In this document: one piece after another, positions 1-64,000 of the stretch | Numbering within the stretch: position 1 is the first letter of the stretch | Layout: every line of letters begins with the position of its first letter | DNA from: Mustelus asterias | Taxonomy: Eukaryota | Length of the DNA: 64,000 bases | Assembly: GCF_964213995.1 (NCBI RefSeq) | Contig: NC_135806.1 | Coordinates: 139,748,001-139,812,000, forward strand | Direction of reading: 5' to 3' | Position numbers and translations under genes: made by a program | Notes under the pieces: model-generated | Databases searched by the model: none | Seen by the model: the letters and a program-made list of their open reading frames with translations, nothing else | What the model was told of the DNA's origin: nothing

Positions 1-99
1 CCTCGCTCCCTCCCACTCTCCCCTCCCTGCTCTCCCCATTCCCCTCTTCCCCTCCCTGCACTAACCCTCCGTGCTTTGGCCCCTCCCCCTGCTCCCCCC

Positions 100-299
100 N
101 NNNNNNNNNNNNNNNNNNNNNNNNNNNNNNNNNNNNNNNNNNNNNNNNNNNNNNNNNNNNNNNNNNNNNNNNNNNNNNNNNNNNNNNNNNNNNNNNNNNN
201 NNNNNNNNNNNNNNNNNNNNNNNNNNNNNNNNNNNNNNNNNNNNNNNNNNNNNNNNNNNNNNNNNNNNNNNNNNNNNNNNNNNNNNNNNNNNNNNNNNN
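100..299. other. Assembly gap (200 N)
   Basis: Run of N. It truncates the minus-strand V exon. Confidence 0.99.
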
Positions 300-343
300 C
301 ACAACATCCGCTACTGTCATTGACCAATCATTCAGAGAATGTT
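300..343 (-). CDS. Start of Ig V-domain exon of minus-strand Siglec-15-like receptor paralog (truncated by gap)
   Basis: Minus strand reads a (CT)n tract, then ccacag|AA CAT TCT CTG AAT GAT TGG TCA ATG ACA GTA GCG GAT GTT GTG = xHSLNDWSMTVADVV. This is homologous to the exon at 26844 (xLSLNDWSMTVADIM), including the upstream intron sequence. Confidence 0.85.
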
Positions 344-845
344 CTGTGGAGAGAGAGAGAGAGAGAGAATATTAAACCAGCGCAGGGACAGACATCAGTG
401 TTTCAATATCAAACTGCCAGTCTCAGCGGTGAGGTGGATTCTTCCAACACACCACGGGGGAAAGGTTACAATAGTTTATTCATGATTCGTATCGGGATTG
501 CCCCAGAGATTGCCCCACCTTCCTCTGATACAGCTCTAACACAGCATGCTAATCACAGGGAGAACATTCTAATGCAACTCTCTGCTCCAAGTCACAGATA
601 CAAATTGCTTATACAATTAGTCAGTACAACGAACATTTTTTGTTTTAAAATTTCAATCTTGCTTACAAAGGTGTATTATTAACCCTTCACCCAAAAGCGT
701 GTCCGCAGTTTTCTAACTGGTAAATGTCTGTTTCTCCTAACCAGTTTCTCCTCACCTTGCTGACAAGTTCTGCTGGTATCAGTTAGGACCTTGAGGTATA
801 AGCATTTGTCTAACATGTGATTTTACTCTAAATGTTTACTCTAAA

Positions 846-1112
846 TAGCTGTTCTGTCTGGAGACAATACACATCTCTTTAACCTGTGTTGAATGCTCCC
901 ACCACCCACATTGTCTGTACATTTAAGACCTGGCTGGCTGTAGAGATTTGCATTCTAATCAGTATTCTGTAATTTGATTTCTGTCTCTGTATGCCCTGTT
1001 TGAGAACAGATATCCACTCCATCTGACGAAGGAGCTGTGCTCCGAAAGCTTATGGTATTTGCTACCAAATAAACCTGTTGGACTTTAACCTGGTGTTGTG
1101 AGACTTCTTACT
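846..1112 (+). mobile_element. Penelope-like element 3'/pLTR fragment (single arm) in intron 1 of the minus-strand gene
   Basis: Near-identical to 31977-32244. Flanked by gattttactctaa (819-831 and 1113-1125). Confidence 0.85.
1019..1055 (+). ncRNA. Minimal hammerhead ribozyme (Penelope-associated)
   Basis: ccat CTGACGA a ggagc tgt gctcc GAAA gc TT atgg: conserved core, stem II GGAGC/GCTCC, stem I CCAU/AUGG. Confidence 0.75.
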
Positions 1113-1712
1113 GATTTTACTCTAATGCAGGGGTCTTACAACCATTCCCCTATACTAAACATGTTAATTTAACTCTTACACTCAATATACTGAGTCTGTC
1201 ATTGAGTGAACATAGGTCTTTCACAGTCAGATTTGAGATAGTTTGCAGACTGACATTGGGCAATATGGAGTGAGTTACAGGCTGGAATCCAATTGAAGGG
1301 TTTCAGAGTCCAATCTTGATGCAGCAACAGTGCAAACTTCCTCTTCAGAAACAATGTTGAAACTTTGGTGAAAATTGGAAAATCTCTCCCTCAAATGCTG
1401 TGGGGTCAATTGAGAATCTCAGAATTGAGATGGATTGTTTTCTGTTTGGTAAGGATATGAGAGATGTGGGACCAAGGCAAGTCAATGGAATTAGGATACT
1501 AATCAGCCTTGATCACATTGAATCTGAGCACAGGCTGGAGAGCCTGAATGTTTCATGTTCTTTGTACCTTGCTGGAAACCTGACAATCTTTCTCTACTCT
1601 GTTCCTCAAACTCTGCATTAGACATTCACCCACTCTCAACCCTACAGCGAAGTAGTAAAAAGGACAATTTAGGCAACAAGATAAATTTGATTAATTATTA
1701 AAAAGCACCTAC

Positions 1713-1773
1713 TGAGACCCCGTACTGAGACCGACAGCAAGACAGTGGAAAGCCAAACGTAAACAGAACCCAT
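1713..1773 (-). CDS. Signal-peptide (leader) exon of minus-strand receptor paralog
   Basis: ATG at 1773 gives MGSVYVWLSTVLLSVSVRGL+A|gtaggt. The phase-1 donor is compatible with the exon at 343. Homologous to 17983-18042, including the 5' flank. Confidence 0.8.
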
Positions 1774-2403
1774 CTCCAATTCTTCAGTGTTTTGTCTTTC
1801 TCACTCAGAGGTCCTTGTCTTTTGACACCAAAATACAGAAGTTGCTCAAAATGTTTCTTCACTTCTCGTGAAATCACCCAAAACTGATAAAAATCTCTCT
1901 AAATCTACTGTCTAACAGGAAGTCTGTTTAATTTTAGAAAAGTGTCAGAAAAACTCTGTCAGCAACTGTGGAGAGAGAAACAGTTTCAAGTCCTCTTCAG
2001 ATGTGTTTGGGAAACAGTAAGTCAGTTTATGTTGAGCAGAGAAAGCGAATAAAGTGTTGGTGACTAACACACCACGTCTATTTACGAAACGAAGGCACAA
2101 ACCACCGCATCAAGTGAGAATGGAAGATGCTGCATTAGCTTCCAATCTTGTTGTCAGAGTGGGATTAAATTGATCAGTGTGTAGAATGGGTGTAGAGTTT
2201 GCGTTACACGATTAACCCACACCCGAAGATTGTGCTGCACACAACAGGTAGAATTCACACTGTATGCACAGTTCCATGATTGTTATGTGTAGCCAGTGTA
2301 AACCAAGTTTATTGGCCATACCACATTGCCCCTTAGTGTCCCAAGATAGGTTAGTTGGATTAATGGGATAAATACGTGGGGTTATGGGTTAAGTCTGGGG
2401 TTG

Positions 2404-2713
2404 TGTGGTGGCACAGTGGCTAGCACTGCTGCCTCACAGCACCAGGGACCTGGGTTCGATTCCAGGCTTGGGTCACTGTCTGTGTGGAGTCTGCACATTC
2501 TCCCCGTGTCTGTGCTGGTTTCCTCCGGGTGCTCTGGTTTCCGCCCACAGTCCAAAAGACGTGCTGGTTAGGTGCATTGGCCATGCTAAATTCTCCCTCA
2601 GTGTACCTGAACAGGCCTTGGAGTGTGGCAACTAGGGGAATTTCACAGTAACTTCATTGCAGTGTTAATGTAAGCCTTACTTGTGACACGAATAAATAAA
2701 CTTTAAACTTTAA
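2404..2713 (+). mobile_element. V-SINE with alternative 3' tail, inserted in an HE1 remnant (~2313-2780)
   Basis: tRNA-like head, V-core gtctgtgtggag..gggtttcctccgggtgctc, and tail cacagtaacttcattgcagtgttaatgtaagcc..aataaataaa(ctttaaa)n. Confidence 0.75.
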
Positions 2714-2886
2714 AGACTTAGTGCAGATTCGATGAGCTGAATGGTCTCCTTCTGCACTGGAGGGATTCTATGATTCTATGAAAGCCACTTTCAACAGGGA
2801 GTAAAATGCTGGATTATGGTGCCAAACACAGTAAGGAGTCTAACAACACCAGGTTAAAGTCCAACAGGTTTATTTGGTAGCAAACG

Positions 2887-2923
2887 CCACTAGCTTTCAG
2901 AGCACTGCTCCTTCATCAGGTGA
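2887..2923 (-). ncRNA. Minimal hammerhead ribozyme
   Basis: Minus strand: tcac CTGATGA a ggagc agt gctct GAAA gc TA gtgg. Confidence 0.7.
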
Positions 2924-3250
2924 GTGGGAGATCTGCTAACAAACAGCAAACAGGGCATATAAAGTCACAAACTCAAGTTACAGAATAATGAATAATGATT
3001 GGAATGCGAGTCTTTACAGCTAATCAAGTCTTAAAGGTACAGACAATGTGAGTGGAGAGAGTATTAAGCACAGGTTAAAGACAATACACATCTCTTTAAC
3101 CTGTGCTTAATGCTCTCTCCACTCACCTTGTTTGTACCTTTAAGACTTGATTAGCTGTAAAGACTCGCATTCCAATCATTACTCATTATTCTGTAAATTG
3201 AGTTTGTGTCTTTATATGCCCTGTTTGCTGTTTGTTAGCAGACCTCCCAC

Positions 3251-3287
3251 TCACCTGACGAAGGAGCAGCGCTCCGAAAGCTAGTGG
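3251..3287 (+). ncRNA. Minimal hammerhead ribozyme
   Basis: tcac CTGACGA a ggagc agc gctcc GAAA gc TA gtgg. Confidence 0.75.
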
Positions 3288-3737
3288 CGTTTGCTACCAA
3301 ATAAACCTGTTGGACTTTAACCTGGTGTTGTTAGACTTCTTACTGTGTTTACCCCAGTCCAACGCCAGCATCTCCACATTATGGTGCCAAAGACAGAATG
3401 ATGGAGTTGAATGAGGGATATTTGTTGAATGGGGAAGTGCATCTGAAAATCGTTGATTTTTGGGACGAAGGGAGTGGGGAGATCAGCAATTGAGAATGCA
3501 GACTGTGGATGTTTTCCAATCCCACCAGTGTGAGCTGACCCCAGTCAATAAGGTAGCAATGTCCCACCTGCTCACAGCTGGGTTGTGTCTTTTCACCTGG
3601 GTCACCAGTAAGCTGGATTTTCGTTTTGAAGGTTAGAAACATACAGGGAAACTAGAAGCAGGAGTAGACCATTCAGCCCTTTGAGCCTGCTCTACCATTG
3701 ATTTTGAATATGGCTGATCAACAAATTCAATATCCTG

Positions 3738-4018
3738 ATTTTTTTTTATTCATTCATGGGACACGGGTGTCGCTGGCTGGCCAGCATTTATTACCCATGC
3801 CTAGTTGCCCGAGGGCAGTTGAGAGTCAATCACATTGCTGTGGCTCTGGAGTCACATGTGGGCCAGACCAGGTAAGGACGGCAGATTTCCTTCCCTAAAG
3901 GACATTAGTGAACCAGATGGGTTTTTCCGACAATCGACAATGGTTTCCTGGTCATCAGTAGATTCTTAATTCCAGATTTTTTTATTGAATTCAAATTCCA
4001 CCAAATGCTGTGGCGGAT
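3738..4018 (-). mobile_element. SINE of a second family (probably Meta-SINE type)
   Basis: Homologous to 8968-9313 and 12882-13185 (ggcagatttccttccctaaaggacattagtgaaccagatgg). Its tail is shared with LINE remnants at ~18083-18625 and ~61670-62053. Family name is from memory. Confidence 0.65.
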
Positions 4019-4029
4019 GGCCAGGGTTG

Positions 4030-5160
4030 TGCCCTTCCCTCATATCCCTTTAGCCCCAAGAGCTACATCTAATTTCTTAAAAGCACACAGCATGTGATTC
4101 AACACTTTCTGTGGTAGTGAATTCCACAGGTACACCACTCTGTGGGTGAAGAAATTTCTCCTCACCTCAGTCCTAAAAGGTTTACCCCTTATCCTTAAAC
4201 TATGAGCCCTAGTTTCTATAGGTATGTAAAGAGAAAAAGATTGACAAAAACAAATGTACAGTCAGAAAAGGGAGAATTCATAACGGAAAAAAGAAATGGT
4301 TGAGGAATTAAATTTATACTTTGCTTCAGTCTTCACAAAGGAAGACATGAATAATGTGCCAGAAGTTCTGAGAGAAATAAGTTTTAGTGAGGAGCTGAAG
4401 GAAATCAACATTAGTAGGGAAATGGTTTGGGGAAATTGATGGGATTGGAGGTGGGTAAATCTCCAGGTCCTGATAATCTTCATCCCAGAGTATTTAAGGA
4501 AGTGGCCCTGAAAGTAGTAGCTCCATTGGTGATTATTTTCCAAAATTCTTTGGACTCTGGACTTATTCCTGAAGATTGGAGGGTAGCTAATGTAAGCCCA
4601 AAGTAATTTCTCCTCATTTCTGTTTTAAATCTGCCACCCCTTATCCTAAAACTATGAATTCTTGTTCTAGATTGCCCCACAAGAGGAAACATTCTCTCCA
4701 GTCTACTTTGTCAATCCCCCTTATCACCTTGTACACCTTAATTAGATCTCCTCTCATTCTTCTAAACTCCAGGGAGTATAGGCCTAAACTTCCCAATCTC
4801 TCTTCAAAAGACAAACCTCTCAACTCTGGAATCAATCCAGTGAACCTCCTCTGAATTGCCTCCATTGCTACTATATCCCTCCTCAGGTAAGGGGACTAAA
4901 ACTGTACACAATATTCTAATTGCAGTCTCTTTGATACTTTGTACAGTAGCAGCAACACTTCACTATTTTTATATTCTATTCCTTTAGCAATAAATGGCAA
5001 GATTTATTTGCAATTTTCAGAAATGTTCCCCAGTCCATCATGGCCAATTCATGCCTCATACCATCATTGTTAACTTTATTGAGATTCAGGATCCTGGTCT
5101 CAGAATCAACTACCTTACTTTGGTAAAAATTTCTGTCATATTATGGTCACTCATCCCCAA
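4030..5160. mobile_element. Mosaic of degraded CR1 LINE fragments in both orientations
   Basis: Recognisable ORF2 pieces (QRRFT..GLYSLEFRRMRGDLI on minus; KSPGPD..HPRV on plus) with stops. Confidence 0.75.
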
Positions 5161-6659
5161 GGGTTCTCTCACTCCACTCCCTGAAGTGTCCCTCACAGGA
5201 CCCTGAGCCTCACGCTCCCTTTATCCTCCACTCTCAGAAGAATGTCTCTCACAAGTCCCCCGAGCCTCACGCTCCCTTTATCCTCCCCGAGCTTCATGCT
5301 CCCTTTATCCTCCCAGAAGAGTGTCTCGCAGGTCTGGTGCTCTCCACTCCCTGAAGGTAAGCGAGGGCCCCGAGTCTCATGCTCCTTTTATCCTCCCAGA
5401 AGAGTGTCCCTCGCAGGTTGGGTGTAATCTTGTGACCAGTTCCTTTTCTTTTAAACTGATGCAATTTCCAAAGTCCAAGCTACAATTCTGATGTAGAACT
5501 CAACTTGCGACAAAATGTAATAATACAAGTGGTTGCGGCTGAGCGATTGAAATGATGCCAAAAGGAAGTGGTACCTTAGTAAGCATAGACATGTTATTTT
5601 GAGCTGTTGGAGAACTAATTTCCAAGAAAAACTGTTAAATCCGTAGCAGGATTTATTGAAGTGTCATTGTGAGAAGTAAAACCTGGAAAGAAATCTTTGA
5701 TTAGTTGAGCTTGGTGACAAGCACAATAGTCTACATAATAATAATAAATGCAACAAGTAGAAGGATCATTAATGCTGAAATAGACAATAGCACCTCATTC
5801 GAGAGCTACTCCTGTCAACGAAAGACTTTGGTGATTTTCTCTTTCTTTGGAGCGTTAACTTTGTAGTTATGGCATAGTTGTCACACTAGTTGGGCTGATT
5901 GTGGAGTTTTTTTTGGGATACCAGTTTCTGAGTTATTGCTAAATCCTGTTTCGAGCTGGAGGAGCCAGTGATGCTGTTGTCAGTAATTGGATCAGTTGTT
6001 TATTGTCTTGGAAGATAATGTACGACTGCACTTTTATTGTTCCTCCCATTCTTGTATCCTTCAGGACAGAGCTACAGAGACAGTTTTAAGAGTTTGTTTG
6101 GTATCTGGCTGATTAGCAAATGTACTTGCGGTTCTTTTATTAATAACTGAATGGATTTCTTCCACTTAGATCTTAAACCGGGCATGTCTTTGAACCTCCT
6201 TGTTCAACCCACTACCTGGCTAAGAGTTGCAGGGCTCTGTTGGCTAGCTGCTTTGCCTATTTATCCCTGTTATCCTCTGATCAACCTTTTGAATTTCATC
6301 TGTTGTTTCTTGTTTTAAATTTAACTGTTGCTGTTGGGTCACGGAGTCAGAAAGTGTAGGGGCAGTAAAAGAATTATGGGCAAGTGTTTCTACCCCATAT
6401 ATCAGATAACATGGAGTTCTGGGGAACACTGTCTCTGATATAGATGAGGGACATTGTTAAGTGATGGCTGCACTCTCTGTATGGTGGTGGTCCGTTTGTT
6501 TCCCTGATTCTCAGCAGCAAGGCCAATTGCTTTCTTACCTCCTGGTTTTTATGTTCCACCAGTCCTGCTGATTGGGGATGATGTGGTGTGCTGTGGTCTA
6601 ACCCAATCCCCCTTTTTTCATATTAATCTTGAAAAACCTGAGAAGCCTGGGCTCTGCCT

Positions 6660-8085
6660 TGATTGGAGTGTAGTATCTTGGATGCACCATCCAAGGAGGC
6701 ACATGACATGCATAGGCAGCTGGGATCAAGCGGATCCCTTGAAGAGTATAGACAGTGTAGGACTGGAGTTAAGAGAGAAATCAGGAAGGCAAAAAGGGGA
6801 CACAAAATTGTTTTGGCAGATAAAGTAAAGGAGAATCCAAATTCTACAAATACATAAGAACATAAGAAATAGGAGCAGGAGTAGGCCATCCAGCCCCTCG
6901 AGCCTGCCCCGCCATTCAATAAGATCATGGCTGATCTGACGTGGATCAGTACCACTTACCCGCCTGATCCCCATAACCCTTAATTCCCTTACCGATCAGG
7001 AATCCATCCATCCGCGCTTTAAACATATTCAGCGAGGTAGCCTCCACCACCTCAGTGGGCAGAGAATTCCAGAGATTCACCACCCTCTGGGAGAAGAAGT
7101 TCCTCCTCAACTCTGTCTTAAACCGACCCCCCTTTATTTTGAGGCTGTGTCCTCTTTTGCCCATAAAGGGCAAAAGAATAACTAGGGAGAGAGTAGAGCC
7201 TCTTAAGGATCAACAAGGTCATCTATGTGTGGATCCACAAGAGATGGGTGAGATCCTAAATGAATATTTCTCATCAGTATTCACTGTTGAGAAAAGCATG
7301 GATGTTAGGGAACTTGGGGAAATACATAGTGATGTCTTGAGCAGTGTACATATAACAGAGAAGGAGGTGCTGGAAGTCTTAAAGGGCATCAAGGTAGATA
7401 AATCCCCAGGATCTGATGAGGTGTATCCCATGACATTATGGGAGGCTAGGGAGGAAATTGCGGGTCCCCTAGCAGAGATATTTGAATCATCGATAGTCAC
7501 AGGTGAGGTGCCTGAAAATTGGAGGGTGGCAATTGGAGGGTTGTTCCTTTGTTTAAGAAAGGCTGCAGGGAAAAGCCTGGGAACTACGGGCCGGTGAGCC
7601 TCACATCTGTGGTGGGTAAGTTGTTGGAAGGTATTTTGAGAGACAGGATCTACAGGCATTTAGAGAAGCAAGGACTGATTAGGGACAGTCAGCGTGGCTT
7701 TGTGAGTGGAAAATCATGTCTCACAAATTTGATTGAGTTTTTTGAAGGGGTAACCAAGAAGGTAGATGAGGGCAGTGCAGTTGATGTTGTCTACATGTAC
7801 TTCAGCAAGGCCTTTGACAAGGTACCATATGGTAGGTTGTTGCATAAGGTTAAATCTCATGGGATCCAGGGTGAGGTAGCCAAATGGATACAAAGTTGGC
7901 TTGATGGCAGAAGCCAGAGGGTGATTGTAGAGGGTTGTTTTTCAAACTGGAGGCCTGTGACCAGCGGTGTGCCTCAGGGATCAGTGCTGGGTCCACTGTT
8001 ATTTGTCATTTATATTAATGATTTGAATGAGAATTTAGTAGGCATGGTTAGTAAGTTTGCAGATGACACTAAGATTGGTGGCATA
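6660..8085 (+). mobile_element. CR1 LINE ORF2 fragment (RT region), interrupted at 6853-7155
   Basis: ORFs 7055..7597 and 7519..8136 with [30 protein letters not shown]. Confidence 0.9.
6853..7155 (-). mobile_element. Young 5'-truncated CR1 3' end
   Basis: Near-identical to ~53333-53636, with (cataagaa)n tail. Confidence 0.9.
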
Positions 8086-8597
8086 GGGCAATCGATGGGG
8101 GTGGTGGGTCCCGCTGCTACTCTGCATGGGGATTGATCTGGGATGGAGGGAGGCCAGTGATCGGGGCGGGCTGGGGGGTGGGGTGGTTTGCCAGAGGGGG
8201 GGCCTGCCTCCCGACATGGGTGTCGGCAGGTGAGGGGAGTGGAGGGATCAGCACTGCTGGGTGCGGGGGGTTGGACATCGGGGCGCTCCGGGGCAGAGTG
8301 GGTTGGGGCTGGCCCGGGAATTTTTGTGGGGGCCACAATCGGTCAGCACTGAGGGGGTCCCAGGCTGGCCAGGAAACGGGGAGTTTGACAGATCGGGACC
8401 ACTGCGCATGCGCAGAGTTTCAGAACTGTCAGACTCCGGCGTGAATAGGAAACCCCCTCGGTTTTTAATGAAATTCATGATTGGAACCTCTGCATTGCAC
8501 AGAGTGCGGAGATTCGAGTGTGGAGTTGAACTGAGAAAAAGGTCGTGATCTCGAACAGTTTTCCCACCAATTCAGCACTTTTGGGAGAATCGCCCCC
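8086..8597. mobile_element. GC-rich non-autonomous DNA-transposon-like fragment
   Basis: Ends ttttgggagaatcgcccc, complementary to the start gcgattctcccaaaa of the related element at ~27409. Confidence 0.45.
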
Positions 8598-8967
8598 AAC
8601 TGTGCAAAATGTAAATAAGTGTAATAGCAAAGGAATGAGGGCAGAATTGTCTGGAGTGGACGAGGAAAGGAGTTTAGCAGAAAAGGTGCTTGATCAGCAA
8701 TGGCAGACATTTATGAAAATAGCTCATGACTCACAACAGAGATCAATCCTAGTGAGGAAGCAGGATTCTAGATAGGGGATAAATCAACTGTGATTAACCA
8801 AGGAAGTTCAGATTAGTATTGAACTGAAAGAAAAAACATACAATGTGGCAAAGATCAGTGGTAAGCCAAAGGATTGGGAAAGTTTTAAAAAAACAACAAA
8901 AGATAACAAAACAAATAACAAGGGAGAAGAAAACCTGAGGGTAAACTAACAAGCGGCGGCACAGTGG

Positions 8968-9313
8968 TTTTTAAAAATCCAATCACTGGCTGGGCCAGTA
9001 CTTATTGCCCATCCCTGGTTGCCCTTGGAGGGCAGTTGAGAGTCAACCACATTGCTGTGGCTCTGGAGTTACAATTAGGCCAGACCAGGAAGGATGGCAG
9101 ATTTCCTTCCCTAAAGGACATTAGGGAACCAGATGGTTTTTTCTGACAATCAACAATAGTTTCATGGTCATCAGTAGATTTTTAGTTCCAGATATCTTTT
9201 ATTGAATACAAATTCCACCATCTGCTGTGGCGGGATTCAAACCCAGGTCCCCAGAACGTTAACTGAGTTTCTGAATTACCAGTCCAGCGATAATACCACT
9301 AGGCCATTGCCTC
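8968..9313 (-). mobile_element. SINE (same family as 3738-4018)
   Basis: Shared core plus tRNA-like B-box region gggattcaaaccc. Confidence 0.7.
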
Positions 9314-10015
9314 CAATTAGCACTTGATAAAAGAGTCACAGGACTGCCTTTAACTTTTAACAAAAGAATAAAAAGTTTAATTAACCAGAAAAGATTAACA
9401 ATAATGCACTGCTCCTGCACTCGCACTACACCTTCACAGATTCACACAGCTCTATATGGATTACACCAGTTATAAAATATCTTACACTCTAATGTTTTCA
9501 GTAAGTACACAGTCCATGTAAAACAATAGGTGAAATGAGGTCAGACATACCACTCGCTGAAACCAAATGTCAGGTGCCAACCTAAGTAACTTCTATGGAT
9601 TTCTCATCAAATCCCACCTCCCAACTCCAAATGCTTGTCACACTGTGAGCCAACTGGTCTCACTGGAATTCTGACTTCCACAAGAGGGTTTCCAAATACC
9701 ATTCCCGAAGAACACACTTTGAAAACTTCTCCCACACAAGGCTTTCTTTCAGATGCCTTCACCAAGGATCCACCTCCAGGATTTCGATCTTTCCTTTCAG
9801 TATTCATCTGCTCTGGATTGCCATATGCATTCAAAGTTTCACGCAATCTTTCAGGTACCCAGCCACGTCAATAGTATTAAGGTGTCACCAACCTTGGGAT
9901 TACTTCGGATGTCTGGCTTCCCGCTAGCCAACTTCACCCCAGGTCTGCAGCTTTCAGCTCTGTCTTTAACTGGGAGCCTCTTTCTACCATTTTCTTTAAC
10001 TTCAGTAAGCAGGAT

Positions 10016-10321
10016 GGCATGGTGGCACAGTGGTTAGCACTGCTGCTTCACAGCTCCAGGGACCCAGGTTCAATTCCCCCCACGTCTGTGTGGGTTTCCT
10101 TTGGATGCTCTGGTTTTCTCCCATAGTTCAAAGATGTGCAGGTTAGGTGGTTTGGCCATGCTAAATTGCCCCATGGTGTCCCAAGATGGATTAGCCATGG
10201 GAAATGTGTTGGGTTATGGGGATGGGGGGCGCGGAGAGGGCCTAGGTAAGACACCCTGTCAGAGAGTCGGTGCAGACTTGATGGGCTGAATGGCCTCTTC
10301 TGCACTGTAGGGATTCTATGA
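10016..10321 (+). mobile_element. HE1-type V-SINE, internally deleted
   Basis: Head ggcatggtggcacagtggttagcactgctgc and CR1-type tail gggctgaatggcctc..attctatg. Confidence 0.8.
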
Positions 10322-11024
10322 GTATCATTTTCAGATTCCAGTTCTTTGTCCCTTTGATTTCATGGGACTTCTCTTCATGGGATTTCTCTTTTCATTCCCT
10401 GGTTTCGAGATCTATCTGTTCTTTAGCTTCTGGAACTTGCTTTCTGCCCCTTACTCCAGTTGCCTCTGTTAGCAGGTTCAGTGGGAACTGCTTTCTTCTC
10501 GGCTGTCTGGTTTCCAACTAAACCACAAGTGCTGTTGCTTTTCAGTGTGGGCTCCTAGTTGCTAAACAATAGCTTAATATTTTTGTACAAATGAAATGTG
10601 ACCCTGCTCTATACCAGAAAGTGCAGCTGAAGATCAAGAACCAGAATCCACCAGTGAAGCCACAGATAACCAGACAAAGACTGACAGGCCCGCAAACTAT
10701 CTAAGTGACACAGAGTTGGAGCAGACCTCTTGTCCTTCAAAACCATCTCTGTCACCATTCAGACCATCCATTGGGAGAATTATGAAAAAGCCACGGAATA
10801 CAGAGATAAGTATAAGACAAAGCAGACGGATCAAAACAGAGTGTGACAATGGTCCAGTTGAAAATGTGGATGTTGAGCAACTGAGGAAGATCAAAATCCT
10901 AAAGGTGGATCCTTGGTGAAGGCATCTGAAAGAAAGCCTTGTGTGGGAGATGTTTTCAAAGTGTGTTCTTTGGAAACCCGCTGAAAAGATACTAAAAAGG
11001 CTAGCAGCACTCCAGGTAGAGAAG

Positions 11025-11282
11025 TTGATTTGATTTGATTTGATTTATTATTGTCACGTGTATTAACATAGTGAAAAGTATTGTTTCTTGTGCTCTACAC
11101 AGCCAAAGCATACCATTCATAGAGAAGGAAACGAGAGAGTGCAGAATGTAGTGTTACAGTCATAGCTAGGGCGTAGAGAAAGATCAACTTAATGCAAGGT
11201 AGGTCCATTCAAAAGTCTGACAGTAGCAGGGAAGAAGCTGTTCTTGAGTCGGTTGTATGTGACCTCAGACTTTTGTATCATT
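11025..11282 (-). mobile_element. Rex1-type LINE 3' end
   Basis: (ttga/tttga)n tail and RLKNSFFP motif. Homologous to 45483-45750 and 63080-63316. Confidence 0.75.
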
Positions 11283-11428
11283 TTCCTAAATGGCTGAGGC
11301 CCCAGCACTGACCCTTGTAGCACCCACTCGTCACTGCCTGCCAACTTGAAAGTTCCCTGTTTATGTCCACTCTCTGTTTTCGATTCTTTAACCAATCCTC
11401 TATCCATGCTAATATATTACCCCCAGGT

Positions 11429-11760
11429 CATAGAAATCATAGGAACCCTACAGTGCAGAAAGAGGCCATTCGGCCCATCGAGTCTGCACCGACCACAATC
11501 CCACCCAGGCCCTACCCCCATATATTTTACCCGCTAATCTATGCATCCCAGGACACTTAAGGGGCAATTTTAGCATGGCCAATCAACCTAACCCGCACAT
11601 CTTTGGAGTGTGGGAGGAAACCAGAGTACCCGGAGGAAACCCACGCAGACACGAGGAGAATGTGCAAACTCCACACAGACATTGACCCAAGCCGGGAATC
11701 GAACCCAGGTCCCTGGAGCTGTGAAGCAGCAGTGCTAACCACTGTGCTACCGTGCCGCCC
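11429..11760 (-). mobile_element. HE1-type V-SINE inserted in an old CR1 fragment (~11290-12190)
   Basis: Complete head, core and tail. TSD cccaggtc. Confidence 0.9.
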
Positions 11761-12881
11761 AGGTCTATGAGCACTTATTAACCTTTTGTATAACGCCTAG
11801 TCAAAAGCCTTTTGGAAATCCAGATATACCACATCTACTGGTTCCTCTTTATGTACCTTATTAGTTATATGCTCAGAAATCTCCAGTAATTTGGTTAAGC
11901 TTAAATTCAATTTAGTAATACTATGTTGACTTGTTCTAATCATTCTTTAATAATACATTCCAGCATTTTCCCAACAAATGATATTAGGCTAACTTGCCTT
12001 AGTTCCCCATTTTCTCTTTTTTCCCTTTCTTGAAAAGTGGGGCAACATTTGTCAACTTCCAATCTGATGGGACTAGTCCCAAATCCAATGAATTCTGGAA
12101 AATTGCAGCCAGCATATCAACTATCCCTGCAGCTATCTTGTTTAGAACCCTAGGGGGTAGGCCACCAGGCCCTGGGGATTTGTCATATTTTAGCAGTTGA
12201 CTTCAGAGACAGAAAAGGATTCCTCCCTCTGCAGCTTCCAAACAGCAACTAACTTTGAATTCTCAGAGAAAGATCCACTCGCATAGCCACTGTACCGGGA
12301 ACCCACTGGCAAATTGTAGCCTGCTTCCACCACTGGAAAACCTGCTGCGGAGGGGCTGGAACATCTTTTTGTCATTCTTTACCATCAGGCCCCAGCATGC
12401 ACCCCCCCACCCCCCCCCCCTCCCCCTTCCCCCCCTACTCCCCACCCCCACCCCCTTCCCCTTTGCCAATTTGACCGTCTTTCTGAATGGTTGTGTATCC
12501 GGGAATTAGAAAGCTCCTGCCTGACCTCGCAGTGATACGGGTGCCAGGGTCTCACGAAAGGTGCAGGAGGGGAGACGGGAATTTCAGTAAGTGGTGCCAA
12601 AGGGCTGCAGTCTAGTGGGAGGCTGAAGCTGGAGAGAGTGCAGCAAGAGGATAACAGCTACCCCTGATTATGTGAAAGTGGGACTGGCGAGGAACAAACC
12701 ATTTTACTGTATTCATTTTTGAAAGTTCATTGTGGGGGTTTGGGGGCAGGAGGGGGGCAGTTCGCAAGGTGAGGGGGCGGCGGAGCACCTTCAGTCTCTG
12801 CCTGTCAGTGGTGTCACTGACTGCAGCAGCCTGCTGTGTCCTCACAACCTGACAGTCCAGGAAAGCTTAGGAAAGCTTCTT

Positions 12882-13185
12882 TTCCTTTGTTCAGGATGTG
12901 GGCATCACTGGCTGGGCCAAATTGCCCTTTAACTAAGTGCCCAGCCAGGGCAGTTAAGAGGCAACCGCATTGCTGTGGGTCTGGAGTCACATGTGGATCA
13001 GACCAGGTAAAGGGGGCAGATTTCCTTCCCTGAAGGACATCAGTGAACCAGATGGTTTCAACAATGGTTTCATTAGAATTTTAATTGCAATTTTTTTTTA
13101 TTGAATTCAAATTTTACCATTTGACGTGATGGGATTCAAACTTAGGTCCCTTGATTACTTGCCCATTGACGATGCCGCTATGCCA
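12882..13185 (-). mobile_element. SINE (same family as 3738-4018)
   Basis: Shared core sequence. Confidence 0.65.
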
Positions 13186-13760
13186 CCAACTCCCGCAAAG
13201 CCAAGCTGAGGGGGAAGGAGAGGCAGAGGGAGGTACCACAAAACACAAGAAGGAGAAGTGGCCACAGCGATAGACAGAGTAGCTGGCAAAGTAAGATTGC
13301 AGTTTGTGCTGAACCATTAACCGTTGTTTGTCAAGGACACAGTTCCTCTTGTAGTAAACTTCTATCTTGATGAATAGTCTTTATGTAAAAGAAAATCCCT
13401 GTCTTTACATTGTGACTTTCACAATCTCAGGAAGCCTCAAATGACTTCACAGCCAATGCATTATTTTGGAAATTGAGTCACTGTAATAATCTAGGAAACA
13501 CAGACACGATTTATATTCAGTAATATCCTAAAAGCAGCAATGATAATAATCAGATTATCCGTTTCTGTGACCTTGTTTGAGAGATCAAAGTTCCCAGGAT
13601 ATAGAATCCCTACAGTGCGGAAGGAGGCCAACCGGCCCATCGAGTTTGCACCGACAACAATCCCACTCAGGCCCTATCCCCGTTGCCCTGCACATTTACC
13701 CTGCTAATCGCTCTAACCTATGCATCCCAGGACATTAAGGGGTAATTTAGCATGGCCAAT

Positions 13761-15810
13761 CATAAGAACATAAGAACATAAGAAATAGGAGCAGGAGTAG
13801 GCCATCTAGCCCCTCGAGCCTGCCCCGCCATTCAACAAGATCATGGCTGATCTGAAGCGAATCAGTTCCACTTACCCGCCTGCTCCCCATATCCCTTAAT
13901 TCCCTTATCGATCAGAAATCTATCTACCCGTGATTTAAACATATTCAACGAGGTAGTCTCCACCACTTCAATGGGCAGAGAATTCCAGAGATTCACTACC
14001 CTCTGAGAGAAGAAGTTCCCCCTCAACTCTGTTCTGAACCGGCCCCCACTTATTTTGAGGCTGTGCCCTCTAGTTCTGGTTTCCCTTCTAAGTGGAAAGA
14101 ATCTCTCTACCTCTCCCCTATCCAGCCCCTTCATTATCTTATAGGTCTCTATAAGATCACCCCTCAGCCTTCTAAACTCCAACGAGTACAGACCCAATCT
14201 GTTCAATCTCGCCTCATAAGCTACCCCCTCATCCCCGGTATCAACCTGGTGAACCTTCTCTGCACTCCCTCCAAGGCCGATATATCCTTTCGCAAATAAG
14301 GGGACCAAAACTGCACACAGTACTCCAGTTGCGGCCTCACCAGTGCCTTGTATAGTTGCAGCAAGACCTCCCTGCTTTTATATTCTATCCCCCTCGCGAT
14401 AAAGGCCAACATTCCATTCGCCTTCTTGATCACCTGCTGAGTTTTTGCGATTCGTGCACAAGGACCCCCAGGTCCCTCTGCACAGTAGCATGATGTAATT
14501 TTTCTCCATTTAAATAATATTCCAATTTACTATTATTTCTTCCAAAGTGGATAACCTTACATTTGCCAACGTTATATTCCATCTGCCAGATCCTCGCCCA
14601 CTCGCTCAGCCTATCCAAATCTCTCTGCAGACTTTCCGCGTCCTCCACGCAATTCGCTTTCCCACTCATCTTCATGTCATCAGCAAACTTTGATACCCTA
14701 CACTCAGTCCCCTCCTCCAGATCATCTATGTAAATGGTAAACAGTTGAGGCCCCAGCACCGATCCCTGCGGCACGCCACTGGTCACCAACTGCCAACCAG
14801 AAAAGCACCCATTTATTCCAACTCTCTGCTTTCTGTTAGATAGCCAATCCCCAATCCACGCCAACACCTTACCCCCAACTCTGTGTACCCCAATCTTCTG
14901 CAGCAATCTTTTGTGAGGCACCTTATTGAATGCCTTCTGGAAATCTAAAAACACCACATCCACCGGTTCCCCTCTGTCAACCGCACTAGTCACATCTTCA
15001 TAAAAATCCAGTAAATTCGTCAAACACGACTTTCCCTTCATGAAGGGCGGCATGGTAGCACAGAGGGCGGCACGGTAGCACAGTGGTTAGCACTGCTGCT
15101 TCACAGCTCCAGGGACCTGGGTTCAATTCCCAGCTTTTGGGTCACTGTCTGTGTGGAGTTTGCACATTCTCCTCGTGTCTGCGTGGGTTTCCTCCGGGTG
15201 CTCCGGTTTCCTCCCACAGTCCAACGATGTGCGGGTTAGGTTGATTGGCCATGCTAAAATTGCCCCTTAGTGGCCTGGGGTGCGTAGATTAGAGGGATTA
15301 GCGGGTAAAATATGTAGGGATATGGGGGTAGGGCCTGGGTGGGATTGTGGTCGGTGCAGACTCGATGGGCCGAATGGCCTCTTTCTGTACTGTAGGGTTT
15401 CTATGATTCTATGAATCCATGCTGCGTCTGCTTGATTGAACCATTCTTATCCAGGTGCTCTGCTATTTCCTCTTTAATGATGGACCCCAGCATCTTCCCA
15501 ACTACGGACGTTAAGCTAACCGGCCTGTAGTTACCCGCCTTTTGTTCTACTTCCTTTTTTAAACAGCGGCGTAACAGTAGCTGTTTTCCAATCAGCCTGC
15601 ACTACCCCAGAGTCCAGTGAATTTTGATAAATAACTACTAATGCATCTGCTATTACCTCAGCCATTTCTTTCAGTACCCTGGGATGCATTCCATCCAGGC
15701 CCGGGGACTTGTCTACCTTCAGTCCCATTAGTCTACCAAGCACTACCTCTTTAGTAACAGTAGTTGTATTAAGGACCTCACCTCCCACCAACTCTCGATC
15801 TCTAATATTC
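13761..15810 (-). mobile_element. 5'-truncated CR1 LINE (RT and C-terminus)
   Basis: ORFs 15531..15812, 14430..15053, 14221..14433, 13862..14308, with (cataagaa)n tail. Same subfamily as 45946-47744. Confidence 0.92.
15045..15413 (+). mobile_element. HE1 V-SINE nested in CR1
   Basis: Full SINE with duplicated head. The host frame resumes at atgaatccatgc. Confidence 0.9.
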
Positions 15811-16757
15811 ACCTAACCCGCACATCTTTGGACTGTGGGAGGAAACCGGAGCACCCGGAAACCCAAGCAGACACGGAGAGAACGTGCAAACTCCACACAG
15901 ACAGTGACCCAAGCCGGGAATCAAACCCAGGTCCCTGGAGCTTTGAGGCAGCTATGCTAACCACTGTGCCACCGTGCCGCCTATATCACAGAGAACTCTC
16001 CCACTCTTCTTCAAAATAGTGTCATGGAATCTTTTACTTACTTCACTGGAGTGCCTAAGTGTGCCTGTGGAGAGCGACTTGACCACACAACCTCGTAACT
16101 TAGAGGGCAGTATCTTACCCCTGTGGGTACTCCATACCTCCTTAAGCAATCATTAGAAAGCACAGAGCCAGCAGTACAGCGCAGTCACAACAGATAATGG
16201 GCTGTCTTCAGAAAGTCATCAATACACAATGTAAACCACCCCAGTTCCATTCCAATTCTCTTCCCGCACCTACTGGTGCACAAAGGCAGACTTTTATCTG
16301 TTTCCATAGCTAGTATTTCCCAGAACAGGTCACTAGTCCCATCACCAGGAGCTTTTAGCTTGAGGAACGGCACTGCACATCAAACGTGGCTGACCAGGTG
16401 TCTCTCCCACTCTTACCGCCAGCCATTGGCGTGTTTGGAAGGATTAGCAAGTTGGCACCCAAAACCTGTTCAACTGCATTATGAATGCACCTTCCTTGGT
16501 TATCAAGCCCTGGGATGGGACTCAAACTCGGAGTTTCTGGTTCAGAGGGATGGAAGTTACCCACTGCATCACAAGACCTCCTAAAACCACCCCGGTAGAC
16601 CCACAGAAACCAATGTAGCATCTTGACTTTCTTACTTTTTCTCACGGTTACCCCAACAATTTGCCTGAGCACCAGCACTTGTGTGCAGCGCAATGTATTG
16701 GAGTGGGTTGCTGGTGTACCATCATTATAACATCCCTATTAAAATCAATTTAACCCC

Positions 16758-17785
16758 TGTGGAATTTGATGGACATTTTGAGGCCTAGATTTAAAGCTGA
16801 TGGAGAGGACGGAGTTTTATGGCCGCCTTACACCCATTTTGTGGTGGGAAAATGTTGTAAATTCGGGCGTAAAGCGGCTAGCGCGAATGGCGCTGGTTTT
16901 CGCGCCTGTTGCGATTTTATGACATCTGGATTTCCGGCGTGGTCACCGGAAATGGGCGAGAGGCTGATTAATTTATTTAAATTTAGGTATATGTTCAATT
17001 CAATGTGTTTAGCGCGCCCTCCGCTCAATCATCCAGGCTCAATTGACTTTATGGCCTCGCCGGGAGAGGTTCTCTCCGGCGACGAAAGCACCTGCTCCCC
17101 ACAAAACGGGGAACAGTCGTGTTGGCCTCGGTGGTGGAACTGGAGGCCCGTGGGGAGGTTGAGTGCAAAGTGGGGGTGCCCCTTGGGCCGTGCCAGCCTG
17201 GCAGCTGGGCAATGCCCAATGGGGATCTGGACAATGCCCACTGGGCAATGCCAGGGGGTGGGGCCTGTGGGGATGGGCCAAGGGGCAGGCCAGGGGACGG
17301 GGCCAATTGGGGCAGGTCAGGGGTGGGGCCAATGGGGGGAAGGGGGCCTGCTGCCGCTATGCTTGTGATTGATGGGGGAGGGAGGGGAGGCACAATTGTT
17401 CTGGATGGTGGAGCCACGATCGGACTGGGTGGCGGGGGCCGCATCTTGGGCCACGGGCCCCCGCGATTCCGGGGGAGTGGTGAGCTAGTTGAGGCTGTCT
17501 ACAGTAGCAGGGGCCTGACAGCTCTCTCTCTGTTTGTCAGACCCCTGCTACTGTTAATCCACATGTGCAGCATCAGAGGTCTGCACATGTGCAATACCTC
17601 CCTCTACAGATTGTCTGGTGAGTTAAGCCCCGCCCATAGCCTCTCTGGCTAGAACCTGACTAGACCATCTTTTCAGAGGCAGAGTGCGTAAGATTGGGTG
17701 TAAAAACACACTCAAAAAACAGATCTGAACTCTCCCATTTTCAGACTAGCTGGACACTTAGAAAATATCTCGTAAAATTCCACCC
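16758..17785. mobile_element. GC-rich MITE-like element just upstream of the plus-strand leader exon
   Basis: Imperfect terminal inverted repeats (gtggaattt / aaattccac) and an abrupt GC shift. Confidence 0.45.
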
Positions 17786-17982
17786 AGAATCTCTCATTCT
17801 CTGAAATGCTGAGGTTTGTGCCACTTTTCCAGTTTTAAATAAATATGTCTGTTACTGCTCAACACAAGTGGATGTCCCATTCGCTACTAAATTGAATGAC
17901 AATGATCAACATCTCTTGCGGGTTTCAGCATCAAGAGAGAAGGATGACTGAGTAAGAAAGAAGAAATACTGAAGAACTGGCG

Positions 17983-18042
17983 ATGGGTTCTATCCATATT
18001 TGGCTCTCGAGACTCCTGCTGTCAGTTTCAGTGCGGGGTCAC
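17983..18042 (+). pseudogene. Leader exon of plus-strand paralog
   Basis: MGSIHIWLSRLLLSVSVRGH|gtaagt, paralogous to 1713-1773. One nt shorter (phase 0), so out of phase with the phase-1 V exon. Confidence 0.8.
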
Positions 18043-18790
18043 GTAAGTTCTCTCTAATATTAAACATTCAATTTTAAATTTATTTTGCATTCATTCACAG
18101 GATTGTGTGTTGCTGGCAAGGCCAACATTTATTGCCCATCCCTAATTGTGTAGAAGGTGGTTTGGGACTGCCTTCTTGAACCACTGTCGTAGGTACTCCT
18201 ACAATGCTGTTAGGAATGGAGTTTCAGGATTTTGACTCTGACATTAATGGAATGGTGATATATTTGCAAGTCCGGATGGCGTGTATTTTGGAGGGGAACT
18301 TGCTGCCCATGTTCTTCCGGTTGGTGGGGGTGACGGGTCTGGAAGATGCTAATGAAAGAGTGGTTGTCATATATCTTGGAGATGGTACACACTGCTGCCA
18401 CTGTGCACCTGGAGTGGAGGGAGTGAATGTTTAACGTGGTGATGGAATGCCGATCATGTGCAGGGTTTTTGCCTCAATGACGTTGATCTTCTTGTTTGAT
18501 CTGCACTCATCCAGTTTGCGGAGAATATTCAATCACGGTCCTGACTTGTGTTGTGGACAGGCGTTCAAGATTGTGAGGCGAGCTACTCACATTCCCAGCC
18601 TCTGACTTGACACCAGAGCATTTATGTTAATTCATTCTCACTGTGCTCTTCTTCTCACTGACTTTCTCTCTTTCCTTCTCCGTGTGTATATATTTCTCTC
18701 TTCCTTTGTGTCTGCCTCTCTGACACCCTTTTCATTTCCAATGTGCCCTCAAGCCTCCCGCAGTTCTCACCCAGATGAGGGAAAACATTT

Positions 18791-19604
18791 TCACACAGCG
18801 AGTGGTTAGGATCTGGAATGCACTGTCTGAGAGTGTGGTGGAGACAGATTCACACAGTGAGTGGTTAGGATCTGGAATGTACTGTCTGAGATTGTGGTGG
18901 AGACAGATTCACACAGCGAGTGGTTAGGATCTGGAATGCACTGTCTGAGAGTGTGGTGGAGACAGATTCACACAGCGAGTGGTTAGGATCTCGAATGCAC
19001 TGTCTGAGAGTGTGGTGGAGACAGATTCACACAGCGAGTGGTTAGGGTCTGGAATGCACTGTCTGAGAGTGTGGTGGAGACAGATTCACACAGCGAGTGG
19101 TTAGGACCCGGAATGCACTGTCTGAGAGTGTGGTGGAGACAGATTCACACAGCGAGTGGTTAGGATCTGGAATGCACTGTCTGAGAGTGTGGTGGAGACA
19201 GATTCACACAGAGAGTGGTTAGGATGTGGAATGTACTGTCTGAGAGTGTGGTGGAGACAGATTCACACAGCGAGTGGTTAGGACCCGGAATGCACTGTCT
19301 GAGAGTGTGGTGGAGACAGATTCACACAGCGAGTGGTTAGGATCTGGAATGCACTGTCTGAGAGTGTGGTGGAGACAGATTCACACAGAGAGTGGTTAGG
19401 ACCCGGAATGCACTATCTGAGAGGGTGGGAGAGACAGATTCACACAGAGAGTGGTTAGGACCCGGAATGTACTGTCTGAGAGTGTGGTGGAGACAGATTC
19501 ACACAGAGAGTGGTTAGGACCCGGAATGCACTGTCTGTGAGTGTGGTGGAGACAGATTCACACAGAGAGTGGTTAGGACCCGGAATGCACTGTCTGTGAG
19601 TGTG
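18791..19604 (+). repeat. 59-bp minisatellite, ~14 copies
   Basis: Unit tcacacagcgagtggttaggatctggaatgcactgtctgagagtgtggtggagacagat starts at 18791, 18850, 18909 ... 19558. Confidence 0.97.
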
Positions 19605-20740
19605 CCTTTCAAAAACAATTGGGTAAGTACCTGGAGAGAAAACCAAAATGTGAAGGGCGACAGGGAAAGGGTGGGAGAGTGGTGCTGGCTGAGTTGTTTT
19701 TGCAGCAAGCTGGTACGGACACGGTGGTTTGAATGTTCTCTGTTGATGCTGTAACTGTTCTATGATTCTATGTGACAAGATCAGTTAAACCTCAGGTCAA
19801 TGTTGACCCCCAGGCAGGGCCCAGGGTGCAGACAGCACTAATCATTGGGGCTTGTGCCCAGCCTCCTTCCTCTAAATGAAATTTCTTGTCTCTCAGCCTG
19901 AGCAGGGAGGCAAAACTGCAGACTCAAAAGTTGAACTTGAAACAAACCCAAACCTCCAGGCCCGGTTCTGATTTTTTTTTACAGTTTGTCCGTCGCTGTC
20001 AATTTCACTCAATTGCTTCACTGTCCTTTGGGGAGTTTTGTGGCTCCAATTTTTCAAAAGCCCACTGGAAAACCACAGAGCTGTCTGATGGTCAACAACA
20101 GGAATACAGCAACTGAGAGAGTTCCTGTTTCAGAAATGGTAAATAAAACCTCTATTTTAAAGTCCTCTGTGGTTCAGGGGGGTGGGTGTTGGCAGATGGG
20201 TGAGGTTGCTGGACTGTTGGAAGTATGAGTGTATGTTGGGGGCTGTTGAAGGGGTGGGATGGCAGAGGTTAGACTCCTTACTGTGGTTACCCCAGTCCAA
20301 CGCCGGCATCTCCACATCAGTTCACAGTGTACAATACAATTTGTGTGCCAATTTCTGGAGGAAGGGGAAACAATGTGGTTCTTGAGTTTCGGATGCACTG
20401 AATTCCTGTACCTTGTTACATTCTTCTCTGAAAATTTCAGTTCTGCAATTCAATCTACTGTATACTGTCTCGGAGGCTGATGCTACATTTCTGACTAGCA
20501 AATCCTGGAGTTCATGTCATTAGCGTAAAAGGAGCGGATGCCATTTATGGTATTTCAATGAGAGTGAAGTCAGAATGGTAAGGTTGTATTAAGAGTTAAA
20601 TAGTTTTGTAAATGAAATATCTTTGTAGCTACTTTCCTAACATCAATTGACTGCTCTGTGATTAACTGTCCTTAAAAAAATCGTAAGAAGTTTAACAACA
20701 CCAGGTTAAAGTCCAACAGGTTTATTTGGTAACAAAAGCC

Positions 20741-20779
20741 ACACAAGCTTTCGAGGCTCTGAGCCCCTTCTTCAGGTGA
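20741..20779 (-). ncRNA. Minimal hammerhead ribozyme
   Basis: Reverse complement of 25735-25773. Confidence 0.7.
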
Positions 20780-20987
20780 GTGGGAATTCTGTTCACAAAC
20801 AGAACTTATAAAGACACAGACTCAATTTACATGAATAATGGTTGGAATGCGAATACTTACAACTAATCCAGTCTTTAAGAAACAAAACAATGGGAGTGGA
20901 GAGAGCATCAAGACAGGCTAAAAAGATGTGTATTGTCTCCAGACAAGACAGCCAGTGAAACTCTGCAGGTCCACGCAACTGTGGGAG

Positions 20988-22982
20988 TTACAAATAGTGT
21001 GACATAAACCCAATATCCCGGTTGAGGCCGTCCTTGTGTGTGCGGAACTTGGCTATCAGTTTCTGCTCAGCGACTCTGCGCTGTCGTGTGTCGCGAAGGC
21101 CGCCTTGGAGAACGCTTACCCGAATATCAGAGGCCGAATGCCCGTGACCGCTGAAGTGCTCCCCAACAGGAAGAGAACAGTCTTGCCTGGTGATTGTCGA
21201 GCGGTGTTCATTCATCCGTTGTCGCAGCGTCTGCATAGTTTCCCCAATGTACCATGCCTTGGGACATCCTTTCTTGCAGCGTATCAGGTAGACAACGTTG
21301 GCCGAGTTGCAAGAGTATGTACCGTGTACCTGGTGGATGGTGTTCTCACGTGAGATGATGGCATCTGTGTCGATGATCCGGCACGTCTTGCAGAGGTTGC
21401 TGTGGCAGGGTTGTGTGGTGTCTTGGTCACTGTTCTCCTGAAGGCTGGGTAGTTTGCTGCGGACAATGGTCTGTTTGAGGTTGTGCGGTTGTTTGAAGGC
21501 AAGAAGTGGGGGTGTGGGGATGGCCTTGGCGAGATGTTCGTCTTCATCAATGACATGTTGAAGGCTCCGGAGGAGATGCCGTAGCTTCTCCGCTCCGGGG
21601 AAGTACTGGACAACGAAGGGTACTCTGTCCACTGTGTCCCGTGTTTGTCTTCTGAGGAGGTCGGTGCGGTTTTTCGCTGTGGCGCGTTGGAACTGTTGAT
21701 CAATGAGTCTAGCGCCATATCCTGTTCTTATGAGGGCATCTTTCAGCGTCTGGAGGTGTCTGTTGCGATCCTCCTCATCCGAGCAGATCCTGTGTATACG
21801 GAGGGCTTGTCCGTAGGGGATGGCTTCTTTAACGTGTTTAGGGTGGAAGCTGGAGAAGTGGAGCATCGTGAGGTTATCCGTGGGCTTGCGGTACAGTGAG
21901 GTGCTGAGGTGACCGTCCTTAATGGAGATGCGCGTGTCCAAGAATGCAACCGATTCCGGAGAGTAGTCTATGGTGAGCCTGATGGTGGGATGGAACTTGT
22001 TGATGTCATCATAGAGTTGTTTCAGTGATTGTTCACCATGAGTCCAAAGGAAGAAAATGTCATCGATGTATCTAGTGTATAGCATCGGTTGAAGGTCCCG
22101 TGCGGTGAAGAAGTCTTGTTCGAACCTGTGCATGAAGATGTTGGCATATTGAGGTGCAAATTTGGTCCCCATGGCTGTTCCGTGTGTCTGGATGAAGAAC
22201 TGGTTGTTGAAGGTGAAGATATTGTGGTCCAGGATGAAGCGGATGAGATGTAAAATTGCATCTGGAAACTGGCAGTTGTTGGCGCTGAGCACTGAGGCCG
22301 TTGCAGCAATGCCATCGTCATGGGGGATGCTGGTGTAGAGTGCTGAGACATCCATTGTGACGAGGAGCGCTCCTGGTTCAACTGCTCCATGTGTGCCGAG
22401 TTTCTGTAGGAAGTCCGTCGTGTCGCGACAAAAGCTGGGGGTTCTTTGTACAATGGGTTTCAGGATGCCCTCGACATAGCCGGAGAGGTTCTCGCACAGG
22501 GTCCCATTGCCCGATACGATGGGACGGCCGGGTGTGTTTGCCTTGTGTATCTTCGGGAGGCAGTAGAGATCTCCAACGCGGGGAGTACGTGGGATGAGAG
22601 CACGGAGGGTGTTCTGAAGGTCCGGATCAAAGGTCTTGATCAGAGTGTTGAGTTGACGGGTGTGTTCTTTGGTCGGATCTGCAGGTAACTGTCTGTAGTG
22701 TTCCTCGTTGTTGAGTTGTCGGTACACTTCTTTGCAGTATTCCGTTCTGTTCAGTATGACGATGGCCCCTCCTTTGTCTGCTGGTTTGATGACAATGTTG
22801 CGGTTGGTCTTGAGAGCGTGGATGGCGTTACGTTGTGCTTGGGTGATGTTCGGGGCTGTCTTGTGAGTGCGGCTGATGAATTTGGTGTTGACGCACCTCC
22901 TGACGGCTTGGGCATACATGTCAAGTCGAGGGCAGCGGCCTTCCGGAGGAGTCCAATTCGACTCTTTCCTCTTCGGATGCAC
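20988..22982 (-). CDS. Penelope RT + GIY-YIG endonuclease ORF, 5'-truncated but uninterrupted
   Basis: LPKIHK, GRPIVS, DVSALYTSIP, GTAMG, RYIDD, CHSNLCKTC, VVYLIRC..WYIGET. Confidence 0.93.
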   Translation of the reverse strand: MHPKRKESNWTPPEGRCPRLDMYAQAVRRCVNTKFISRTHKTAPNITQAQRNAIHALKTNRNIVIKPADKGGAIVILNRTEYCKEVYRQLNNEEHYRQLPADPTKEHTRQLNTLIKTFDPDLQNTLRALIPRTPRVGDLYCLPKIHKANTPGRPIVSGNGTLCENLSGYVEGILKPIVQRTPSFCRDTTDFLQKLGTHGAVEPGALLVTMDVSALYTSIPHDDGIAATASVLSANNCQFPDAILHLIRFILDHNIFTFNNQFFIQTHGTAMGTKFAPQYANIFMHRFEQDFFTARDLQPMLYTRYIDDIFFLWTHGEQSLKQLYDDINKFHPTIRLTIDYSPESVAFLDTRISIKDGHLSTSLYRKPTDNLTMLHFSSFHPKHVKEAIPYGQALRIHRICSDEEDRNRHLQTLKDALIRTGYGARLIDQQFQRATAKNRTDLLRRQTRDTVDRVPFVVQYFPGAEKLRHLLRSLQHVIDEDEHLAKAIPTPPLLAFKQPHNLKQTIVRSKLPSLQENSDQDTTQPCHSNLCKTCRIIDTDAIISRENTIHQVHGTYSCNSANVVYLIRCKKGCPKAWYIGETMQTLRQRMNEHRSTITRQDCSLPVGEHFSGHGHSASDIRVSVLQGGLRDTRQRRVAEQKLIAKFRTHKDGLNRDIGFMSHYL

Positions 22983-23015
22983 TGCGGATCTCTCTGTCGG
23001 CTGTTCCGGTTCATT

Positions 23016-25526
23016 CAGACTACGCTGAGAGACTTTGCCGTCGCACCTCTCTCACCCTCCTCAACCACCTCATACACCAACTCCACAGCAAACGCCGCAG
23101 CCTGGAAACCAAGATCGAATCCATATTCTCAACTTGCGCTCAGGACGCAGACCAGCTGCGAAACTCTGCCAAGCAGACGAGACAAAGGAACTACACCATC
23201 TACATGCACACCAAGAACAGGAAACTTGAGAAACTCGGCATCACCACCAGCAGCAACCAAGCCTCCCCCGGTACCACAGTAGAAAACAGTACCACTGCAG
23301 GGAAGTCCATTGTCAACTTGTCCAACTACACACTTCAACCAGATGAAATCGAAGTTCTCAGCCGAGGGCTTAATTTTTGCCCCACCACCAAAATAGACCC
23401 CATCAGTCTCGCAGCAGACACAGAGGAATTCATCAGGCGAATGAGGCTGAGGGAGTTCTTCCACAAACCCCAAGAGGCCAACAACGAACACAATGAGACA
23501 GCCAATGAACCGGAACAGCCGACAGAGAGATCCGCAGTGCATCCGAAGAGGAAAGAGTCGAATTGGACTCCTCCGGAAGGCCGCTGCCCTCGACTTGACA
23601 TGTATGCCCAAGCCGTCAGGAGGTGCGTCAACACCAAATTCATCAGCCGCACTCACAAGACAGCCCCGAACATCACCCAAGCACAACGTAACGCCATCCA
23701 CGCTCTCAAGACCAACCGCAACATTGTCATCAAACCAGCAGACAAAGGAGGGGCCATCGTCATACTGAACAGAACGGATTACTGCAAAGAAGTGTACCGA
23801 CAACTCAACAACGAGGAACACTACAGACAGTTACCTGCAGATCCGACCAAAGAACACACCCGTCAACTCAACACTCTGATCAAGACCTTTGATCCGGACC
23901 TTCAGAACACCCTCCGTGCTCTCATCCCACGTACTCCCCGCGTTGGAGATCTCTACTGCCTCCCGAAGATACACAAGGCAAACACACCCGGCCGTCCCAT
24001 CGTATCGGGCAATGGGACCCTGTGCGAGAACCTCTCCGGCTATGTCGAGGGCATCCTGAAACCCATTGTACAAAGAACCCCCAGCTTTTGTCGCGACACG
24101 ACGGACTTCCTACAGAAACTCGGCACACATGGAGCAGTTGAACCAGGAGCGCTCCTCGTCACAATGGATGTCTCGGCACTCTACACCAGCATCCCCCATG
24201 ACGATGGCATTGCTGCAACGGCCTCAGTGCTCAGCGCCAACAACTGCCAGTTTCCAGATGCAATTTTACATCTCATCCGCTTCATCCTGGACCACAATAT
24301 CTTCACCTTCAACAACCAGTTCTTCATCCAGACACACGGAACAGCCATGGGGACCAAATTTGCACCTCAATATGCCAACATCTTCATGCACAGGTTCGAA
24401 CAAGACTTCTTCACCGCACGGGACCTTCAACCGATGCTATACACTAGATACATCGATGACATTTTCTTCCTTTGGACTCATGGTGAACAATCACTGAAAC
24501 AACTCTATGATGACATCGACAAGTTCCATCCCACCATCAGACTCACCATAGACTACTCTCCGGAGTCGGTTGCATTCTTGGACACGCGCATCTCCATTAA
24601 GGACGGTCACCTCAGCACCTCACTGTACCGCAAGCCCACGGATAACCTCACGATGCTCCACTTCTCCAGCTTCCACCCTAAACACGTTAAAGAAGCCATC
24701 CCCTACGGACAAGCCCTCCGTATACACAGGATCTGCTCGGATGAGGAGGAACAGACACCTCCAGACGCTGAAAGATGCCCTCATAAGAACAGGATATGGC
24801 GCTAGACTCATTGATCAACAGTTCCAACACGCCACAGCGAAAAACCGCACCGACCTCCTCAGAAGACAAACACGGGACACAGTGGACAGAGTACCCTTCG
24901 TTGTCCAGTACTTCCCCGGAGCGGAGAAGCTACGGCATCTCCTCCGGAGCCTTCAACATGTCATTGATGAAGACGAACATCTCGCCAAGGCCATCCCCAC
25001 ACCCCCACTTCTTGCCTTCAAACAACCGCACAACCTCAAACAGACCATTGTCCGCAGCAAACTACCCAGCCTTCAGGAGAACAGTGACCAAGACACCACA
25101 CAACCCTGCCACAGCAACCTCTGCAAGACGTGCCGGATCATCGACACAGATGCCATCATCTCACGTGAGAACACCATCCACCAGGTACACGGTACATACT
25201 CTTGCAACTCGGCCAACGTTGTCTACCTGATACGCTGCAAGAAAGGATGTCCCAAGGCATGGTACATTGGGGAAACTATGCAGACGCTGCGACAACGGAT
25301 GAATGAACACCGCTCGACAATCACCAGGCAAGACTGTTCTCTTCCTGTTGGGGAGCACTTCAGCGGTCACGGGCATTCGGCCTCTGATATTCGGGTAAGC
25401 GTTCTCCAAGGCGGCCTTCGCGACACACGACAGCGCAGAGTCACTGAGCAGAAACTGATAGCCAAGTTCCGCACACACAAGGACGGCCTCAACCGGGATA
25501 TTGGGTTTATGTCACACTATTTGTAA
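23016..25526 (+). pseudogene. Penelope RT + GIY-YIG ORF, longer at the 5' end, frameshifted by a 5-bp deletion near 24750
   Basis: ORFs 23204..24805 and 24570..25526. The other arm has gagga(tcgca)acagac. Confidence 0.92.
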
Positions 25527-25734
25527 CTCCCACAGTTGCGTGGACCTGCAGAGTTTCACTGGCTGTCTTGTCTGGAGACAATACACATCTTTTTAGCCTG
25601 TCTTGATGCTCTCTCCACTCCCATTGTTTTGTTTCTTAAAGACTGGATTAGTTGTAAGTATTCGCATTCCAACCATTATTCATGTAAATTGAGTCTGTGT
25701 CTTTATAAGTTCTGTTTGTGAACAGAATTCCCAC

Positions 25735-25773
25735 TCACCTGAAGAAGGGGCTCAGAGCCTCGAAAGCTTGTGT
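25735..25773 (+). ncRNA. Minimal hammerhead ribozyme
   Basis: tcac CTGAAGA a ggggct cag agcctc GAAA gc TT gtg. Confidence 0.72.
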
Positions 25774-26843
25774 GGCTTTTGCTACCAAATAAACCTGTTG
25801 GACTTTAACCTGGTGTTGTTAAACTTCTTACTGTGTTTACCCCAGTCCAACGCCGGCATCTCCACATCTTAAAAAAATCAGCATTGGACCTTCAATTTCA
25901 CCATTGCTGCAATCATTCTGCCTACTGTGTGTAAAGGTAATGAAAGGAAGACAAAACTCTCATTAATACAGCACCTTTAGGCCAACAGTGCTTGGTGGGC
26001 ATCTCGGTGGCTGGTGTGCATCATCATACCAAGGAATGATACTTTGCTTTAATTTATTAAGCTTCTTCTTGCTGTTACATTTTAATTACACTGCCCCATT
26101 AGGGGCTGTCACCCCTGTATTTTATTGATAATTGTTTTATTAAAAAGAGTTTATATTGGGCAATATTTGTAACCAGATGCCAAGAATGGGCTTTGTCATT
26201 TTACAAAGGTTGGTGAATTGATTGGTGAATCTTGAAAGGGGGAAAATATAATACGTGATTGTGGTGAGGGGGGTGGGAGGAATAAGGGGCCCAGGAAGAT
26301 GAGGACATCAGGCTCCATGAATTCCCTCGCTTGCTCTGTCCCCAGGATGTTGATGTCAGAATCCATCACTGGTAATGCCTTTGCATTGCAAAGGAAGATG
26401 GTTCAATTCTCTCCTAGCAAAGTAGGAAAAATAAAATCCTACTGCACTAAAGGAGGCCATTTAGCCCATTGTGCCTAATCAGGCCAAGAGAAAACTATCC
26501 AGTCTAATGCTATCCGCTCGTTCTACCTAAAGTCATATCCAAGTGTTGTGATGAGGATCTCTTCCTCTATCACCCTTTCAGTGTGCTCCAGAAACCCACT
26601 ATCTTCCAGGTGAAAACAAATTACTCTTGAATCTCACTCTCATCCTTTCAGCAGTTATTTTATATCTATCACCCTTGCTTATTGACCTATCTTGCTGGGG
26701 GTTGTCATTGTATGGCACTTACATGCCATGAATCAAACCTGTCACTTTTCAGCCCAAGCCTGAATGCTATTCAGGTCTTGCAGGTTTTTTAGAAAACACA
26801 TGTTTGTCCCTGTGCTGTTCTAATATTCTCTCTCTCTCTCCAG

Positions 26844-27223
26844 AGCTTTCACTTAATGATTGGTCAATGACAGTGGCGGATATTATGAGTGTTGAGGAAG
26901 GGGGATCCGCTGTCCTGCCGTGCACTTTCACCCACCCACACCCTGATCGCACAGTCACCGGCTCTGTGAGATGGTACCACCCCGATTCAAAGGCTTACAA
27001 AGTTACCTTTAAGTGTACATATTCCGGCGGGTCCAGGGTGAAGCATGTGAGAGTGGGAAACAGCGGGATGGTGGGAGTCGATTCAAATTTGTGGGGAACT
27101 TCAGCAACAATGATGTCTCAATAATGATGGAGCGGCTGAGCTGGGTGGAAAGCGGTGAATATCACTGCCAGGTGAAACTCAATGTTGGAACATTTCAAAC
27201 ATAGAAATCAACAATTCTGACAA
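26844..27223 (+). pseudogene. Ig V-set domain exon 1, Siglec-15-like, disabled
   Basis: Acceptor ctctctccag. Reads LSLNDWSMTVADIMSVEEGGSAVLPCTFTHPH..VRWY..VTFKC, frameshift near 27025, then EAC..SRFKFVGNFSNNDVSIMMERL..SGEYHCQVKL..T*. Matches recalled Siglec-15 motifs (WSM, LPCTFTHPH, FRC..C, RF..GN...ND.S..ERL, YFCRV). TAG at 27202-27204. The 3' boundary is uncertain. Confidence 0.85.
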
Positions 27224-27408
27224 GTGAGAAATAAGGAACAATGTTCAGGGGCTGTAGCTACCCTGACAGTTTAATGGGTTAAGGATGCAGACTGGTCCAG
27301 CCCTGAAGCACACAGGGAAATAAACCCTCAGCAGCCCTGGGTTTTGAAGGGGGAATATTGTCTGAGGGTCCTGCTCCAGATCACTCTACAATGATTCCTC
27401 TTGGATCA

Positions 27409-29420
27409 GCCGCGATTCTCCCAAAAATATTCAGTGTCGAATTCGCATGAAAACTGGAGTAAATCATGCTGGTTTTTTTCAGTGGGAGTTCAGAGAAGAA
27501 TCTCCCACACTCTGTGCAATGCAGAGTGCACAAGTGTAAATCCTGTTGAAAATCAGGGGACAGGGCCCATCCCCGCCCGGAGGCTGGCAGCGTAGCGCCC
27601 AGTGGGCCACTGCTCATGTGCCAATTTGTCAGCACCAAGATGGCCCCTTTCTGCCGGCATCCCAATTGCTGGCCAGCTCGATTGCTGGCCAGCCCCGCGA
27701 CCTCCACATCGCCAGCTCTCTCATCCCCCCACCGCACCGCCCCCCAACAGCCCGATCATTGACCCCCCAAGCACGTCCAGGCCCAGCCCTGACTCCCCCA
27801 TCCCTCTGCTCCTGGCCCGCTCTAATCTCCAGCACATCACCCCTCCCGATACCTCCACCGGTGTAGCGGGATCCCCCTTCTTAACTCCACTCGTGGGCTT
27901 ATCTCAGGTTTGGTTCTCCGTTACCCAAACCCCACCAATGCCCGAGTGATTCTCTCTCTCGCCGATGGAACAACGGCCACCTTGCGCCTACTTCACTAGA
28001 GCAGCGCCCCCAAGAGAGAGAAAAGGAAACTGCTGGCTATCCACTACCTGGCAGCCTTTCCTGAGTGGGCGGGTTCGAATCACCCGGAGTACCCTCGGTT
28101 CTCGACTCCGGAATTATGGTAAGGGATATTAAAATGTGACCTGACCAGAGATAGCTGATGAGAAAATGAAAGAGCAAGATGGACTCCAATCAAGTTCAAG
28201 TCATATATCTTTTATTAAACACCAAAATTAAACCTCATCAACACCAGAAAACAAACATATAGGTATCTTATACTCTATAACTATGACTATGGGAAACAAA
28301 ACTAAACGGGCACAACGGAAATTCTAACTTCAAACAGTGTTAGCAATATCTTATACTATGAAACGATTCATGCACCCACCATTCCCACAAAAGCCTCCAC
28401 TGCTATGTTACCCTCGGGAACTTCACGAATTATTAGGAAATACTCAGTTGAGCCGACCTTGACCTTCTGGGCTGTCTGTGTGCTGGAAAACAGCTGTCTG
28501 CAACGTGGTTCAGGAGGGAGAGAGAGTTGCCATGCTGGTCCGAAGAGAAGAGAATGGCTGCAAAACCACACTTTTTAAAGTTCGGATTTCAAAAGTCCCG
28601 TGAGCTCCGCCCCCACCGGCAATTGCAAGAACAATGGTCCTAGAGCGCTATCAGCTCCAGTGATAGCACAGTCTATTGAAATCACAAATGGCTGAGACTG
28701 CCTTGTCCAGTATGAATGGCCCATCGATGTTCCTAATTACTTTACCGGGGCTTACAGATTGCTTTCCCATCATGGAGATGGGTTTCTCCTTACTGCTGGA
28801 TAGCCCCATTATCATATCTATTGTATCTTATCCAGGTACACTGTGGCTGGTATTGATCTTCCAATCTCGATGCAGGTGTGGTCTGGTGACGTCATCTGCT
28901 CCCTTTGTGATTCAGTTAATCTAATCAGCAGCCCGTCTGGACGCTGACTGTTTGTGAATTCGACTGGAGGCAGGCAGGGCTGAGCCTGCTGGGAGAAAAC
29001 AGCCAGTTTCTGCAGCCAAACGTGGCCACTTCTACCATTTAAATGGCCAATGTGCGTTTTACAGTCCTTATATGCGTTGGTGGTGCCCGAAAAACTTACA
29101 CCGGCAGTCCCTCCCTTCCCCTCCGCAGTGCCAACCACCCTCGACCCTCACAGCCCTGACCCCTTCCCTGCCTCATCAGCAGGCTGACTCCCCCCCCCCC
29201 CCCCCCCCCCCGGTCACCCCAATGGCCAGCCCTGATTGCTGGCACGATCTCTCCCCCATCCCTTTCTCTCCTGTCCCTGTCTTGGTCAGGTATGCAGCCA
29301 TGGAAAGTTTGGTTCAAGGGTGGCCACAGAGGGTTGGCAGCAGCCATGGGAATGTTTTGTGTTTGTGCTTCAGGGTGGGCAGTGCATGCCAGTGGCAACT
29401 AGTTTGAGCCTCTTTATTTA
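27409..29420. mobile_element. GC-rich DNA-transposon-like element interrupted by a solo LTR
   Basis: Start gcgattctcccaaaa is related to 8086-8597. C-rich sequence resumes after 29100. The right end is uncertain. Confidence 0.4.
27862..29100 (-). mobile_element. Solo LTR (~1.24 kb)
   Basis: TGTA...TACA ends and 4-bp TSD ccgg (27858-27861 and 29101-29104). AATAAA on the minus strand near 28213 suggests orientation. Confidence 0.65.
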
Positions 29421-29716
29421 AGTCAGGAGTTGGAGTTGGCTCCTCCACTTCTGTGTATTTCCACTGACATCAATACATAGCCTTCTCCTCACACCAGGTC
29501 AGTGAGAAAGGAGGGAATGGGTAGTTGGCACTTAGACAATATCTGATTGACATGCTGATTGGCCAATCACCATTGTGGGCCTGGCAATCCAGTCTCCCAA
29601 ACAGCCAATCAGCACTGACAATGAACAAAGCCTTACTGGATTGCAGACATCCTGCAGGGATTAAATTGAGGAATGTCACCAAGTCAATTCTGCTCAAATC
29701 AAGTGTCCAAAAGTTG

Positions 29717-30007
29717 ACGGCACGGTGGCATACTGTCAGCACTGCTGCCTCACAGCGCTAAGGACCCGGGTTTCAGCTCGGCCTCAGGTCACTGTCTGTG
29801 TCTGCGTGGGTTTCCTCCAGGTGCTCCAGTATCATCCCACAGTCCAAAAGACGTGCTGGTTAGGTGCATTGGCCATGCTAAATTCTCCCTCAGTGTACCT
29901 GAACAGGTGCCGGAGTGTGGTGACGAGGGGATCTTCACAGTAACTTCATTGCAGTGTTAATGTAAGCCTATTTGTGACACTAATAAATAAACTTTAAAAA
30001 CTTTAAA
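29717..30007 (+). mobile_element. V-SINE with alternative tail
   Basis: Same structure as 2404-2713. Confidence 0.75.
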
Positions 30008-30734
30008 GACAACCCCCTCTTTCCAGGACCAAAGAACAATACAGCACAGGAACAGGCCCTTTGGCCCTCCAAGCCTGCGCCGCTCATGTGCCCAACAAGA
30101 CCATTTGTTTGCATCCCTCTATTCCCAGTCTGTTCATGTGGCTATCTAAATAAGTCTTAAACGATCCCAGCGTGTCCGCATCAATCACCTTGCTTGGCAG
30201 TGCATTCCAGGCCCCACCACCCTCTGTGTAAAATACGTCCCCCTGACATCTATATTGAACCTTGCCCCCCTCACCTTGAACCCGTGACCCCTTGTGTTCG
30301 TCACCTCCGACCTGGGAAAAAGCTTCCCACTGTTCACCCTATCTATGCCCTTCATAATTTTATACACCTCTCTTAGGTCGCCCCTCATCCTCCGTCTTTC
30401 CAGGGAGAACAACCCCAGTTTACCCAATCTCTCCTCATAGCTAAGACCCTCCATACCAGGCAACATCCTGGTAAACCTTTTCTGTACTCTCTCCAAAGCC
30501 TCCACGTACTTCTGGTAGTGTGGCGACCAGAACTGGACGCAGTATTCCAAATGTGGCCTAACCAACGTTCTATACAGCTGCAACATCATATGCCAACTTT
30601 TATATTCTATGCCCTGTCCAATAAAGGCAAGCATGCCATATGCCTTCTTCACCACCCTCTCCACCTGTGCTGCCACCTTTAAGGATCTGTGGACTTGTAC
30701 ACCCAGGTCCCTCTGTGTGTCTATACTCCTGATA

Positions 30735-31066
30735 GCGGCACGGTAGCACAGTGGTTAGCACTGCTGCTTCACAGCTCCAGGGTCCTGGGTTCGATTCCCT
30801 GCTCGGGTCACTGTCTGTGTGGAGTTTGCACATTCTCCTCGTGTCTGCGTGGGTTTCCTCCGGGTGCTCCGGTTTCCTCCCACAGTCCAAAGATGTGCGG
30901 GTTAGGTTAATTGGCCATGCTAAAAATTGCCCCTTAGAGTCCTGTATGCGTAGATTAGAGGGATGAGCGGTTAAAAATATGTAGAGATATCTGGGTGGGA
31001 TTGTGGTCGGTGCAGACTCGATGGGCCGAATGGCCTCTTTCTGTACTGTAGGGTTTCTATTCTATG
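30735..31066 (+). mobile_element. HE1 V-SINE nested in CR1
   Basis: Full SINE. tgatag duplicated at the junctions. Confidence 0.88.
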
Positions 31067-31527
31067 ATAGTTCTGCCATTTATTGTATAGCTCCCCCTTA
31101 CATTAGATCTACCGAAATGCACCACTTCACATTTATCTGGATTAAATTCCATCTGCCATTTCTCCGCCCAATGTTCCAGCCTATCTATATCCTGCTGTAT
31201 TCTCTGACAATGTTCATCACTATCCGCAACTCCAGCAATCTTTGTGTCGTCCGCAAACTTACTGATCACACCAGCTACATCTTCCTCCAAATCATTTATA
31301 TATATATATATATATATATATATCACAAACAGCAGAGGTCCCAGTACAGAGCCCTGTGGAACACCACTAGTCACAGACCTCCAACCGGAAAAAGACCCCT
31401 CCACTGTTACCCTCTGTCTTCTATGGCTAATCATGATGTGGAGATGACGGCGTTGGACTGGGGTAAGCACAGTAAGAAGTCTCACAACACCAGGTTAAAG
31501 TCCAACAGGTTTATTTGGTAGCAAATA

Positions 31528-31564
31528 CCATAAGCTTTCGGAGCACAGCTCCTTCGTCAGATGG
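31528..31564 (-). ncRNA. Minimal hammerhead ribozyme
   Basis: Same sequence as 1019-1055, on the minus strand. Confidence 0.75.
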
Positions 31565-32149
31565 AGTGGATATCTGTTCTCAAACAGTGCAAACAGACAC
31601 AGAAATCAAATTACAGAATACTGATTAGAATGCAAATCTCTACAGCCAGCCAGGTCTTAAATGTACAGACAATGTGGGTGGAGGGAGCATTCAACACAGG
31701 TTAAAGAGATGTGTATTGTCTCCAGACAGAACAGCTAATGAAATTCTGCAAGTCCAGGAGGCAAGCTGTGGGGGTTACTGATAATGTGACATAAACCCAA
31801 CATCCCGGTTTAGGCCGTCCTCATGTGTGCGGAACTTGGCTATCAGTTTCGAGTCGCTGAGCAGAAACTGATAGCCAAGTTCCGCACACATGAGGACGGC
31901 CTAAACCGGGATGTTGGATTTATGTCACATTATCAGTAACTCCCACAGCTTGCCTCCTGGACTTGCAGAATTTCACTAGCTGTTCTGTCTGGAGACAATA
32001 CACATCTCTTTAACCTGTGTTGAATGCTCCCTCCACCCACATTGTCTGTACATTTAAGACCTGGCTGGCAGTAGAGATTTGCATTCTAATCAGTATTCTG
32101 TAATTTGATTTCTGTGTCTGTTTGCACTGTTTGAGAACAGATATCCACT

Positions 32150-32186
32150 CCATCTGACGAAGGAGCTGTGCTCCGAAAGCTTATGG
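32150..32186 (+). ncRNA. Minimal hammerhead ribozyme
   Basis: ccat CTGACGA a ggagc tgt gctcc GAAA gc TT atgg. Confidence 0.75.
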
Positions 32187-34129
32187 TATTTGCTACCAAA
32201 TAAACCTGTTGGACTTTAACCTGGTGTTGTGAGACTTCTTACTGTTCTATGGCTAAGCCAGTTCTCCACCCATCTAGCTAGCTCACCTTTTATCCCGTGA
32301 GATTTAATCTTTTGCACCAGCCTGCCATGAGGGACCTTGTCAAACGCTTTACTAAAATCCATATAGATGACATCCACGGCCCTTCCCTCGTCAATCGTTT
32401 TTGTCACCTCCTCAAAAAACTCAACCAAATTTGTGAGGCATGACCTCCCTCGTACAAAACCATGCTGTCTATCGCTAATGAGATTATTCAGTTCTAAATG
32501 CGCATATATCCTATCTCTAAGAATCTTCTCCAACAATTTCCCTACCACGGACTTCAAGCTCACCAGCCTATAATTACCCGGGTTATCCTTGCTACCCTTC
32601 TTAAATAACAGGACCGCATTTGCTATCCTCCAATCCTCTGGGACCTCACCTGTGTCCAGTGAAGAGACAAAGATTTCTGTTGGAGGCCCAGCAATTGCAT
32701 CTCTTGCCTCCCTGAGGAGTCTAGGATAGATGCCATCTGGCCCTGGGGATTTGTCTGTCTTAATGTTTCCTAAAAAACCTAACACTACCTCCCTTGTAAT
32801 TGAGATTTTTTTCTAACGGGTCAACACCTCTCTCTGAGACACTACCAGTCAACATGTCCCTCTCCTTTGTGAATACTGATGCAAAGTATTAATTTAGGAT
32901 TCCTCCTACTTCCTTGGGTTCTAAGCATAATTCCCCTCCTTTGTCCCTGAGAGGTCCGATTCTTTTGCTAACAACCCTCTTGTTCCTAACGTATGTATAA
33001 AATGCCTTAGGATTCTCCTTAATCCTGTCTGCCAAGGACATTTCGTGACCCCTTTTTGCCCTTCTAAGTCCCTGTTTGAGTTCTTTTCTACTTTCTCTGT
33101 ATTCCTCCAGTGCTCCATCTGTTTTTAGCTGCCTGGACCTCATGTATGCCTCTTTTTTCTTTTTGATTAGACCCACAATTTCACTGGTTATCCACGGCTC
33201 CCGAATCCTACCTTTCCTACCCTTCCTCTTTACAGGCACATGCCTGTCCTGCAGTCCTATCAACTGCTCCTTATAAGACTCCCACATGCCAGATGTGGAT
33301 TTACCCTTGAACAGCCTCTCCCAATCAACAGCCACCAAATCCTGCCTAATCCGGCTGTAGTTAGCCTTCCCCCAATTCAGCACCTTACTCTTGGGACAAC
33401 ACTCATCTTTTTCCATTACTATCCTAAAGTTTACAGAATTGTGGTCACTATTTGCCACATGTTCCCCTACTGAAACTTGGATGATCTGACCGGGCTCATT
33501 CCCCAGTACTCGGTCCAGTATAGTCCCTTCTCTAGTTGGACTGTCAACATATTGTTCCAAAGAACCTTCCTGTACGCATTTTATAAATTCTTCCCTGACC
33601 ACTTTAGCAAACACTTGCTATACTACCTCCAGTACAATATAGGTATATCCTTTTTTATCTGTATCCTTTCTTAAATATGTGGACCAAAACTGCGCACAGT
33701 ATTCCAGATGTGGTCTCAATAAAACTCTGTACAATTATAGCAAAACTTCTTTATTCCTCTACTCCAAACTCCTTACAATAAAGGCCAACTTGCCATTTGC
33801 TTAATTGTTTGGCTGCACCTGCATGCTAATTTACTGTGTTCCTTGGACAAGTCTCTTTGAATATCAACACTTACAGGTTTCTCAATAATAAAAAAATAGA
33901 CTTTTCTTTTTTCCAACCAAATTATACAACATCATACTTCCCTAGCTTAATAAAGCTGAGGATACTGTTTGCTTTATTAACTGCGCTCCCAACCTTTCCT
34001 GCCATCTTCAATGACTTACGCACATAAACAGCAGGCTCCTCTGTTTCCGCACCCACTTCAGAATAATACCCTTGATTTTGTATTGTCTCTTCATCATCTT
34101 CCTGAATCAGTTCTCTCCCATTTTGAAAA

Positions 34130-35090
34130 CTACTTGGAGGGAGCACTGAGGGTAGCAAGGGAACAGAGTATGCTCTGGGTGGGGAGCTCACCAAGAGGGG
34201 CTCGGTAGTACCACCACAGACCGAGCTGGCCGGGTCCTAAAGAGCATAGCTGCCAGACTGGGACTGGTGAGGGAACCAACAAGAGGGAAATATATACTTG
34301 ACCTGATCTTCACCAATCTACCTTTATCAGATGACAGAATTGGTAGGAGTGACTATGACTCAGACCTTCTGAAAATCATATCCATCTTCACATTGAAGAT
34401 ACCCTCCATCATGTTGTGTGGCACTACCACTGTGCTAAATAGGATGAATTTCAAACAGATTTAGCAACTCAAAACTGGGCATCCATGAGGTGCTGTGGGC
34501 CAACAGCAGAATTGTATTCAACCACAATCTGTAACTTTATGGCCTGGCATATCCCCCACTCTACCATTATCACCAGCTCAGGTGATCAACCCTGGTTCAA
34601 TGTCGAGTTCAAGAGGGCATGCCAGGAGCAGCACCAGGCATATAAAAATGAGGTTTCAACCTGGTGAATCACAAAACAGAACTACTTGCATGCCAAACTG
34701 TGCAAGCAGCATGCAATTGATAGGGTTAAGCGATCCACAAATAATGGATCAGATCCATTGAATGGTTGAATTGAACTACCCATTCCCTCCTTTCTCAGTG
34801 ACCTGGGATGAGGAGAGGGCTGTGTATTGATGACAGTTAAACAACTCACTGGAGGAGGAGGCTCCACAAATATCCCCATCCTCAATGATGGAGGAAGCCC
34901 AGCAGATCAAAGCAAAAGATACGGAAGAAGCATTTTCGACAATCTTTAACTAGACGTGCCGAGTGAATGATCCATCTCAGCCCCCCTGGAGATCCAAAGC
35001 ATCAAAGATGTCAGGCTTCAGCCAATTCAACTCCTCGAAACGGCTGAAGGCACTGGATACTGCAGAGTCTATGGACCCTGACAATATTCT
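34130..35090 (+). mobile_element. Old degraded CR1/L2-clade LINE fragment (EN-tether region)
   Basis: Remnant motifs VREPTRGKYILDLIFTNLP..IGRSD, DQPWFN, MDPDNI. Confidence 0.6.
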
Positions 35091-35292
35091 GTTTCCAATG
35101 CTAAAATGTCATCCCTGCTTGGGATAAGCATCTCACCTCTGATTTTTCCATTCATTTCTGAACTTTATATGCTGTAGTATTAAGCGCAGTCCTCACCATT
35201 TTTTAGTTTCTGATATTGCCAGCGCATCACATTCCCACACATCAATTTGTGCTTGTAGCTCACCATCCTTATTCATCACTGTTGTGAAGTTA

Positions 35293-36021
35293 CATAGAAA
35301 CATAGAAAACTACAGCACAAAACAGGCCCTTCGGCACCACAAGTTGTGCCAAACATATCCCTACCTTTTAGGCCTGCCTATAACCCTCCATCCTATTAAG
35401 TCCCATGTACTCATCCAGGAGTTTCTTAAAAGACCCTATTGGGTTTGCCTCCACCACCACTGACGGCAGCCAATTCCACTCGCCCACCACCCTCTGTGTG
35501 AAAAACTTCCCCCGAACATTTCCCCTGTACCTACCCCCCAGCACCTTAAACCTGTGTCCTCTCGTAGCAGCCATTTCCATCCTGGGAAAAAGCCTCTGAG
35601 AGTCCACCCGATCAATGCCTCTCAACATCTTATATACCTCTATTAGGTCTCCTCTCATCCTACATCTCTCCAAGGAGAAAAGACCGAGCTCCCTCAGCCT
35701 ATCCTCATAAGGCATGCCACTCAATCCAGGCAACATCCTTGTAAATCTCCTCTGCACCCTTTCAATCTTTTCCACATCCTTCCTGTAATGAAGCGACCAG
35801 AACTGAGCACAGTACTCCAAGTGGGGTCTGACGAAGGTCTTATATAGCTGCATCATTATCCCCGGACTCCTAAACTCAATCCCTCGATTGATAAAGTCCA
35901 GCACACCATACGCCTTCTTAACCACCTCCTCCACCTGTGGGGCCGATTTTAGAGTACTATGGACCCGGACCCCAAGGTCCTTCTGATTCTCTACCGTACT
36001 AAGAGTCTTTCCCTTTATATT
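35293..36021 (-). mobile_element. CR1 LINE 3' end (A)
   Basis: ORF 35368..36075 C-terminal domain, with (catagaaa)n tail. Confidence 0.9.
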
Positions 36022-39000
36022 AACATAGAACATAGAACATAGAAAGCCACAGCACAAACAGGCCCTTCGGCCCACAAGTTGCGCCGATCACATCCCCACC
36101 TCTAGGCCTATCTATAGCCCTCAATCCCATTAAATCCCATGTACTCATCCAGAAGTCTCTTAAAAGACCCCAACGAGTTTGCCTCCACCACCACCGACGT
36201 CAGCCGATTCCACTCACCCACCACCCTCTGAGTGAAAAACTTACCCCTGACATCCCCCCTGTACCTACCCCCCAGCACCTTAAACCTGTGTCCTCTCGTA
36301 GCAACCATTTCAGCCCTTGGAAATAGCCTCTGAGAGTCCACCCTATCCAGACCCCTCAACATCTTGTAAACCTCTATCAGGTCACCTCTCATCCTTCGTC
36401 TCTCCAGGGAGAAGAGACCAAGCTCCCTCAACCTATCCTCATAAGGCATGCCCCCCAATCCAGGCAACATCCTTGTAAATCTCCTCTGCACCCTTTCAAT
36501 GGCTTCAACATCTTTCCTGTAATGAGGTGACCAGAACTGCGCGCAGTACTCCAAGTGGGGTCTAACCAGGGTCCTATAAAGCTGCAGCATTATCTCCCGA
36601 CTCCTAAACTCAATCCCTCGATTAATGAAGGCTAGTACGCCATACGCCTTCTTGACCGCATCCTCCACCTGCGAGGCCGATTTAAGAGTCCTATGGACCC
36701 GGACCCCAAGGTCCTTCTGATCCTCTACACTGCTAAGAATGGTACCCTTCATTTTATACTGCTGCTCCATCCCATTGGATCTGCCAAAATGGACCACTAC
36801 GCATTTATCTGGGTTGAAGTCCATCTACCACTTCTCCGCCCAGTCTTGCATCCTATCTATGTCCCTCTGTAACTTCTGACATCCCTCCAGACAACCCCAC
36901 CAACCTTTGTGTCGTCGGCAAACTTACCAACCCATCCCTCCACTTCCTCATCCAGGTCATTTATGAAAATGACAAACAGCAGGGGTCCCAGAACAGATCC
37001 CTGGGGCACACCACTGGTGACCGACCTCCAATTAGAAAAAGATCCATCTATACACACTCTCTGCCTCCTTTGGGCAAGCCAGTTCTGGATCCACAGGGCA
37101 GCAGCCCCTTGGATCCCATGCCCTCTCACTTTTTCTGGAAGCCTTGCATGGAGGACCTTATCGAACGCCTTGCTAAAATCCATATAAACCACATCTACCG
37201 TTTTCCCTTCGTCAATGTGTTTAGTCACATTTTCGAAGAACTCCACCAGGCTCGTAAGGCACGATCTGCCTTTGACAAAGCCATGCTGAGTATTCTTGAG
37301 CATACTAAACCTCTCTAAATGCTCATAGATCTTATCCCTCAGGATCTTCTCCATCAGCTTACCAACCACTGAGGTTAGACTCACCGGTCGGTAATTTCCT
37401 GGGCTATCCCTATTCCCCTTCTTGAAAATAGTAACCACATCCGCAATCCTCCAATCCTCTGGCACCTCTCCCGTCTCCATCGACGACGCAAGGATCATCG
37501 CCAGAGGCTCTGCAATCTCTTCCCTCGCCTCCCACAGTAACCTGGGGTACATTCCATCCGGACCCGGCGACTTATCTATCTTGATGCCATTCAAAGATTC
37601 CCGCACAACCTCTTTCTTAAAGTCCACATACTCAATCCTTTCAATCCACCGCAAGCTCACAGTACATCCACCCAGGTCCTTCTCCTCTGTGAAAACTGAG
37701 GCAAAATACTCATTAAGCACCTCTGCCATTTCTACTGGTTCCGTACTGATTTTCCCGCCTTCACCTTTTATAGGCCCTATTCCTTCACGTCTCATCCTTT
37801 TACTTTTCACATATTTATAGAATGCCTTGGGGTTTTCCTTAATTCTACTTGCCAAGGCCTTCTCGTGACCCCTTCTGGCTCTCCTAATTTCCTTCTTTAG
37901 TCCCTTCCTACAAGTCATATACTCATCTAGATCCCTATCTTCGCCAAGCTCTCTGAACCTTTTGTACACTTTCCTTTTCTTCTCGACTAGGTCCCGCACA
38001 GCTTTCGTGCACCACGGTTCCTTTAACCTACCAACCCCTCCCTGTCTGCTCGGAACATTGTCCTGTAGAACCCTAGACAGACATTCCTTGAAAAACTGCC
38101 ACCTCTCTTCAGTAGATTTCCCCGAGAATACCTCCTTCCAATTTACTCCTCTAATTTGCTGCCTTATGTCTTCATATTTCCCCTCACTCCATATAAACGC
38201 TTTCCTAGCTTGCCTGATCCTCTCTTTTTCCAATGCAAGCATAAAGGAGATAGAGTTATGATCGCTATCCCCAAGATGCTCTCCCACTGAGAGATCTGAC
38301 ACCTGTCCAGGCTCATTGGTCAGTATCAGATCAAGTACAGCCTCTCCTCTTGTAGGCTTGTCCACGTGCTGTGTCAGGAAACCCTCCTGAACACACCTAA
38401 TGAACTCCTCCCCATCCAATCCCCTTACCCGAGGGATATTCCAATCAATGTTTGGGAAATTAAAGTCTCCCATCACAACAACCCTGCTATTGTTGCAACT
38501 CTCCAGGATCTGTTTCCCTATCTGCTCCTCCACCTCCCTGTCACTATTGGGCGGCCTATAGAAAACTCCCAGCAAAGTGATCGACCCCTTCCCACTCCGA
38601 ACTTCCACCCAGAGCGACTCTGTAGACAATCCCTCCACAGCGTACACCTTCTTTACAGCTGTGACACTATTCCTGATCAGCAGTGCCACTCCACCCCCTC
38701 TCTTGCCTCCCTCCCTGTCCTTCCTGAAACATCTGAATCCCGGCACCCTGGAGTATCTAGTCCTGTTCCTGAGACATCCAAAGAACAAAGAACAAAGAAC
38801 AATACAGCACAGGAACAGGCCCTTCGGCCCTCCAAGCCCGTGCCGCTCCCCGGTCCAGGATTGAATCCTGAATCCAGGATCCCCGCCCAATTTTCCAGCC
38901 TATCTACATCCTAATATCCTATCCACTGAGCTGTCCCTCACAGCTACGATGCTTTGTTCATCACAACTATTAACTCACCCCCACCCCCCCATTCCAGACC

Positions 39001-39324
39001 ATGTGATCTCCAGGGAGAGGCGAAAACCCAGAGTGAAAACCCCAGGGCCAATATGGGGAAAAAAAATCTGGGAAATTCCTCTCCGACCCCCTGTGGCGAT
39101 CAAAACGAGTCCAGGAGATCACACTGGTCCTGATCAGAAAATGCTTCCCAACCCTATTCATTTCCACTTCTGCTTTACGAACACCATCTGAATTCCCTGC
39201 CCCCGAGACAGGTTCCCAACTATCCGCAGTCTCGCTCTGTACTGGCCCCAGCAAGATGATCATAGAATGAAGCCTTGAAACGAGAAACAAAGAACAATTA
39301 GCCCGCGCCGCTCCCTGGTCCAAA

Positions 39325-41706
39325 CTAGACCACTCTTTTGTATCCCTCCATTCCCACTCCGTTCATATAGCTGTCTAGATAAGTCTTAAACGTTCCCAGT
39401 GTGTCCGCCTCCACCACCTTGCCTGGCAACACATTCCAGGCCCCCACGATCCTCTGTGTAAAATATGTCCTTCTGATATCTGTGTTAAACCTCCCCCCCT
39501 TCACCTTGAACCTATGACCCCTCGTGAACGTCACCACCGACCCGGGGAAAAGCTTCCCACCGTTCACCCTATCTATGCCTTTCATAATTTTATACACCTC
39601 TATTAAGTCTCCCCTCATCCTCCGTCTTTCCAAGGAGAACAACCCCAGTTTCCCCAATCTCTCCTCATAACCAAGCCCCTCCATACCAGGCAACATCCTG
39701 GTAAACCTCCTCTGTACTCTCTCCAAAGCCTCCACGTCCTTCTGGTAGTGTGGCGACCAGAACTGGACGCAGTATTCCAAATGCGGCCGAACCAACATTC
39801 TATACATCTGCAACATCAGACCCCAACTTTTATACTCTATGCCCCGTCCTATAAAGGCAAGCATGCCATATGCCTTCTTCACCACCTTCTCCACCTGTGA
39901 CGTCACCTTCAAAGATCTGTGGACTTGCACACCCAGGTCCCTCTGCGTCTCTACACCCTTTATGGTTCTTCCATTTATCGTGTAGCTCCTCCCTACATTA
40001 TTCCCACCAAAATGCATCACTTCGCATTTATCAGGATTGAACTCCATCTGCCATTTCTTTGCCCAAGTTTCCAGCCTATCTATATCCTTCTGTAGCCTCT
40101 GACAATGTTCCTCACTATCTGCAAGTCCTGCCAGTTTTGTGTCGTCCGCAAACTTACTGATCACCCCAGTTACTCCTTCTTCCAGATCATTTATATAAAT
40201 CACAAACAGCAGAGGTCCCAATACAGAGCCCTGCGGAACACCACTAGTCACAGGCCTCCAGCCGGAAAAAGACCCTTCCACTACCACCCTCTGTCTTCTA
40301 TGACCAAGCCAGTTCTCCACCCATCTAGCCACCTCCCCCTTTATCCCATGGGATCCAACCTTTTTCACTAGCCTACCATGAGGGACTTTGTCAAACGCTT
40401 TACTAAAGTCCATATAGACAACATCCACGGCCCTTCCTTCGTCAATCATTCTGGTCACTTCTTCAAAAAACACCACCAGGTTAGTGAGGCATGACCTCCC
40501 TCTCACAAAACCATGCTGACTATCGTTAATGAGTTTATTCCTTTCTAAATGCGCATACATCCTATCTCTAAGAATCTTCTCCAACAACTTCCCCACCACG
40601 GACGTCAAGCTCACCGGCCTATAATTACCCGGGTTATCTTTCCTACCCTTCTTAAATAACGGGACCACATTAGCTATCCTCCAATCCTCTGGGACCTCAC
40701 CTGCGTCCAGTGACGAGACAAAGATTTGCGTCAGAGGCCCAACGATTTCACCTCTCGTCTCCCTGAGCAGCCTTGGATAGATTCCATCAGGCTCTGGGGA
40801 TTTGTCAGTCTTTATATTCTCTAACAAACCTAACACTTCCTCCTTTGTAATGGAGATTTTCTCCAACGGTTCAACACTCCCCTCCGAGACACTCCCAGTC
40901 AACACATCCCTCTCCTTTGTGAATACCGACGCAAAGTATTCATTTAGGATCTCCCCTACTTCTTTGGGCTCCAAGCATAAGTCCCCACTTTTGTCCCTGA
41001 GAGGTCCGATTTTTTCCCTAACAACCCTTTTGTTCCTAACGTATGAATAAAATGCCTTGGGATTCTCCTTAATCCTGTCTGCCAAGAACATTTCGTGACC
41101 CCTTTTTGCTCTTCTAATTCCCCGTTTGAGTACTTTCCTACTTTCTTTGTACTCCTCCAGAACTCCCTCCGTTTTTAGCTGCTTGGACCTAACATACGCC
41201 TCTCTTTTCTTTTTGACCAGTCCCTCAATTTCCCTGGTTATCCACGGTTCTCTAATCCTACCCTTCCTATCCTTCTTTTTTACAGGCACAGGCTTGTCCT
41301 GTAGCCCTAACAACTGTTCCTTAAAAGACTGCCACATACCAGATGTGGATTTACCCTCAAACAGCCTCTCCCAATCAAGAGCTGCCAATTTCTGCCTGAT
41401 CCCACTAAAGTTAGCCTTCCCCCAATCCAACACCTTACCCTTGGGACACCACTCATCCTTTTCCATCACTATCCTAAAGCTAACAGAATTGTGGTCACTA
41501 TTTGCCACATGTTCCCCTACCAAAACTTTGAAGACCTGACCGGGCTCATTCCCCAGTACCAGGTCCAGTATAGCCCCCTCCCTAGTCGGGCTGTCTACAT
41601 ATTGTTCCAACGAACCCTCCTGTACACATTTTACAAATTCCTCCCCATCCAGAGTCCCTGCCCTCAGCGATTTCCAGTCTATACCAGGGAAATTGAAGTC
41701 TCCCAC
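39325..41706 (-). CDS. CR1 ORF2 (C-terminal EN part + RT), open for 793 codons
   Basis: [43 protein letters not shown]. Confidence 0.9.
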   Translation of the reverse strand: MGDFNFPGIDWKSLRAGTLDGEEFVKCVQEGSLEQYVDSPTREGAILDLVLGNEPGQVFKVLVGEHVANSDHNSVSFRIVMEKDEWCPKGKVLDWGKANFSGIRQKLAALDWERLFEGKSTSGMWQSFKEQLLGLQDKPVPVKKKDRKGRIREPWITREIEGLVKKKREAYVRSKQLKTEGVLEEYKESRKVLKRGIRRAKRGHEMFLADRIKENPKAFYSYVRNKRVVREKIGPLRDKSGDLCLEPKEVGEILNEYFASVFTKERDVLTGSVSEGSVEPLEKISITKEEVLGLLENIKTDKSPEPDGIYPRLLRETRGEIVGPLTQIFVSSLDAGEVPEDWRIANVVPLFKKGRKDNPGNYRPVSLTSVVGKLLEKILRDRMYAHLERNKLINDSQHGFVRGRSCLTNLVVFFEEVTRMIDEGRAVDVVYMDFSKAFDKVPHGRLVKKVGSHGIKGEVARWVENWLGHRRQRVVVEGSFSGWRPVTSGVPQGSVLGPLLFVIYINDLEEGVTGVISKFADDTKLAGLADSEEHCQRLQKDIDRLETWAKKWQMEFNPDKCEVMHFGGNNVGRSYTINGRTIKGVETQRDLGVQVHRSLKVTSQVEKVVKKAYGMLAFIGRGIEYKSWGLMLQMYRMLVRPHLEYCVQFWSPHYQKDVEALERVQRRFTRMLPGMEGLGYEERLGKLGLFSLERRRMRGDLIEVYKIMKGIDRVNGGKLFPGSVVTFTRGHRFKVKGGRFNTDIRRTYFTQRIVGAWNVLPGKVVEADTLGTFKTYLDSYMNGVGMEGYKRVV

Positions 41707-41734
41707 TACAACAACCCTATTTTCCCTGCACCTA

Positions 41735-42936
41735 TGTGGAGGGATGGGTTGGTAAGTTTGCTGACGACACCAAGGTAGGTGGTGTTGTGGATAGTTTGGA
41801 GAGATGTCAGAAGTTGCAGCGAGACATAGATAGAATGCAAGACTGGGCGGAGAAGTGGCAGATGGACTTCAACCCGGATAAGTGTGTGGTGATCCATTTT
41901 GGCAGATCCAATGGGATGAAGCAGCAGTATAATATGAAGGGTACCATTCTTAGCAGTGTAGAGGATCAGAAGGACCTTGGGGTCCGGGTCCATAGGACTC
42001 TTAAATTGGCCTCGCAGGTGGAGGATGCGGTCAAGAAGGCGTACGGCGTACTGGCCTTCATTAATCGAGGGATTGAGTTTAGGAGTCGGGAGATAATGCT
42101 GCAGCTTTATAGGACCCTGGTTAGACCCCACTTGGAGTACTGCGCGCAGTTCTGGTCACCTCATTACAGGAAAGATGTTGAAGCCATTGAAAGGGTGCAG
42201 AGGAGATTTACAAGGATGTTGCCTGGATTGGGGGGCATGCCTTATGAGGATAGGTTGAGGGAGCTTGGTCTCTTCTCCCTGGAGAGACGAAGGATGAGAG
42301 GTGACCTGATAGAGGTTTACAAGATGTTGAGAGGTCTGGATAGGGTAGACTCTCAGAGGCTATTTCCAAGGGCTGAAATGGTTGCTACGAGAGGACACAG
42401 GTTTAAGGTGCTGGGGGGTAGGTACAGAGGAGATGTCAGGGGTAAGTTTTTCACTCAGAGGGTGGTGGGTGAGTGGAATCGGCTGACGTCGGTGGTGGTG
42501 GAGGCAAACTCGTTGGGGACTTTAGGAGAAATCCAGCACGAGGGGGCATGGCTTTAAATTGAGGGGGGGTAGTTATAGAACCGATGTCAGGGGTAGGTTC
42601 TTTACCCAGAGGGTGGTGAGGGATTGGAATGCCCTGCCAGCATCAGTAGTAAATGCGCCTAGTTTGGGGGCGTTTAAGAGATCCGTAGATAGGTTCATGG
42701 ACGAAAAGAAATTGGTTTAGGTTGGAGGGTCACAGTTTGTTTTTTTTTTTAACTGGTCGGTGCAACATCGTGGGCCGAAGGGCCTGTTCTGCGCTGTAAT
42801 GTTCTATGTTCTATGTTCTGGATGAGTACATGGGATTTAATGGGATTGAGGGCTATAGATAGGCCTAGAGGTGGGGATGTGATCGGCGCAACTTGTGGGC
42901 CGAAGGGCCTGTTTGTGCTGTGGCTTTCTATGTTCT
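41735..42936 (+). mobile_element. Inverted 5'-truncated CR1 (subfamily of B) inside C, itself containing another CR1 3' end (42521-42817)
   Basis: ORF 41736..42557 is nearly identical to 36108..36824. ctat duplicated at the junctions. Confidence 0.88.
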
Positions 42937-43451
42937 ATCCAGCATCTCCTGACATATCCATTCTTCCACTTCCCTTGGGCTGTTGGGGGGCCTGTAGTAC
43001 ACCCCCAACATAGTGACCGCGCCTTTCCTGTTTCTAAGCTCCACCCAGAATGACTCGTTACACGACCCCTCTGAATTGTCCTCCCTCTGCACCGCTGTAA
43101 TATGCTCTCCAACTAATACCGCTACTCCCCCACCTCTTTTGGCCCCTCCTCTGTCTCGCCTAAAACACTTGTACCCTGGAATATTCAGCTGCCAGTCCTG
43201 TCCCTCTTTCAACCAAGTCTCTGTCACCGCAACCACATCCAAATTCCTCGTGCGCATTAAGGCCCCAAGTTCGTCTGTCTTACCTGCTACGCTCCTTGCA
43301 TTGAAGTATAAGCACTCCAGACCTCCAGGCCCAGTGAGGTCGTCCTCCCCCAGAGTGTTCTTCTTCTTTGCCAGCCTTGTCCCAGCCCCAAGCTCGTCCC
43401 CAGCCTCCACACTTGTAGACCTAATATTTTGATCCCCACCCCCCTGCCATA

Positions 43452-44471
43452 CTAGTTTAAACCCCCCCGAACTGCACTAGCAAAGCTCCCAGCCAGGATA
43501 TTTGTGCCCTTCCAACTTAGTTGTGACCCCTCCCTCTTGTACAGGTGCCATCCTCTCCTGAAAACTTCCCATTGATCTATGAAAATGAAGCCCTCCCTCC
43601 TGGACCAGTCCTTTAGCCAGGCATTCATTTGTACCAACTCCCTATTCTTAGCCTCACTGGCACAAGGCATTGGGAGCAGCCCAGAGATGGCCACCCTAGT
43701 GACCCTACTTTTTAACCTATTTCCCAACTCCCTGAATTGCTCTCTTAGGATCCCCCTACTCTTCCTATCTACGTCATTTCCACCAATGTGTATAATGACA
43801 TCCGTTTCTTTATCTTCCCCTTGTAATATGCCTCCTATCCGCTCGGAGACATCCGTGACCCCAGCACCAGGTAGGCAGACTACCATCCTGGAGTCCCGTT
43901 CGCACCCACAGAATCGCCTGTCTGTGCCTCTAACTGATGCATCCCCCACCACTATCGCTCTCCTAACCCCTCTCTTCCCTTTCCGGGCCACAGAGCCTGA
44001 CTGTGTGCCAGTGACCTGGTCCCTGTGTCTTACCACTGGAGAGGCACACTCCTCCACACTATCCAAAACAATATACCTGTTTTGGAGTGGGACAACCACA
44101 GGTGACCCCTCTTCTAACTGTTCACTCCCCTCCCCTCTCACACCTGTCACCAAGCCCTTCCTTTTTTGAGAAACCACCACTGGAGTCCTCCCTTGTACTT
44201 TACCCTTCTGTCCTTTACTCCTCCTAACTGTGACCCACGTGTCTTCCTCCCGATGCCCCGGTGTAACTAGTTGCCTATAACTCCTGTCAATTTTTCTCCC
44301 ATTTTCCCTGACTAGCCTAAGGTCAGCGATCTGCAGCTCCAGTTCCATGACACGGTCCCTCAAGAGCTGCAGTTCCACGCACCTGGCACATATGTGAACC
44401 TCTGGGAAGCTAGGTGTTTGCAGGAACTCCCACATCCCACATCGGAAGCACTGAACTGGCCGATCACTCAT
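43452..44471 (-). CDS. CR1 ORF1 (Zn-finger/leucine zipper + SGNH esterase-like domain)
   Basis: CFRC..CARC, LRDRVMELELQIADL, IVVGDAS, VCLPGAGV, IHIGGND. Confidence 0.88.
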   Translation of the reverse strand: MSDRPVQCFRCGMWEFLQTPSFPEVHICARCVELQLLRDRVMELELQIADLRLVRENGRKIDRSYRQLVTPGHREEDTWVTVRRSKGQKGKVQGRTPVVVSQKRKGLVTGVRGEGSEQLEEGSPVVVPLQNRYIVLDSVEECASPVVRHRDQVTGTQSGSVARKGKRGVRRAIVVGDASVRGTDRRFCGCERDSRMVVCLPGAGVTDVSERIGGILQGEDKETDVIIHIGGNDVDRKSRGILREQFRELGNRLKSRVTRVAISGLLPMPCASEAKNRELVQMNAWLKDWSRREGFIFIDQWEVFRRGWHLYKREGSQLSWKGTNILAGSFASAVRGGLN

Positions 44472-45945
44472 ACCTGCCCTTATCCTTTATAGGGTTGGAT
44501 AAAAAAAGTCTCCGTAATGGCCACCACATCACACTTCCAGGCATCGATCCACGCTCTGAGCTCATCCCCTTTATTCACTATACTCCTGGCATTAAAGTAA
44601 ACACATCTCAATCCTTTGGTCTGAGCTCTCCCCTTCTCTATCCCCCGTCCATCTTCCCTCTTGCACCGTCTATAACCCTTCTCTGTTTGCGAGCTAACTT
44701 CCTCGCTCCCAGTCACCTCCTCTCGATCCCCTCCCCCCAACCTATCTAGTTTAAACTCTCCCCAGTAGCCTTAGCCAACCTTCCCGGGGTAGAGTAATTG
44801 TAGATTGGGTGGTACGAGGTGAGAATTTGATGTTTGTAATATTGTAAAATGCTCGGGGGGAAAGCATTGCATGGTCACGTTAAAAGATGGTGCTTTTTCT
44901 GTGCTTAGAGATTTAAAATGCAAGTACATGGACAGCCCAAACTGAAATGTTAGAATCCAAAGACCAAACAGCAGTTTTTGCCAAGTCCAAGCTTTTGAAT
45001 TTAGCCAATCAATTTGAATCAAGTATTTAGGTACCAAAAACCTATTAAATTTAAATCTGATAGTTTGACAACCTGGAACCAATCCTATTGTGGGGGATAT
45101 TGATCTGTCATCACAGGTATAAAAGAAGGGGGCAGTGGGACAAAAAGGGAGAGCAACTGCCACCTGCTGGAGCTCACAGCTCTCAGCTCTCTCTCTTTCT
45201 CTCGCTGACTATCATAGCTTCATCTATGTCTGAGAAAAAGCGCCATCTAGATAGCAAAGATACCAAAGAAGAAAGAAGTTCCAGACAGAAGAATCAACAG
45301 AGAAACCCCTGAATATTCCAGAGGACACAAAACCTGGTTGTAATTTAGAGAGTGACTAAATTCTACTTTTGTTAATGAGTGGGACTTGTATTTATTTGAA
45401 CAGCATACCATTAGAATCTTGTTTCTTACGGGAATAGTTAATAGTTAGGAGGAATTTATTCGATGTGTGAAGAGTTTAGTTAATTTGATTTGATTTAATT
45501 TCATTTGATTTGATTTGTCACATGTATTAACATACAGTGAAAAGTATTGTTTCTTGCCGCTATACAGGCAAAGCATACCGTCCATAGAGAAGGAAACGAG
45601 AGAGCGCAGAATGTAGTGTTACAGTCATAGCTAGGATGTAGAGAAAGATCAACTTAATGCAAGGGAAGTCCATTCAAAAGTCTGACAGCAGCAGGGAAGA
45701 AGCTGTTCTTGAGTCAGTTGGTACGTGACCTCAGACTTTTGCATCTTTTTCCCAACGGAAGAAGGTGGAAGAGAGAATGTCCGGGGTGCGTGGGGTCCTT
45801 AATTATGCTGACTGCTTTGCCGAAGCAGTGGGACAGAGTCAATGGATGGAAGGCTGGTTTGCGTGATGGATTAAGCTACATTCACGACCATTTGTAGTTC
45901 CTTGCGGTCTTGGGCAGAGCAGGAGCCATATCAAGCTGTGATACA

Positions 45946-47744
45946 GTGAATGTTGATAGAATGAATGTTGGACCCTTGGAAGATGAGAGGGGGGATTTAA
46001 TAATGGAAAACGAGGAAATGGCTGAGACTTTAAATAAGTTCTTTGTGTCGGTCTTCACGGTGGAAGACACAAATAGTTTGCCGAATATTAGAGATCGAGA
46101 GTTGGTGGGAGGGGAGGTCCTTAATACAATTACTGTTACTAAGGAGGTGATGCTTGGTAGACTAATAGGACCGAAGGTAGACAAGTCCCCGGGCCCGGAT
46201 GGAATGCATCCCAGGGTACTGAAAGAAATGGCTGAGGTAATAGCAGATGCGTTAGTAGTAATTTATCAAAATTCGCTGGACTCTGGGGTAGTGCCGGCTG
46301 ACTGGAAAACAGCTACTGTTACGCCGCTGTTTAAAAAAGGAAGTAGACAAAAAGCGGGTAACTACAGGCCGGTTAGCTTAACGTCCGTAGTTGGGAAATA
46401 ACAGAGCACCTGAATAAGAATGGTTCGATCAAGCAGACGCAGCATGGATTCATGAAGGGAAAGTCGTGTTTGACGAATCTACTGGACATTTATGAAGATG
46501 TCACTAGTGCGGTTGACAGAGGGGAACCGGTGGGTGTGGTGTTTTTAGATTTCCAGAAGGCGTTCGATAAGGTGCCTCACAAAAGGTTGCTGCAGAAGAT
46601 TGGGGTACACGGAGTTGGGGGTAAGGTGTTGGCGTGGATTGGGGATTGGCTATATAACAGGAAGCAGAGAGTTGGGATAAATGGGTGCTTTTCTGGTTGG
46701 CAGTTGGTGACCAGTGGCGTGCCGCAAGGATCGGTGCTGGGGCCTCAATTGTTTACCATTTACATAGATGATCTGGAGGAGGGGACTGAATCTAGGGTAT
46801 TCAAGTTTGCTGCTGACACGAAGGTGAGTGGGAAAGCGAATTGCGTGGAGGACGCGGAAAGTCTGCAGAGAGATTTGGATAGGCTGAGCGAGTGGGCGAG
46901 GATCTGGCAGATGGAATATAACGTTAGCAAATGTGAGGTTATCCACTTTGGAAGAAATAATAGTAAATTGGAATATTATTTAAATGGAGAAAAATTACAT
47001 CGTGCGACTGTGCAGAGGGACCTGGGGGTCCTTGTGCACGAATCGCAAAAACTCAGTCTGCAGGTGCAGCAGGTGATCAAGAAGGCGAATGGAATGTTGG
47101 CCTTTATTGCGAGGGGGATAGAATATAAAAGCAGGGAGGTCTTGCTGCAACTGTACAAGGCACTGGTGAGGCCGCAACTGGAGTACTGTGTGCAGTTTTG
47201 GTCCCCTTATTTGCGAAAGGATATATTGGCCTTGGAGGGAGTGCAGAGAAGGTTCACCAGGTTGATACCGGAGATGAGGGGTGTGGCTTATGAGGAGAGA
47301 TTAAACAGATTGGGTCTGTACTCGTTGGAGTTTAGAAGGATGAGGGGTGATCTTATAGAGACCTATAAGATAATGAAGGGGCTGGATAGGGGAGAGGTGG
47401 AGAGATTCTTTCCACTTAGAAGGGAAACCAGAACTAGAGGGCACAGCCTCAAAATAAGGGGGGGGCCGGTTCAGAACAGAGTTGAGGGGGAACTTCTTCT
47501 CTCAGAGGATAGTGAATCTCTGGAATTCTCTGCCCATTGAAGTGGTGGAGGCTTCCTCGTTGAATATGTTTAAATCACGGGTAGATAGTTTTCTGATCGA
47601 TAAGGGAATTAGCGGTTATGGGGAGCAGGCGGGTAAGTGGAACTGATTCGCTTCAGATCAGCCATGATCTTGTTGAATGGCGGGGCAGGCTCGAAGGGCC
47701 AGATGGCCTACTCCTGCTCCTATTTCTTATGTTCTTATGTCCTT
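45946..47744 (+). mobile_element. 5'-truncated CR1 nested in Rex1
   Basis: ORFs 45910..46401 and 46452..47540. TSD ataca. Confidence 0.92.
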
Positions 47745-49834
47745 ATACAACCAGAAAGAATGCTTTCTATGGTGCATCTGTAAAAGTTGGTGAGAGTCAT
47801 AGCTGACATGCCAAATTTCCTTAGTCTTCTGAGAACTAGAGGCGTTGGTGGACTTTCTTAACTATAGTGTCTGCATTGGTGGACCAGGACAGGTTGTTGG
47901 TCATCTGGACACCTAAAAACTTAAAGCTCTTGACCCTTTTTACTTCGTTCCCGTTGATGTAGACAGGGGCATGTTCTCCTTTACGCTTCCTGAAGTCGAT
48001 GACAATCTCCTTCGTTTTGTTGATATTGAGGGAGAGATTATTGTTGCCGCACCAGTTCACCAGATTCTCTATCTCATTCCTGTACTCTGTCTCTCATCAT
48101 TGTTTGAGATCTGACCCACTACGGTGGTGTCATCAGCAAATTTGAATTGGAGGGGAATTTGGCCGCACAGTCATAAGTGTATAAGGAGTATAGTAGGGGG
48201 CTGAGAACGCAGCCTTGTGGGGCACCGGTGTTGTGGATGATCGTGGAGGAGGTGTTGTTGCCTATCCTTACTGATTGTGGTCTGTGGGTTAGGAAGTTCA
48301 GGATCCAGTCACAGAGGGAGATGCCGAGGCCCAAGCCACGGAGTTTGGAGATGAGTTTCGTGGGGATAATGGTGTTGAAGGCTGAGTTGTAGTCAATAAA
48401 TAGGAGTCTGACATAGGTGTCCTTGTTATCTAGGTATTCCAGGGGTGAGTGCAGGGCCAGGGAAATGGCGTCTGCTGTGGACCTGTTGCAGCAATAGACA
48501 AACTGTAGTGGATCCAGGTAGTCCGGGAGGCTGGAATTGATTCGTGCCATGACTAACCTTTCGAAGCACTTCATAATGATGGATGTCAGAGCCAACGGCC
48601 GATAGTCTTCTTGGTTTTTCCTAGGTACCGGGATGACAGTCGTCTTCTTGAAGCAGATAGGGACCTCAGATTGTTGTAAAGAGAGGTTGAAGATGTCTGC
48701 GATTACCCCCTCCAGCTGATCCGCGTAGGATCTGAGTGCTCGTCCGGGTACCCCATCCGGGCCAGTTGCTTTCCGTGGGTTGACCTTCAAGAAAGTTGCT
48801 CTAACGTCTGCAATGGTGACCTCAGATACAGGTGCTTCCAGGGTGGAGGACATGCTCTCGCTTGACTTCTTGCTCAAAACGGGCATAGAATGCATTGAGT
48901 TCGTCAGGAAGGTTGGAGCCATCGATTTTACATGCCTTCATCTTGTAGCCTGTAATGTCTTGCAGACCTTGCCATAGACAGCGGGGGTCAGTGTGGCTAG
49001 CCTGGGACTCTAGCTTGGTCCAGTACTGTCTTTTGGCATCTTTGATGGATCTCCTTAGATCGTATCTGGCTTTCTTATATAGGTCAGGGTCGCCTGACTT
49101 GAACGCCTCAGACCTGGACTTCAGCAAGCAGTGGATATCCCTGTTCATCCATAGTTTCCGGTTGAGGAACATGCGGATTTGCTTCTTTGGCACACAGTCT
49201 TCTACACACTTACTAATGAAGTCAGTCACTGTAGTGGGGTACTCATTCAGGCTGGTCGCATAGTTTTTAAATACTGACCAGTCCACTGTCTCCAAGCAGC
49301 CCCGTAGGCGATCATCTGATTCCTCAGAACAACATTGCACTACCTTCTTTGATGGATTCTCCCGCTTCAGTTTTTGCTTGTAAGCTGAGAGCAGGAGCAC
49401 AGCTTTGTGGTCTGATTTGGCAAAGTGTGGGCGGGTGATAGAGCGGTAGGCTTGTTTGATGTTTTTTATAGCAGTGGTCTAAGATGTTTGGGCCTCTGGT
49501 GGGACAGGAGACGTGTTGGTGGTAACTTGGTAGTACGCTCTTGAGCTTGGCCTGATTGAAGTCCCCAGCCATGTGAACAAGGCCTATTCGTAGTGGTGTA
49601 TATTTCGTCCAGCATGATCTTCACGTCCACATGGGGTGGGATGTAAACTGCCATCAGGATAACGGAGGTGAACTCCCGCGGAAGGTAATAGGGGCGGCAT
49701 TTTAGCGTCAGGTATTCTAGGTCTGGGGAGCAGACAGTTATGATGTGGAGATGCTGGTGTTGGACTGGGGTAAACACAGTAAGAAGTCTCACAACACCAG
49801 ATTAAAGTCCAACAGGTTTATTTGTTAGCACAAG

Positions 49835-49871
49835 CCACTAGCTTTCGGAGCACTGCCCCTTCATCAGGTGA
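49835..49871 (-). ncRNA. Minimal hammerhead ribozyme
   Basis: tcac CTGATGA a ggggc agt gctcc GAAA gc TA gtgg. The partner at 51960-51996 has a mutated core (CTGGTGA). Confidence 0.7.
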
Positions 49872-50035
49872 GTGGGAGTTCTGTTCACAAACAGGGCATA
49901 TACAGACACAAACTCAATTTACAAAATAATCGTTGGAATGCGCATCTTTACAGGTAATTAAGTCTTAAAGGTACAGACAATGTGAGTGGAGAGAGGGTTA
50001 AGCACAGGTTAAAGAGATGTGTATTGTCTCCAGCC

Positions 50036-51760
50036 TCCAGGTTTCAGCCTCATTGTTCCACAGGAGCAGGCTAAGTGTAAGGGAGCTTGTTTGTGCATTA
50101 TATTTATTTATTTGTCAGTTAAATTTGTGAAAAAAATCGGAGGTTTTTTTTCCAAAACAGGAAGTAGGCCCAGCAGCAGCCCGGGAAGGTTTTGGAGGGT
50201 TTAAAAGTAGGCCGCACTTTTGAGCGGGCAGTGTCGTTAGCAGGCAGTGGAGTGAGCAGGGGGCAGAGTGAGTGCTGAAGGGCTTTGGCTCAAAACGGGC
50301 TTCGGCGAGAACAGGCAGAGGCGAGAGTAGGTTTTTCTTTTTCAGAAAGTTTGAAAAGAAATCCGGGAAATTATAGGCCAGTAAGTTTGACGTCGGTGGT
50401 GGGCAATTTATTGGAAGGTGTGATAAGGGATAGGACCTACAAATATTTGGATAGACAGGGACTTAGGGAGAGTCAACATGGCTTTGTGCATGATAGGTCA
50501 TGTTTGACCAATCTATTCGAGTTTTTCGAGGAGGTTACCAGGAAAGTGGATGAAGGGAAGGCGGTGGATGTTGTCTACCTGGATTTCAGCAAGGCCTTTG
50601 ACAAGGTCCCTCATGGGAGGTTAGTTAGGAAGGTTCAGTCGCTAGGTATACATGGGGAGGTAGTAAATTGGATTAGACACTGGCTCAATGGAAGAAGCCA
50701 GAGAGTGGTTGTGGAGGATTGCTTCTCTGAGTGGAGGCCTGTGACTAGTGGTGTGCCGCAGAGATCGGTGTTGGGTCCATTGTTGTTTGTCATCTATATC
50801 AATGATCTGGATGATAATGTGGTAAATTGGATCAGCACGTTTGCTGATGATACAAAGATTGGAGGTGTAGTGGACAGTGAGGAACGTTTTCAAAGCTTGC
50901 AGAGGGATTTGGGCCAACTAGAAAAATGGGCTGAAAAATGGGAAATGGAATTTAACGCAGACAAGTGTGAGATATTGCACATTGGAAGGACAAACCAAAG
51001 TAGAACGTACAGGGTAAATGGTAGGACTCTGAAGAGTGCAGTTGAACAGAGGGATCTGGGAATACAGGTACAGAATTCCCTAAAAGTGACGTCACAAGTG
51101 GATAGGGTCGGAAAGAGTGCCTTTGGTACATTGGCCTTTATAAATCGGAGTATCGAGTATAAAAGTTGGAGTGTTATGGTAAGGTTATATAAGGCATTGG
51201 TGAGGCCGAATTTGGAGTATTGTGTACAGTTTTGGTCACCTAGTTACAGGAAGGATGTAAATAAGGTTGAAAGAGTGCAGAGAAGGTTCACAAGGATGTT
51301 GCCGGGACTTGAGAAGCTGAGTTACAGAGAGAGATTGAATAGGTTGGGACTTTATTCCCTGAAGCATAGAAGATTGAGGGGAGATTTGATAGAGGTGTAT
51401 AAGATTTTGAAGGGTATAGATAGAGTGAATGCAAGCAGGCTTTTTCCGCTGAGGCTAGGGGAGAAAAAAACCAGAGGGCATGGGTTAAGGGTGAAAGGAG
51501 AAAAGTTTAAAGGGAATATTAGCGGGGACTTCTTCACGCAGAGAGTGGTGGGAGTGTGGAATGAGCTGCCGGATAAAGTGGTCAATGCGGGGTCACTTTT
51601 AACATTTAAGAAAAACTTGGACGGGTTCATGGATGAGAGGGGTGTGGAGGGATATGGTCCAAGTGCAGGTCAGTGGGACTAGGCAAAAAATGGTTCGGCA
51701 CAGACAAGAAGGGCCAAAAGGCCTGTTTCTGAGCTGTAATTTTCTATGGTTCTATGGTTC
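50036..51760 (+). mobile_element. CR1 derivative: ~310 bp non-coding leader joined directly to RT and C-terminus
   Basis: ORF 50285..51682 shows homology from [12 protein letters not shown] onward, with (ttctatgg)n tail. Confidence 0.85.
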
Positions 51761-53005
51761 TCGGACTGGCTGGAGACAATACACATCTCTTGTCCTGGCT
51801 GGAGACAATACACATCTCTTTAACCTGTGCTTAACCCTCTCTCCACTCACATTGTCTGTGCCTTTAAGACTTGATGACCTGTAAAGATGCGCATTCCAAC
51901 CATTATCCTGTAAATTGAGTTTGTGTCTTTATATGCCCGTTTATGAACAGAACTCCCACTCACCTGGTGAAAGGGCAGCGCTCCGAAAGCTAGTGGCTTG
52001 TGCGAGCAGAAAGTTGCCAGTGTTGCTACATCTAGGCATCACGAGGTGTTGATTAGGAAGCAGATCTCTCCTTCCTTAGCCTTGCCTGAGGCCGCTGTGC
52101 AGTCCATTCAATGGACTGAGAAGCCCTTTGGTTGTAGGGCACTGTCCGGTGAAGCAGGGGTGAGCCACGTCTCCGTGAAACAGAGTGCACAGCAGTCCCT
52201 CAGTTCTCTTTGGAAAGCGAGTCTGGATTTAAGTTCGTCTGGCTTGTTTTCCAGAGATTGGACATTTGCCAGCAGTAAGGTGGGGAGGGGGGGCCTTGGG
52301 ACCGCGTTGTTTCACTCTCACCTGCAGCCTGAACGTTTTCCACACTTCCTGGAGTCTCTGCTTCTTTTCGAGCCTGGGGGACGGTGAGAGTGGTTTGCGG
52401 TGTTAAGGGTATGGTTGTGTCCAATGAGGTTCTTCACTCTGGTCGGCATGTGGATGGAGGATTTGTTGCCTTGCTAGCAGTTCCTGCGTCGGTAGATTGG
52501 TCTGCGCGGTCGGGCGTTCCGGGTTGCTGTCAGACTGCGTTTTGGCTTTGCCGGTTGTTGGTTCACTATTAGTTAGATAAATAAATTGTTACGTGTTAAT
52601 TTTAGAGAGAGAGTGTCAGGGATTTATTTTTCTATTTAACAACTAGAAGGTGCTGAAGAGCAGGTCACACCACTTCACTCGCACTGTTTACAGATTATAG
52701 GGCAAGGTACTCCTCTTTGGTTGTGTCGGGTAGTTTTCAGAGGCCGGGATCCACCTTGCTTTATAACAATCACACTTTGTGCATTTACATACATATATTC
52801 CAAATGAATCTGGGGAAGGGTATGCAGATAGTTCGAGTCATGTTGAAATCAAAAAGGAGGAGGTATTGGGGTTCTTGAGAAACATTAAGATAGACAAGTC
52901 CCCAGGGCCTGATGGGATATATCCCAGAATACTGAGAGAGGCAAGGGAGGAAATTGCTGGGGCCTTCAGAGAAATCTTTATATCCTCACTGGCCACAGGG
53001 GAGGT

Positions 53006-53107
53006 ACACACAGTAAGAAGTCTCACAACAGGTTGGACTTTAACCTGGCGTTGTGAGACTTCTTACTGTGTTTACCCCAGTCCAACGCCGGCACCTCCAC
53101 ATCATGA
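53006..53107. mobile_element. Penelope mini-hairpin (~100 bp)
   Basis: cacagtaagaagtctcacaac / gttgtgagacttcttactgtg plus tail. TSD ccacaggggaggt / ctacaggggagat. Confidence 0.82.
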
Positions 53108-53426
53108 CTACAGGGGAGATCCCAGAGGATTGGAGACTAGCCAATGTTGTTCCTTTGTTTAATAAGGGTAGCAAGAATAATTCAGGTAATTACAGGCCGG
53201 TGAGCCTTACGTCAGTGGTAAGGAAATTATTGGAGAGGATTCTTTGAGACAGGATTTATTCCCGCTTGGAAATAAGTGGATGTATTAGTGAGAGGCAAGA
53301 TGGTTTTGTGAAGGAGAGCTCGTGTCTCACTAACATAAGAACATAAGAAATAGGAGCAGGAGTAGGCCATCTAGCCCCTCGAGCCTGCCCCGCCATTCAA
53401 TAAGATCATGGCTGATCTGACGTGGA

Positions 53427-56400
53427 TCAGTACCACTTACCCGCCTGATCCCCATAACCCTTAATTCCCTTACCGATCAGGAATCCATCCATCCGCGCTT
53501 TAAACATATTCAGCGAGGTAGCCTCCACCACCTCAGTGGGCAGAGAATTCCAGAGATTCACCACCCTCTGGGAGAAGAAGTTCCTCCTCAACTCTGTCTT
53601 AAACCGACCCCCCTTTATTTTGAGGCTGTGTCCTCTAGTTTTAACTTCCTTACTAAGTGGAAAGAATCTCTCCGCCTCCACCCTATCCAGCCCCCGCATT
53701 ATCTTATAAGTCTCCATAAGATCCCCCCTCATCCTTCTAAACTCCAACGAGTACAAACCCAATCTCCTCAGCCTCTCCTCATAATCCAAACCCCTCATCT
53801 CAGGTATCAACCTGGTGAACCTTCTCTGCACTCCCTCCAATGCCAATATATCCTTCCTCATATAAGGGGACCAATACTGCACACAGTATTCCAGCTGCGG
53901 CCTCACCAATGCCCTGTACAGGTGCATCAAGACATCCCTGCTTTTATATTCTATCCCCTTCGCAATATAGGCCAACATCCCATTTGCCTTCTTGATCACC
54001 TGTTGTACCTGCAGACTGGGCTTTTGCGTCTCATGCACAAGGACCCCCAGGTCCCTTTGCACGGTAGCATGTTTTAATTTGTTTCCATTGAGATAGTAAT
54101 CCCATTTGTTATTATTTCCTCCAAAGTGTATAACCTCGCATTTATCAATGTTATACTCCATTTGCCATATCCTCGCCCACTCACTCAGCCTGTCCAAATC
54201 TCTCTGCAGATCTTCTCCGTCCTCCACACGATTCACTTTTCCACTTATCTTTGTGTCGTCTGCAAACTTCGTTACCCTACACTCCGTCCCCTCCTCCAGA
54301 TCATCTATATAAATGGTAAATAGTTGCGGCCCGAGTACCGATCCCTGCGGCACGCCACTAGTTACCTTCCTCCAACCGGAAAAACACCCATTTATTCCGA
54401 CTCTTTGCTTCCTGTCAGATAGCCAGTCCCCAATCCACTTTAACACACTACCCCCAACTCCGTGTGCCCTAATCTTCTTCAGTAGCCTTTTATGGGGCAC
54501 CTTATCAAACGCCTTTTGGAAATCCAAAAACACCGCATCCACCGGTTCTCCTCCATCAACCGCCCTAGTCACATCTTCATAAAAATCCAACATGTTCGTC
54601 AAGCACGACTTTCCCCTCATGAATCCATGCTGCGTCTGATTGATCGAACCATTTCTATCCAGATGCCCTGCTATCTCCTCTTTAATAATGGATTCCAGCA
54701 TTTTCCCTACTACAGACGTTAAGCTGACCGGCCTATAGTTACCCGCCTTTTGTCTCCTTCCTTTTTTAAACAGCGGCGTAACATTAGCCGTTTTCCAATC
54801 AACCGGCACTACCCCAGAATGCAACGAGTTTTGATAAATAATCACTAACGCATCCACTATTACCTCTGACATTTCTTTCAATACCCTGGGATGCATTCCA
54901 TCCGGACCCGGGGACTTGTCCACCTTCAGTCCCATTAGTCTACCCAGCACTGCCTCTCTGGTAACATTAATTGTATTAAGTATTTCTCCTGCTGCCAACC
55001 CTCTATCGTTAATATTTGGCAAACTATTTGTGTCCTCCACCGTGAAGACCGACACAAAAAACTTATTTAAAGACTCAGCCATATCCTCATTTCCCACTAT
55101 TAACTCCCCCCTCTCGTCCTCCAAGGGTCCAACATTCACTCTAGCCACTCTATTCCTTTTTATATATTTATAAAAACTTTTACTATCATTTTTTATATTA
55201 ATTGCTAGCCTAGCTTCATAGTCTATCCTTCCTTTCTTTATCGCTTTCTTAGTCTCTCTTTGTTGTTTCTTCAATTTTTCCCAATCACTTGTTTCTCCAC
55301 TATTTTTGGCCACTCTGTACGCAGCTGTTTTTATTTTAATACTCTCCTTTATTTCCTTCGTTATCCACGGCTGGTTCTCCCTTTTCTTACAATCCTTGTT
55401 TTTTGCTGGAATATATTTTTGCTGAGAACTGAAAAGGATCTCCTTAAAAATCCTCCACTGTTCCTCAGCTATCCTACCTGCCAGCCTGCTCTCCCAGTCT
55501 CCCTTAGCCAATTCATCCCTCATCCTATCATATTTCCCTCTGTTCAAACAGAGGACACTGGTTTGGGACCAAACTTTCTCCTCTTCCATCTGAATCAGAA
55601 ATTCAACCATATTGTGGTCACTAGACCCAAGAGGGTCCTTCACAATAAGATCCTTAATTCTACCTACCTCGTTACACAATACCAGATCCAAAATAGCTCG
55701 TTCCCTCGTCGGTTCCGTAACATGCTGTTCAAGGAAACTATCCCGACAGCATTCTAAGAACTCTTCCTCCATTCCACCCTTACCGACTTGAGTCTGCCAG
55801 TCAATGTGCATGTTGAAGTCCCCCATGATTATTGCCGTTCCGTTTTTACACGCATCCCTTATCTGCTTGTTTATAGCCCTCCCTACCTCAACATTATTAT
55901 TTGGGGGCCTATATACCACACCTACTAGTGTCTTTCTCCCTCTACTATTCCTCATCTCTACCCATAATGATTCCACGTTTTGTTCCTCAGAGCCTATGTC
56001 ATCCCTCAGTACTACCCTGATATTATCTCTTATTAATAGCGCGACCCCACCACCTTTTCCTTCCTGTCTATTCTTCCTAAACGCCTGATACCCCTGGATA
56101 TTCATCTCCCAGTCCTGGTCACCTTTCAGCCACGTTTCTGTAATGGCCACTAGATCGTACCCACTCGTGCTGATTTGCACCATCAACTCATTTACCTTGT
56201 TCCGAATGCTTCGTGCATTCAGGCAAAGTGTCCTTATTCCAGCTTTTATCTGGACCCGCTTTGATGAGTCGCGAACACCGTCTCCCTCTACTCCCTTATC
56301 TAAATTACCGCCTTCATTCACTTGCACCCTCTCCTCTACCATTAATTTTGTAATTCCCCTTACCCCTGCATCCTCCACCCCATCAATTAGTTCCTTGATC

Positions 56401-56432
56401 CTAGTCAACTCTTCTAGCTCCCCTCCCCCCAA
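53427..56432 (-). CDS. Intact CR1 ORF2 (APE endonuclease + reverse transcriptase), 1001 codons
   Basis: [56 protein letters not shown]. No stops. Confidence 0.96.
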   Translation of the reverse strand: MGGGELEELTRIKELIDGVEDAGVRGITKLMVEERVQVNEGGNLDKGVEGDGVRDSSKRVQIKAGIRTLCLNARSIRNKVNELMVQISTSGYDLVAITETWLKGDQDWEMNIQGYQAFRKNRQEGKGGGVALLIRDNIRVVLRDDIGSEEQNVESLWVEMRNSRGRKTLVGVVYRPPNNNVEVGRAINKQIRDACKNGTAIIMGDFNMHIDWQTQVGKGGMEEEFLECCRDSFLEQHVTEPTRERAILDLVLCNEVGRIKDLIVKDPLGSSDHNMVEFLIQMEEEKVWSQTSVLCLNRGKYDRMRDELAKGDWESRLAGRIAEEQWRIFKEILFSSQQKYIPAKNKDCKKRENQPWITKEIKESIKIKTAAYRVAKNSGETSDWEKLKKQQRETKKAIKKGRIDYEARLAINIKNDSKSFYKYIKRNRVARVNVGPLEDERGELIVGNEDMAESLNKFFVSVFTVEDTNSLPNINDRGLAAGEILNTINVTREAVLGRLMGLKVDKSPGPDGMHPRVLKEMSEVIVDALVIIYQNSLHSGVVPVDWKTANVTPLFKKGRRQKAGNYRPVSLTSVVGKMLESIIKEEIAGHLDRNGSINQTQHGFMRGKSCLTNMLDFYEDVTRAVDGGEPVDAVFLDFQKAFDKVPHKRLLKKIRAHGVGGSVLKWIGDWLSDRKQRVGINGCFSGWRKVTSGVPQGSVLGPQLFTIYIDDLEEGTECRVTKFADDTKISGKVNRVEDGEDLQRDLDRLSEWARIWQMEYNIDKCEVIHFGGNNNKWDYYLNGNKLKHATVQRDLGVLVHETQKPSLQVQQVIKKANGMLAYIAKGIEYKSRDVLMHLYRALVRPQLEYCVQYWSPYMRKDILALEGVQRRFTRLIPEMRGLDYEERLRRLGLYSLEFRRMRGDLMETYKIMRGLDRVEAERFFPLSKEVKTRGHSLKIKGGRFKTELRRNFFSQRVVNLWNSLPTEVVEATSLNMFKARMDGFLIGKGIKGYGDQAGKWY

Positions 56433-56437
56433 CCTAT

Positions 56438-57100
56438 CTAGTTTAAATTCTCCCCAGTAACCTTAGCCAACCTACCGGCCAGGATATTGGTCCCCGTGTG
56501 ATTCAAGTTCCACCCGTTTTTTGTATACAGATCACCCCTGCCCCTAAAGAGGTCCCAATGGTCCAGGAACCTGAATCCCTGCCCCCTGCACCAGTCCCTC
56601 AGCCACACATTCATCTTCCACCTCACTCCATTCCTGCCCTCACCTTCCCGTGGCACAGGTAGTAATCCTGAGATTACTACCTTTGCTTTCCTCTTTCTCA
56701 GCTGTCTCCCTAATTCCCTGTACTCCCTTTTCATGACCCCTTCTCCCTTCCTACCCACATCAGCGGTACCAATATGTACCGCTACCTCAGGCTCCTCTCC
56801 CTCCCACCTCAGGATTTCCGGGACGCGACTAGCGACATCCTGGATCCCGGCCCCAGGGAGGCAGACCACCATGCGAGAATCCCGCCTACCTCCGCAGAAA
56901 CGCCTGTCTGTCCCCTTCACCATCGAGTCCCCGATTAATACCGCCTTCCTCCTCTTTTCCTTAGCCCTCTGAGTTACAGGGCTGGACTCCACTGCGGAGA
57001 CACGGCCACTGCTGCTTCCCCCAGGCGGGCTGTCCCCCCCAGCAGTACTCAAGCAGGAGTACTTGTTGTGCAGGGGCAAATCCACTGGGGTGCTCTCAAC
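56438..57100 (-). CDS. CR1 ORF1 C-terminal SGNH esterase-like part
   Basis: LIGDSMV, VCLPGAGI, VHIGTAD, FLDHW; ends ENLN*. Confidence 0.87.
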   Translation of the reverse strand, partial: VESTPVDLPLHNKYSCLSTAGGDSPPGGSSSGRVSAVESSPVTQRAKEKRRKAVLIGDSMVKGTDRRFCGGRRDSRMVVCLPGAGIQDVASRVPEILRWEGEEPEVAVHIGTADVGRKGEGVMKREYRELGRQLRKRKAKVVISGLLPVPREGEGRNGVRWKMNVWLRDWCRGQGFRFLDHWDLFRGRGDLYTKNGWNLNHTGTNILAGRLAKVTGENLN

Positions 57101-58689
57101 CATGATCGAGTTTTTCAAGAAAGTGGCGAAGGTGATTGATGAGGGTAGGGCAGTGGATGTTGTCTAACATGGACTTCAGTAACGCCTTTGACAAGGTCCC
57201 TCATGGCAGAAGGTGAAGTCGCAGGTGAGCTGGCAAGATGGATACAGAACTGGCTTGGTCATAGAAGACAGAGGGCAGCAGTGGAAGGGGACATTTCTGA
57301 ATGGAGGGCTGTGACAAGTGGCATTCCTCAGGGATCAGTGCTGGGACCTTTGCTGTTTGTAATATATATAAATGATTTGGAGGAAAATGTAACTGGTTTG
57401 ATTAGTAAGTTTGTGGATGACACAAAGTTTGGTGGATTTTCAGATAGTGATGAGGACCATCAGAGGATACAGCAGGATATAGATCAGTTGGCGACTTGGG
57501 CGGAGAGATGGCAGATGGAGTTTAATCCGGACAAATGTGAGGTAATGCACTTTGGAAGGTCTAATACAGATAGGAAATATACAGTAAATGGCAGAACCCA
57601 TAAGAGTACTGATAGGCAGAGGGATCTGGTTGTACAGGTACACAGGTCACTGAAAGTGGCCACGCAGGTAGAGAAGGTAGTCAAGAAGGCATATGGCATG
57701 CTTGCCTTCATCGGCCGGAGCATTAAGTTTAAAAAGTGGCAAGTCATGTTGCAGCTTTATAGAACCCTAGTTAGGCTGCACTTGGAATATAGTGTTCAAT
57801 TCTGGTCGCCACACTACCAGAAGGATGCGAAGGCTTTGGAGAGGGTACAGAAAAGATTTACAGGATGTTGCCTGGTATGGAGGGCATTAGCTATGAGGAG
57901 AGTTTGGAGAAACTTGGTTTGTTCTCACTGGAACGACGGAGGTTGAGAGGTGAACTGATTGAAATCTACAAGATTATGAGGGGCATGGACAGAGTGGATA
58001 GTCAGAAGCTTTTTCCCAGGATGGAAGAGTTAATTACTGGGGGACATAGGTTTAAAGTGCGAGAGGCAAGGTTTAAAGGAGATGTACGAGGCAAGTGTTT
58101 TACACAGAGGGTGGTGGTGCCCGGAACTCGCTGCCAGGGGAGGTAGTGAAGGAGATACGATAGTGACTTTTAAGGGGCGTCTGGACAAATAGATGAATAG
58201 GATGGGAATGGAGGGATATGGTCCCCAGAAGGGTAGGGAGTTTTAGTTCAGTCGGGTAGCATGGTCGGTGCAGGCTTGGAGAGCCGAAGGGCCTGTTCCT
58301 GTGCTGTAATTTTCTTTATTCTTTGTTCATCATTAACCACTTGGAACGCGGTGAGGCCTAATCTCAGTTTGAAATTGATGAGGAACAGTTGCTGGTAGAT
58401 TGTCGAGTTTGCAGCGTGTAGGAGAATCTAATGTTGTTCTCTGTCTCTTATTGCAAAAGTAACCAGCAAATTAGGTTGGAAATGTTGGAGAAATAACCAA
58501 AACAAGGGACCGAGGTCTCCACGGTTAAGAAAAGGGTAAAAGAAAGATTTCCCTCTGAGGAATAGCTAGAGCTGAAGAGAATTCTTCAGAAGATTGTGGC
58601 ATCATTATGGGTGGTCCCCACAGAAATAAATAACTTCAAGATTCATATGTCTTTTTAGAGAATTCTTGGGGAAAGTATGAAGTATGGGA

Positions 58690-58999
58690 AGCACAGTGAT
58701 TAGCACTTCTGCCTCATAGTGCCAGGGACCCAGGTTCAGTTCCAGCCTTGGGTGACTGTCTGTGCAGAGTCTGCAGGTTCTGTATGTCTGCATGGGTTGC
58801 CTCCGGGTGCTCCAGTTTCCTCCCACAGTCAAAGATGTGCGGATAAAGTTGATTGGCCATGCTAAATTGCCTCTTAGTGTCAGGGGATTATCAGGGTAAA
58901 TACGTGGGGTTACGGGGCTAGGGCCTGGGTGGGATCGTTGTCGGTGCAGGCTCAATGGGCTGAATGGCCTCCTTCTGCACTGTAAGGATTCAATGATTC
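58690..58999 (+). mobile_element. HE1 V-SINE
   Basis: Head, V-core and CR1-type tail. Confidence 0.85.
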
Positions 59000-59191
59000 T
59001 AAGTAAACCTGAGTGCATAATGTTTTTAAACAATATTAAGATGATAGTTTCTTTTGTTAAAAGTGAAATCTTGTGGTGTAGTTTGATTGGTTAAAACAAG
59101 GTATTGGGATTTCATTTGAAATGTTAACAACCCCTACTTGAATCAGGACATCATCCAGACACTGATCATTCTGTTGTTTGTCTTTCCTCAG

Positions 59192-59540
59192 ATGCGAGTG
59201 GAAATGACCCCGTGGTGAATGGGACTGAGGGAGCTTCAGTTACATTGCCCTGTATGTTCACATCCTGGAGTTCCCTCACTCTGGCCACTGTTAGCTGGAT
59301 GAGGAAGGAGCCCTACCAACGCGTGGTCACATTTAGAGCCAATCAAGTGGGGATCATGGACAACTGTAAATGGTAGAAATTGATGTGAGCTCATTGGGAG
59401 CCCAAAGAAGGGAAATGCCTCAATCAGGGTAAACCAGTTGAGTGCGAATCGTAATCACTCTCACCAGTGTCTGGTGGAGTACACATCGTCCGATTGTCAA
59501 TATCTGATCCAGAATGAGACACGGCTGCAGATCATACATG
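59192..59540 (+). pseudogene. Ig V-type domain exon 2, disabled
   Basis: Acceptor tctttcctcag, donor G|gtaaga, phase 1/1. Reads VNGTEGASVTLPCMF..VSWMRKEPYQRVVTF, frameshift near 59348, then GRN*CELIGSPKKGNASIRVNQL..HQCLVEY..ETRLQI. TGA at 59381-59383. Confidence 0.85.
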
Positions 59541-59940
59541 GTAAGAAATCATTGCTGCATTCTCCAGTGAATAGAGAGTGTACATTGAGGGTGAGCTGTT
59601 TAACTCAAAACACTCATTGGATGTGGTTTAGTTGGGAGCACTCTCACCTCTGAATCAGAGGGTTATGGGTTCAGATCCCACTGCAGCATTTGAGGCTTTT
59701 TATGGAAAAGTACACCTTTACATCACACTATAGTGCGTAACCCTAAGGCCATGGTTATGATAGTAGTTAGTCCTAATACTCTGATTGCTATAGTATTCAC
59801 CCCGCCACCAAAGTGTTTACCTTCATCACTGTGAGTACTATGATATTTACCCTTAACAGTTAATAAAAGTTATATTTACCCCTCTCAGCAAGGGAAGACT
59901 GAATGGCCTCTTTCTGTGCAGTAATGATTCCTGACTCTGT

Positions 59941-60131
59941 GAGTAGAATTCTCCAGCCCCACTGTGCTGGAGACGGCTTTCCATTGGCTGCTGGTGGGAT
60001 CTTCCAGTCCTGCTGAAGTCGATGGTGATTTACATTCCTTGCCCAAGCCACCATCAGGGAATCCATGACAAGCGCTGACATTGGTGGGACCAGAAGATCC
60101 CATCAGCGGGAAGGGCTGGAGAATTCCACCC
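59941..60131. mobile_element. Short MITE
   Basis: Inverted repeats gaattctccagccc (59946-59959) and gggctggagaattc (60113-60126). Confidence 0.6.
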
Positions 60132-60571
60132 TGTAACATTATTCACCCCCAATACTTAATATTAAACTTAATATTAAATTAGTCTCCAGATTCACTGCAA
60201 GTACAACATAATTTACCCAAGTCACTTTGAACACTACAATAATTAGCTGTAATTTGGGACATTCTAGAGAATTAAACCTTATTGCTGTACATACTGCAAA
60301 CTAACCCTATTGTTTTAAATATTATAGGGTCAGAAAGTGACTATAAATGCAATAGTATTGATCCCTGCCAATGTGAAACATTATTGATACTGTCTATTTG
60401 TTGCTTTTCATCCACAGTCCATGCTCTTTGCCAAGTTCAGCTCCATTAATTTAATATTTCTAATCTGCAATCGAGTTCCACAATTGTCTACAGACTTGGA
60501 TTATTGTCTCTACGTTGTTGGTCTCTCAGCTTTTCTTGTCTCTGATCTGATCTCTTTCATTTTCTGTTCAG

Positions 60572-60671
60572 CTGCAGAGACTTTCCCCATCGTGATACTG
60601 TGCATTCCATTTGGAGTGAAACTCCTTCCCCTTCTCGTGATGTGGATCGTTTTATACAGGGACAGAACCAG
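60572..60671 (+). pseudogene. Transmembrane exon with intramembrane Lys
   Basis: Acceptor ttttctgttcag, donor AG|gtatgg. Reads AAETFPIVILCIPFGVKLLPLLVMWIVLYRDRTR: a hydrophobic run with a central K, followed by basic stop-transfer residues. Confidence 0.75.
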
Positions 60672-61238
60672 GTATGGGATTTTCACTGGAAGATTCTTGC
60701 CTTTAAATGCCTAAAGCTCGATTCATGGGTGAACTGTGGTCCGTGTGCCTTGGCAGGTGATTCAAACCTTTGTGTCATTCTGATTGAGTCACACAGTACA
60801 TGTCCAGCAGAGGTCACTGGATACCAACAGGAGCAGGAACCCAGAGCAATATTTCATCCCCAACTCCTGTAGCAGTTAGACCAATGGAGAGTCCCTACTG
60901 CAGCCCAGTTGGGATTGTCTAAAACAGTCCAGATCGGGGACTGAAACGGATCCCTTCATGGTCTGTATGATTCGGCTCCTCACAGCCTGAACTGTGATGG
61001 CATTGTTACAGTTCATACAGGGAGTCTGAGTTGCTGAGGCTTTGGCAACATGTACGTTTGCATACATTTTGTAGTCTGGACTTATGGATGGTGATGGTGG
61101 AGGCTCTAATTTCCTATCCATCACATGGTTGACCAGGAATCTCTCCAGCTCTTACTGCCTACCATTGGCATGTATTGGAAGGATTTAATAATCAACCTCT
61201 TTGGCCATATTATGAACACACCTTATTTGGCTATCAAA

Positions 61239-61505
61239 GGGCGGCACAGTAGCACAGTGGTTAGCACTGCTGCTTCACAGCATCAGGGACCCGGGTTCGA
61301 TTCCCGGCTTGGGTCACTGCCTGTGTGGAGTTTGCACATTCTCCCCGTGTCTGCATGGGTTTCCTCCCACATTCTGAAAGACGTGCTGGTTAGGTGCATT
61401 GACCCGAACAGGTGCCGACTGTGGCGACTAGGGGAATTTCACAGTAACTTCATTGTAGTGTTAACGTAAGCCTACTTGTGACTAATAAATTATCTTTAAC
61501 TTTAA
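61239..61505 (+). mobile_element. V-SINE with alternative tail
   Basis: Same structure as 2404-2713. Confidence 0.75.
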
Positions 61506-62504
61506 GTCCTAGGATGGGACTCAAAAAGAAACTCCTGGCTCAGAGGCAGGGACACTATCCACTCCGCCACAAGATTTCTCCATATTCACTGGAATCTACA
61601 TTAATCTGCAGAATATCTGCAGAGGATATTGGATTTAAATATGATTTAATTGAATTTTATTCCAGTGCTGGATCCCTCCAGCTCCGACACACAGTGGCAG
61701 CAGTGTGTAAGATCTACAAGATGCACTGCAGCAACCCTCCAAGGCTCCTTAGGCAGCACCTTTGAAACTCACGACCACTACCATCTAGCAGAACAAGAGC
61801 ACACCACCACCTGGAGTTTCCCTCCAAGCCACTCACTGTCCTGACTTGGAAATATATCAGCTGTACCTTCACAGTTACTGGGTCAAAATCCTGGAATTCC
61901 CTCCCTAACAGCACTGTGGGTGCACCTATACCACACATGGACTGCAGCAGTTCAAGAAGGCAGCTCACCACCACCTTCTCAAGGGCAATTAAGGATGTGC
62001 AATAACTTCTGGCCTAGCCAGCGACGCCCACATCCCATAAATGAATTTTTAAAAATAAGTACTGTCAATCAGAATCGCATTAATTTTCCAATCTAAGTTT
62101 TTTCTCAATTATTCATAGAAAACACTGAAATGAAAAGAAAAGTCACCACAGTCCCAAGATGACCATTGGCTGCTCTTTCCTTTGAGGGGGAGAGCTGACT
62201 GGCAGTGATTTAACCTGATGGCCATCACACATCAGGCGAGGGGCAAGTTTGGGAAGGTTATTTTTGAATAACCTCAACCGGTACAGGAATGGAACCTGCG
62301 CTGTTGTGGTGCATCACAAACCAGCCAGCCAGCCAACTGAGCTAAACTGACCCCAACTGGCTACTCAGCTCAACAACGGGGGAAAGAATTGAACACTCTG
62401 GGTAGTGGCTGCTGTTCAGGTGATGACTATGATGCTATCACAGTGTTGAGAAGTCTTGCTGTTCCCTCTAACTAACCTTTGCGTAGCTGTCCTAATATTC
62501 CCAA

Positions 62505-63316
62505 GTGAGTGACGAAACAGAGTACAGGAGTGAGATAGAGAATTTGGTGAACTGGTGCAGCAACAATAATCTCTCCCTCAATGTCAACAAAACGAAGGAG
62601 ATTGTCATTGACTTCAGGAAGTGTAAAGGAGAACATGCCCCTGTCTACATCAATGGAGATGAAGTAGAAAGGATCGAGAGCTTCATGTTTTTGGGTGTCC
62701 AGATCACCAACCACCTGTCCTGGTCCCCCCATGCTGACACTATAGTTAAGAAAGCCCACCAATGCCTCTACTTTTTCAGAAGACTGAGGAAATTTAGCAT
62801 GTCAGCTACGACTCTCACCAACATTTACAGATGCACCATAGAAAGCATTCTTTCTGGTTGTATCACAGCTTGGTATGGCCCCTACTCTGCCCAAGACCGC
62901 AAAGAACTACAAAAGGTCGTGAATGTAGCCCAATCCATCACCCAAACCAGCCTCCCATCCATTGACTCTGTCTACACTTCCCACTGCCTCGGCAAAGCAG
63001 CCAGCATAATTAAGGACCCCACGCACCCCGAACATTCTCTCTTCCACCTTCTTCCTTCGGGAAAAAGATACAAAAGTCTGAGGTCACGTACCAACTGACT
63101 CAAGAACAGCTTCTTCCTTGCTGCTGTCAGATTTTTGAATGGGTCTACCTTGCATTAAGTTGATCTTTCTCTACACTCTAGCTATGACTGTAACACTACA
63201 TTCTGCACTCTCTTGTTTCCTTCTCTATGAACGGTATGTTTTGTCTGTATAGCGTGCAAGAAACAATACTTTTCACTGTATATTCATACATGCGACAATA
63301 ATAAATTAAATCAAAT
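62505..63316 (+). mobile_element. Rex1-type LINE 3' portion
   Basis: WCSNNNLSLNVNKTKEIVIDFRK, FLGVQIT, YRCTIESILSGCITAWYG; (aaatc)n-like tail. Confidence 0.88.
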
Positions 63317-64000
63317 ATAAGGTTTTGCCTGTTATGTTCTCGGGATGTTTTTCTACATCAAAGGTGCGATTATATACACACAAGTTTTTGTTATTCTTAC
63401 CAAATCGGGGTAAAACATTCTCCTGTATTGTGTTGCATTTTCCTGTCCTACAAGTGGCATGGCTTGGAAGTGGTGGGGGTACCAGTGAAAGGGAGGGGGG
63501 CACATTCCCACCACGAGGGAAGTGTCCCTGGATAACCTGGGAAGCTAATCTATTGACAGGTGTCAGGAAGCAGGCAAATTAAATACTTAAGGCTCTAATT
63601 GGGGACGATTGCTCAGGCTTGTTGGGATTTTGCCAGTGGTGGAACAGATGGCCGCCACTTGTGGAGGCTGCTAGCTCACTACCGCAATCTGGGGGATTCA
63701 TCGGATCCAGAGGCCCGTGCCCAACAAAGGCCCACTGGCCTAACCCCTCTCAAATCTTCATCAACATTTGTGCCTCAGAGTCCTCGTGACTCAGCAGATC
63801 TCACCAAGACTCCAGACCTGTCAAGCCTCATACTGGACTAGCTACACTGAGAGCCAGCATGATATCCTTAATCAGATGAAGAGTGTGGAGGTGGCCAATT
63901 AGAAACCCAGCTTTCTAGATGATTGCTCAGCCGATCTGTCTCCTGGCAAGTGAGAGCTCAGGATCCTATTTGGTAATACACTGGGGAACAGAAGCCCACT

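Follow-up and report, generated by a model that had tools for sequence, protein, structure and literature searches.

Results

The window analysed here, a stretch of 64,000 nucleotides of the Mustelus asterias genome (C6:139748001-139812000), holds two receptor genes of the immunoglobulin type that diverge from each other, one on the minus strand and cut by an assembly gap (gene A) and one on the plus strand (gene B). Their leader exons point in opposite directions, with the ATG codons 16,210 bp apart, and each leader is followed by a V exon with the same start (Table 1). The likeness of both leaders and V starts is far above chance: the local alignment of the leader regions scores 107, whereas 1806 control stretches of the window reach 28 at most, and that of the V starts scores 107, with 29 as the highest value in 2518 control stretches. 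Both homologies had been pointed out in a preliminary description of this DNA, together with that of the 5' flanks, and all three hold, the two flank strings quoted there being matched exactly.

Table 1. Position of the gene A and gene B features, in window coordinates unless preceded by C6
Feature	Position	Strand	Remarks
Gene A leader ATG	1773	minus	read from sequence
Gene A leader exon	1713..1773	minus	61 nt, phase 1, GT donor; in-frame splice to V1 start
Tract identical to gene D (intron end and V1 start)	305..424	minus	120/120 bp; likely gene-conversion tract
V exon starts SLNDWSMTVAD	338; 26849	minus; plus	read from sequence
Gene A V1 exon, first 44 nt	300..343	minus	AG acceptor; frame open up to gap
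Assembly gap hiding (or replacing) remaining gene A V1	100..299		
Gene A V2 exon	C6:139745563-139745910	minus	left of window
Gene A Lys-TM exon	C6:139741488-139741587	minus	left of window
Gene A short tail exon	left of window	minus	11 residues, without Tyr
Gene B leader ATG	17983	plus	read from sequence
Gene B leader exon	17983..18042	plus	60 nt, lacks one base; phase 0, not in frame with V1
Gene B V1 exon	26844..27228	plus	frameshift near 27028, TAG 27202, donor lost near 27229
Gene B V2 exon	59192..59540	plus	one-base frameshift near 59350, TGA near 59384
Gene B TM exon with Lys	60572..60671	plus	read in window

Every visible exon of gene A is intact: the frame is open in the leader, V2, TM and tail exons, which have AG/GT ends and are joined in frame. 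Only 44 bases of V1 can be read before the gap, at which 364 of about 408 (89%) are missing, the position of the F-strand Arg among them; what follows the gap is a low-complexity G-rich repeat and not V1, and a genome search found no copy of the missing piece elsewhere in the assembly. The last visible V1 residues, DVV, are those of the activating member P0008, and the gene A intron beyond the gap matches the V1-V2 intron of gene B in the same order. The joint between leader and V1 was not seen in contigs of four sequencing runs over positions 300-1900, where 300-353 are without cover.

Six lesions (Table 1) mark gene B as a pseudogene, and its V1 has Gln in place of the F-strand Arg. The 613 bp around its TM exon are 98.5% identical to gene A. 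The frameshift and TAG of the V1 exon were absent from the preliminary description, as was the continuation of the gene within the window, namely a broken V2 exon and a TM exon.

Exons were mapped with relatives in 464 kb around the window and in 200 kb around a paralogue, gene D. The order on C6 is X1(+), X2(-), X3(-), SLC5A6(+), A(-), B(+), C(+), D(+) and pikachurin-like(+), so that D, 1 Mb from A, has the opposite orientation; between C and D, some 790 kb lie beyond the sequence covered, and whole-genome searches found no further family member between the two. Genes A-D (subfamily I) have the exon anatomy leader-V1-V2-TM-tail. The TM exon with Lys is common to A, B and C (98-99 of 100 bases identical, 99/100 for A vs B), and the Lys is absent in D. 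Gene C is fully open, with Gln at the Arg position and an 11-residue tail exon without Tyr, and no close match to it was found among 28 of 271 candidates from the protein collection. Gene D combines a neutral TM with a V1 that carries the F-strand Arg (YYCRVEL) and a tail with three tyrosine motifs (CTYADI, CTYASL and VTYAAV), two of them ITIM-like; it matches the database protein labelled Mustelus asterias LOC144495190 (P0001) and is annotated in the species. Subfamily I accordingly has three Lys-type genes against a single ITIM-type one, and the locus also holds the three related genes X1, X2 and X3. Since A and B share the Lys-TM exon, they are two activating-type copies and not an on/off pair, and B is dead; the earlier view of A and B as the receptor pair is therefore not sustained, and from its sequence gene D is the likely partner of gene A.

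In human, SIGLEC15 lies next to SLC14A1 and EPG5. In this genome the SLC14A genes lie at C1:140.27-140.48 Mb, with no Siglec-15-like Ig exon within 200 kb on their 3' side, and the cluster lies on C6 beside SLC5A6 and pikachurin-like exons; the synteny with the SIGLEC15 locus that the preliminary description raised was thus tested and not found. A search of the genome with the ATP synthase family gave no match on C6, and a match at C1:169 Mb was left unused. With coelacanth SIGLEC15 as the query the best matches fell in the C6 cluster, and a separate orthologue was not found (23 matches of 101 candidates). Given the V-V ectodomain and a locus that is not beside SLC14A, SIGLEC15 orthology is not established.

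Judged by profile, fold and residue comparisons, the first V domain of the cluster is closest to Siglec-15, in agreement with the relationship proposed earlier. A V1 profile built from 10 sequences, including three bony-vertebrate relatives, scored 127 bits with Siglec-15, vs 64 with CD33, 50 with TIM-3, 42 with pIgR and 35 with PILR, and CD300/TREM were not among the best 60 of its 76 PDB matches. A single shark protein used as query also had Siglec-15 on top (E 7.5e-14); matches to NKp30 were weak (E 0.04). On profiles of SIGLEC15 and of SIGLEC15-like proteins V1 reached 77-79 bits, vs 42 on classic Siglecs, and the predicted structure of D V1 (pLDDT 83) had 7zoz, that is, Siglec-15, as its top fold match. 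An extra C'-C'' Cys pair, Arg143, Trp44, Tyr154 and Tyr87 are features of Siglec-15 according to PMC10264397. The putative Cys pair is found in 24/24 of the V1 examined, while D V1 retains Arg143, Trp44 and, at the 154 position, an aromatic residue, Tyr87 being without a clear counterpart; the TM Lys aligned with the SIGLEC15 LGxK in 7/7 of the chondrichthyan Lys-type proteins shown. The second domain of A-D is a V-set and not a C2-set domain, is without Arg, and has TIM-2, Siglec-15 and CD276 as nearest matches at similar low scores; a C2-type domain is present in X1/X3 and in X2, a V-C2 gene with a neutral TM that scored 102 bits on the SIGLEC15 profile vs 77 for subfamily I.

Trees of V domains were made after dropping rows for redundancy and long branches (12 of 72 left out, or 32 of 72 kept), with a small number of rows put into the S15 or outgroup class on the basis of their sequence. 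In the tree of 32/72 domains, the shark subfamilies, canonical SIGLEC15, the bony-vertebrate 'SIGLEC15-like' proteins and a PILR-like row stand apart from classic Siglecs (100/97), with no internal resolution. A simpler model on 60/72 domains gave canonical SIGLEC15 as a clade of its own (97/90) without shark rows and set subfamily I loosely beside the classic Siglecs (82/82), in a tree in which a TIM row is falsely placed. A forced clade of SIGLEC15 and subfamily I was not rejected (p-AU 0.38), and neither unconstrained tree grouped the two.

The family extends well beyond this species. A protein search listed 39 matches of 314 candidates, 38 of them from sharks and rays, which bears out the cartilaginous-fish expansion suggested in the preliminary description. 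The members are machine-annotated under mixed names (uncharacterized, SIGLEC15, SIGLEC12, pIgR-like, JAML-like, A33-like, CD33-like). Both tail types occur within Scyliorhinus, Heterodontus, Chiloscyllium, Hemiscyllium and Heptranchias, as well as among rays, and the Lys-TM sequence is common to rays and sharks. On a tree of 23 ectodomains, 12 of ITIM type and 11 of Lys type (one classed by its tail, as its model skips the TM), grouping follows lineage and not tail, the tail type switches 9 times, and a tree that unites the 11 Lys-type rows in one clade is rejected (p-AU 9.6e-6). The earlier proposal of a paired-receptor system is upheld by these two forms, by this rejection and by the closeness of A and D in V2 given below.

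The F-strand Arg was surveyed in 52 proteins with 46 distinct V1, whose rows are not independent. By automatic class it was present in 22/23 inhibitory, 5/11 activating and 1/1 neutral members and in 10/11 without a TM call. Reclassing by hand moved P0008 and P0032, in which a Lys TM is visible, to the Lys type, added gene C, excluded P0010 (Cys; tail devoid of a tyrosine motif) and left 11 rows unclassed; the Arg was then kept in 22/22 ITIM-type vs 7/14 Lys-type V1. It is constant in the ITIM-type V1 while the residues beside it vary, and it has been lost in at least four lineages (Mustelus, carpet sharks, Heptranchias and Rhinoraja).

Gene A is a mosaic, with a leader like that of C, a V1 start and V2 like those of D and a TM region like that of B. 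Its leader matches C at 58/61 positions vs 49/61 (80%) for D, and its V2 matches D at 341/348 (98.0%), C at 319 and B at 299. The introns that flank this V2 are B/C-like, the D-like sequence ending at the exon borders on both sides. Synonymous differences between A and D amount to 1/82 sites in V2 vs 6/18 in the leader (Fisher p 1e-4). The synonymous divergence of C and D in V2 is also low (3.5/82), so that homogenisation is family-wide and not strictly pairwise, and part of the likeness of A and D is family-wide as well. The outer border of the 120-bp tract shared with D is bridged, with zero differences, by contigs of two other samples of one study, whose kind is not on record and which possibly come from the same animal. 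In the inverted pair X1/X3 identity is 75% in V1 and 96% in both V2 and C2, with synonymous differences at 40/78, 1/92 and 4/67 sites, respectively. An excess of pN over pS in V2 was not significant (Fisher p 0.13-1.0). Near-identical ectodomains joined to an ITIM tail in one gene and to a charged TM in the other are thus seen in A/D (V2), in X1/X3 (V2 and C2) and in same-species partners elsewhere. The exon-limited mosaic, the synonymous contrast and the rejection of a Lys-type clade amount to concerted evolution of the ligand-binding exons, and the V exons have likely been kept alike by repeated gene conversion; the protein tree taken alone would look the same after repeated formation of chimeras and cannot separate the two.

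Discussion

In this study, we have described a gap-split gene and a pseudogene that, in the reading we favour (with a probability of roughly 0.7), belong to a shark cluster of Siglec-15-related receptors with two V domains, in which the Lys-TM forms are likely activating through a DAP12-type adaptor, the ITIM forms are likely inhibitory and repeated conversion has likely preserved the similarity of the V exons. Gene D would bind self sialic acid through its conserved F-strand Arg, and its ITIM tail may recruit SHP phosphatases. Gene A, if whole, would mirror the binding surface of D and, by analogy with Siglec-14 and -16, activate through a DAP12-type adaptor, in the role of a counter-receptor to microbes that turn D to their advantage, and activating members devoid of the Arg, such as C, might bind ligands other than sialic acid. 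An activating role via such an adaptor is reported for Siglec-14 and -16 in PMC6288428 and PMC7226832. Counting against the scheme, zebrafish Siglec-15 bound the tested glycans poorly according to PMC7226832, FcR-gamma was not found in shark genomes by a 2014 survey (PMC4016189), and the 1 Mb between A and D far exceeds the 9 kb of SIGLEC11-SIGLEC16. A genome search with the ITAM family yielded no match, which is no sign that the adaptor is lacking, and no RNA run was listed in a search of sequencing runs, which speaks neither for nor against expression.

Several other readings have to be weighed. Gene A might also be dead, its V1 broken at the G-rich repeat, in which case the window would hold relics and the working activating gene would be C. 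The 44 visible nucleotides of V1 with low-complexity G-rich DNA past the gap, the death of the neighbouring gene B and the frequency of null activating alleles in human paired Siglecs (PMC6288428) speak for this; nevertheless, the other exons are open and correctly joined, against six lesions in gene B, DVV continues as in P0008 up to the gap, and the intron beyond it keeps the gene B order, and we regard the loss of gene A as unlikely, if a real prospect. As for the resemblance of A to D, its source could be, instead of recurrent conversion, a one-off chimera formed by unequal crossover or by shuffling of exons; purifying selection or a mistake of the assembly at the end of a contig could also account for it. 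The identical tract does stop where a contig stops, all members have a conserved V2, and the protein tree has the ambiguity mentioned above, but the bounding of the D-like sequence by the V2 exon borders amid B/C-like introns, the homogenisation of synonymous sites, the bridging contigs of two samples of the same study and the recurrence of the exchange pattern in X1/X3 and in five other genera make such an origin very improbable.

The remaining doubts concern the nature of the receptors themselves. They may be V-V receptors for protein or lipid, PILR-, TIM- or CD300/MDIR-like in function and merely descended from a Siglec-15-like V, as might be expected from the lack of a C2 domain in subfamily I, an Arg-free V2 whose neighbours are TIM-2, Siglec-15 and CD276, a PILR-like gene of this genome in the same tree group, the loss of Arg in half of the Lys-type members and the automatic names pIgR-like, JAML-like and A33-like of some gene models. 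The constancy of the Arg in ITIM-type V1 despite its varying surroundings, the retention of Trp44 and of the aromatic residue at the Tyr154 position and the rank of CD300/TREM outside the best 60 of 76 PDB matches render this improbable. Direct orthology, with the Lys-type genes as the locally amplified SIGLEC15 of sharks, would account for the Cys pattern, the Arg, the LGxK motif and the coelacanth query result, and the p-AU of 0.38 is compatible with it. It is at odds with a V-V instead of a V-C2 ectodomain, with four subfamily-I genes in place of a single one, with the location of SLC14A on C1 and the empty 200 kb on its 3' side, with the separate clade of canonical SIGLEC15 and with the higher profile score of the V-C2 gene X2, whose TM is yet neutral, and we give it little credence.

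Among Siglecs, pairs homogenised by gene conversion have been described for the CD33-related genes of primates; Siglec-15, a cancer and bone drug target, counts as a conserved Siglec of the activating type, and PILR binds sialic acid via an Arg. With Siglec-15 (PDB 7zoz; PMC10264397) the shark genes share V1 sequence and fold, the four-Cys pattern, the F-strand Arg, Trp44 and the Lys of the LGxK TM motif, but they differ in having a V-set second domain, a multigene cluster that includes ITIM-tailed members, a short, Tyr-free tail in the Lys type, and SLC5A6 and pikachurin-like neighbours in place of SLC14A. The literature on Siglec-11/16 and Siglec-5/14 (PMC5701461, PMC6288428) describes oppositely oriented inhibitory and activating partners, ligand-binding exons homogenised per lineage and activating members prone to decay, all of which are likenesses, and PMC5701461 describes concerted evolution for SIGLEC11/16. 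Those genes, however, belong to the CD33-related Siglecs of primates, have V-C2 ectodomains and lie 9 kb apart, whereas the shark genes have a Siglec-15-branch V and a partner 1 Mb away and occur in sharks, rays and, for a second subfamily, a chimaera. The non-canonical 'SIGLEC15-like' proteins of coelacanth, caecilian, turtle, sturgeon and bowfin have a related V domain and a neutral TM, and turtle P0047 and caecilian P0185 have CTYA-type and VTY-type tail motifs in common with gene D; they are V-C2, in contrast to the V-V shark genes, and the tree leaves their relation to the shark subfamilies without resolution. Skate MDIRs (PMC3031540) and PILR-alpha/beta are likewise multigene activating/inhibitory receptors of V type, the MDIRs being described as CD300/TREM/pIgR-like, a description that would set them apart from the Siglec-15-like V1 found here.

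No description of a Siglec-15-related paired family of sharks was found in the full-text literature searched, a body that lies outside most subscription journals and all supplements, among which a whale-shark gene-family supplement could list the family. Related publications (PMC8455134, PMC3031540, PMC4016189 and bioRxiv 10.64898/2026.08.25.746757) are without it in their accessible parts. If true, the presence in sharks and rays of a Siglec-15-branch family that has inhibitory as well as activating members and the same signature of conversion would mean that the design is far older or has arisen twice; it would also put names to candidates for the recognition of self through sialic acid in the oldest immune system of jawed vertebrates and bear on the origin of SIGLEC15. 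A wider proposal, which we offer tentatively and hold to be doubtful as a whole, is that chondrichthyans run an ancient self-sialic-acid checkpoint drawn from the Siglec-15 branch and not from the CD33 branch. A single locus would house two inverted pairs, each inhibitory/activating, which exon-limited conversion would have re-synchronised in all lineages after the shark-ray split (for the second pair, the chimaera split), the activating members repeatedly losing the Arg. Canonical single-copy SIGLEC15 would then be the surviving activating remnant of a paired family that was formerly larger, and the inhibitory arm of that family would persist unrecognised in coelacanth, amphibians and turtles.

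A separate PILR-like pair is present in the same genome, on C2156.

The receptor cluster on C6

Left of the window, the related receptor genes X1 and X3 form a second inverted pair, whose members are 96% identical in V2 and C2 and 75% identical in V1, and Callorhinchus likewise has Lys-type and ITIM-type relatives. The neighbouring gene X2 is 72–78% identical to a Scyliorhinus protein designated SIGLEC15 by its source, and it forms a clade of its own in the tree. When the whole genome was searched with the coelacanth protein as query, a separate SIGLEC15 of the V-C2-Lys type was not found among the best candidates.

Features of the C6 cluster, related V exons and repeats
Feature	Location	Strand	Remarks
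X1	C6:139451835-139467031	+	V-V-C2 receptor; neutral TM, tyrosine motifs
X2	C6:139509195-139518638	-	V-C2; neutral TM
X3	C6:139585479-139600350	-	V-V-C2 receptor; Lys TM
SLC5A6 exons	C6:139678540-139716134	+	multivitamin transporter; within the cluster
Pikachurin-like exons	C6:140852880-140890421	+	past gene D
Two V exons (L105, L107)	C2156:3432-3797 and 35781-36143		near-identical; YYCRVE; unplaced contig
Classic Siglec-type V exons (L112-L114)	C20:0.24-0.76 Mb		cluster; YYFRIEF
G-rich low-complexity repeat	window 1-99 and ~550 bp left of it		border of assembly gap
59-bp minisatellite	window 18790-19604		13.8 copies, 94% matches; first intron of gene B
Penelope-like retroelement	window 20683-25831		reverse transcriptase, GIY-YIG; first intron of gene B

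Related exons and proteins

Elsewhere in the genome, the classic Siglec-type cluster on C20 stands apart from that on C6, and the V exons of C2156 appear PILR-like. The activating tail/3' UTR exon has a weak third match past gene C (C6:139896445-139896590); for gene B, a tail-exon match was sought and none was found. Repeated V units are present in several database relatives (P0002-P0006, P0050, P0053 and P0217), some of which may be fused gene models. The carpet-shark relatives show a V1-V2-V1-V2 arrangement, the Callorhinchus relative has three V1, P0050 carries seven V, and lungfish SIGLEC15 has two.

Repeats in the window

The retroelement in gene B is accompanied by a partial inverted copy (99.4% identity over 2333 bp). 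At the left end of the window, the G-rich repeat is the likely cause of the adjacent assembly gap.

Follow-up and report, generated by a model that had tools for sequence, protein, structure and literature searches.

A decayed Siglec-15-lineage receptor gene with two V domains in Mustelus asterias, and its likely paired relatives

The window, the whole stretch of 64,000 nucleotides of Mustelus asterias contig NC_135806.1 analysed here, contains on its forward strand the remains of a receptor gene (gene B). The leader (signal peptide) exon lies at 17983-18042. The V1 exon (26844-27230) encodes a Siglec-15-like V-set domain with an extra Cys pair (FKC..EAC, codons at 27014 and 27046); codon 27169, at the position of the Siglec-15 essential Arg, encodes Gln. 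A second V-set domain, without the extra Cys pair or the Arg, is encoded by the V2 exon (59192-59540), which contains the motifs LPC, WMRK, ELIG..K.GNASI..QL, C.VEY and TRL.I. The TM exon (60572-60671) has an open frame with a Lys codon at 60619-60621, and shows ~98% identity to its counterparts in two paralogues, genes A and C. No last coding exon, of the kind seen in two paralogues, was found for gene B. The motifs quoted in a preliminary description of this DNA all lie where it placed them, and its assignment of domain 2 to the V-set is borne out by Pfam (V-set E 1e-19 to 7e-16) and by a model. The gene B motifs are read across frameshifts, which that description does not mention.

The exons at 26844, 59192 and 60572 had been joined into one gene of V-V-TM(Lys) layout, and we agree, as V1 and V2 have no further leader, Ig or TM exon between them. 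HMMs of V1, V2, the Siglec-15 V, C2 and TM gave nothing in six frames of 27241-59180, and the reading of these exons as separate genes was rejected. A leader search across the window returned only the leaders of genes A and B, and no decayed C2 was found ahead of the gene B TM exon (best E 0.13). The public-run contigs examined contained no splice joint, so splice phases and RefSeq models are the basis for joining the exons. The list of public runs containing this sequence includes no RNA run. When gene B pieces were compared with an intact relative in a whole-genome search, E values were 7e-21 and 3e-15 for V1, 6e-19 and 2e-15 for V2, and 3e-8 for TM, and the motif matches are therefore far beyond chance.

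Gene B is a decayed pseudogene without an open frame or intact splice sites, a point on which the preliminary description needs amending. The leader is 60 nt instead of the 61 nt of genes A and C, and is therefore out of phase with V1. In V1, compared with intact paralogues, 7 nt are deleted near 27031, in the interval between the extra Cys codons; there is a TAG in frame at 27202, 1 nt is inserted near 27222, and the donor is lost (AT instead of GT at 27231). In V2, 1 nt is inserted near 59348, and the second in-frame stop, a TGA, is at 59381. Assembly error is an unlikely source of the lesions; those in V2 occur with no differences in contigs of two public runs, which possibly derive from the source individual and so are not independent. 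In contigs from one sample of an organism under another label (~95% alike), the only gap over 26702-27376 is 6 nt long and in frame, among the 25 of 29 differing letters listed, so the V1 frameshift is common to both. Gene B itself is dead and is of value only as a turnover marker.

Gene A lies head to head with gene B on the reverse strand. Its leader exon is at 1713-1773 and the first 44 nt of its V1 exon are at 300-343, with the remainder in an assembly gap (N 100-299); V2, TM(Lys) and the last exon are to the left of the window. Gene A is a mosaic, with a V2 that is 96.9% identical to that of the inhibitory-type gene D, and a leader (96.7%) and TM (99.3%) that match the activating-type gene C. 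The likeness of A and D ends sharply at the edges of the V2 exon, beyond which 28-45 of 100 columns are identical.

Gene C, ~20 kb beyond the window, is an intact paralogue with the layout leader-V1-V2-TM(Lys)-short tail, and the tail lacks Tyr. It has AG/GT at every internal junction, the phases match, and the frame stays open up to codon 10 of the last exon. The preliminary description had suggested that ITIM-bearing partners might lie nearby, and gene D is a partner with Tyr motifs on the same contig. It has the same V1-V2 arrangement, an uncharged TM and a tail with three Tyr motifs (TYADI, TYASL, VTYAAV), and was mapped exon by exon as protein P0007. Gene D is ~0.95 Mb from gene B on this contig (C6), and the sequence read between them covers C6 up to 139,912,000 and again from 140,736,000. 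At the position of the essential Arg, gene C has Gln and gene D has Arg.

A second pair occurs in the same cluster: genes E and G are V-V-C2-TM, G with the Lys and E without it and with Tyr-motif exons. They are ~96% alike in V2 and C2, and divergence starts at the TM, inside one exon. Alike ectodomains attached to opposite TM/tail modules, a feature of paired receptors, are present in one cluster (A and C vs D; G vs E). The cluster also includes a V-C2 gene, F, with neither the central Lys nor the Cys pair.

Both types are present in sharks and rays. Among 46 relatives, 9 have a TM Lys, an uncharged TM is found in 16 with a Tyr motif and in 7 without one, and 14 have no TM; 9 more TM-Lys forms were found among 25 further shark and ray proteins. 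The Lys, whose loss from intact paralogues would have spoken against a receptor of this type, is kept in genes A and C and in 18 relatives. The Lys type and the Tyr-motif type occur together in at least 10 shark and ray species.

Opposite types from the same species have 82.8% identity in V2 and 27.9% in TM (11 pairs, 10 species), whereas the same type from different species has 62.6% in V2 and 50.9% in TM (120 pairs). V domains group by taxon and not by signalling type, while TM segments keep type. The type label changes 12 times on the V1 and V2 trees, not fewer than with shuffled labels (as low in 112-141 of 500 shuffles for the V1 tree and 54-56 of 500 for the V2 tree). This combination is the signature of paired receptors that evolve in concert. 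Concerted evolution is not universal: in three carpet sharks the TM-Lys genes group across species as a separate clade, and the V2 of gene B is only 85% like its neighbours. The essential Arg is present in 31 of 40 V1 rows of the family; it is missing from 7 of 19 activating rows vs 1 of 21 inhibitory rows, with one row unparsed and the rows not independent.

Several lines of evidence connect the family to Siglec-15. The best PDB sequence match to the V1 of an intact paralogue is Siglec-15 (E 3.8e-11), and Siglec-15 also heads the fold matches (Z 16.4, rmsd 2.2, 121 aligned, 35% identity), tied with the next row at Z 15.6. V1 identity to Siglec-15 is 35-44%, and the TM pattern LG-L/V-K-x-L is common to the shark TM-Lys segment and mouse Siglec-15. 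Among V1 matches in non-elasmobranch proteins, those with a name are Siglec-15, the exceptions being an uncharacterised protein of a catfish and a few rows without names; RefSeq calls several family members Siglec-15. The V domains group with Siglec-15 to the exclusion of other Siglec-like V domains (37 rows vs 7 other shark V exons, support 96/94), in a tree whose outgroup is only those seven exons, all from this genome, and which singles out no V lineage as the closest to tetrapod Siglec-15.

Mouse and bird Siglec-15 match the window's cluster best in the genome, and no canonical V-C2-TM(Lys) Siglec-15 was found elsewhere among the best 40 and best 28 matches. Human SIGLEC15 adjoins SLC14A1/EPG5 and has urea-transporter genes as neighbours. 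On C1, urea-transporter matches and matches of ATP synthase alpha type lie 29 Mb apart, with no Siglec-15 match near the urea-transporter genes in the one 200-kb flank read; EPG5 was not located.

Canonical Siglec-15 has one V and one C2 domain (available text of PMC11652361), and the TM Lys of mammalian Siglec-15 is described as required for DAP10/DAP12 binding (available text of PMC7226832). The shark genes resemble it in the N-terminal V-set with an extra Cys pair, the strand-F Arg (R143) of most members, the TM Lys in a similar context and the short tail of the activating form. They differ in that domain 2 is a V-set and not C2, the TM has its own exon, the genes form a multigene cluster with Tyr-motif partners, and the Arg is lost in several activating members. 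The family belongs to the Siglec-15 lineage, as a branch with an added second V and no C2. The preliminary description had proposed a candidate receptor type distinct from canonical Siglec-15. The V-V-TM(Lys) layout stands, while the separation does not, since this is a branch of the Siglec-15 lineage. That interpretation is partly supported; it was largely right and is corrected here to a Siglec-15-lineage variant.

Paired Siglecs under gene conversion are on record. Siglec-5/14 and Siglec-11/16, as presented in the available text of PMC6288428, are like the shark genes in having TM-charged activating and Tyr-motif inhibitory forms with alike ectodomains, frequent null activating copies, and Arg loss in some lineages. 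They are CD33-related primate genes with V and C2 domains, unlike the shark pair, which is of the Siglec-15 lineage, from cartilaginous fishes and without C2. Siglec-12 similarly has two V-set domains, but it keeps C2 domains and is inhibitory. PILR-alpha/beta, with a Siglec-like V, is a C2-less paired receptor with a TM Lys, but has one V; PILR was absent from the matches of the V1 and V2 PDB sequence searches and the V1 protein search. No description of a shark V-V Siglec-15-lineage family was found in the literature covered, mostly the main texts of open papers, and supplementary gene lists of shark genomes may name these genes.

We consider it probable that the window contains a pseudogene of an elasmobranch Siglec-15-lineage V-V-TM(Lys) receptor whose intact paralogues are likely activating via a DAP12-type adaptor, and likely paired with Tyr-motif look-alikes that are predicted to be inhibitory. 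The TM Lys would pair with an acidic residue of an ITAM adaptor, leading to Syk recruitment, and the Tyr tail would recruit SHP-1/2. DAP12 or FcR-gamma is a candidate for coupling to the Lys form. DAP12 was not found in the genome with the DAP10-family and ITAM models used; the DAP10-family profile gave two matches, neither an adaptor exon, and the ITAM search gave none. Gene conversion may keep the ligand-binding ends of both types alike, so that a microbe engaging the inhibitory receptor would also trigger the activating one. Copies may be born and lost quickly, gene B being a dead one. A V1 with the Arg would bind sialic acid, and activating copies without it (B, C) would have another ligand or none.

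The V-V-TM(Lys) family could be real and yet contain no functional pair, if recent tandem duplication and swaps of TM/tail exons produced receptors for unrelated cells or ligands. Taxon-wise grouping of V domains is also expected if genes were repeatedly gained and lost while exons were shuffled, and genes C and D, which differ at the Arg and are only 80% alike in V1, may not share a ligand. We think this unlikely, because the A/D tract is limited to an exon with sharp edges, the E/G switch falls inside one exon, and both TM types are kept from sharks to rays, with the C2-bearing type also in a chimaera (P0172 with the Lys, P0282 without). The TM-Lys gene might instead be a plain shark Siglec-15 orthologue doing the same job (sialic-acid sensing in myeloid/clast cells), the second-domain change and the copies being incidental. 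This is compatible with the cluster being the best match of mouse and bird Siglec-15, with the absence of a canonical gene among the best matches, with the Cys pair kept in V1 and with the RefSeq names. It is improbable given three Lys-bearing layouts of common ancestry in one cluster (A, B and C without C2, G with C2), the features of gene F, and the higher Arg loss in activating rows, which are not independent.

A Cys after the C-strand Trp marks CD300/TREM/pIgR domains, and neither V has one. V1, the TM-Lys segment and the neighbours' C2 and TM exons all point to Siglec-15, as do the named non-elasmobranch V1 matches. It is thus very doubtful that these genes belong to another V-domain family of cartilaginous fish (skate MDIR, CD300/TREM/pIgR-like) with convergent likeness to Siglec-15, although the V2 PDB search ranks pIgR ectodomains first, by a score summed over several domains. 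Teleost DICP and pIgRL are multigene paired Ig-domain receptors. Skate MDIR, compared by description, is a multigene activating/inhibitory family (available text of PMC3031540). MDIR and NITR are, in the descriptions available, multigene Ig-domain receptors of fishes with activating and inhibitory members, as here. The descriptions of MDIR, NITR, DICP and pIgRL set them apart, as CD300/TREM/pIgR- or KIR-like and not Siglec-15-like.

The usual view is of Siglec-15 as an activating Siglec that is conserved and single-copy, and of paired Siglecs as belonging to the CD33 cluster of mammals. If the paired reading preferred here is true, the Siglec-15 lineage would also have evolved the paired design, on more than one occasion and early in jawed-vertebrate history. 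To our knowledge, few innate activating/inhibitory receptors of cartilaginous fish are known; the intact genes are named candidates, and the cluster opens a direct way to probe adaptor-coupled signalling and sialic-acid self-recognition in these animals. More tentatively, the cartilaginous-fish Siglec-15 lineage may be a paired cluster that dates back to the split of chimaeras and sharks and comprises two independent activating/inhibitory pairs, one V-V-C2 and one V-V without C2, but lacks a canonical V-C2-TM(Lys) gene. In that case the single activating Siglec-15 found in mammals and birds would be the survivor of such a cluster, and the shark activating members that repeatedly lose the sialic-acid Arg would have come to sense microbial proteins aimed at the inhibitory partner.

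The V1-V2 intron of gene B (27231-59191, forward strand) is 32 kb long and contains LINE-type ORFs, vs start-to-start distances of 2.1 kb in gene D and 14 kb in gene C. Within the 664 kb examined, 87% of this intron is present as a second copy.

The window encodes a broken copy (gene B) of a receptor gene with two V-set domains (V1 and V2) and a transmembrane segment with a central Lys (TM-Lys), and this copy is a pseudogene. The three exons named in the preliminary description are present, with the quoted motifs confirmed in the sequence, and a leader at 17983-18042 is a fourth. Alignment with paralogues reveals a leader 1 nt shorter, a V1 exon with a 7-nt deletion, a TAG stop, a 1-nt insertion and a donor changed from GT to AT, and a V2 exon with a 1-nt insertion and a TGA; the V1 frameshift falls within the FKC..EAC motif. 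The TM exon has an open frame and retains the Lys. The last exon, known from genes A and C, was not found in the DNA examined. Two public runs yield contigs that carry the V2 lesions letter for letter, and the V1 frameshift recurs in contigs from an organism with a different label, which makes it likely that the damage is genuine and old. The stretch between V1 and V2 holds no further Ig, leader or TM exon, so the 32-kb gap is a single repeat-swollen intron, 87% of it repeated within the 664 kb examined.

DNA searches of the Mustelus asterias assembly gave three matches to V1, four to V2 and three to TM, all on contig C6; our inventory of this cluster covers the sequence on either side of two stretches, one of ~820 kb that separates gene C from gene D and one of 88 kb that separates G from gene A. 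Gene A lies head to head with gene B, with its leader at window 1713-1773 (-) and the first 44 nt of V1 at 300-343 (-), the remainder falling in an N gap (100-299). Its V2 and TM-Lys exons are intact and a short last exon follows; RefSeq model P0156 joins these three and is without V1 because the assembly gap cuts that exon. Gene C (C6:139,832,338-139,880,6xx) is intact, with exons of 61, 384, 348 and 100 nt that are in phase with AG/GT ends, and has a 10-codon tail without Tyr after the TM exon. Nearby ITIM-bearing partners had been raised as a possibility, and gene D (C6 from 140,753,793; protein P0007) is a partner with Tyr motifs on the same contig: its V1-V2 are followed by an uncharged TM, and its tail carries TYADI, TYASL and VTYAAV. 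A second pair, E and G, with F between them, occupies C6:139,451,832-139,600,350, left of gene A. Gene E encodes V-V-C2-TM with an uncharged TM and Tyr-motif exons, gene G encodes V-V-C2-TM with Lys, and gene F encodes V-C2-TM with the Arg that corresponds to the sialic-acid residue of Siglec-15, without the extra Cys pair or the central Lys. C2 and TM share one exon in all three, as in human SIGLEC15. A degenerate V1-like stretch lies ~18 kb past the last mapped gene D exon (C6:140,815,723-140,815,992, +), and neither V2 nor TM was found downstream of it. The only match in the assembly to the pikachurin (EGFLAM) EGF is ~110 kb beyond gene D (C6:140,910,172-140,910,261, +), a useful synteny anchor for the cluster.

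Domain 2 is a V-set, as first described: each of the 5 intact exons scanned matches Pfam V-set above cut-off, with E 1e-19 to 7e-16 for V2. In genes E, F and G the exons of C2 type match Ig_3/I-set and give no V-set match. An AlphaFold model of protein P0011 (14-sequence alignment, mean pLDDT 77, pTM 0.71) has two beta-sandwiches and a single TM helix; its top Foldseek rows are the tandem-V proteins JAML, single-chain antibodies and VCBP3, with low whole-chain TM-scores. For the domain 1 fold, VIA-align ranked Siglec-15 first (Z 16.4, rmsd 2.2, 121 aligned, 35% identity), tied with myelin P0, which is within 1 Z.

A V2 search kept 46 of 77 candidates, all those named being sharks: nine have TM-Lys, 16 an uncharged TM with a Tyr motif, seven an uncharged TM without the motif, and 14 no TM. 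The V1 search kept 112 of 142, led by sharks and rays (51-90% identity) and then mostly mammalian Siglec-15 (37-44%), and TM-Lys occurs in nine of its 25 new elasmobranch proteins. Among the named rows of a profile search across 1.84 billion representatives (best 150 examined, 20 named), the C2-less V1-V2 type occurs in sharks and rays only, and the V-V-C2 type in a chimaera, a shark and rays; the chimaera has a Lys form (P0172) and a Tyr-motif form (P0282) within one 90% cluster. Lungfish (P0175, V-V-C2-TM-Lys) and newt have V duplications of their own, so a pair of V domains does not by itself set the family apart; among the named rows, V-V joined directly to a Lys TM, with no C2, was confined to elasmobranchs. 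V exons have multiplied independently in the Siglec-15 lineage of lungfish (seven V plus C2; two V plus C2 with TM-Lys), newt (two V) and sevengill shark (a model with three V2 copies) (P0145, P0175, P0169, P0001). Genes of the family are already predicted in RefSeq, where automatic naming has given them a mixture of labels (Siglec-15, Siglec-12, pIgR-like, JAML-like, uncharacterised). No published account of the family was found in the literature searched, with key papers and supplements outside its coverage.

The top five of 40 matches to mouse Siglec-15 and the top four of 28 to gull Siglec-15 fall in the cluster, and none of either set is on contig C1, where the urea-transporter genes are located; one 200-kb flank of those genes gave no Siglec-15 match. 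A V tree of 44 rows separates all cluster domains together with Siglec-15 from seven other Siglec-like V exons of shark (support 96/94). It places V2 of the C2-less type as sister to V2 of the C2-bearing type (100/97), with deeper order unsupported. The simplest reading is that V-C2-TM became V-V-C2-TM in the chondrichthyan ancestor, and that C2 would have been lost in elasmobranchs. The original interpretation, an activating receptor distinct from canonical Siglec-15, is largely right for the family, but the window copy is dead and the family is a Siglec-15-lineage variant, a claim at lineage level, short of one-to-one orthology with tetrapod SIGLEC15. Elsewhere, another large cluster of V exons (C20:119,837-893,271 and 5.46-5.50 Mb), with a Siglec-type Arg and no Cys on the F strand, is presumably a CD22/sialoadhesin/CD33-like cluster.

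Trees built from 40 V1 rows and from 43 V2 rows (the membrane-proximal V copy) group by taxon, and the predicted activating (TM-Lys) or inhibitory (uncharged TM, Tyr-motif tail) label changes 12 times on them, no fewer than shuffled labels. Among 23 proteins, one or two chosen per species and type, opposite types of the same species share 82.8% identity in V2 and 27.9% in TM (11 pairs, 10 species). The values are 62.6% and 50.9% for the same type in different species (120 pairs), and 62.3% and 26.6% when both differ (121 pairs). Gene A has a D-like V2 (96.9%; 77-99 of 100 columns inside the exon versus 18-45 outside) and a 120-bp stretch identical to D at its V1 start, and its leader (96.7%) and TM (99.3%) are C-like. 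E and G are 96% alike across V2 and C2 and diverge at TM, inside one exon. Gene conversion is the likeliest cause of this V-exon likeness within species, with exon shuffling the other possible cause. Counter to the concerted pattern, three activating genes from carpet sharks fall together in a separate clade, and the gene B V exons are only 77-86% like their neighbours. Of the 21 inhibitory V1 rows 20 have the Arg, as do 11 of the 19 activating rows (seven without, one unparsed); since three losses are one clade, greater loss in the activating type is a hint only.

Excerpts of PMC7226832 and PMC11652361 describe the TM Lys of Siglec-15 as required to bind DAP10/DAP12 and its R143 as required to bind sialic acid, and an excerpt of PMC6288428 describes paired Siglecs as signalling oppositely, homogenised by conversion, with activating members often null. 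What the analysis establishes is the anatomy of these genes, how their copies are built and how they are distributed. We predict that intact TM-Lys members signal via an ITAM adaptor and Syk, and D-type members via SHP phosphatases; activating twins may be counter-traps against microbes exploiting inhibitory twins. The assembly contains two zeta-family TM exons, L113 (C275:471,050-471,133) and L112 (C17:72,917,226-72,917,312), which we take to be CD3-zeta and FcR-gamma, L113 looking like the latter. This reading of L113 contrasts with an excerpt of PMC4016189, in which the FcR-gamma chain is reported as not found in sharks.

The window, C6:139,748,001-139,812,000, is crowded with LINE- and SINE-type repeats. 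The leader-V1 intron contains a 2.3-kb inverted repeat (20683-23015 and 23504-25831, 99.4% identical), and palindromic stretches also occur at 31466-32248 and 2824-3350. A tandem array at 18790-19604 (59-bp unit, 13.8 copies, 94% matches) has a unit that we take to resemble a LINE 3' end. The V1-V2 intron encodes an open 1011-aa endonuclease/reverse-transcriptase-like frame (53430-56462, -) with a 241-aa frame upstream (56441-57163, -), by motifs presumably a young CR1-type LINE. Outside the window, C6:139,420,127-139,423,000 (+) holds frames whose motifs resemble those of reverse transcriptase, RNase H and integrase, likely the remnant of an LTR retrotransposon.

Follow-up and report, generated by a model that had tools for sequence, protein, structure and literature searches.

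A probable programmed -1 ribosomal frameshift site at the ORF1-ORF2 junction of esterase-type CR1 LINEs in a shark genome

How LINEs translate their second open reading frame (ORF2) is an open question, and the usual answer, drawn from L1 and SART1, is reinitiation. For zebrafish ZfL2-1, which likewise has an esterase ORF1, suppression of the ORF1 stop has reportedly been proposed. According to the figure legend of a review, Dictyostelium TRE5-A and TRE3-A, non-LTR elements of the APE type, require a -1 frameshift for ORF2 (PMC5911963), which provides a precedent for a frameshifting non-LTR element. U_UUA_AAC, G_GGA_AAC and A_AAA_AAC are listed with the heptamers that shift most readily, and equine arteritis virus is cited for G_UU(A) (PMC5009743). 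Frameshifting in PRRSV nsp2 is described in the accessible part of PMC7618472 as protein-stimulated, with nsp1beta/PCBP bound to a C-rich motif 10 nt downstream. CR1 is a dominant LINE in sharks, reptiles and birds. Our search of the CR1 literature found no frameshift report; the Repbase entries and the papers of 1997 on CR1 in chicken and turtle, which may mention an overlap, lay outside this search. For the Dictyostelium elements, PMC5633606 contained no mention of frameshifting.

In this study, we analyzed a window of 64,000 nt from the shark Mustelus asterias, in which an initial annotation had described U_UUA_AAC followed by TAG at the ORF1/ORF2 junction of three CR1 subfamilies. The heptamer and TAG were present on the minus strand at 43452-43461, 44746-44755 and 56438-56447, and these were the only three matches in the window (0.15 expected from shuffles). 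At all three junctions ORF2 lies in the -1 frame relative to ORF1, and, as had been claimed, this frame is stop-free from the heptamer into the endonuclease. A -1-frame stop, absent from that annotation, is located 15 nt 5' of the heptamer in all three copies, and its position is conserved. Any shift is thus confined to a stretch of 25 nt.

Element A (subfamily 2) has a complete esterase-type ORF1 at 43452-44471 (Pfam PF13472, E 4e-08), with the heptamer in ORF1 phase at 43455-43461, the ORF1 stop next to it at 43452-43454 and the upstream -1-frame stop at 43477-43479. A G-rich motif, the candidate stimulator, follows after a 10-nt spacer at 43435-43444. The ORF2 frame (42931-43461) begins with an AUG-free linker and continues into the endonuclease; a nested CR1 fragment (41736-42938) breaks into it near 42935, after which it picks up again at 41735 and ends near 38778. 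Element A is itself inserted in element B (group 10c), which is present at 44506-44786 with its remainder at 36024-38781. Element B is 5'-truncated and begins 31 nt upstream of the heptamer (44749-44755; stop 44746-44748, G motif 44729-44738, upstream -1-frame stop 44771-44773), so that homology is the only guide to where its ORF1 ends. In element C (group 10b), the 3' part of a 5'-truncated ORF1 occupies 56438-57051, with the heptamer at 56441-56447, the stop at 56438-56440, the G motif at 56421-56430 and the upstream -1-frame stop at 56463-56465. Its ORF2 has 1006 open codons from the heptamer (53427-56447), covering endonuclease and reverse transcriptase, and the element ends near 53332. 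All of these features are on the minus strand. The endonuclease domain PF03372 was detected in the -1 frame of elements A and C. Elements A and B have no in-frame ATG ahead of the YFNARS motif, and the first Met of ORF2 in element C is an in-frame ATG at codon 35. The absence of ATG had been assigned to "elements B and C", which fits the 43461 and 44755 copies if those letters run along the minus strand, but not the 56447 copy. The junction was found in all three subfamilies as proposed, but elements B and C belong to sister groups, so the three copies are not independent.

Judged by their domains, their tails and a by-eye likeness to CR1-labelled consensus junctions, the elements are CR1 LINEs. 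The SGNH/GDSL esterase domain PF13472 was found in ORF1 of elements A and C, and an Atlas search gave the same esterase assignment. ORF2 of element C encodes an APE endonuclease and a reverse transcriptase (PF03372, PF14529, PF00078), and the 3' ends are short tandem repeats without poly(A). A PDB search returned only weak matches to the L1 endonuclease (E about 0.7), on which no residue mapping was based. A single junction pattern had more than 10,000 matches in this genome, and evenly spaced stretches totalling 200 kb held only 2 junctions. The exact heptamer was present at 162 of 175 sampled junctions, with U_UUA_AAU at 8 more. After removal of 9 loci selected by motif, the unbiased estimate was 153 of 166 copies.

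We next considered the relatives of these elements. Metagenome contigs that were 31-49% identical to the query yielded five complete ORF1 ends, every one with a slippery heptamer followed by UAR: G_GGA_AAC (2), U_UUA_AAC (2) and G_UUA_AAC (1). Two of these five contigs are closely related, and in one of the two a premature stop precedes the site by five codons. The endonuclease was in the -1 frame by Pfam in three of four contigs scanned, and all four contigs that reach the endonuclease have an in-frame AUG before it. Of the 94 distant ORF1 proteins whose end could be placed, 63 finish with LN, GN or KN, as encoded by X_XXA_AAC sites, and 31 finish otherwise. The ORF1 proteins of turtle, tegu and swallow, for which protein sequences were used, end with RALN. 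In the available part of the PMC13343379 supplement, published CR1-group consensus sequences have the identical 10 letters at the apparent junction in 17 of 20 matches by eye, and labels among these matches name crocodilian, frog, coelacanth and bowfin. Three scans of viral contigs found no relatives. Two loci in prokaryote genome contigs were rejected, one running off the contig end and the other being false.

These results suggest, with a probability of roughly 80%, that esterase-type CR1 LINEs make ORF2 as an ORF1-ORF2 fusion via programmed -1 ribosomal frameshifting. The X_XXY_YYZ heptamer stands in the zero-frame phase, and because the site varies within the slippery class, the variation favors -1 frameshifting. 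The layout of the junction, its conservation at the nucleotide level, the exchange of one known slippery heptamer for another and a -1-frame linker that is open and often AUG-less all point in this direction. The initial proposal of a -1 frameshift is therefore supported at the level of sequence by codon fixity, the -1 register and the heptamer swaps in distant relatives.

The modal ORF2 frame was -1 in 13 of 14 shark groups, and the register that the initial annotation had required to be constant was constant to this extent. The modal linker length was a multiple of 3 in 13 of 14 groups, and the linker ranged from 144 to 228 nt across 11 subfamilies in steps of three. Eleven of the 14 groups had no stops in the -1 frame, against 1-12 in their other frames. 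Differences between linkers fell at -1-frame third positions in 25 of 51 cases (two independent subfamily pairs). Overall, 128 of 160 copies were in frame, and the remainder were read as decay. In termination-reinitiation, ribosomes would finish ORF1 at its UAR and begin again on ORF2 close by, either at a SART1-like UAAUG or without AUG as proposed for L1, and the role of the conserved letters would be to place or retain the terminating ribosome. We consider this route unlikely. In the literature available to us it is how ORF2 translation is described for SART1 and the preferred account for L1, and it agrees with a stop that is always adjacent to the heptamer and is never UGA (0 of 175 copies). 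Six of 14 shark groups have an in-frame AUG ahead of the endonuclease. In one old subfamily, of which only 1 of 11 copies is still in frame, the stop overlaps a start codon of the ORF2 frame as UAAUG, and two others have AUA or AUU at that place. Coupling of the SART1 type was rejected, the overlap being present in 1 of 11 subfamilies and in none of the three window copies. In 7 of 11 subfamilies the stop is overlapped by GAA, GAT, GTT or GTA, and the subfamilies have no near-cognate start in common. Reinitiation also leaves unexplained the fixed -1 register and why U_UUA_AAC, G_UUA_AAC and G_GGA_AAC replace one another at this site in the phase of ORF1.

The conserved letters extend beyond the heptamer, with a TT(T/G)GCTA(A/G) block on the 5' side and the G motif on the 3' side. 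This extent would suit a cis element with another role, such as an internal promoter, an RNA packaging or protein-binding site or a splice signal, with ORF2 made from a separate or processed RNA. Such a role is very improbable, since the variation obeys slippery-site rules and codon phase, the linker is open from the heptamer onward, and the splice-acceptor AG is absent from the subfamilies with a TAA stop (71 of 175 copies). Within the heptamer, the terminal Leu and Asn codons were TTA and AAC in all 11 subfamilies, which are related to each other and two of which are represented by motif-selected copies only; the synonymous variation that the initial annotation had named as evidence against a slippery site was not seen. 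Elsewhere in the ORF1 tail, TTA accounts for 4 of 70 Leu codons and AAC for 16 of 38 Asn codons. The codon before Leu-Asn (codon -2) encodes G, D, S, N or T, and its last base is always U. Across the 11 subfamilies the third base was invariant in 3 of 3 last codons versus 2 of 44 upstream codons (Fisher p 6e-4, kinship ignored). A constraint on protein only, with a terminal Asn needed by ORF1p, ORF2p made from downstream AUGs or scattered near-cognates and nucleotide identity due to shared descent, is already disfavored and barely credible: 68 of the 94 distant ORF1 proteins do have terminal Asn and the subfamilies are kin, but TTA, AAC and the preceding T are fixed while the other invariant degenerate residues of the tail vary synonymously (10 of 10 columns), and an AUG start would remove the first endonuclease motif in 8 groups, the first Met lying beyond the endonuclease Asn motif in 8 of 11 groups with an open linker.

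A G-rich tract had been proposed within about 10 nt of the heptamer, with a G-rich structure as the stimulator. The tract is real and lies 10 nt downstream, but it is a motif of the G5-N2-G3 type and not a pure run. The spacer was 10 nt in 13 of 14 shark groups and 7-12 nt in the distant relatives from metagenomes. The proposed structure was not supported. None of 30 local folds went beyond shuffles (z -2.0 to +2.2), the alignment consensus fold of -0.49 kcal/mol gave no conserved structure, and a two-tier quadruplex pattern was not universal, occurring in 10 of the 14 groups and in 3 of the 5 loci from metagenomes. A coronavirus-type pseudoknot or stem-loop 5-9 nt downstream was rejected as having no stable first stem, with programs that do not model pseudoknots. 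A long-range partner of the G motif was also rejected, with no common position in 41 long copies and recurrent matches upstream in ORF1. Pairing with the 3' tail of the element did not exceed G-matched controls and was likewise rejected: it fell under the 10% level of G-matched windows in 0 of 16 copies, and the own tail was the best partner in 2 of 6 subfamilies.

Under programmed -1 frameshifting, the tRNA-Leu and tRNA-Asn would re-pair from UUA/AAC to UUU/AAA. The majority of ribosomes would terminate at the UAR and free ORF1p, and a minority would read on (…Leu-Asn-Leu…) through a variable linker of 45-75 residues into the endonuclease. The weakest step of the proposal is the pause. It has about even odds of arising, with no pseudoknot involved, from slow termination at the neighboring stop combined with contact of a protein or of the ribosome with the unstructured, G-rich motif 10 nt downstream. 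An argument against a fusion, in the accessible part of PMC3708506, is that ORF1 functions should be separate from ORF2p. If frameshifting is used, the ORF2 protein of CR1 would be a fusion with ORF1p, annotation of ORF2 from the first Met would lose part of the endonuclease, and CR1 elements could be subject to host frameshift inhibitors. A -1 site that is conserved but lacks an RNA fold would offer a new natural stimulator to study. More tentatively, and on balance doubtfully, esterase CR1s from sharks to birds and their distant relatives, whose hosts are probably invertebrate, may share an ancient -1 frameshift of distinct design. This design would combine the heptamer, an obligatory adjacent UAR, an upstream -1-frame guard stop and, as the target of a trans-acting protein, a G-rich motif without structure, and a retrovirus-like (Gag-Pol-like) fusion would tether reverse transcriptase to an esterase particle.

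Finally, we compared the junction with known systems. Canonical vertebrate CR1 (ORF1 type IV, CR1 subgroup 7, PMC4120745; survey PMC13343379), as described in the accessible parts of both sources, shares the esterase ORF1, the APE and reverse transcriptase ORF2, the short-repeat tail without poly(A) and the very high copy number in sharks. In contrast, the available main text of the survey does not contain the terms frameshift, overlap, slippery or translation, nor its supplement the term frameshift, and the accessible part of PMC4120745 gives no frameshift route for canonical CR1. SART1 (UAAUG coupling), L1 (AUG-independent initiation) and zebrafish ZfL2-1 resemble the proposed mechanism in that translation of ORF2 is coupled to that of ORF1, but SART1 and L1 release ORF2p free, as far as the accessible accounts go. 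TRE5-A and TRE3-A belong to another clade and another host, and the likeness rests on the statement of the review (PMC5911963). The CR1 motif, known from its sequence, is short and single-stranded like that of PRRSV nsp2 and is likewise spaced by 10 nt in 13 of the 14 shark groups, but it is G-rich and not C-rich, and its spacer ranges from 7 to 12 nt in distant relatives. CR1 differs from viral sites in that no pseudoknot or stem-loop was detected 5-9 nt downstream, in that its stop invariably abuts the heptamer and in that its conserved 3' motif is G-rich and lacks structure. The same heptamers are found in the same phase in coronaviruses (U_UUA_AAC), equine arteritis virus (G_UUA_AAC) and retroviral gag-pol, and in the available parts of these sources the viral -1 sites, like the CR1 junction, stand at the joint of an abundant first protein and a rare polymerase (PMC5009743, PMC7618472).

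The initial annotation placed ORF1 ends of the form T TTA AAC TAG at three minus-strand sites, and all three were found (43452-43461, 44746-44755 and 56438-56447); from each heptamer (U_UUA_AAC; 43455-43461, 44749-44755 and 56441-56447 in elements A, B and C), the -1 frame was open into the endonuclease, as claimed. The 10-mer of heptamer plus TAG occurred 3 times in the window versus 0.15 times in shuffles. In these elements, ORF1 encodes an esterase and ORF2 an endonuclease and RT. Because their protein relatives come from sharks, rays and skates, they are probably CR1 LINEs of cartilaginous fish. On the minus strand, element B is 5'-truncated 31 nt upstream of its heptamer, and element C lacks the front of ORF1 and retains an open 1006-codon ORF2. 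Element A lies inserted within B (nest at 36024-44786), and A itself contains another subfamily's 3' fragment (41736-42938). Subfamily 2, to which A belongs, ends ~3470 nt past the heptamer versus ~3000 nt in most others (window 38778 to ~39320, minus strand; loci L226 and L227), and its 3' UTR is ~450 nt longer than in most other subfamilies. Elsewhere, a pair of long RT-bearing ORFs at 20988-25526, nearly identical to each other and inverted relative to one another, has a GIY-YIG-like end and looks Penelope-like by eye; a frame at 26732-27124 (plus strand), also judged by eye, resembles a host gene's immunoglobulin V-set exon.

A search pattern derived from the motif matched the shark genome 10,337 times versus once for the reversed control; since the pattern requires the heptamer, this count measures abundance only. 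Junctions were sampled through ORF1 protein searches and coordinate fetches, avoiding selection on the motif, and ORF1 ends were located using queries without their last four residues. Removal of 19 duplicates and 2 false matches from 196 matches left 175 copies, including nine from the motif search and two window copies; these were the best-scoring copies returned, hence a non-random sample. The exact heptamer was present in 162/175 junctions (153/166 without the nine motif-selected copies), and the others carried U_UUA_AAU (8) or other single changes (5). The following codon was TAG in 97, TAA in 71, sense in 7 and never TGA. A second overlapping candidate slippery site one codon upstream, G_GGU_UUA, was seen in 127 of the 175 copies and in most subfamilies (window 43458-43464, minus strand); this heptamer is the slippery site of yeast L-A virus.

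A -1-frame stop was located 15 nt upstream of the heptamer in 11/11 subfamily majorities and 132/175 copies, with stops at any other upstream position in at most 27%. In the window it lies within a TT(T/G)GCTA(A/G) block (43477-43479, 44771-44773 and 56463-56465, minus strand). In published consensuses inspected by eye, the stop is TGA in a crocodilian, and in two others it is TAG preceded by a Val or Thr codon (PMC13343379 supplement). We infer that this stop may guard against slips further upstream.

The frame of ORF2 was compared with that of ORF1, since the annotation had named variation between them as a refutation. The modal distances from heptamer to endonuclease Asn were 144, 150, 153, 159, 162, 165, 189, 204 and 228 nt, each divisible by three, so that by modal linker length the -1 register was constant in 13/14 groups; the sole out-of-frame group is old and decayed. 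ORF2 was in frame in 128/160 individual copies. The -1 frame was stop-free in 11/14 groups, with 1-12 stops in the other two frames of those groups. In two independent subfamily pairs, 25/51 linker differences were at third codon positions in the -1 frame, which modestly supports translation of the linker. Termination followed by reinitiation would be an alternative route to ORF2, and a Met does precede the endonuclease Asn in 6/14 groups. In 8 of the 11 groups with an open -1 frame, the first Met is downstream of the Asn motif, where the Pfam endonuclease domain starts; this Asn is presumably the catalytic residue. Old subfamily 3 (L061-L063, L066, L077, L088) carries, besides the heptamer, a UAAUG whose stop overlaps a start codon in the frame of ORF2.

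Two further alternatives are that the junction is a cis element for another function, or that only the ORF1 protein is constrained. The last 57 codons of eleven subfamilies, two represented by motif-selected copies only, were compared in a gap-free alignment. Codons varied at 10/10 upstream degenerate columns with an invariant amino acid. The terminal Leu was TTA and the Asn was AAC in 11/11 subfamilies, versus 4/70 Leu codons and 16/38 Asn codons elsewhere in the same tail. The preceding codon encoded G, D, S, N or T and ended in T in every case. Third bases were invariant at 3/3 terminal codons versus 2/44 at codons -56 to -10 (Fisher p 6e-4, ignoring kinship and site choice). The synonymous-site check proposed for these Leu/Asn codons thus found no free variation within this genome, which speaks against protein constraint only. 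Judged from the sequences, the junction is a real feature under selection.

A protein search against 1.8 billion representatives yielded 1154 matches. Among the 150 listed, 94 had a placeable end, and the C-terminal dipeptides of these were LN (48), GN (13), KN (2) and other (31); LN, GN and KN are what X_XXA_AAC sites would encode. Sea turtle, tegu and swallow proteins among the matches listed all ended in RALN, and a KN end would predict an A_AAA_AAC site. Distant esterase ORF1 C-termini included QGN, SGN, AGN and SKN (P0054, P0079, P0131, P0160 and others). A metagenome scan, whose query aligned distant proteins ending mostly in GN, KN or LN, found six loci at 31-49% identity, one running off its contig edge. 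The five complete ORF1 ends carried G_GGA_AAC (2), U_UUA_AAC (2, from closely related loci, one of which has a premature stop codon 5 codons upstream of the site) and G_UUA_AAC (1), followed in 5/5 by UAR and a G-rich motif. A Pfam endonuclease was in the -1 frame in 3/4 loci scanned, the fourth ending after 99 codons; an in-frame Met, as reinitiation could use, lay upstream of the endonuclease in all four loci extending to it. In the PMC13343379 supplement, the 10-mer was at the apparent junction, by eye, in 17/20 matches labeled as crocodilians, a frog, coelacanth, bowfin, a teleost and several cartilaginous fish; as the motif itself was the query and the first 400 letters per entry were covered, 17/20 gives no conservation fraction. 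None of the three alternatives predicts that one known slippery heptamer would be replaced by another in the same phase, whereas frameshifting does, and these distant relatives provide the strongest support for it. From the conserved codons, frame and heptamer swaps, -1 ribosomal frameshifting at the CR1 ORF1/ORF2 junction, yielding the ORF1-ORF2 fusion originally suggested, appears the best reading, with a probability of about 80%.

The G-rich tract annotated near the heptamer was present as a motif; its reading as a stimulatory RNA structure was not supported. A G5-N2-G3-type motif started 11 nt past the heptamer in 13/14 shark groups and 8-13 nt past it in distant contigs, with different encoded residues. 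Thirty local folds were at shuffle level (z from -2.0 to +2.2), the alignment consensus fold at the junction reached only -0.49 kcal/mol, and a two-tier quadruplex pattern was absent from 4/14 groups. A search for a long-range partner of the G motif found no shared one. Pairing of the G region with the 3' tail was not above G-matched controls (0/16 copies). Passages of PMC7618472 describe a protein-bound C-rich motif in PRRSV and RNA-structure stimulators usually 5-9 nt downstream; the 10-nt CR1 spacer is closer to the former. Because of this spacer and the lack of a fold, partner or tail pairing in these searches, we favor, at about even odds, a stop-assisted stimulator that would involve protein or ribosome contact at the G motif.

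In the literature covered, which lay outside key older CR1 papers, no report of a CR1 frameshift was found. The searched text of a 2016 recoding review puts LINE ORF2 down to unusual initiation and has no match to CR1 as a whole word (PMC5009743). SART1 is described as using UAAUG for ORF2 (in part of PMC3708506), and a review figure legend states that Dictyostelium TRE5-A and TRE3-A require a -1 shift (PMC5911963).
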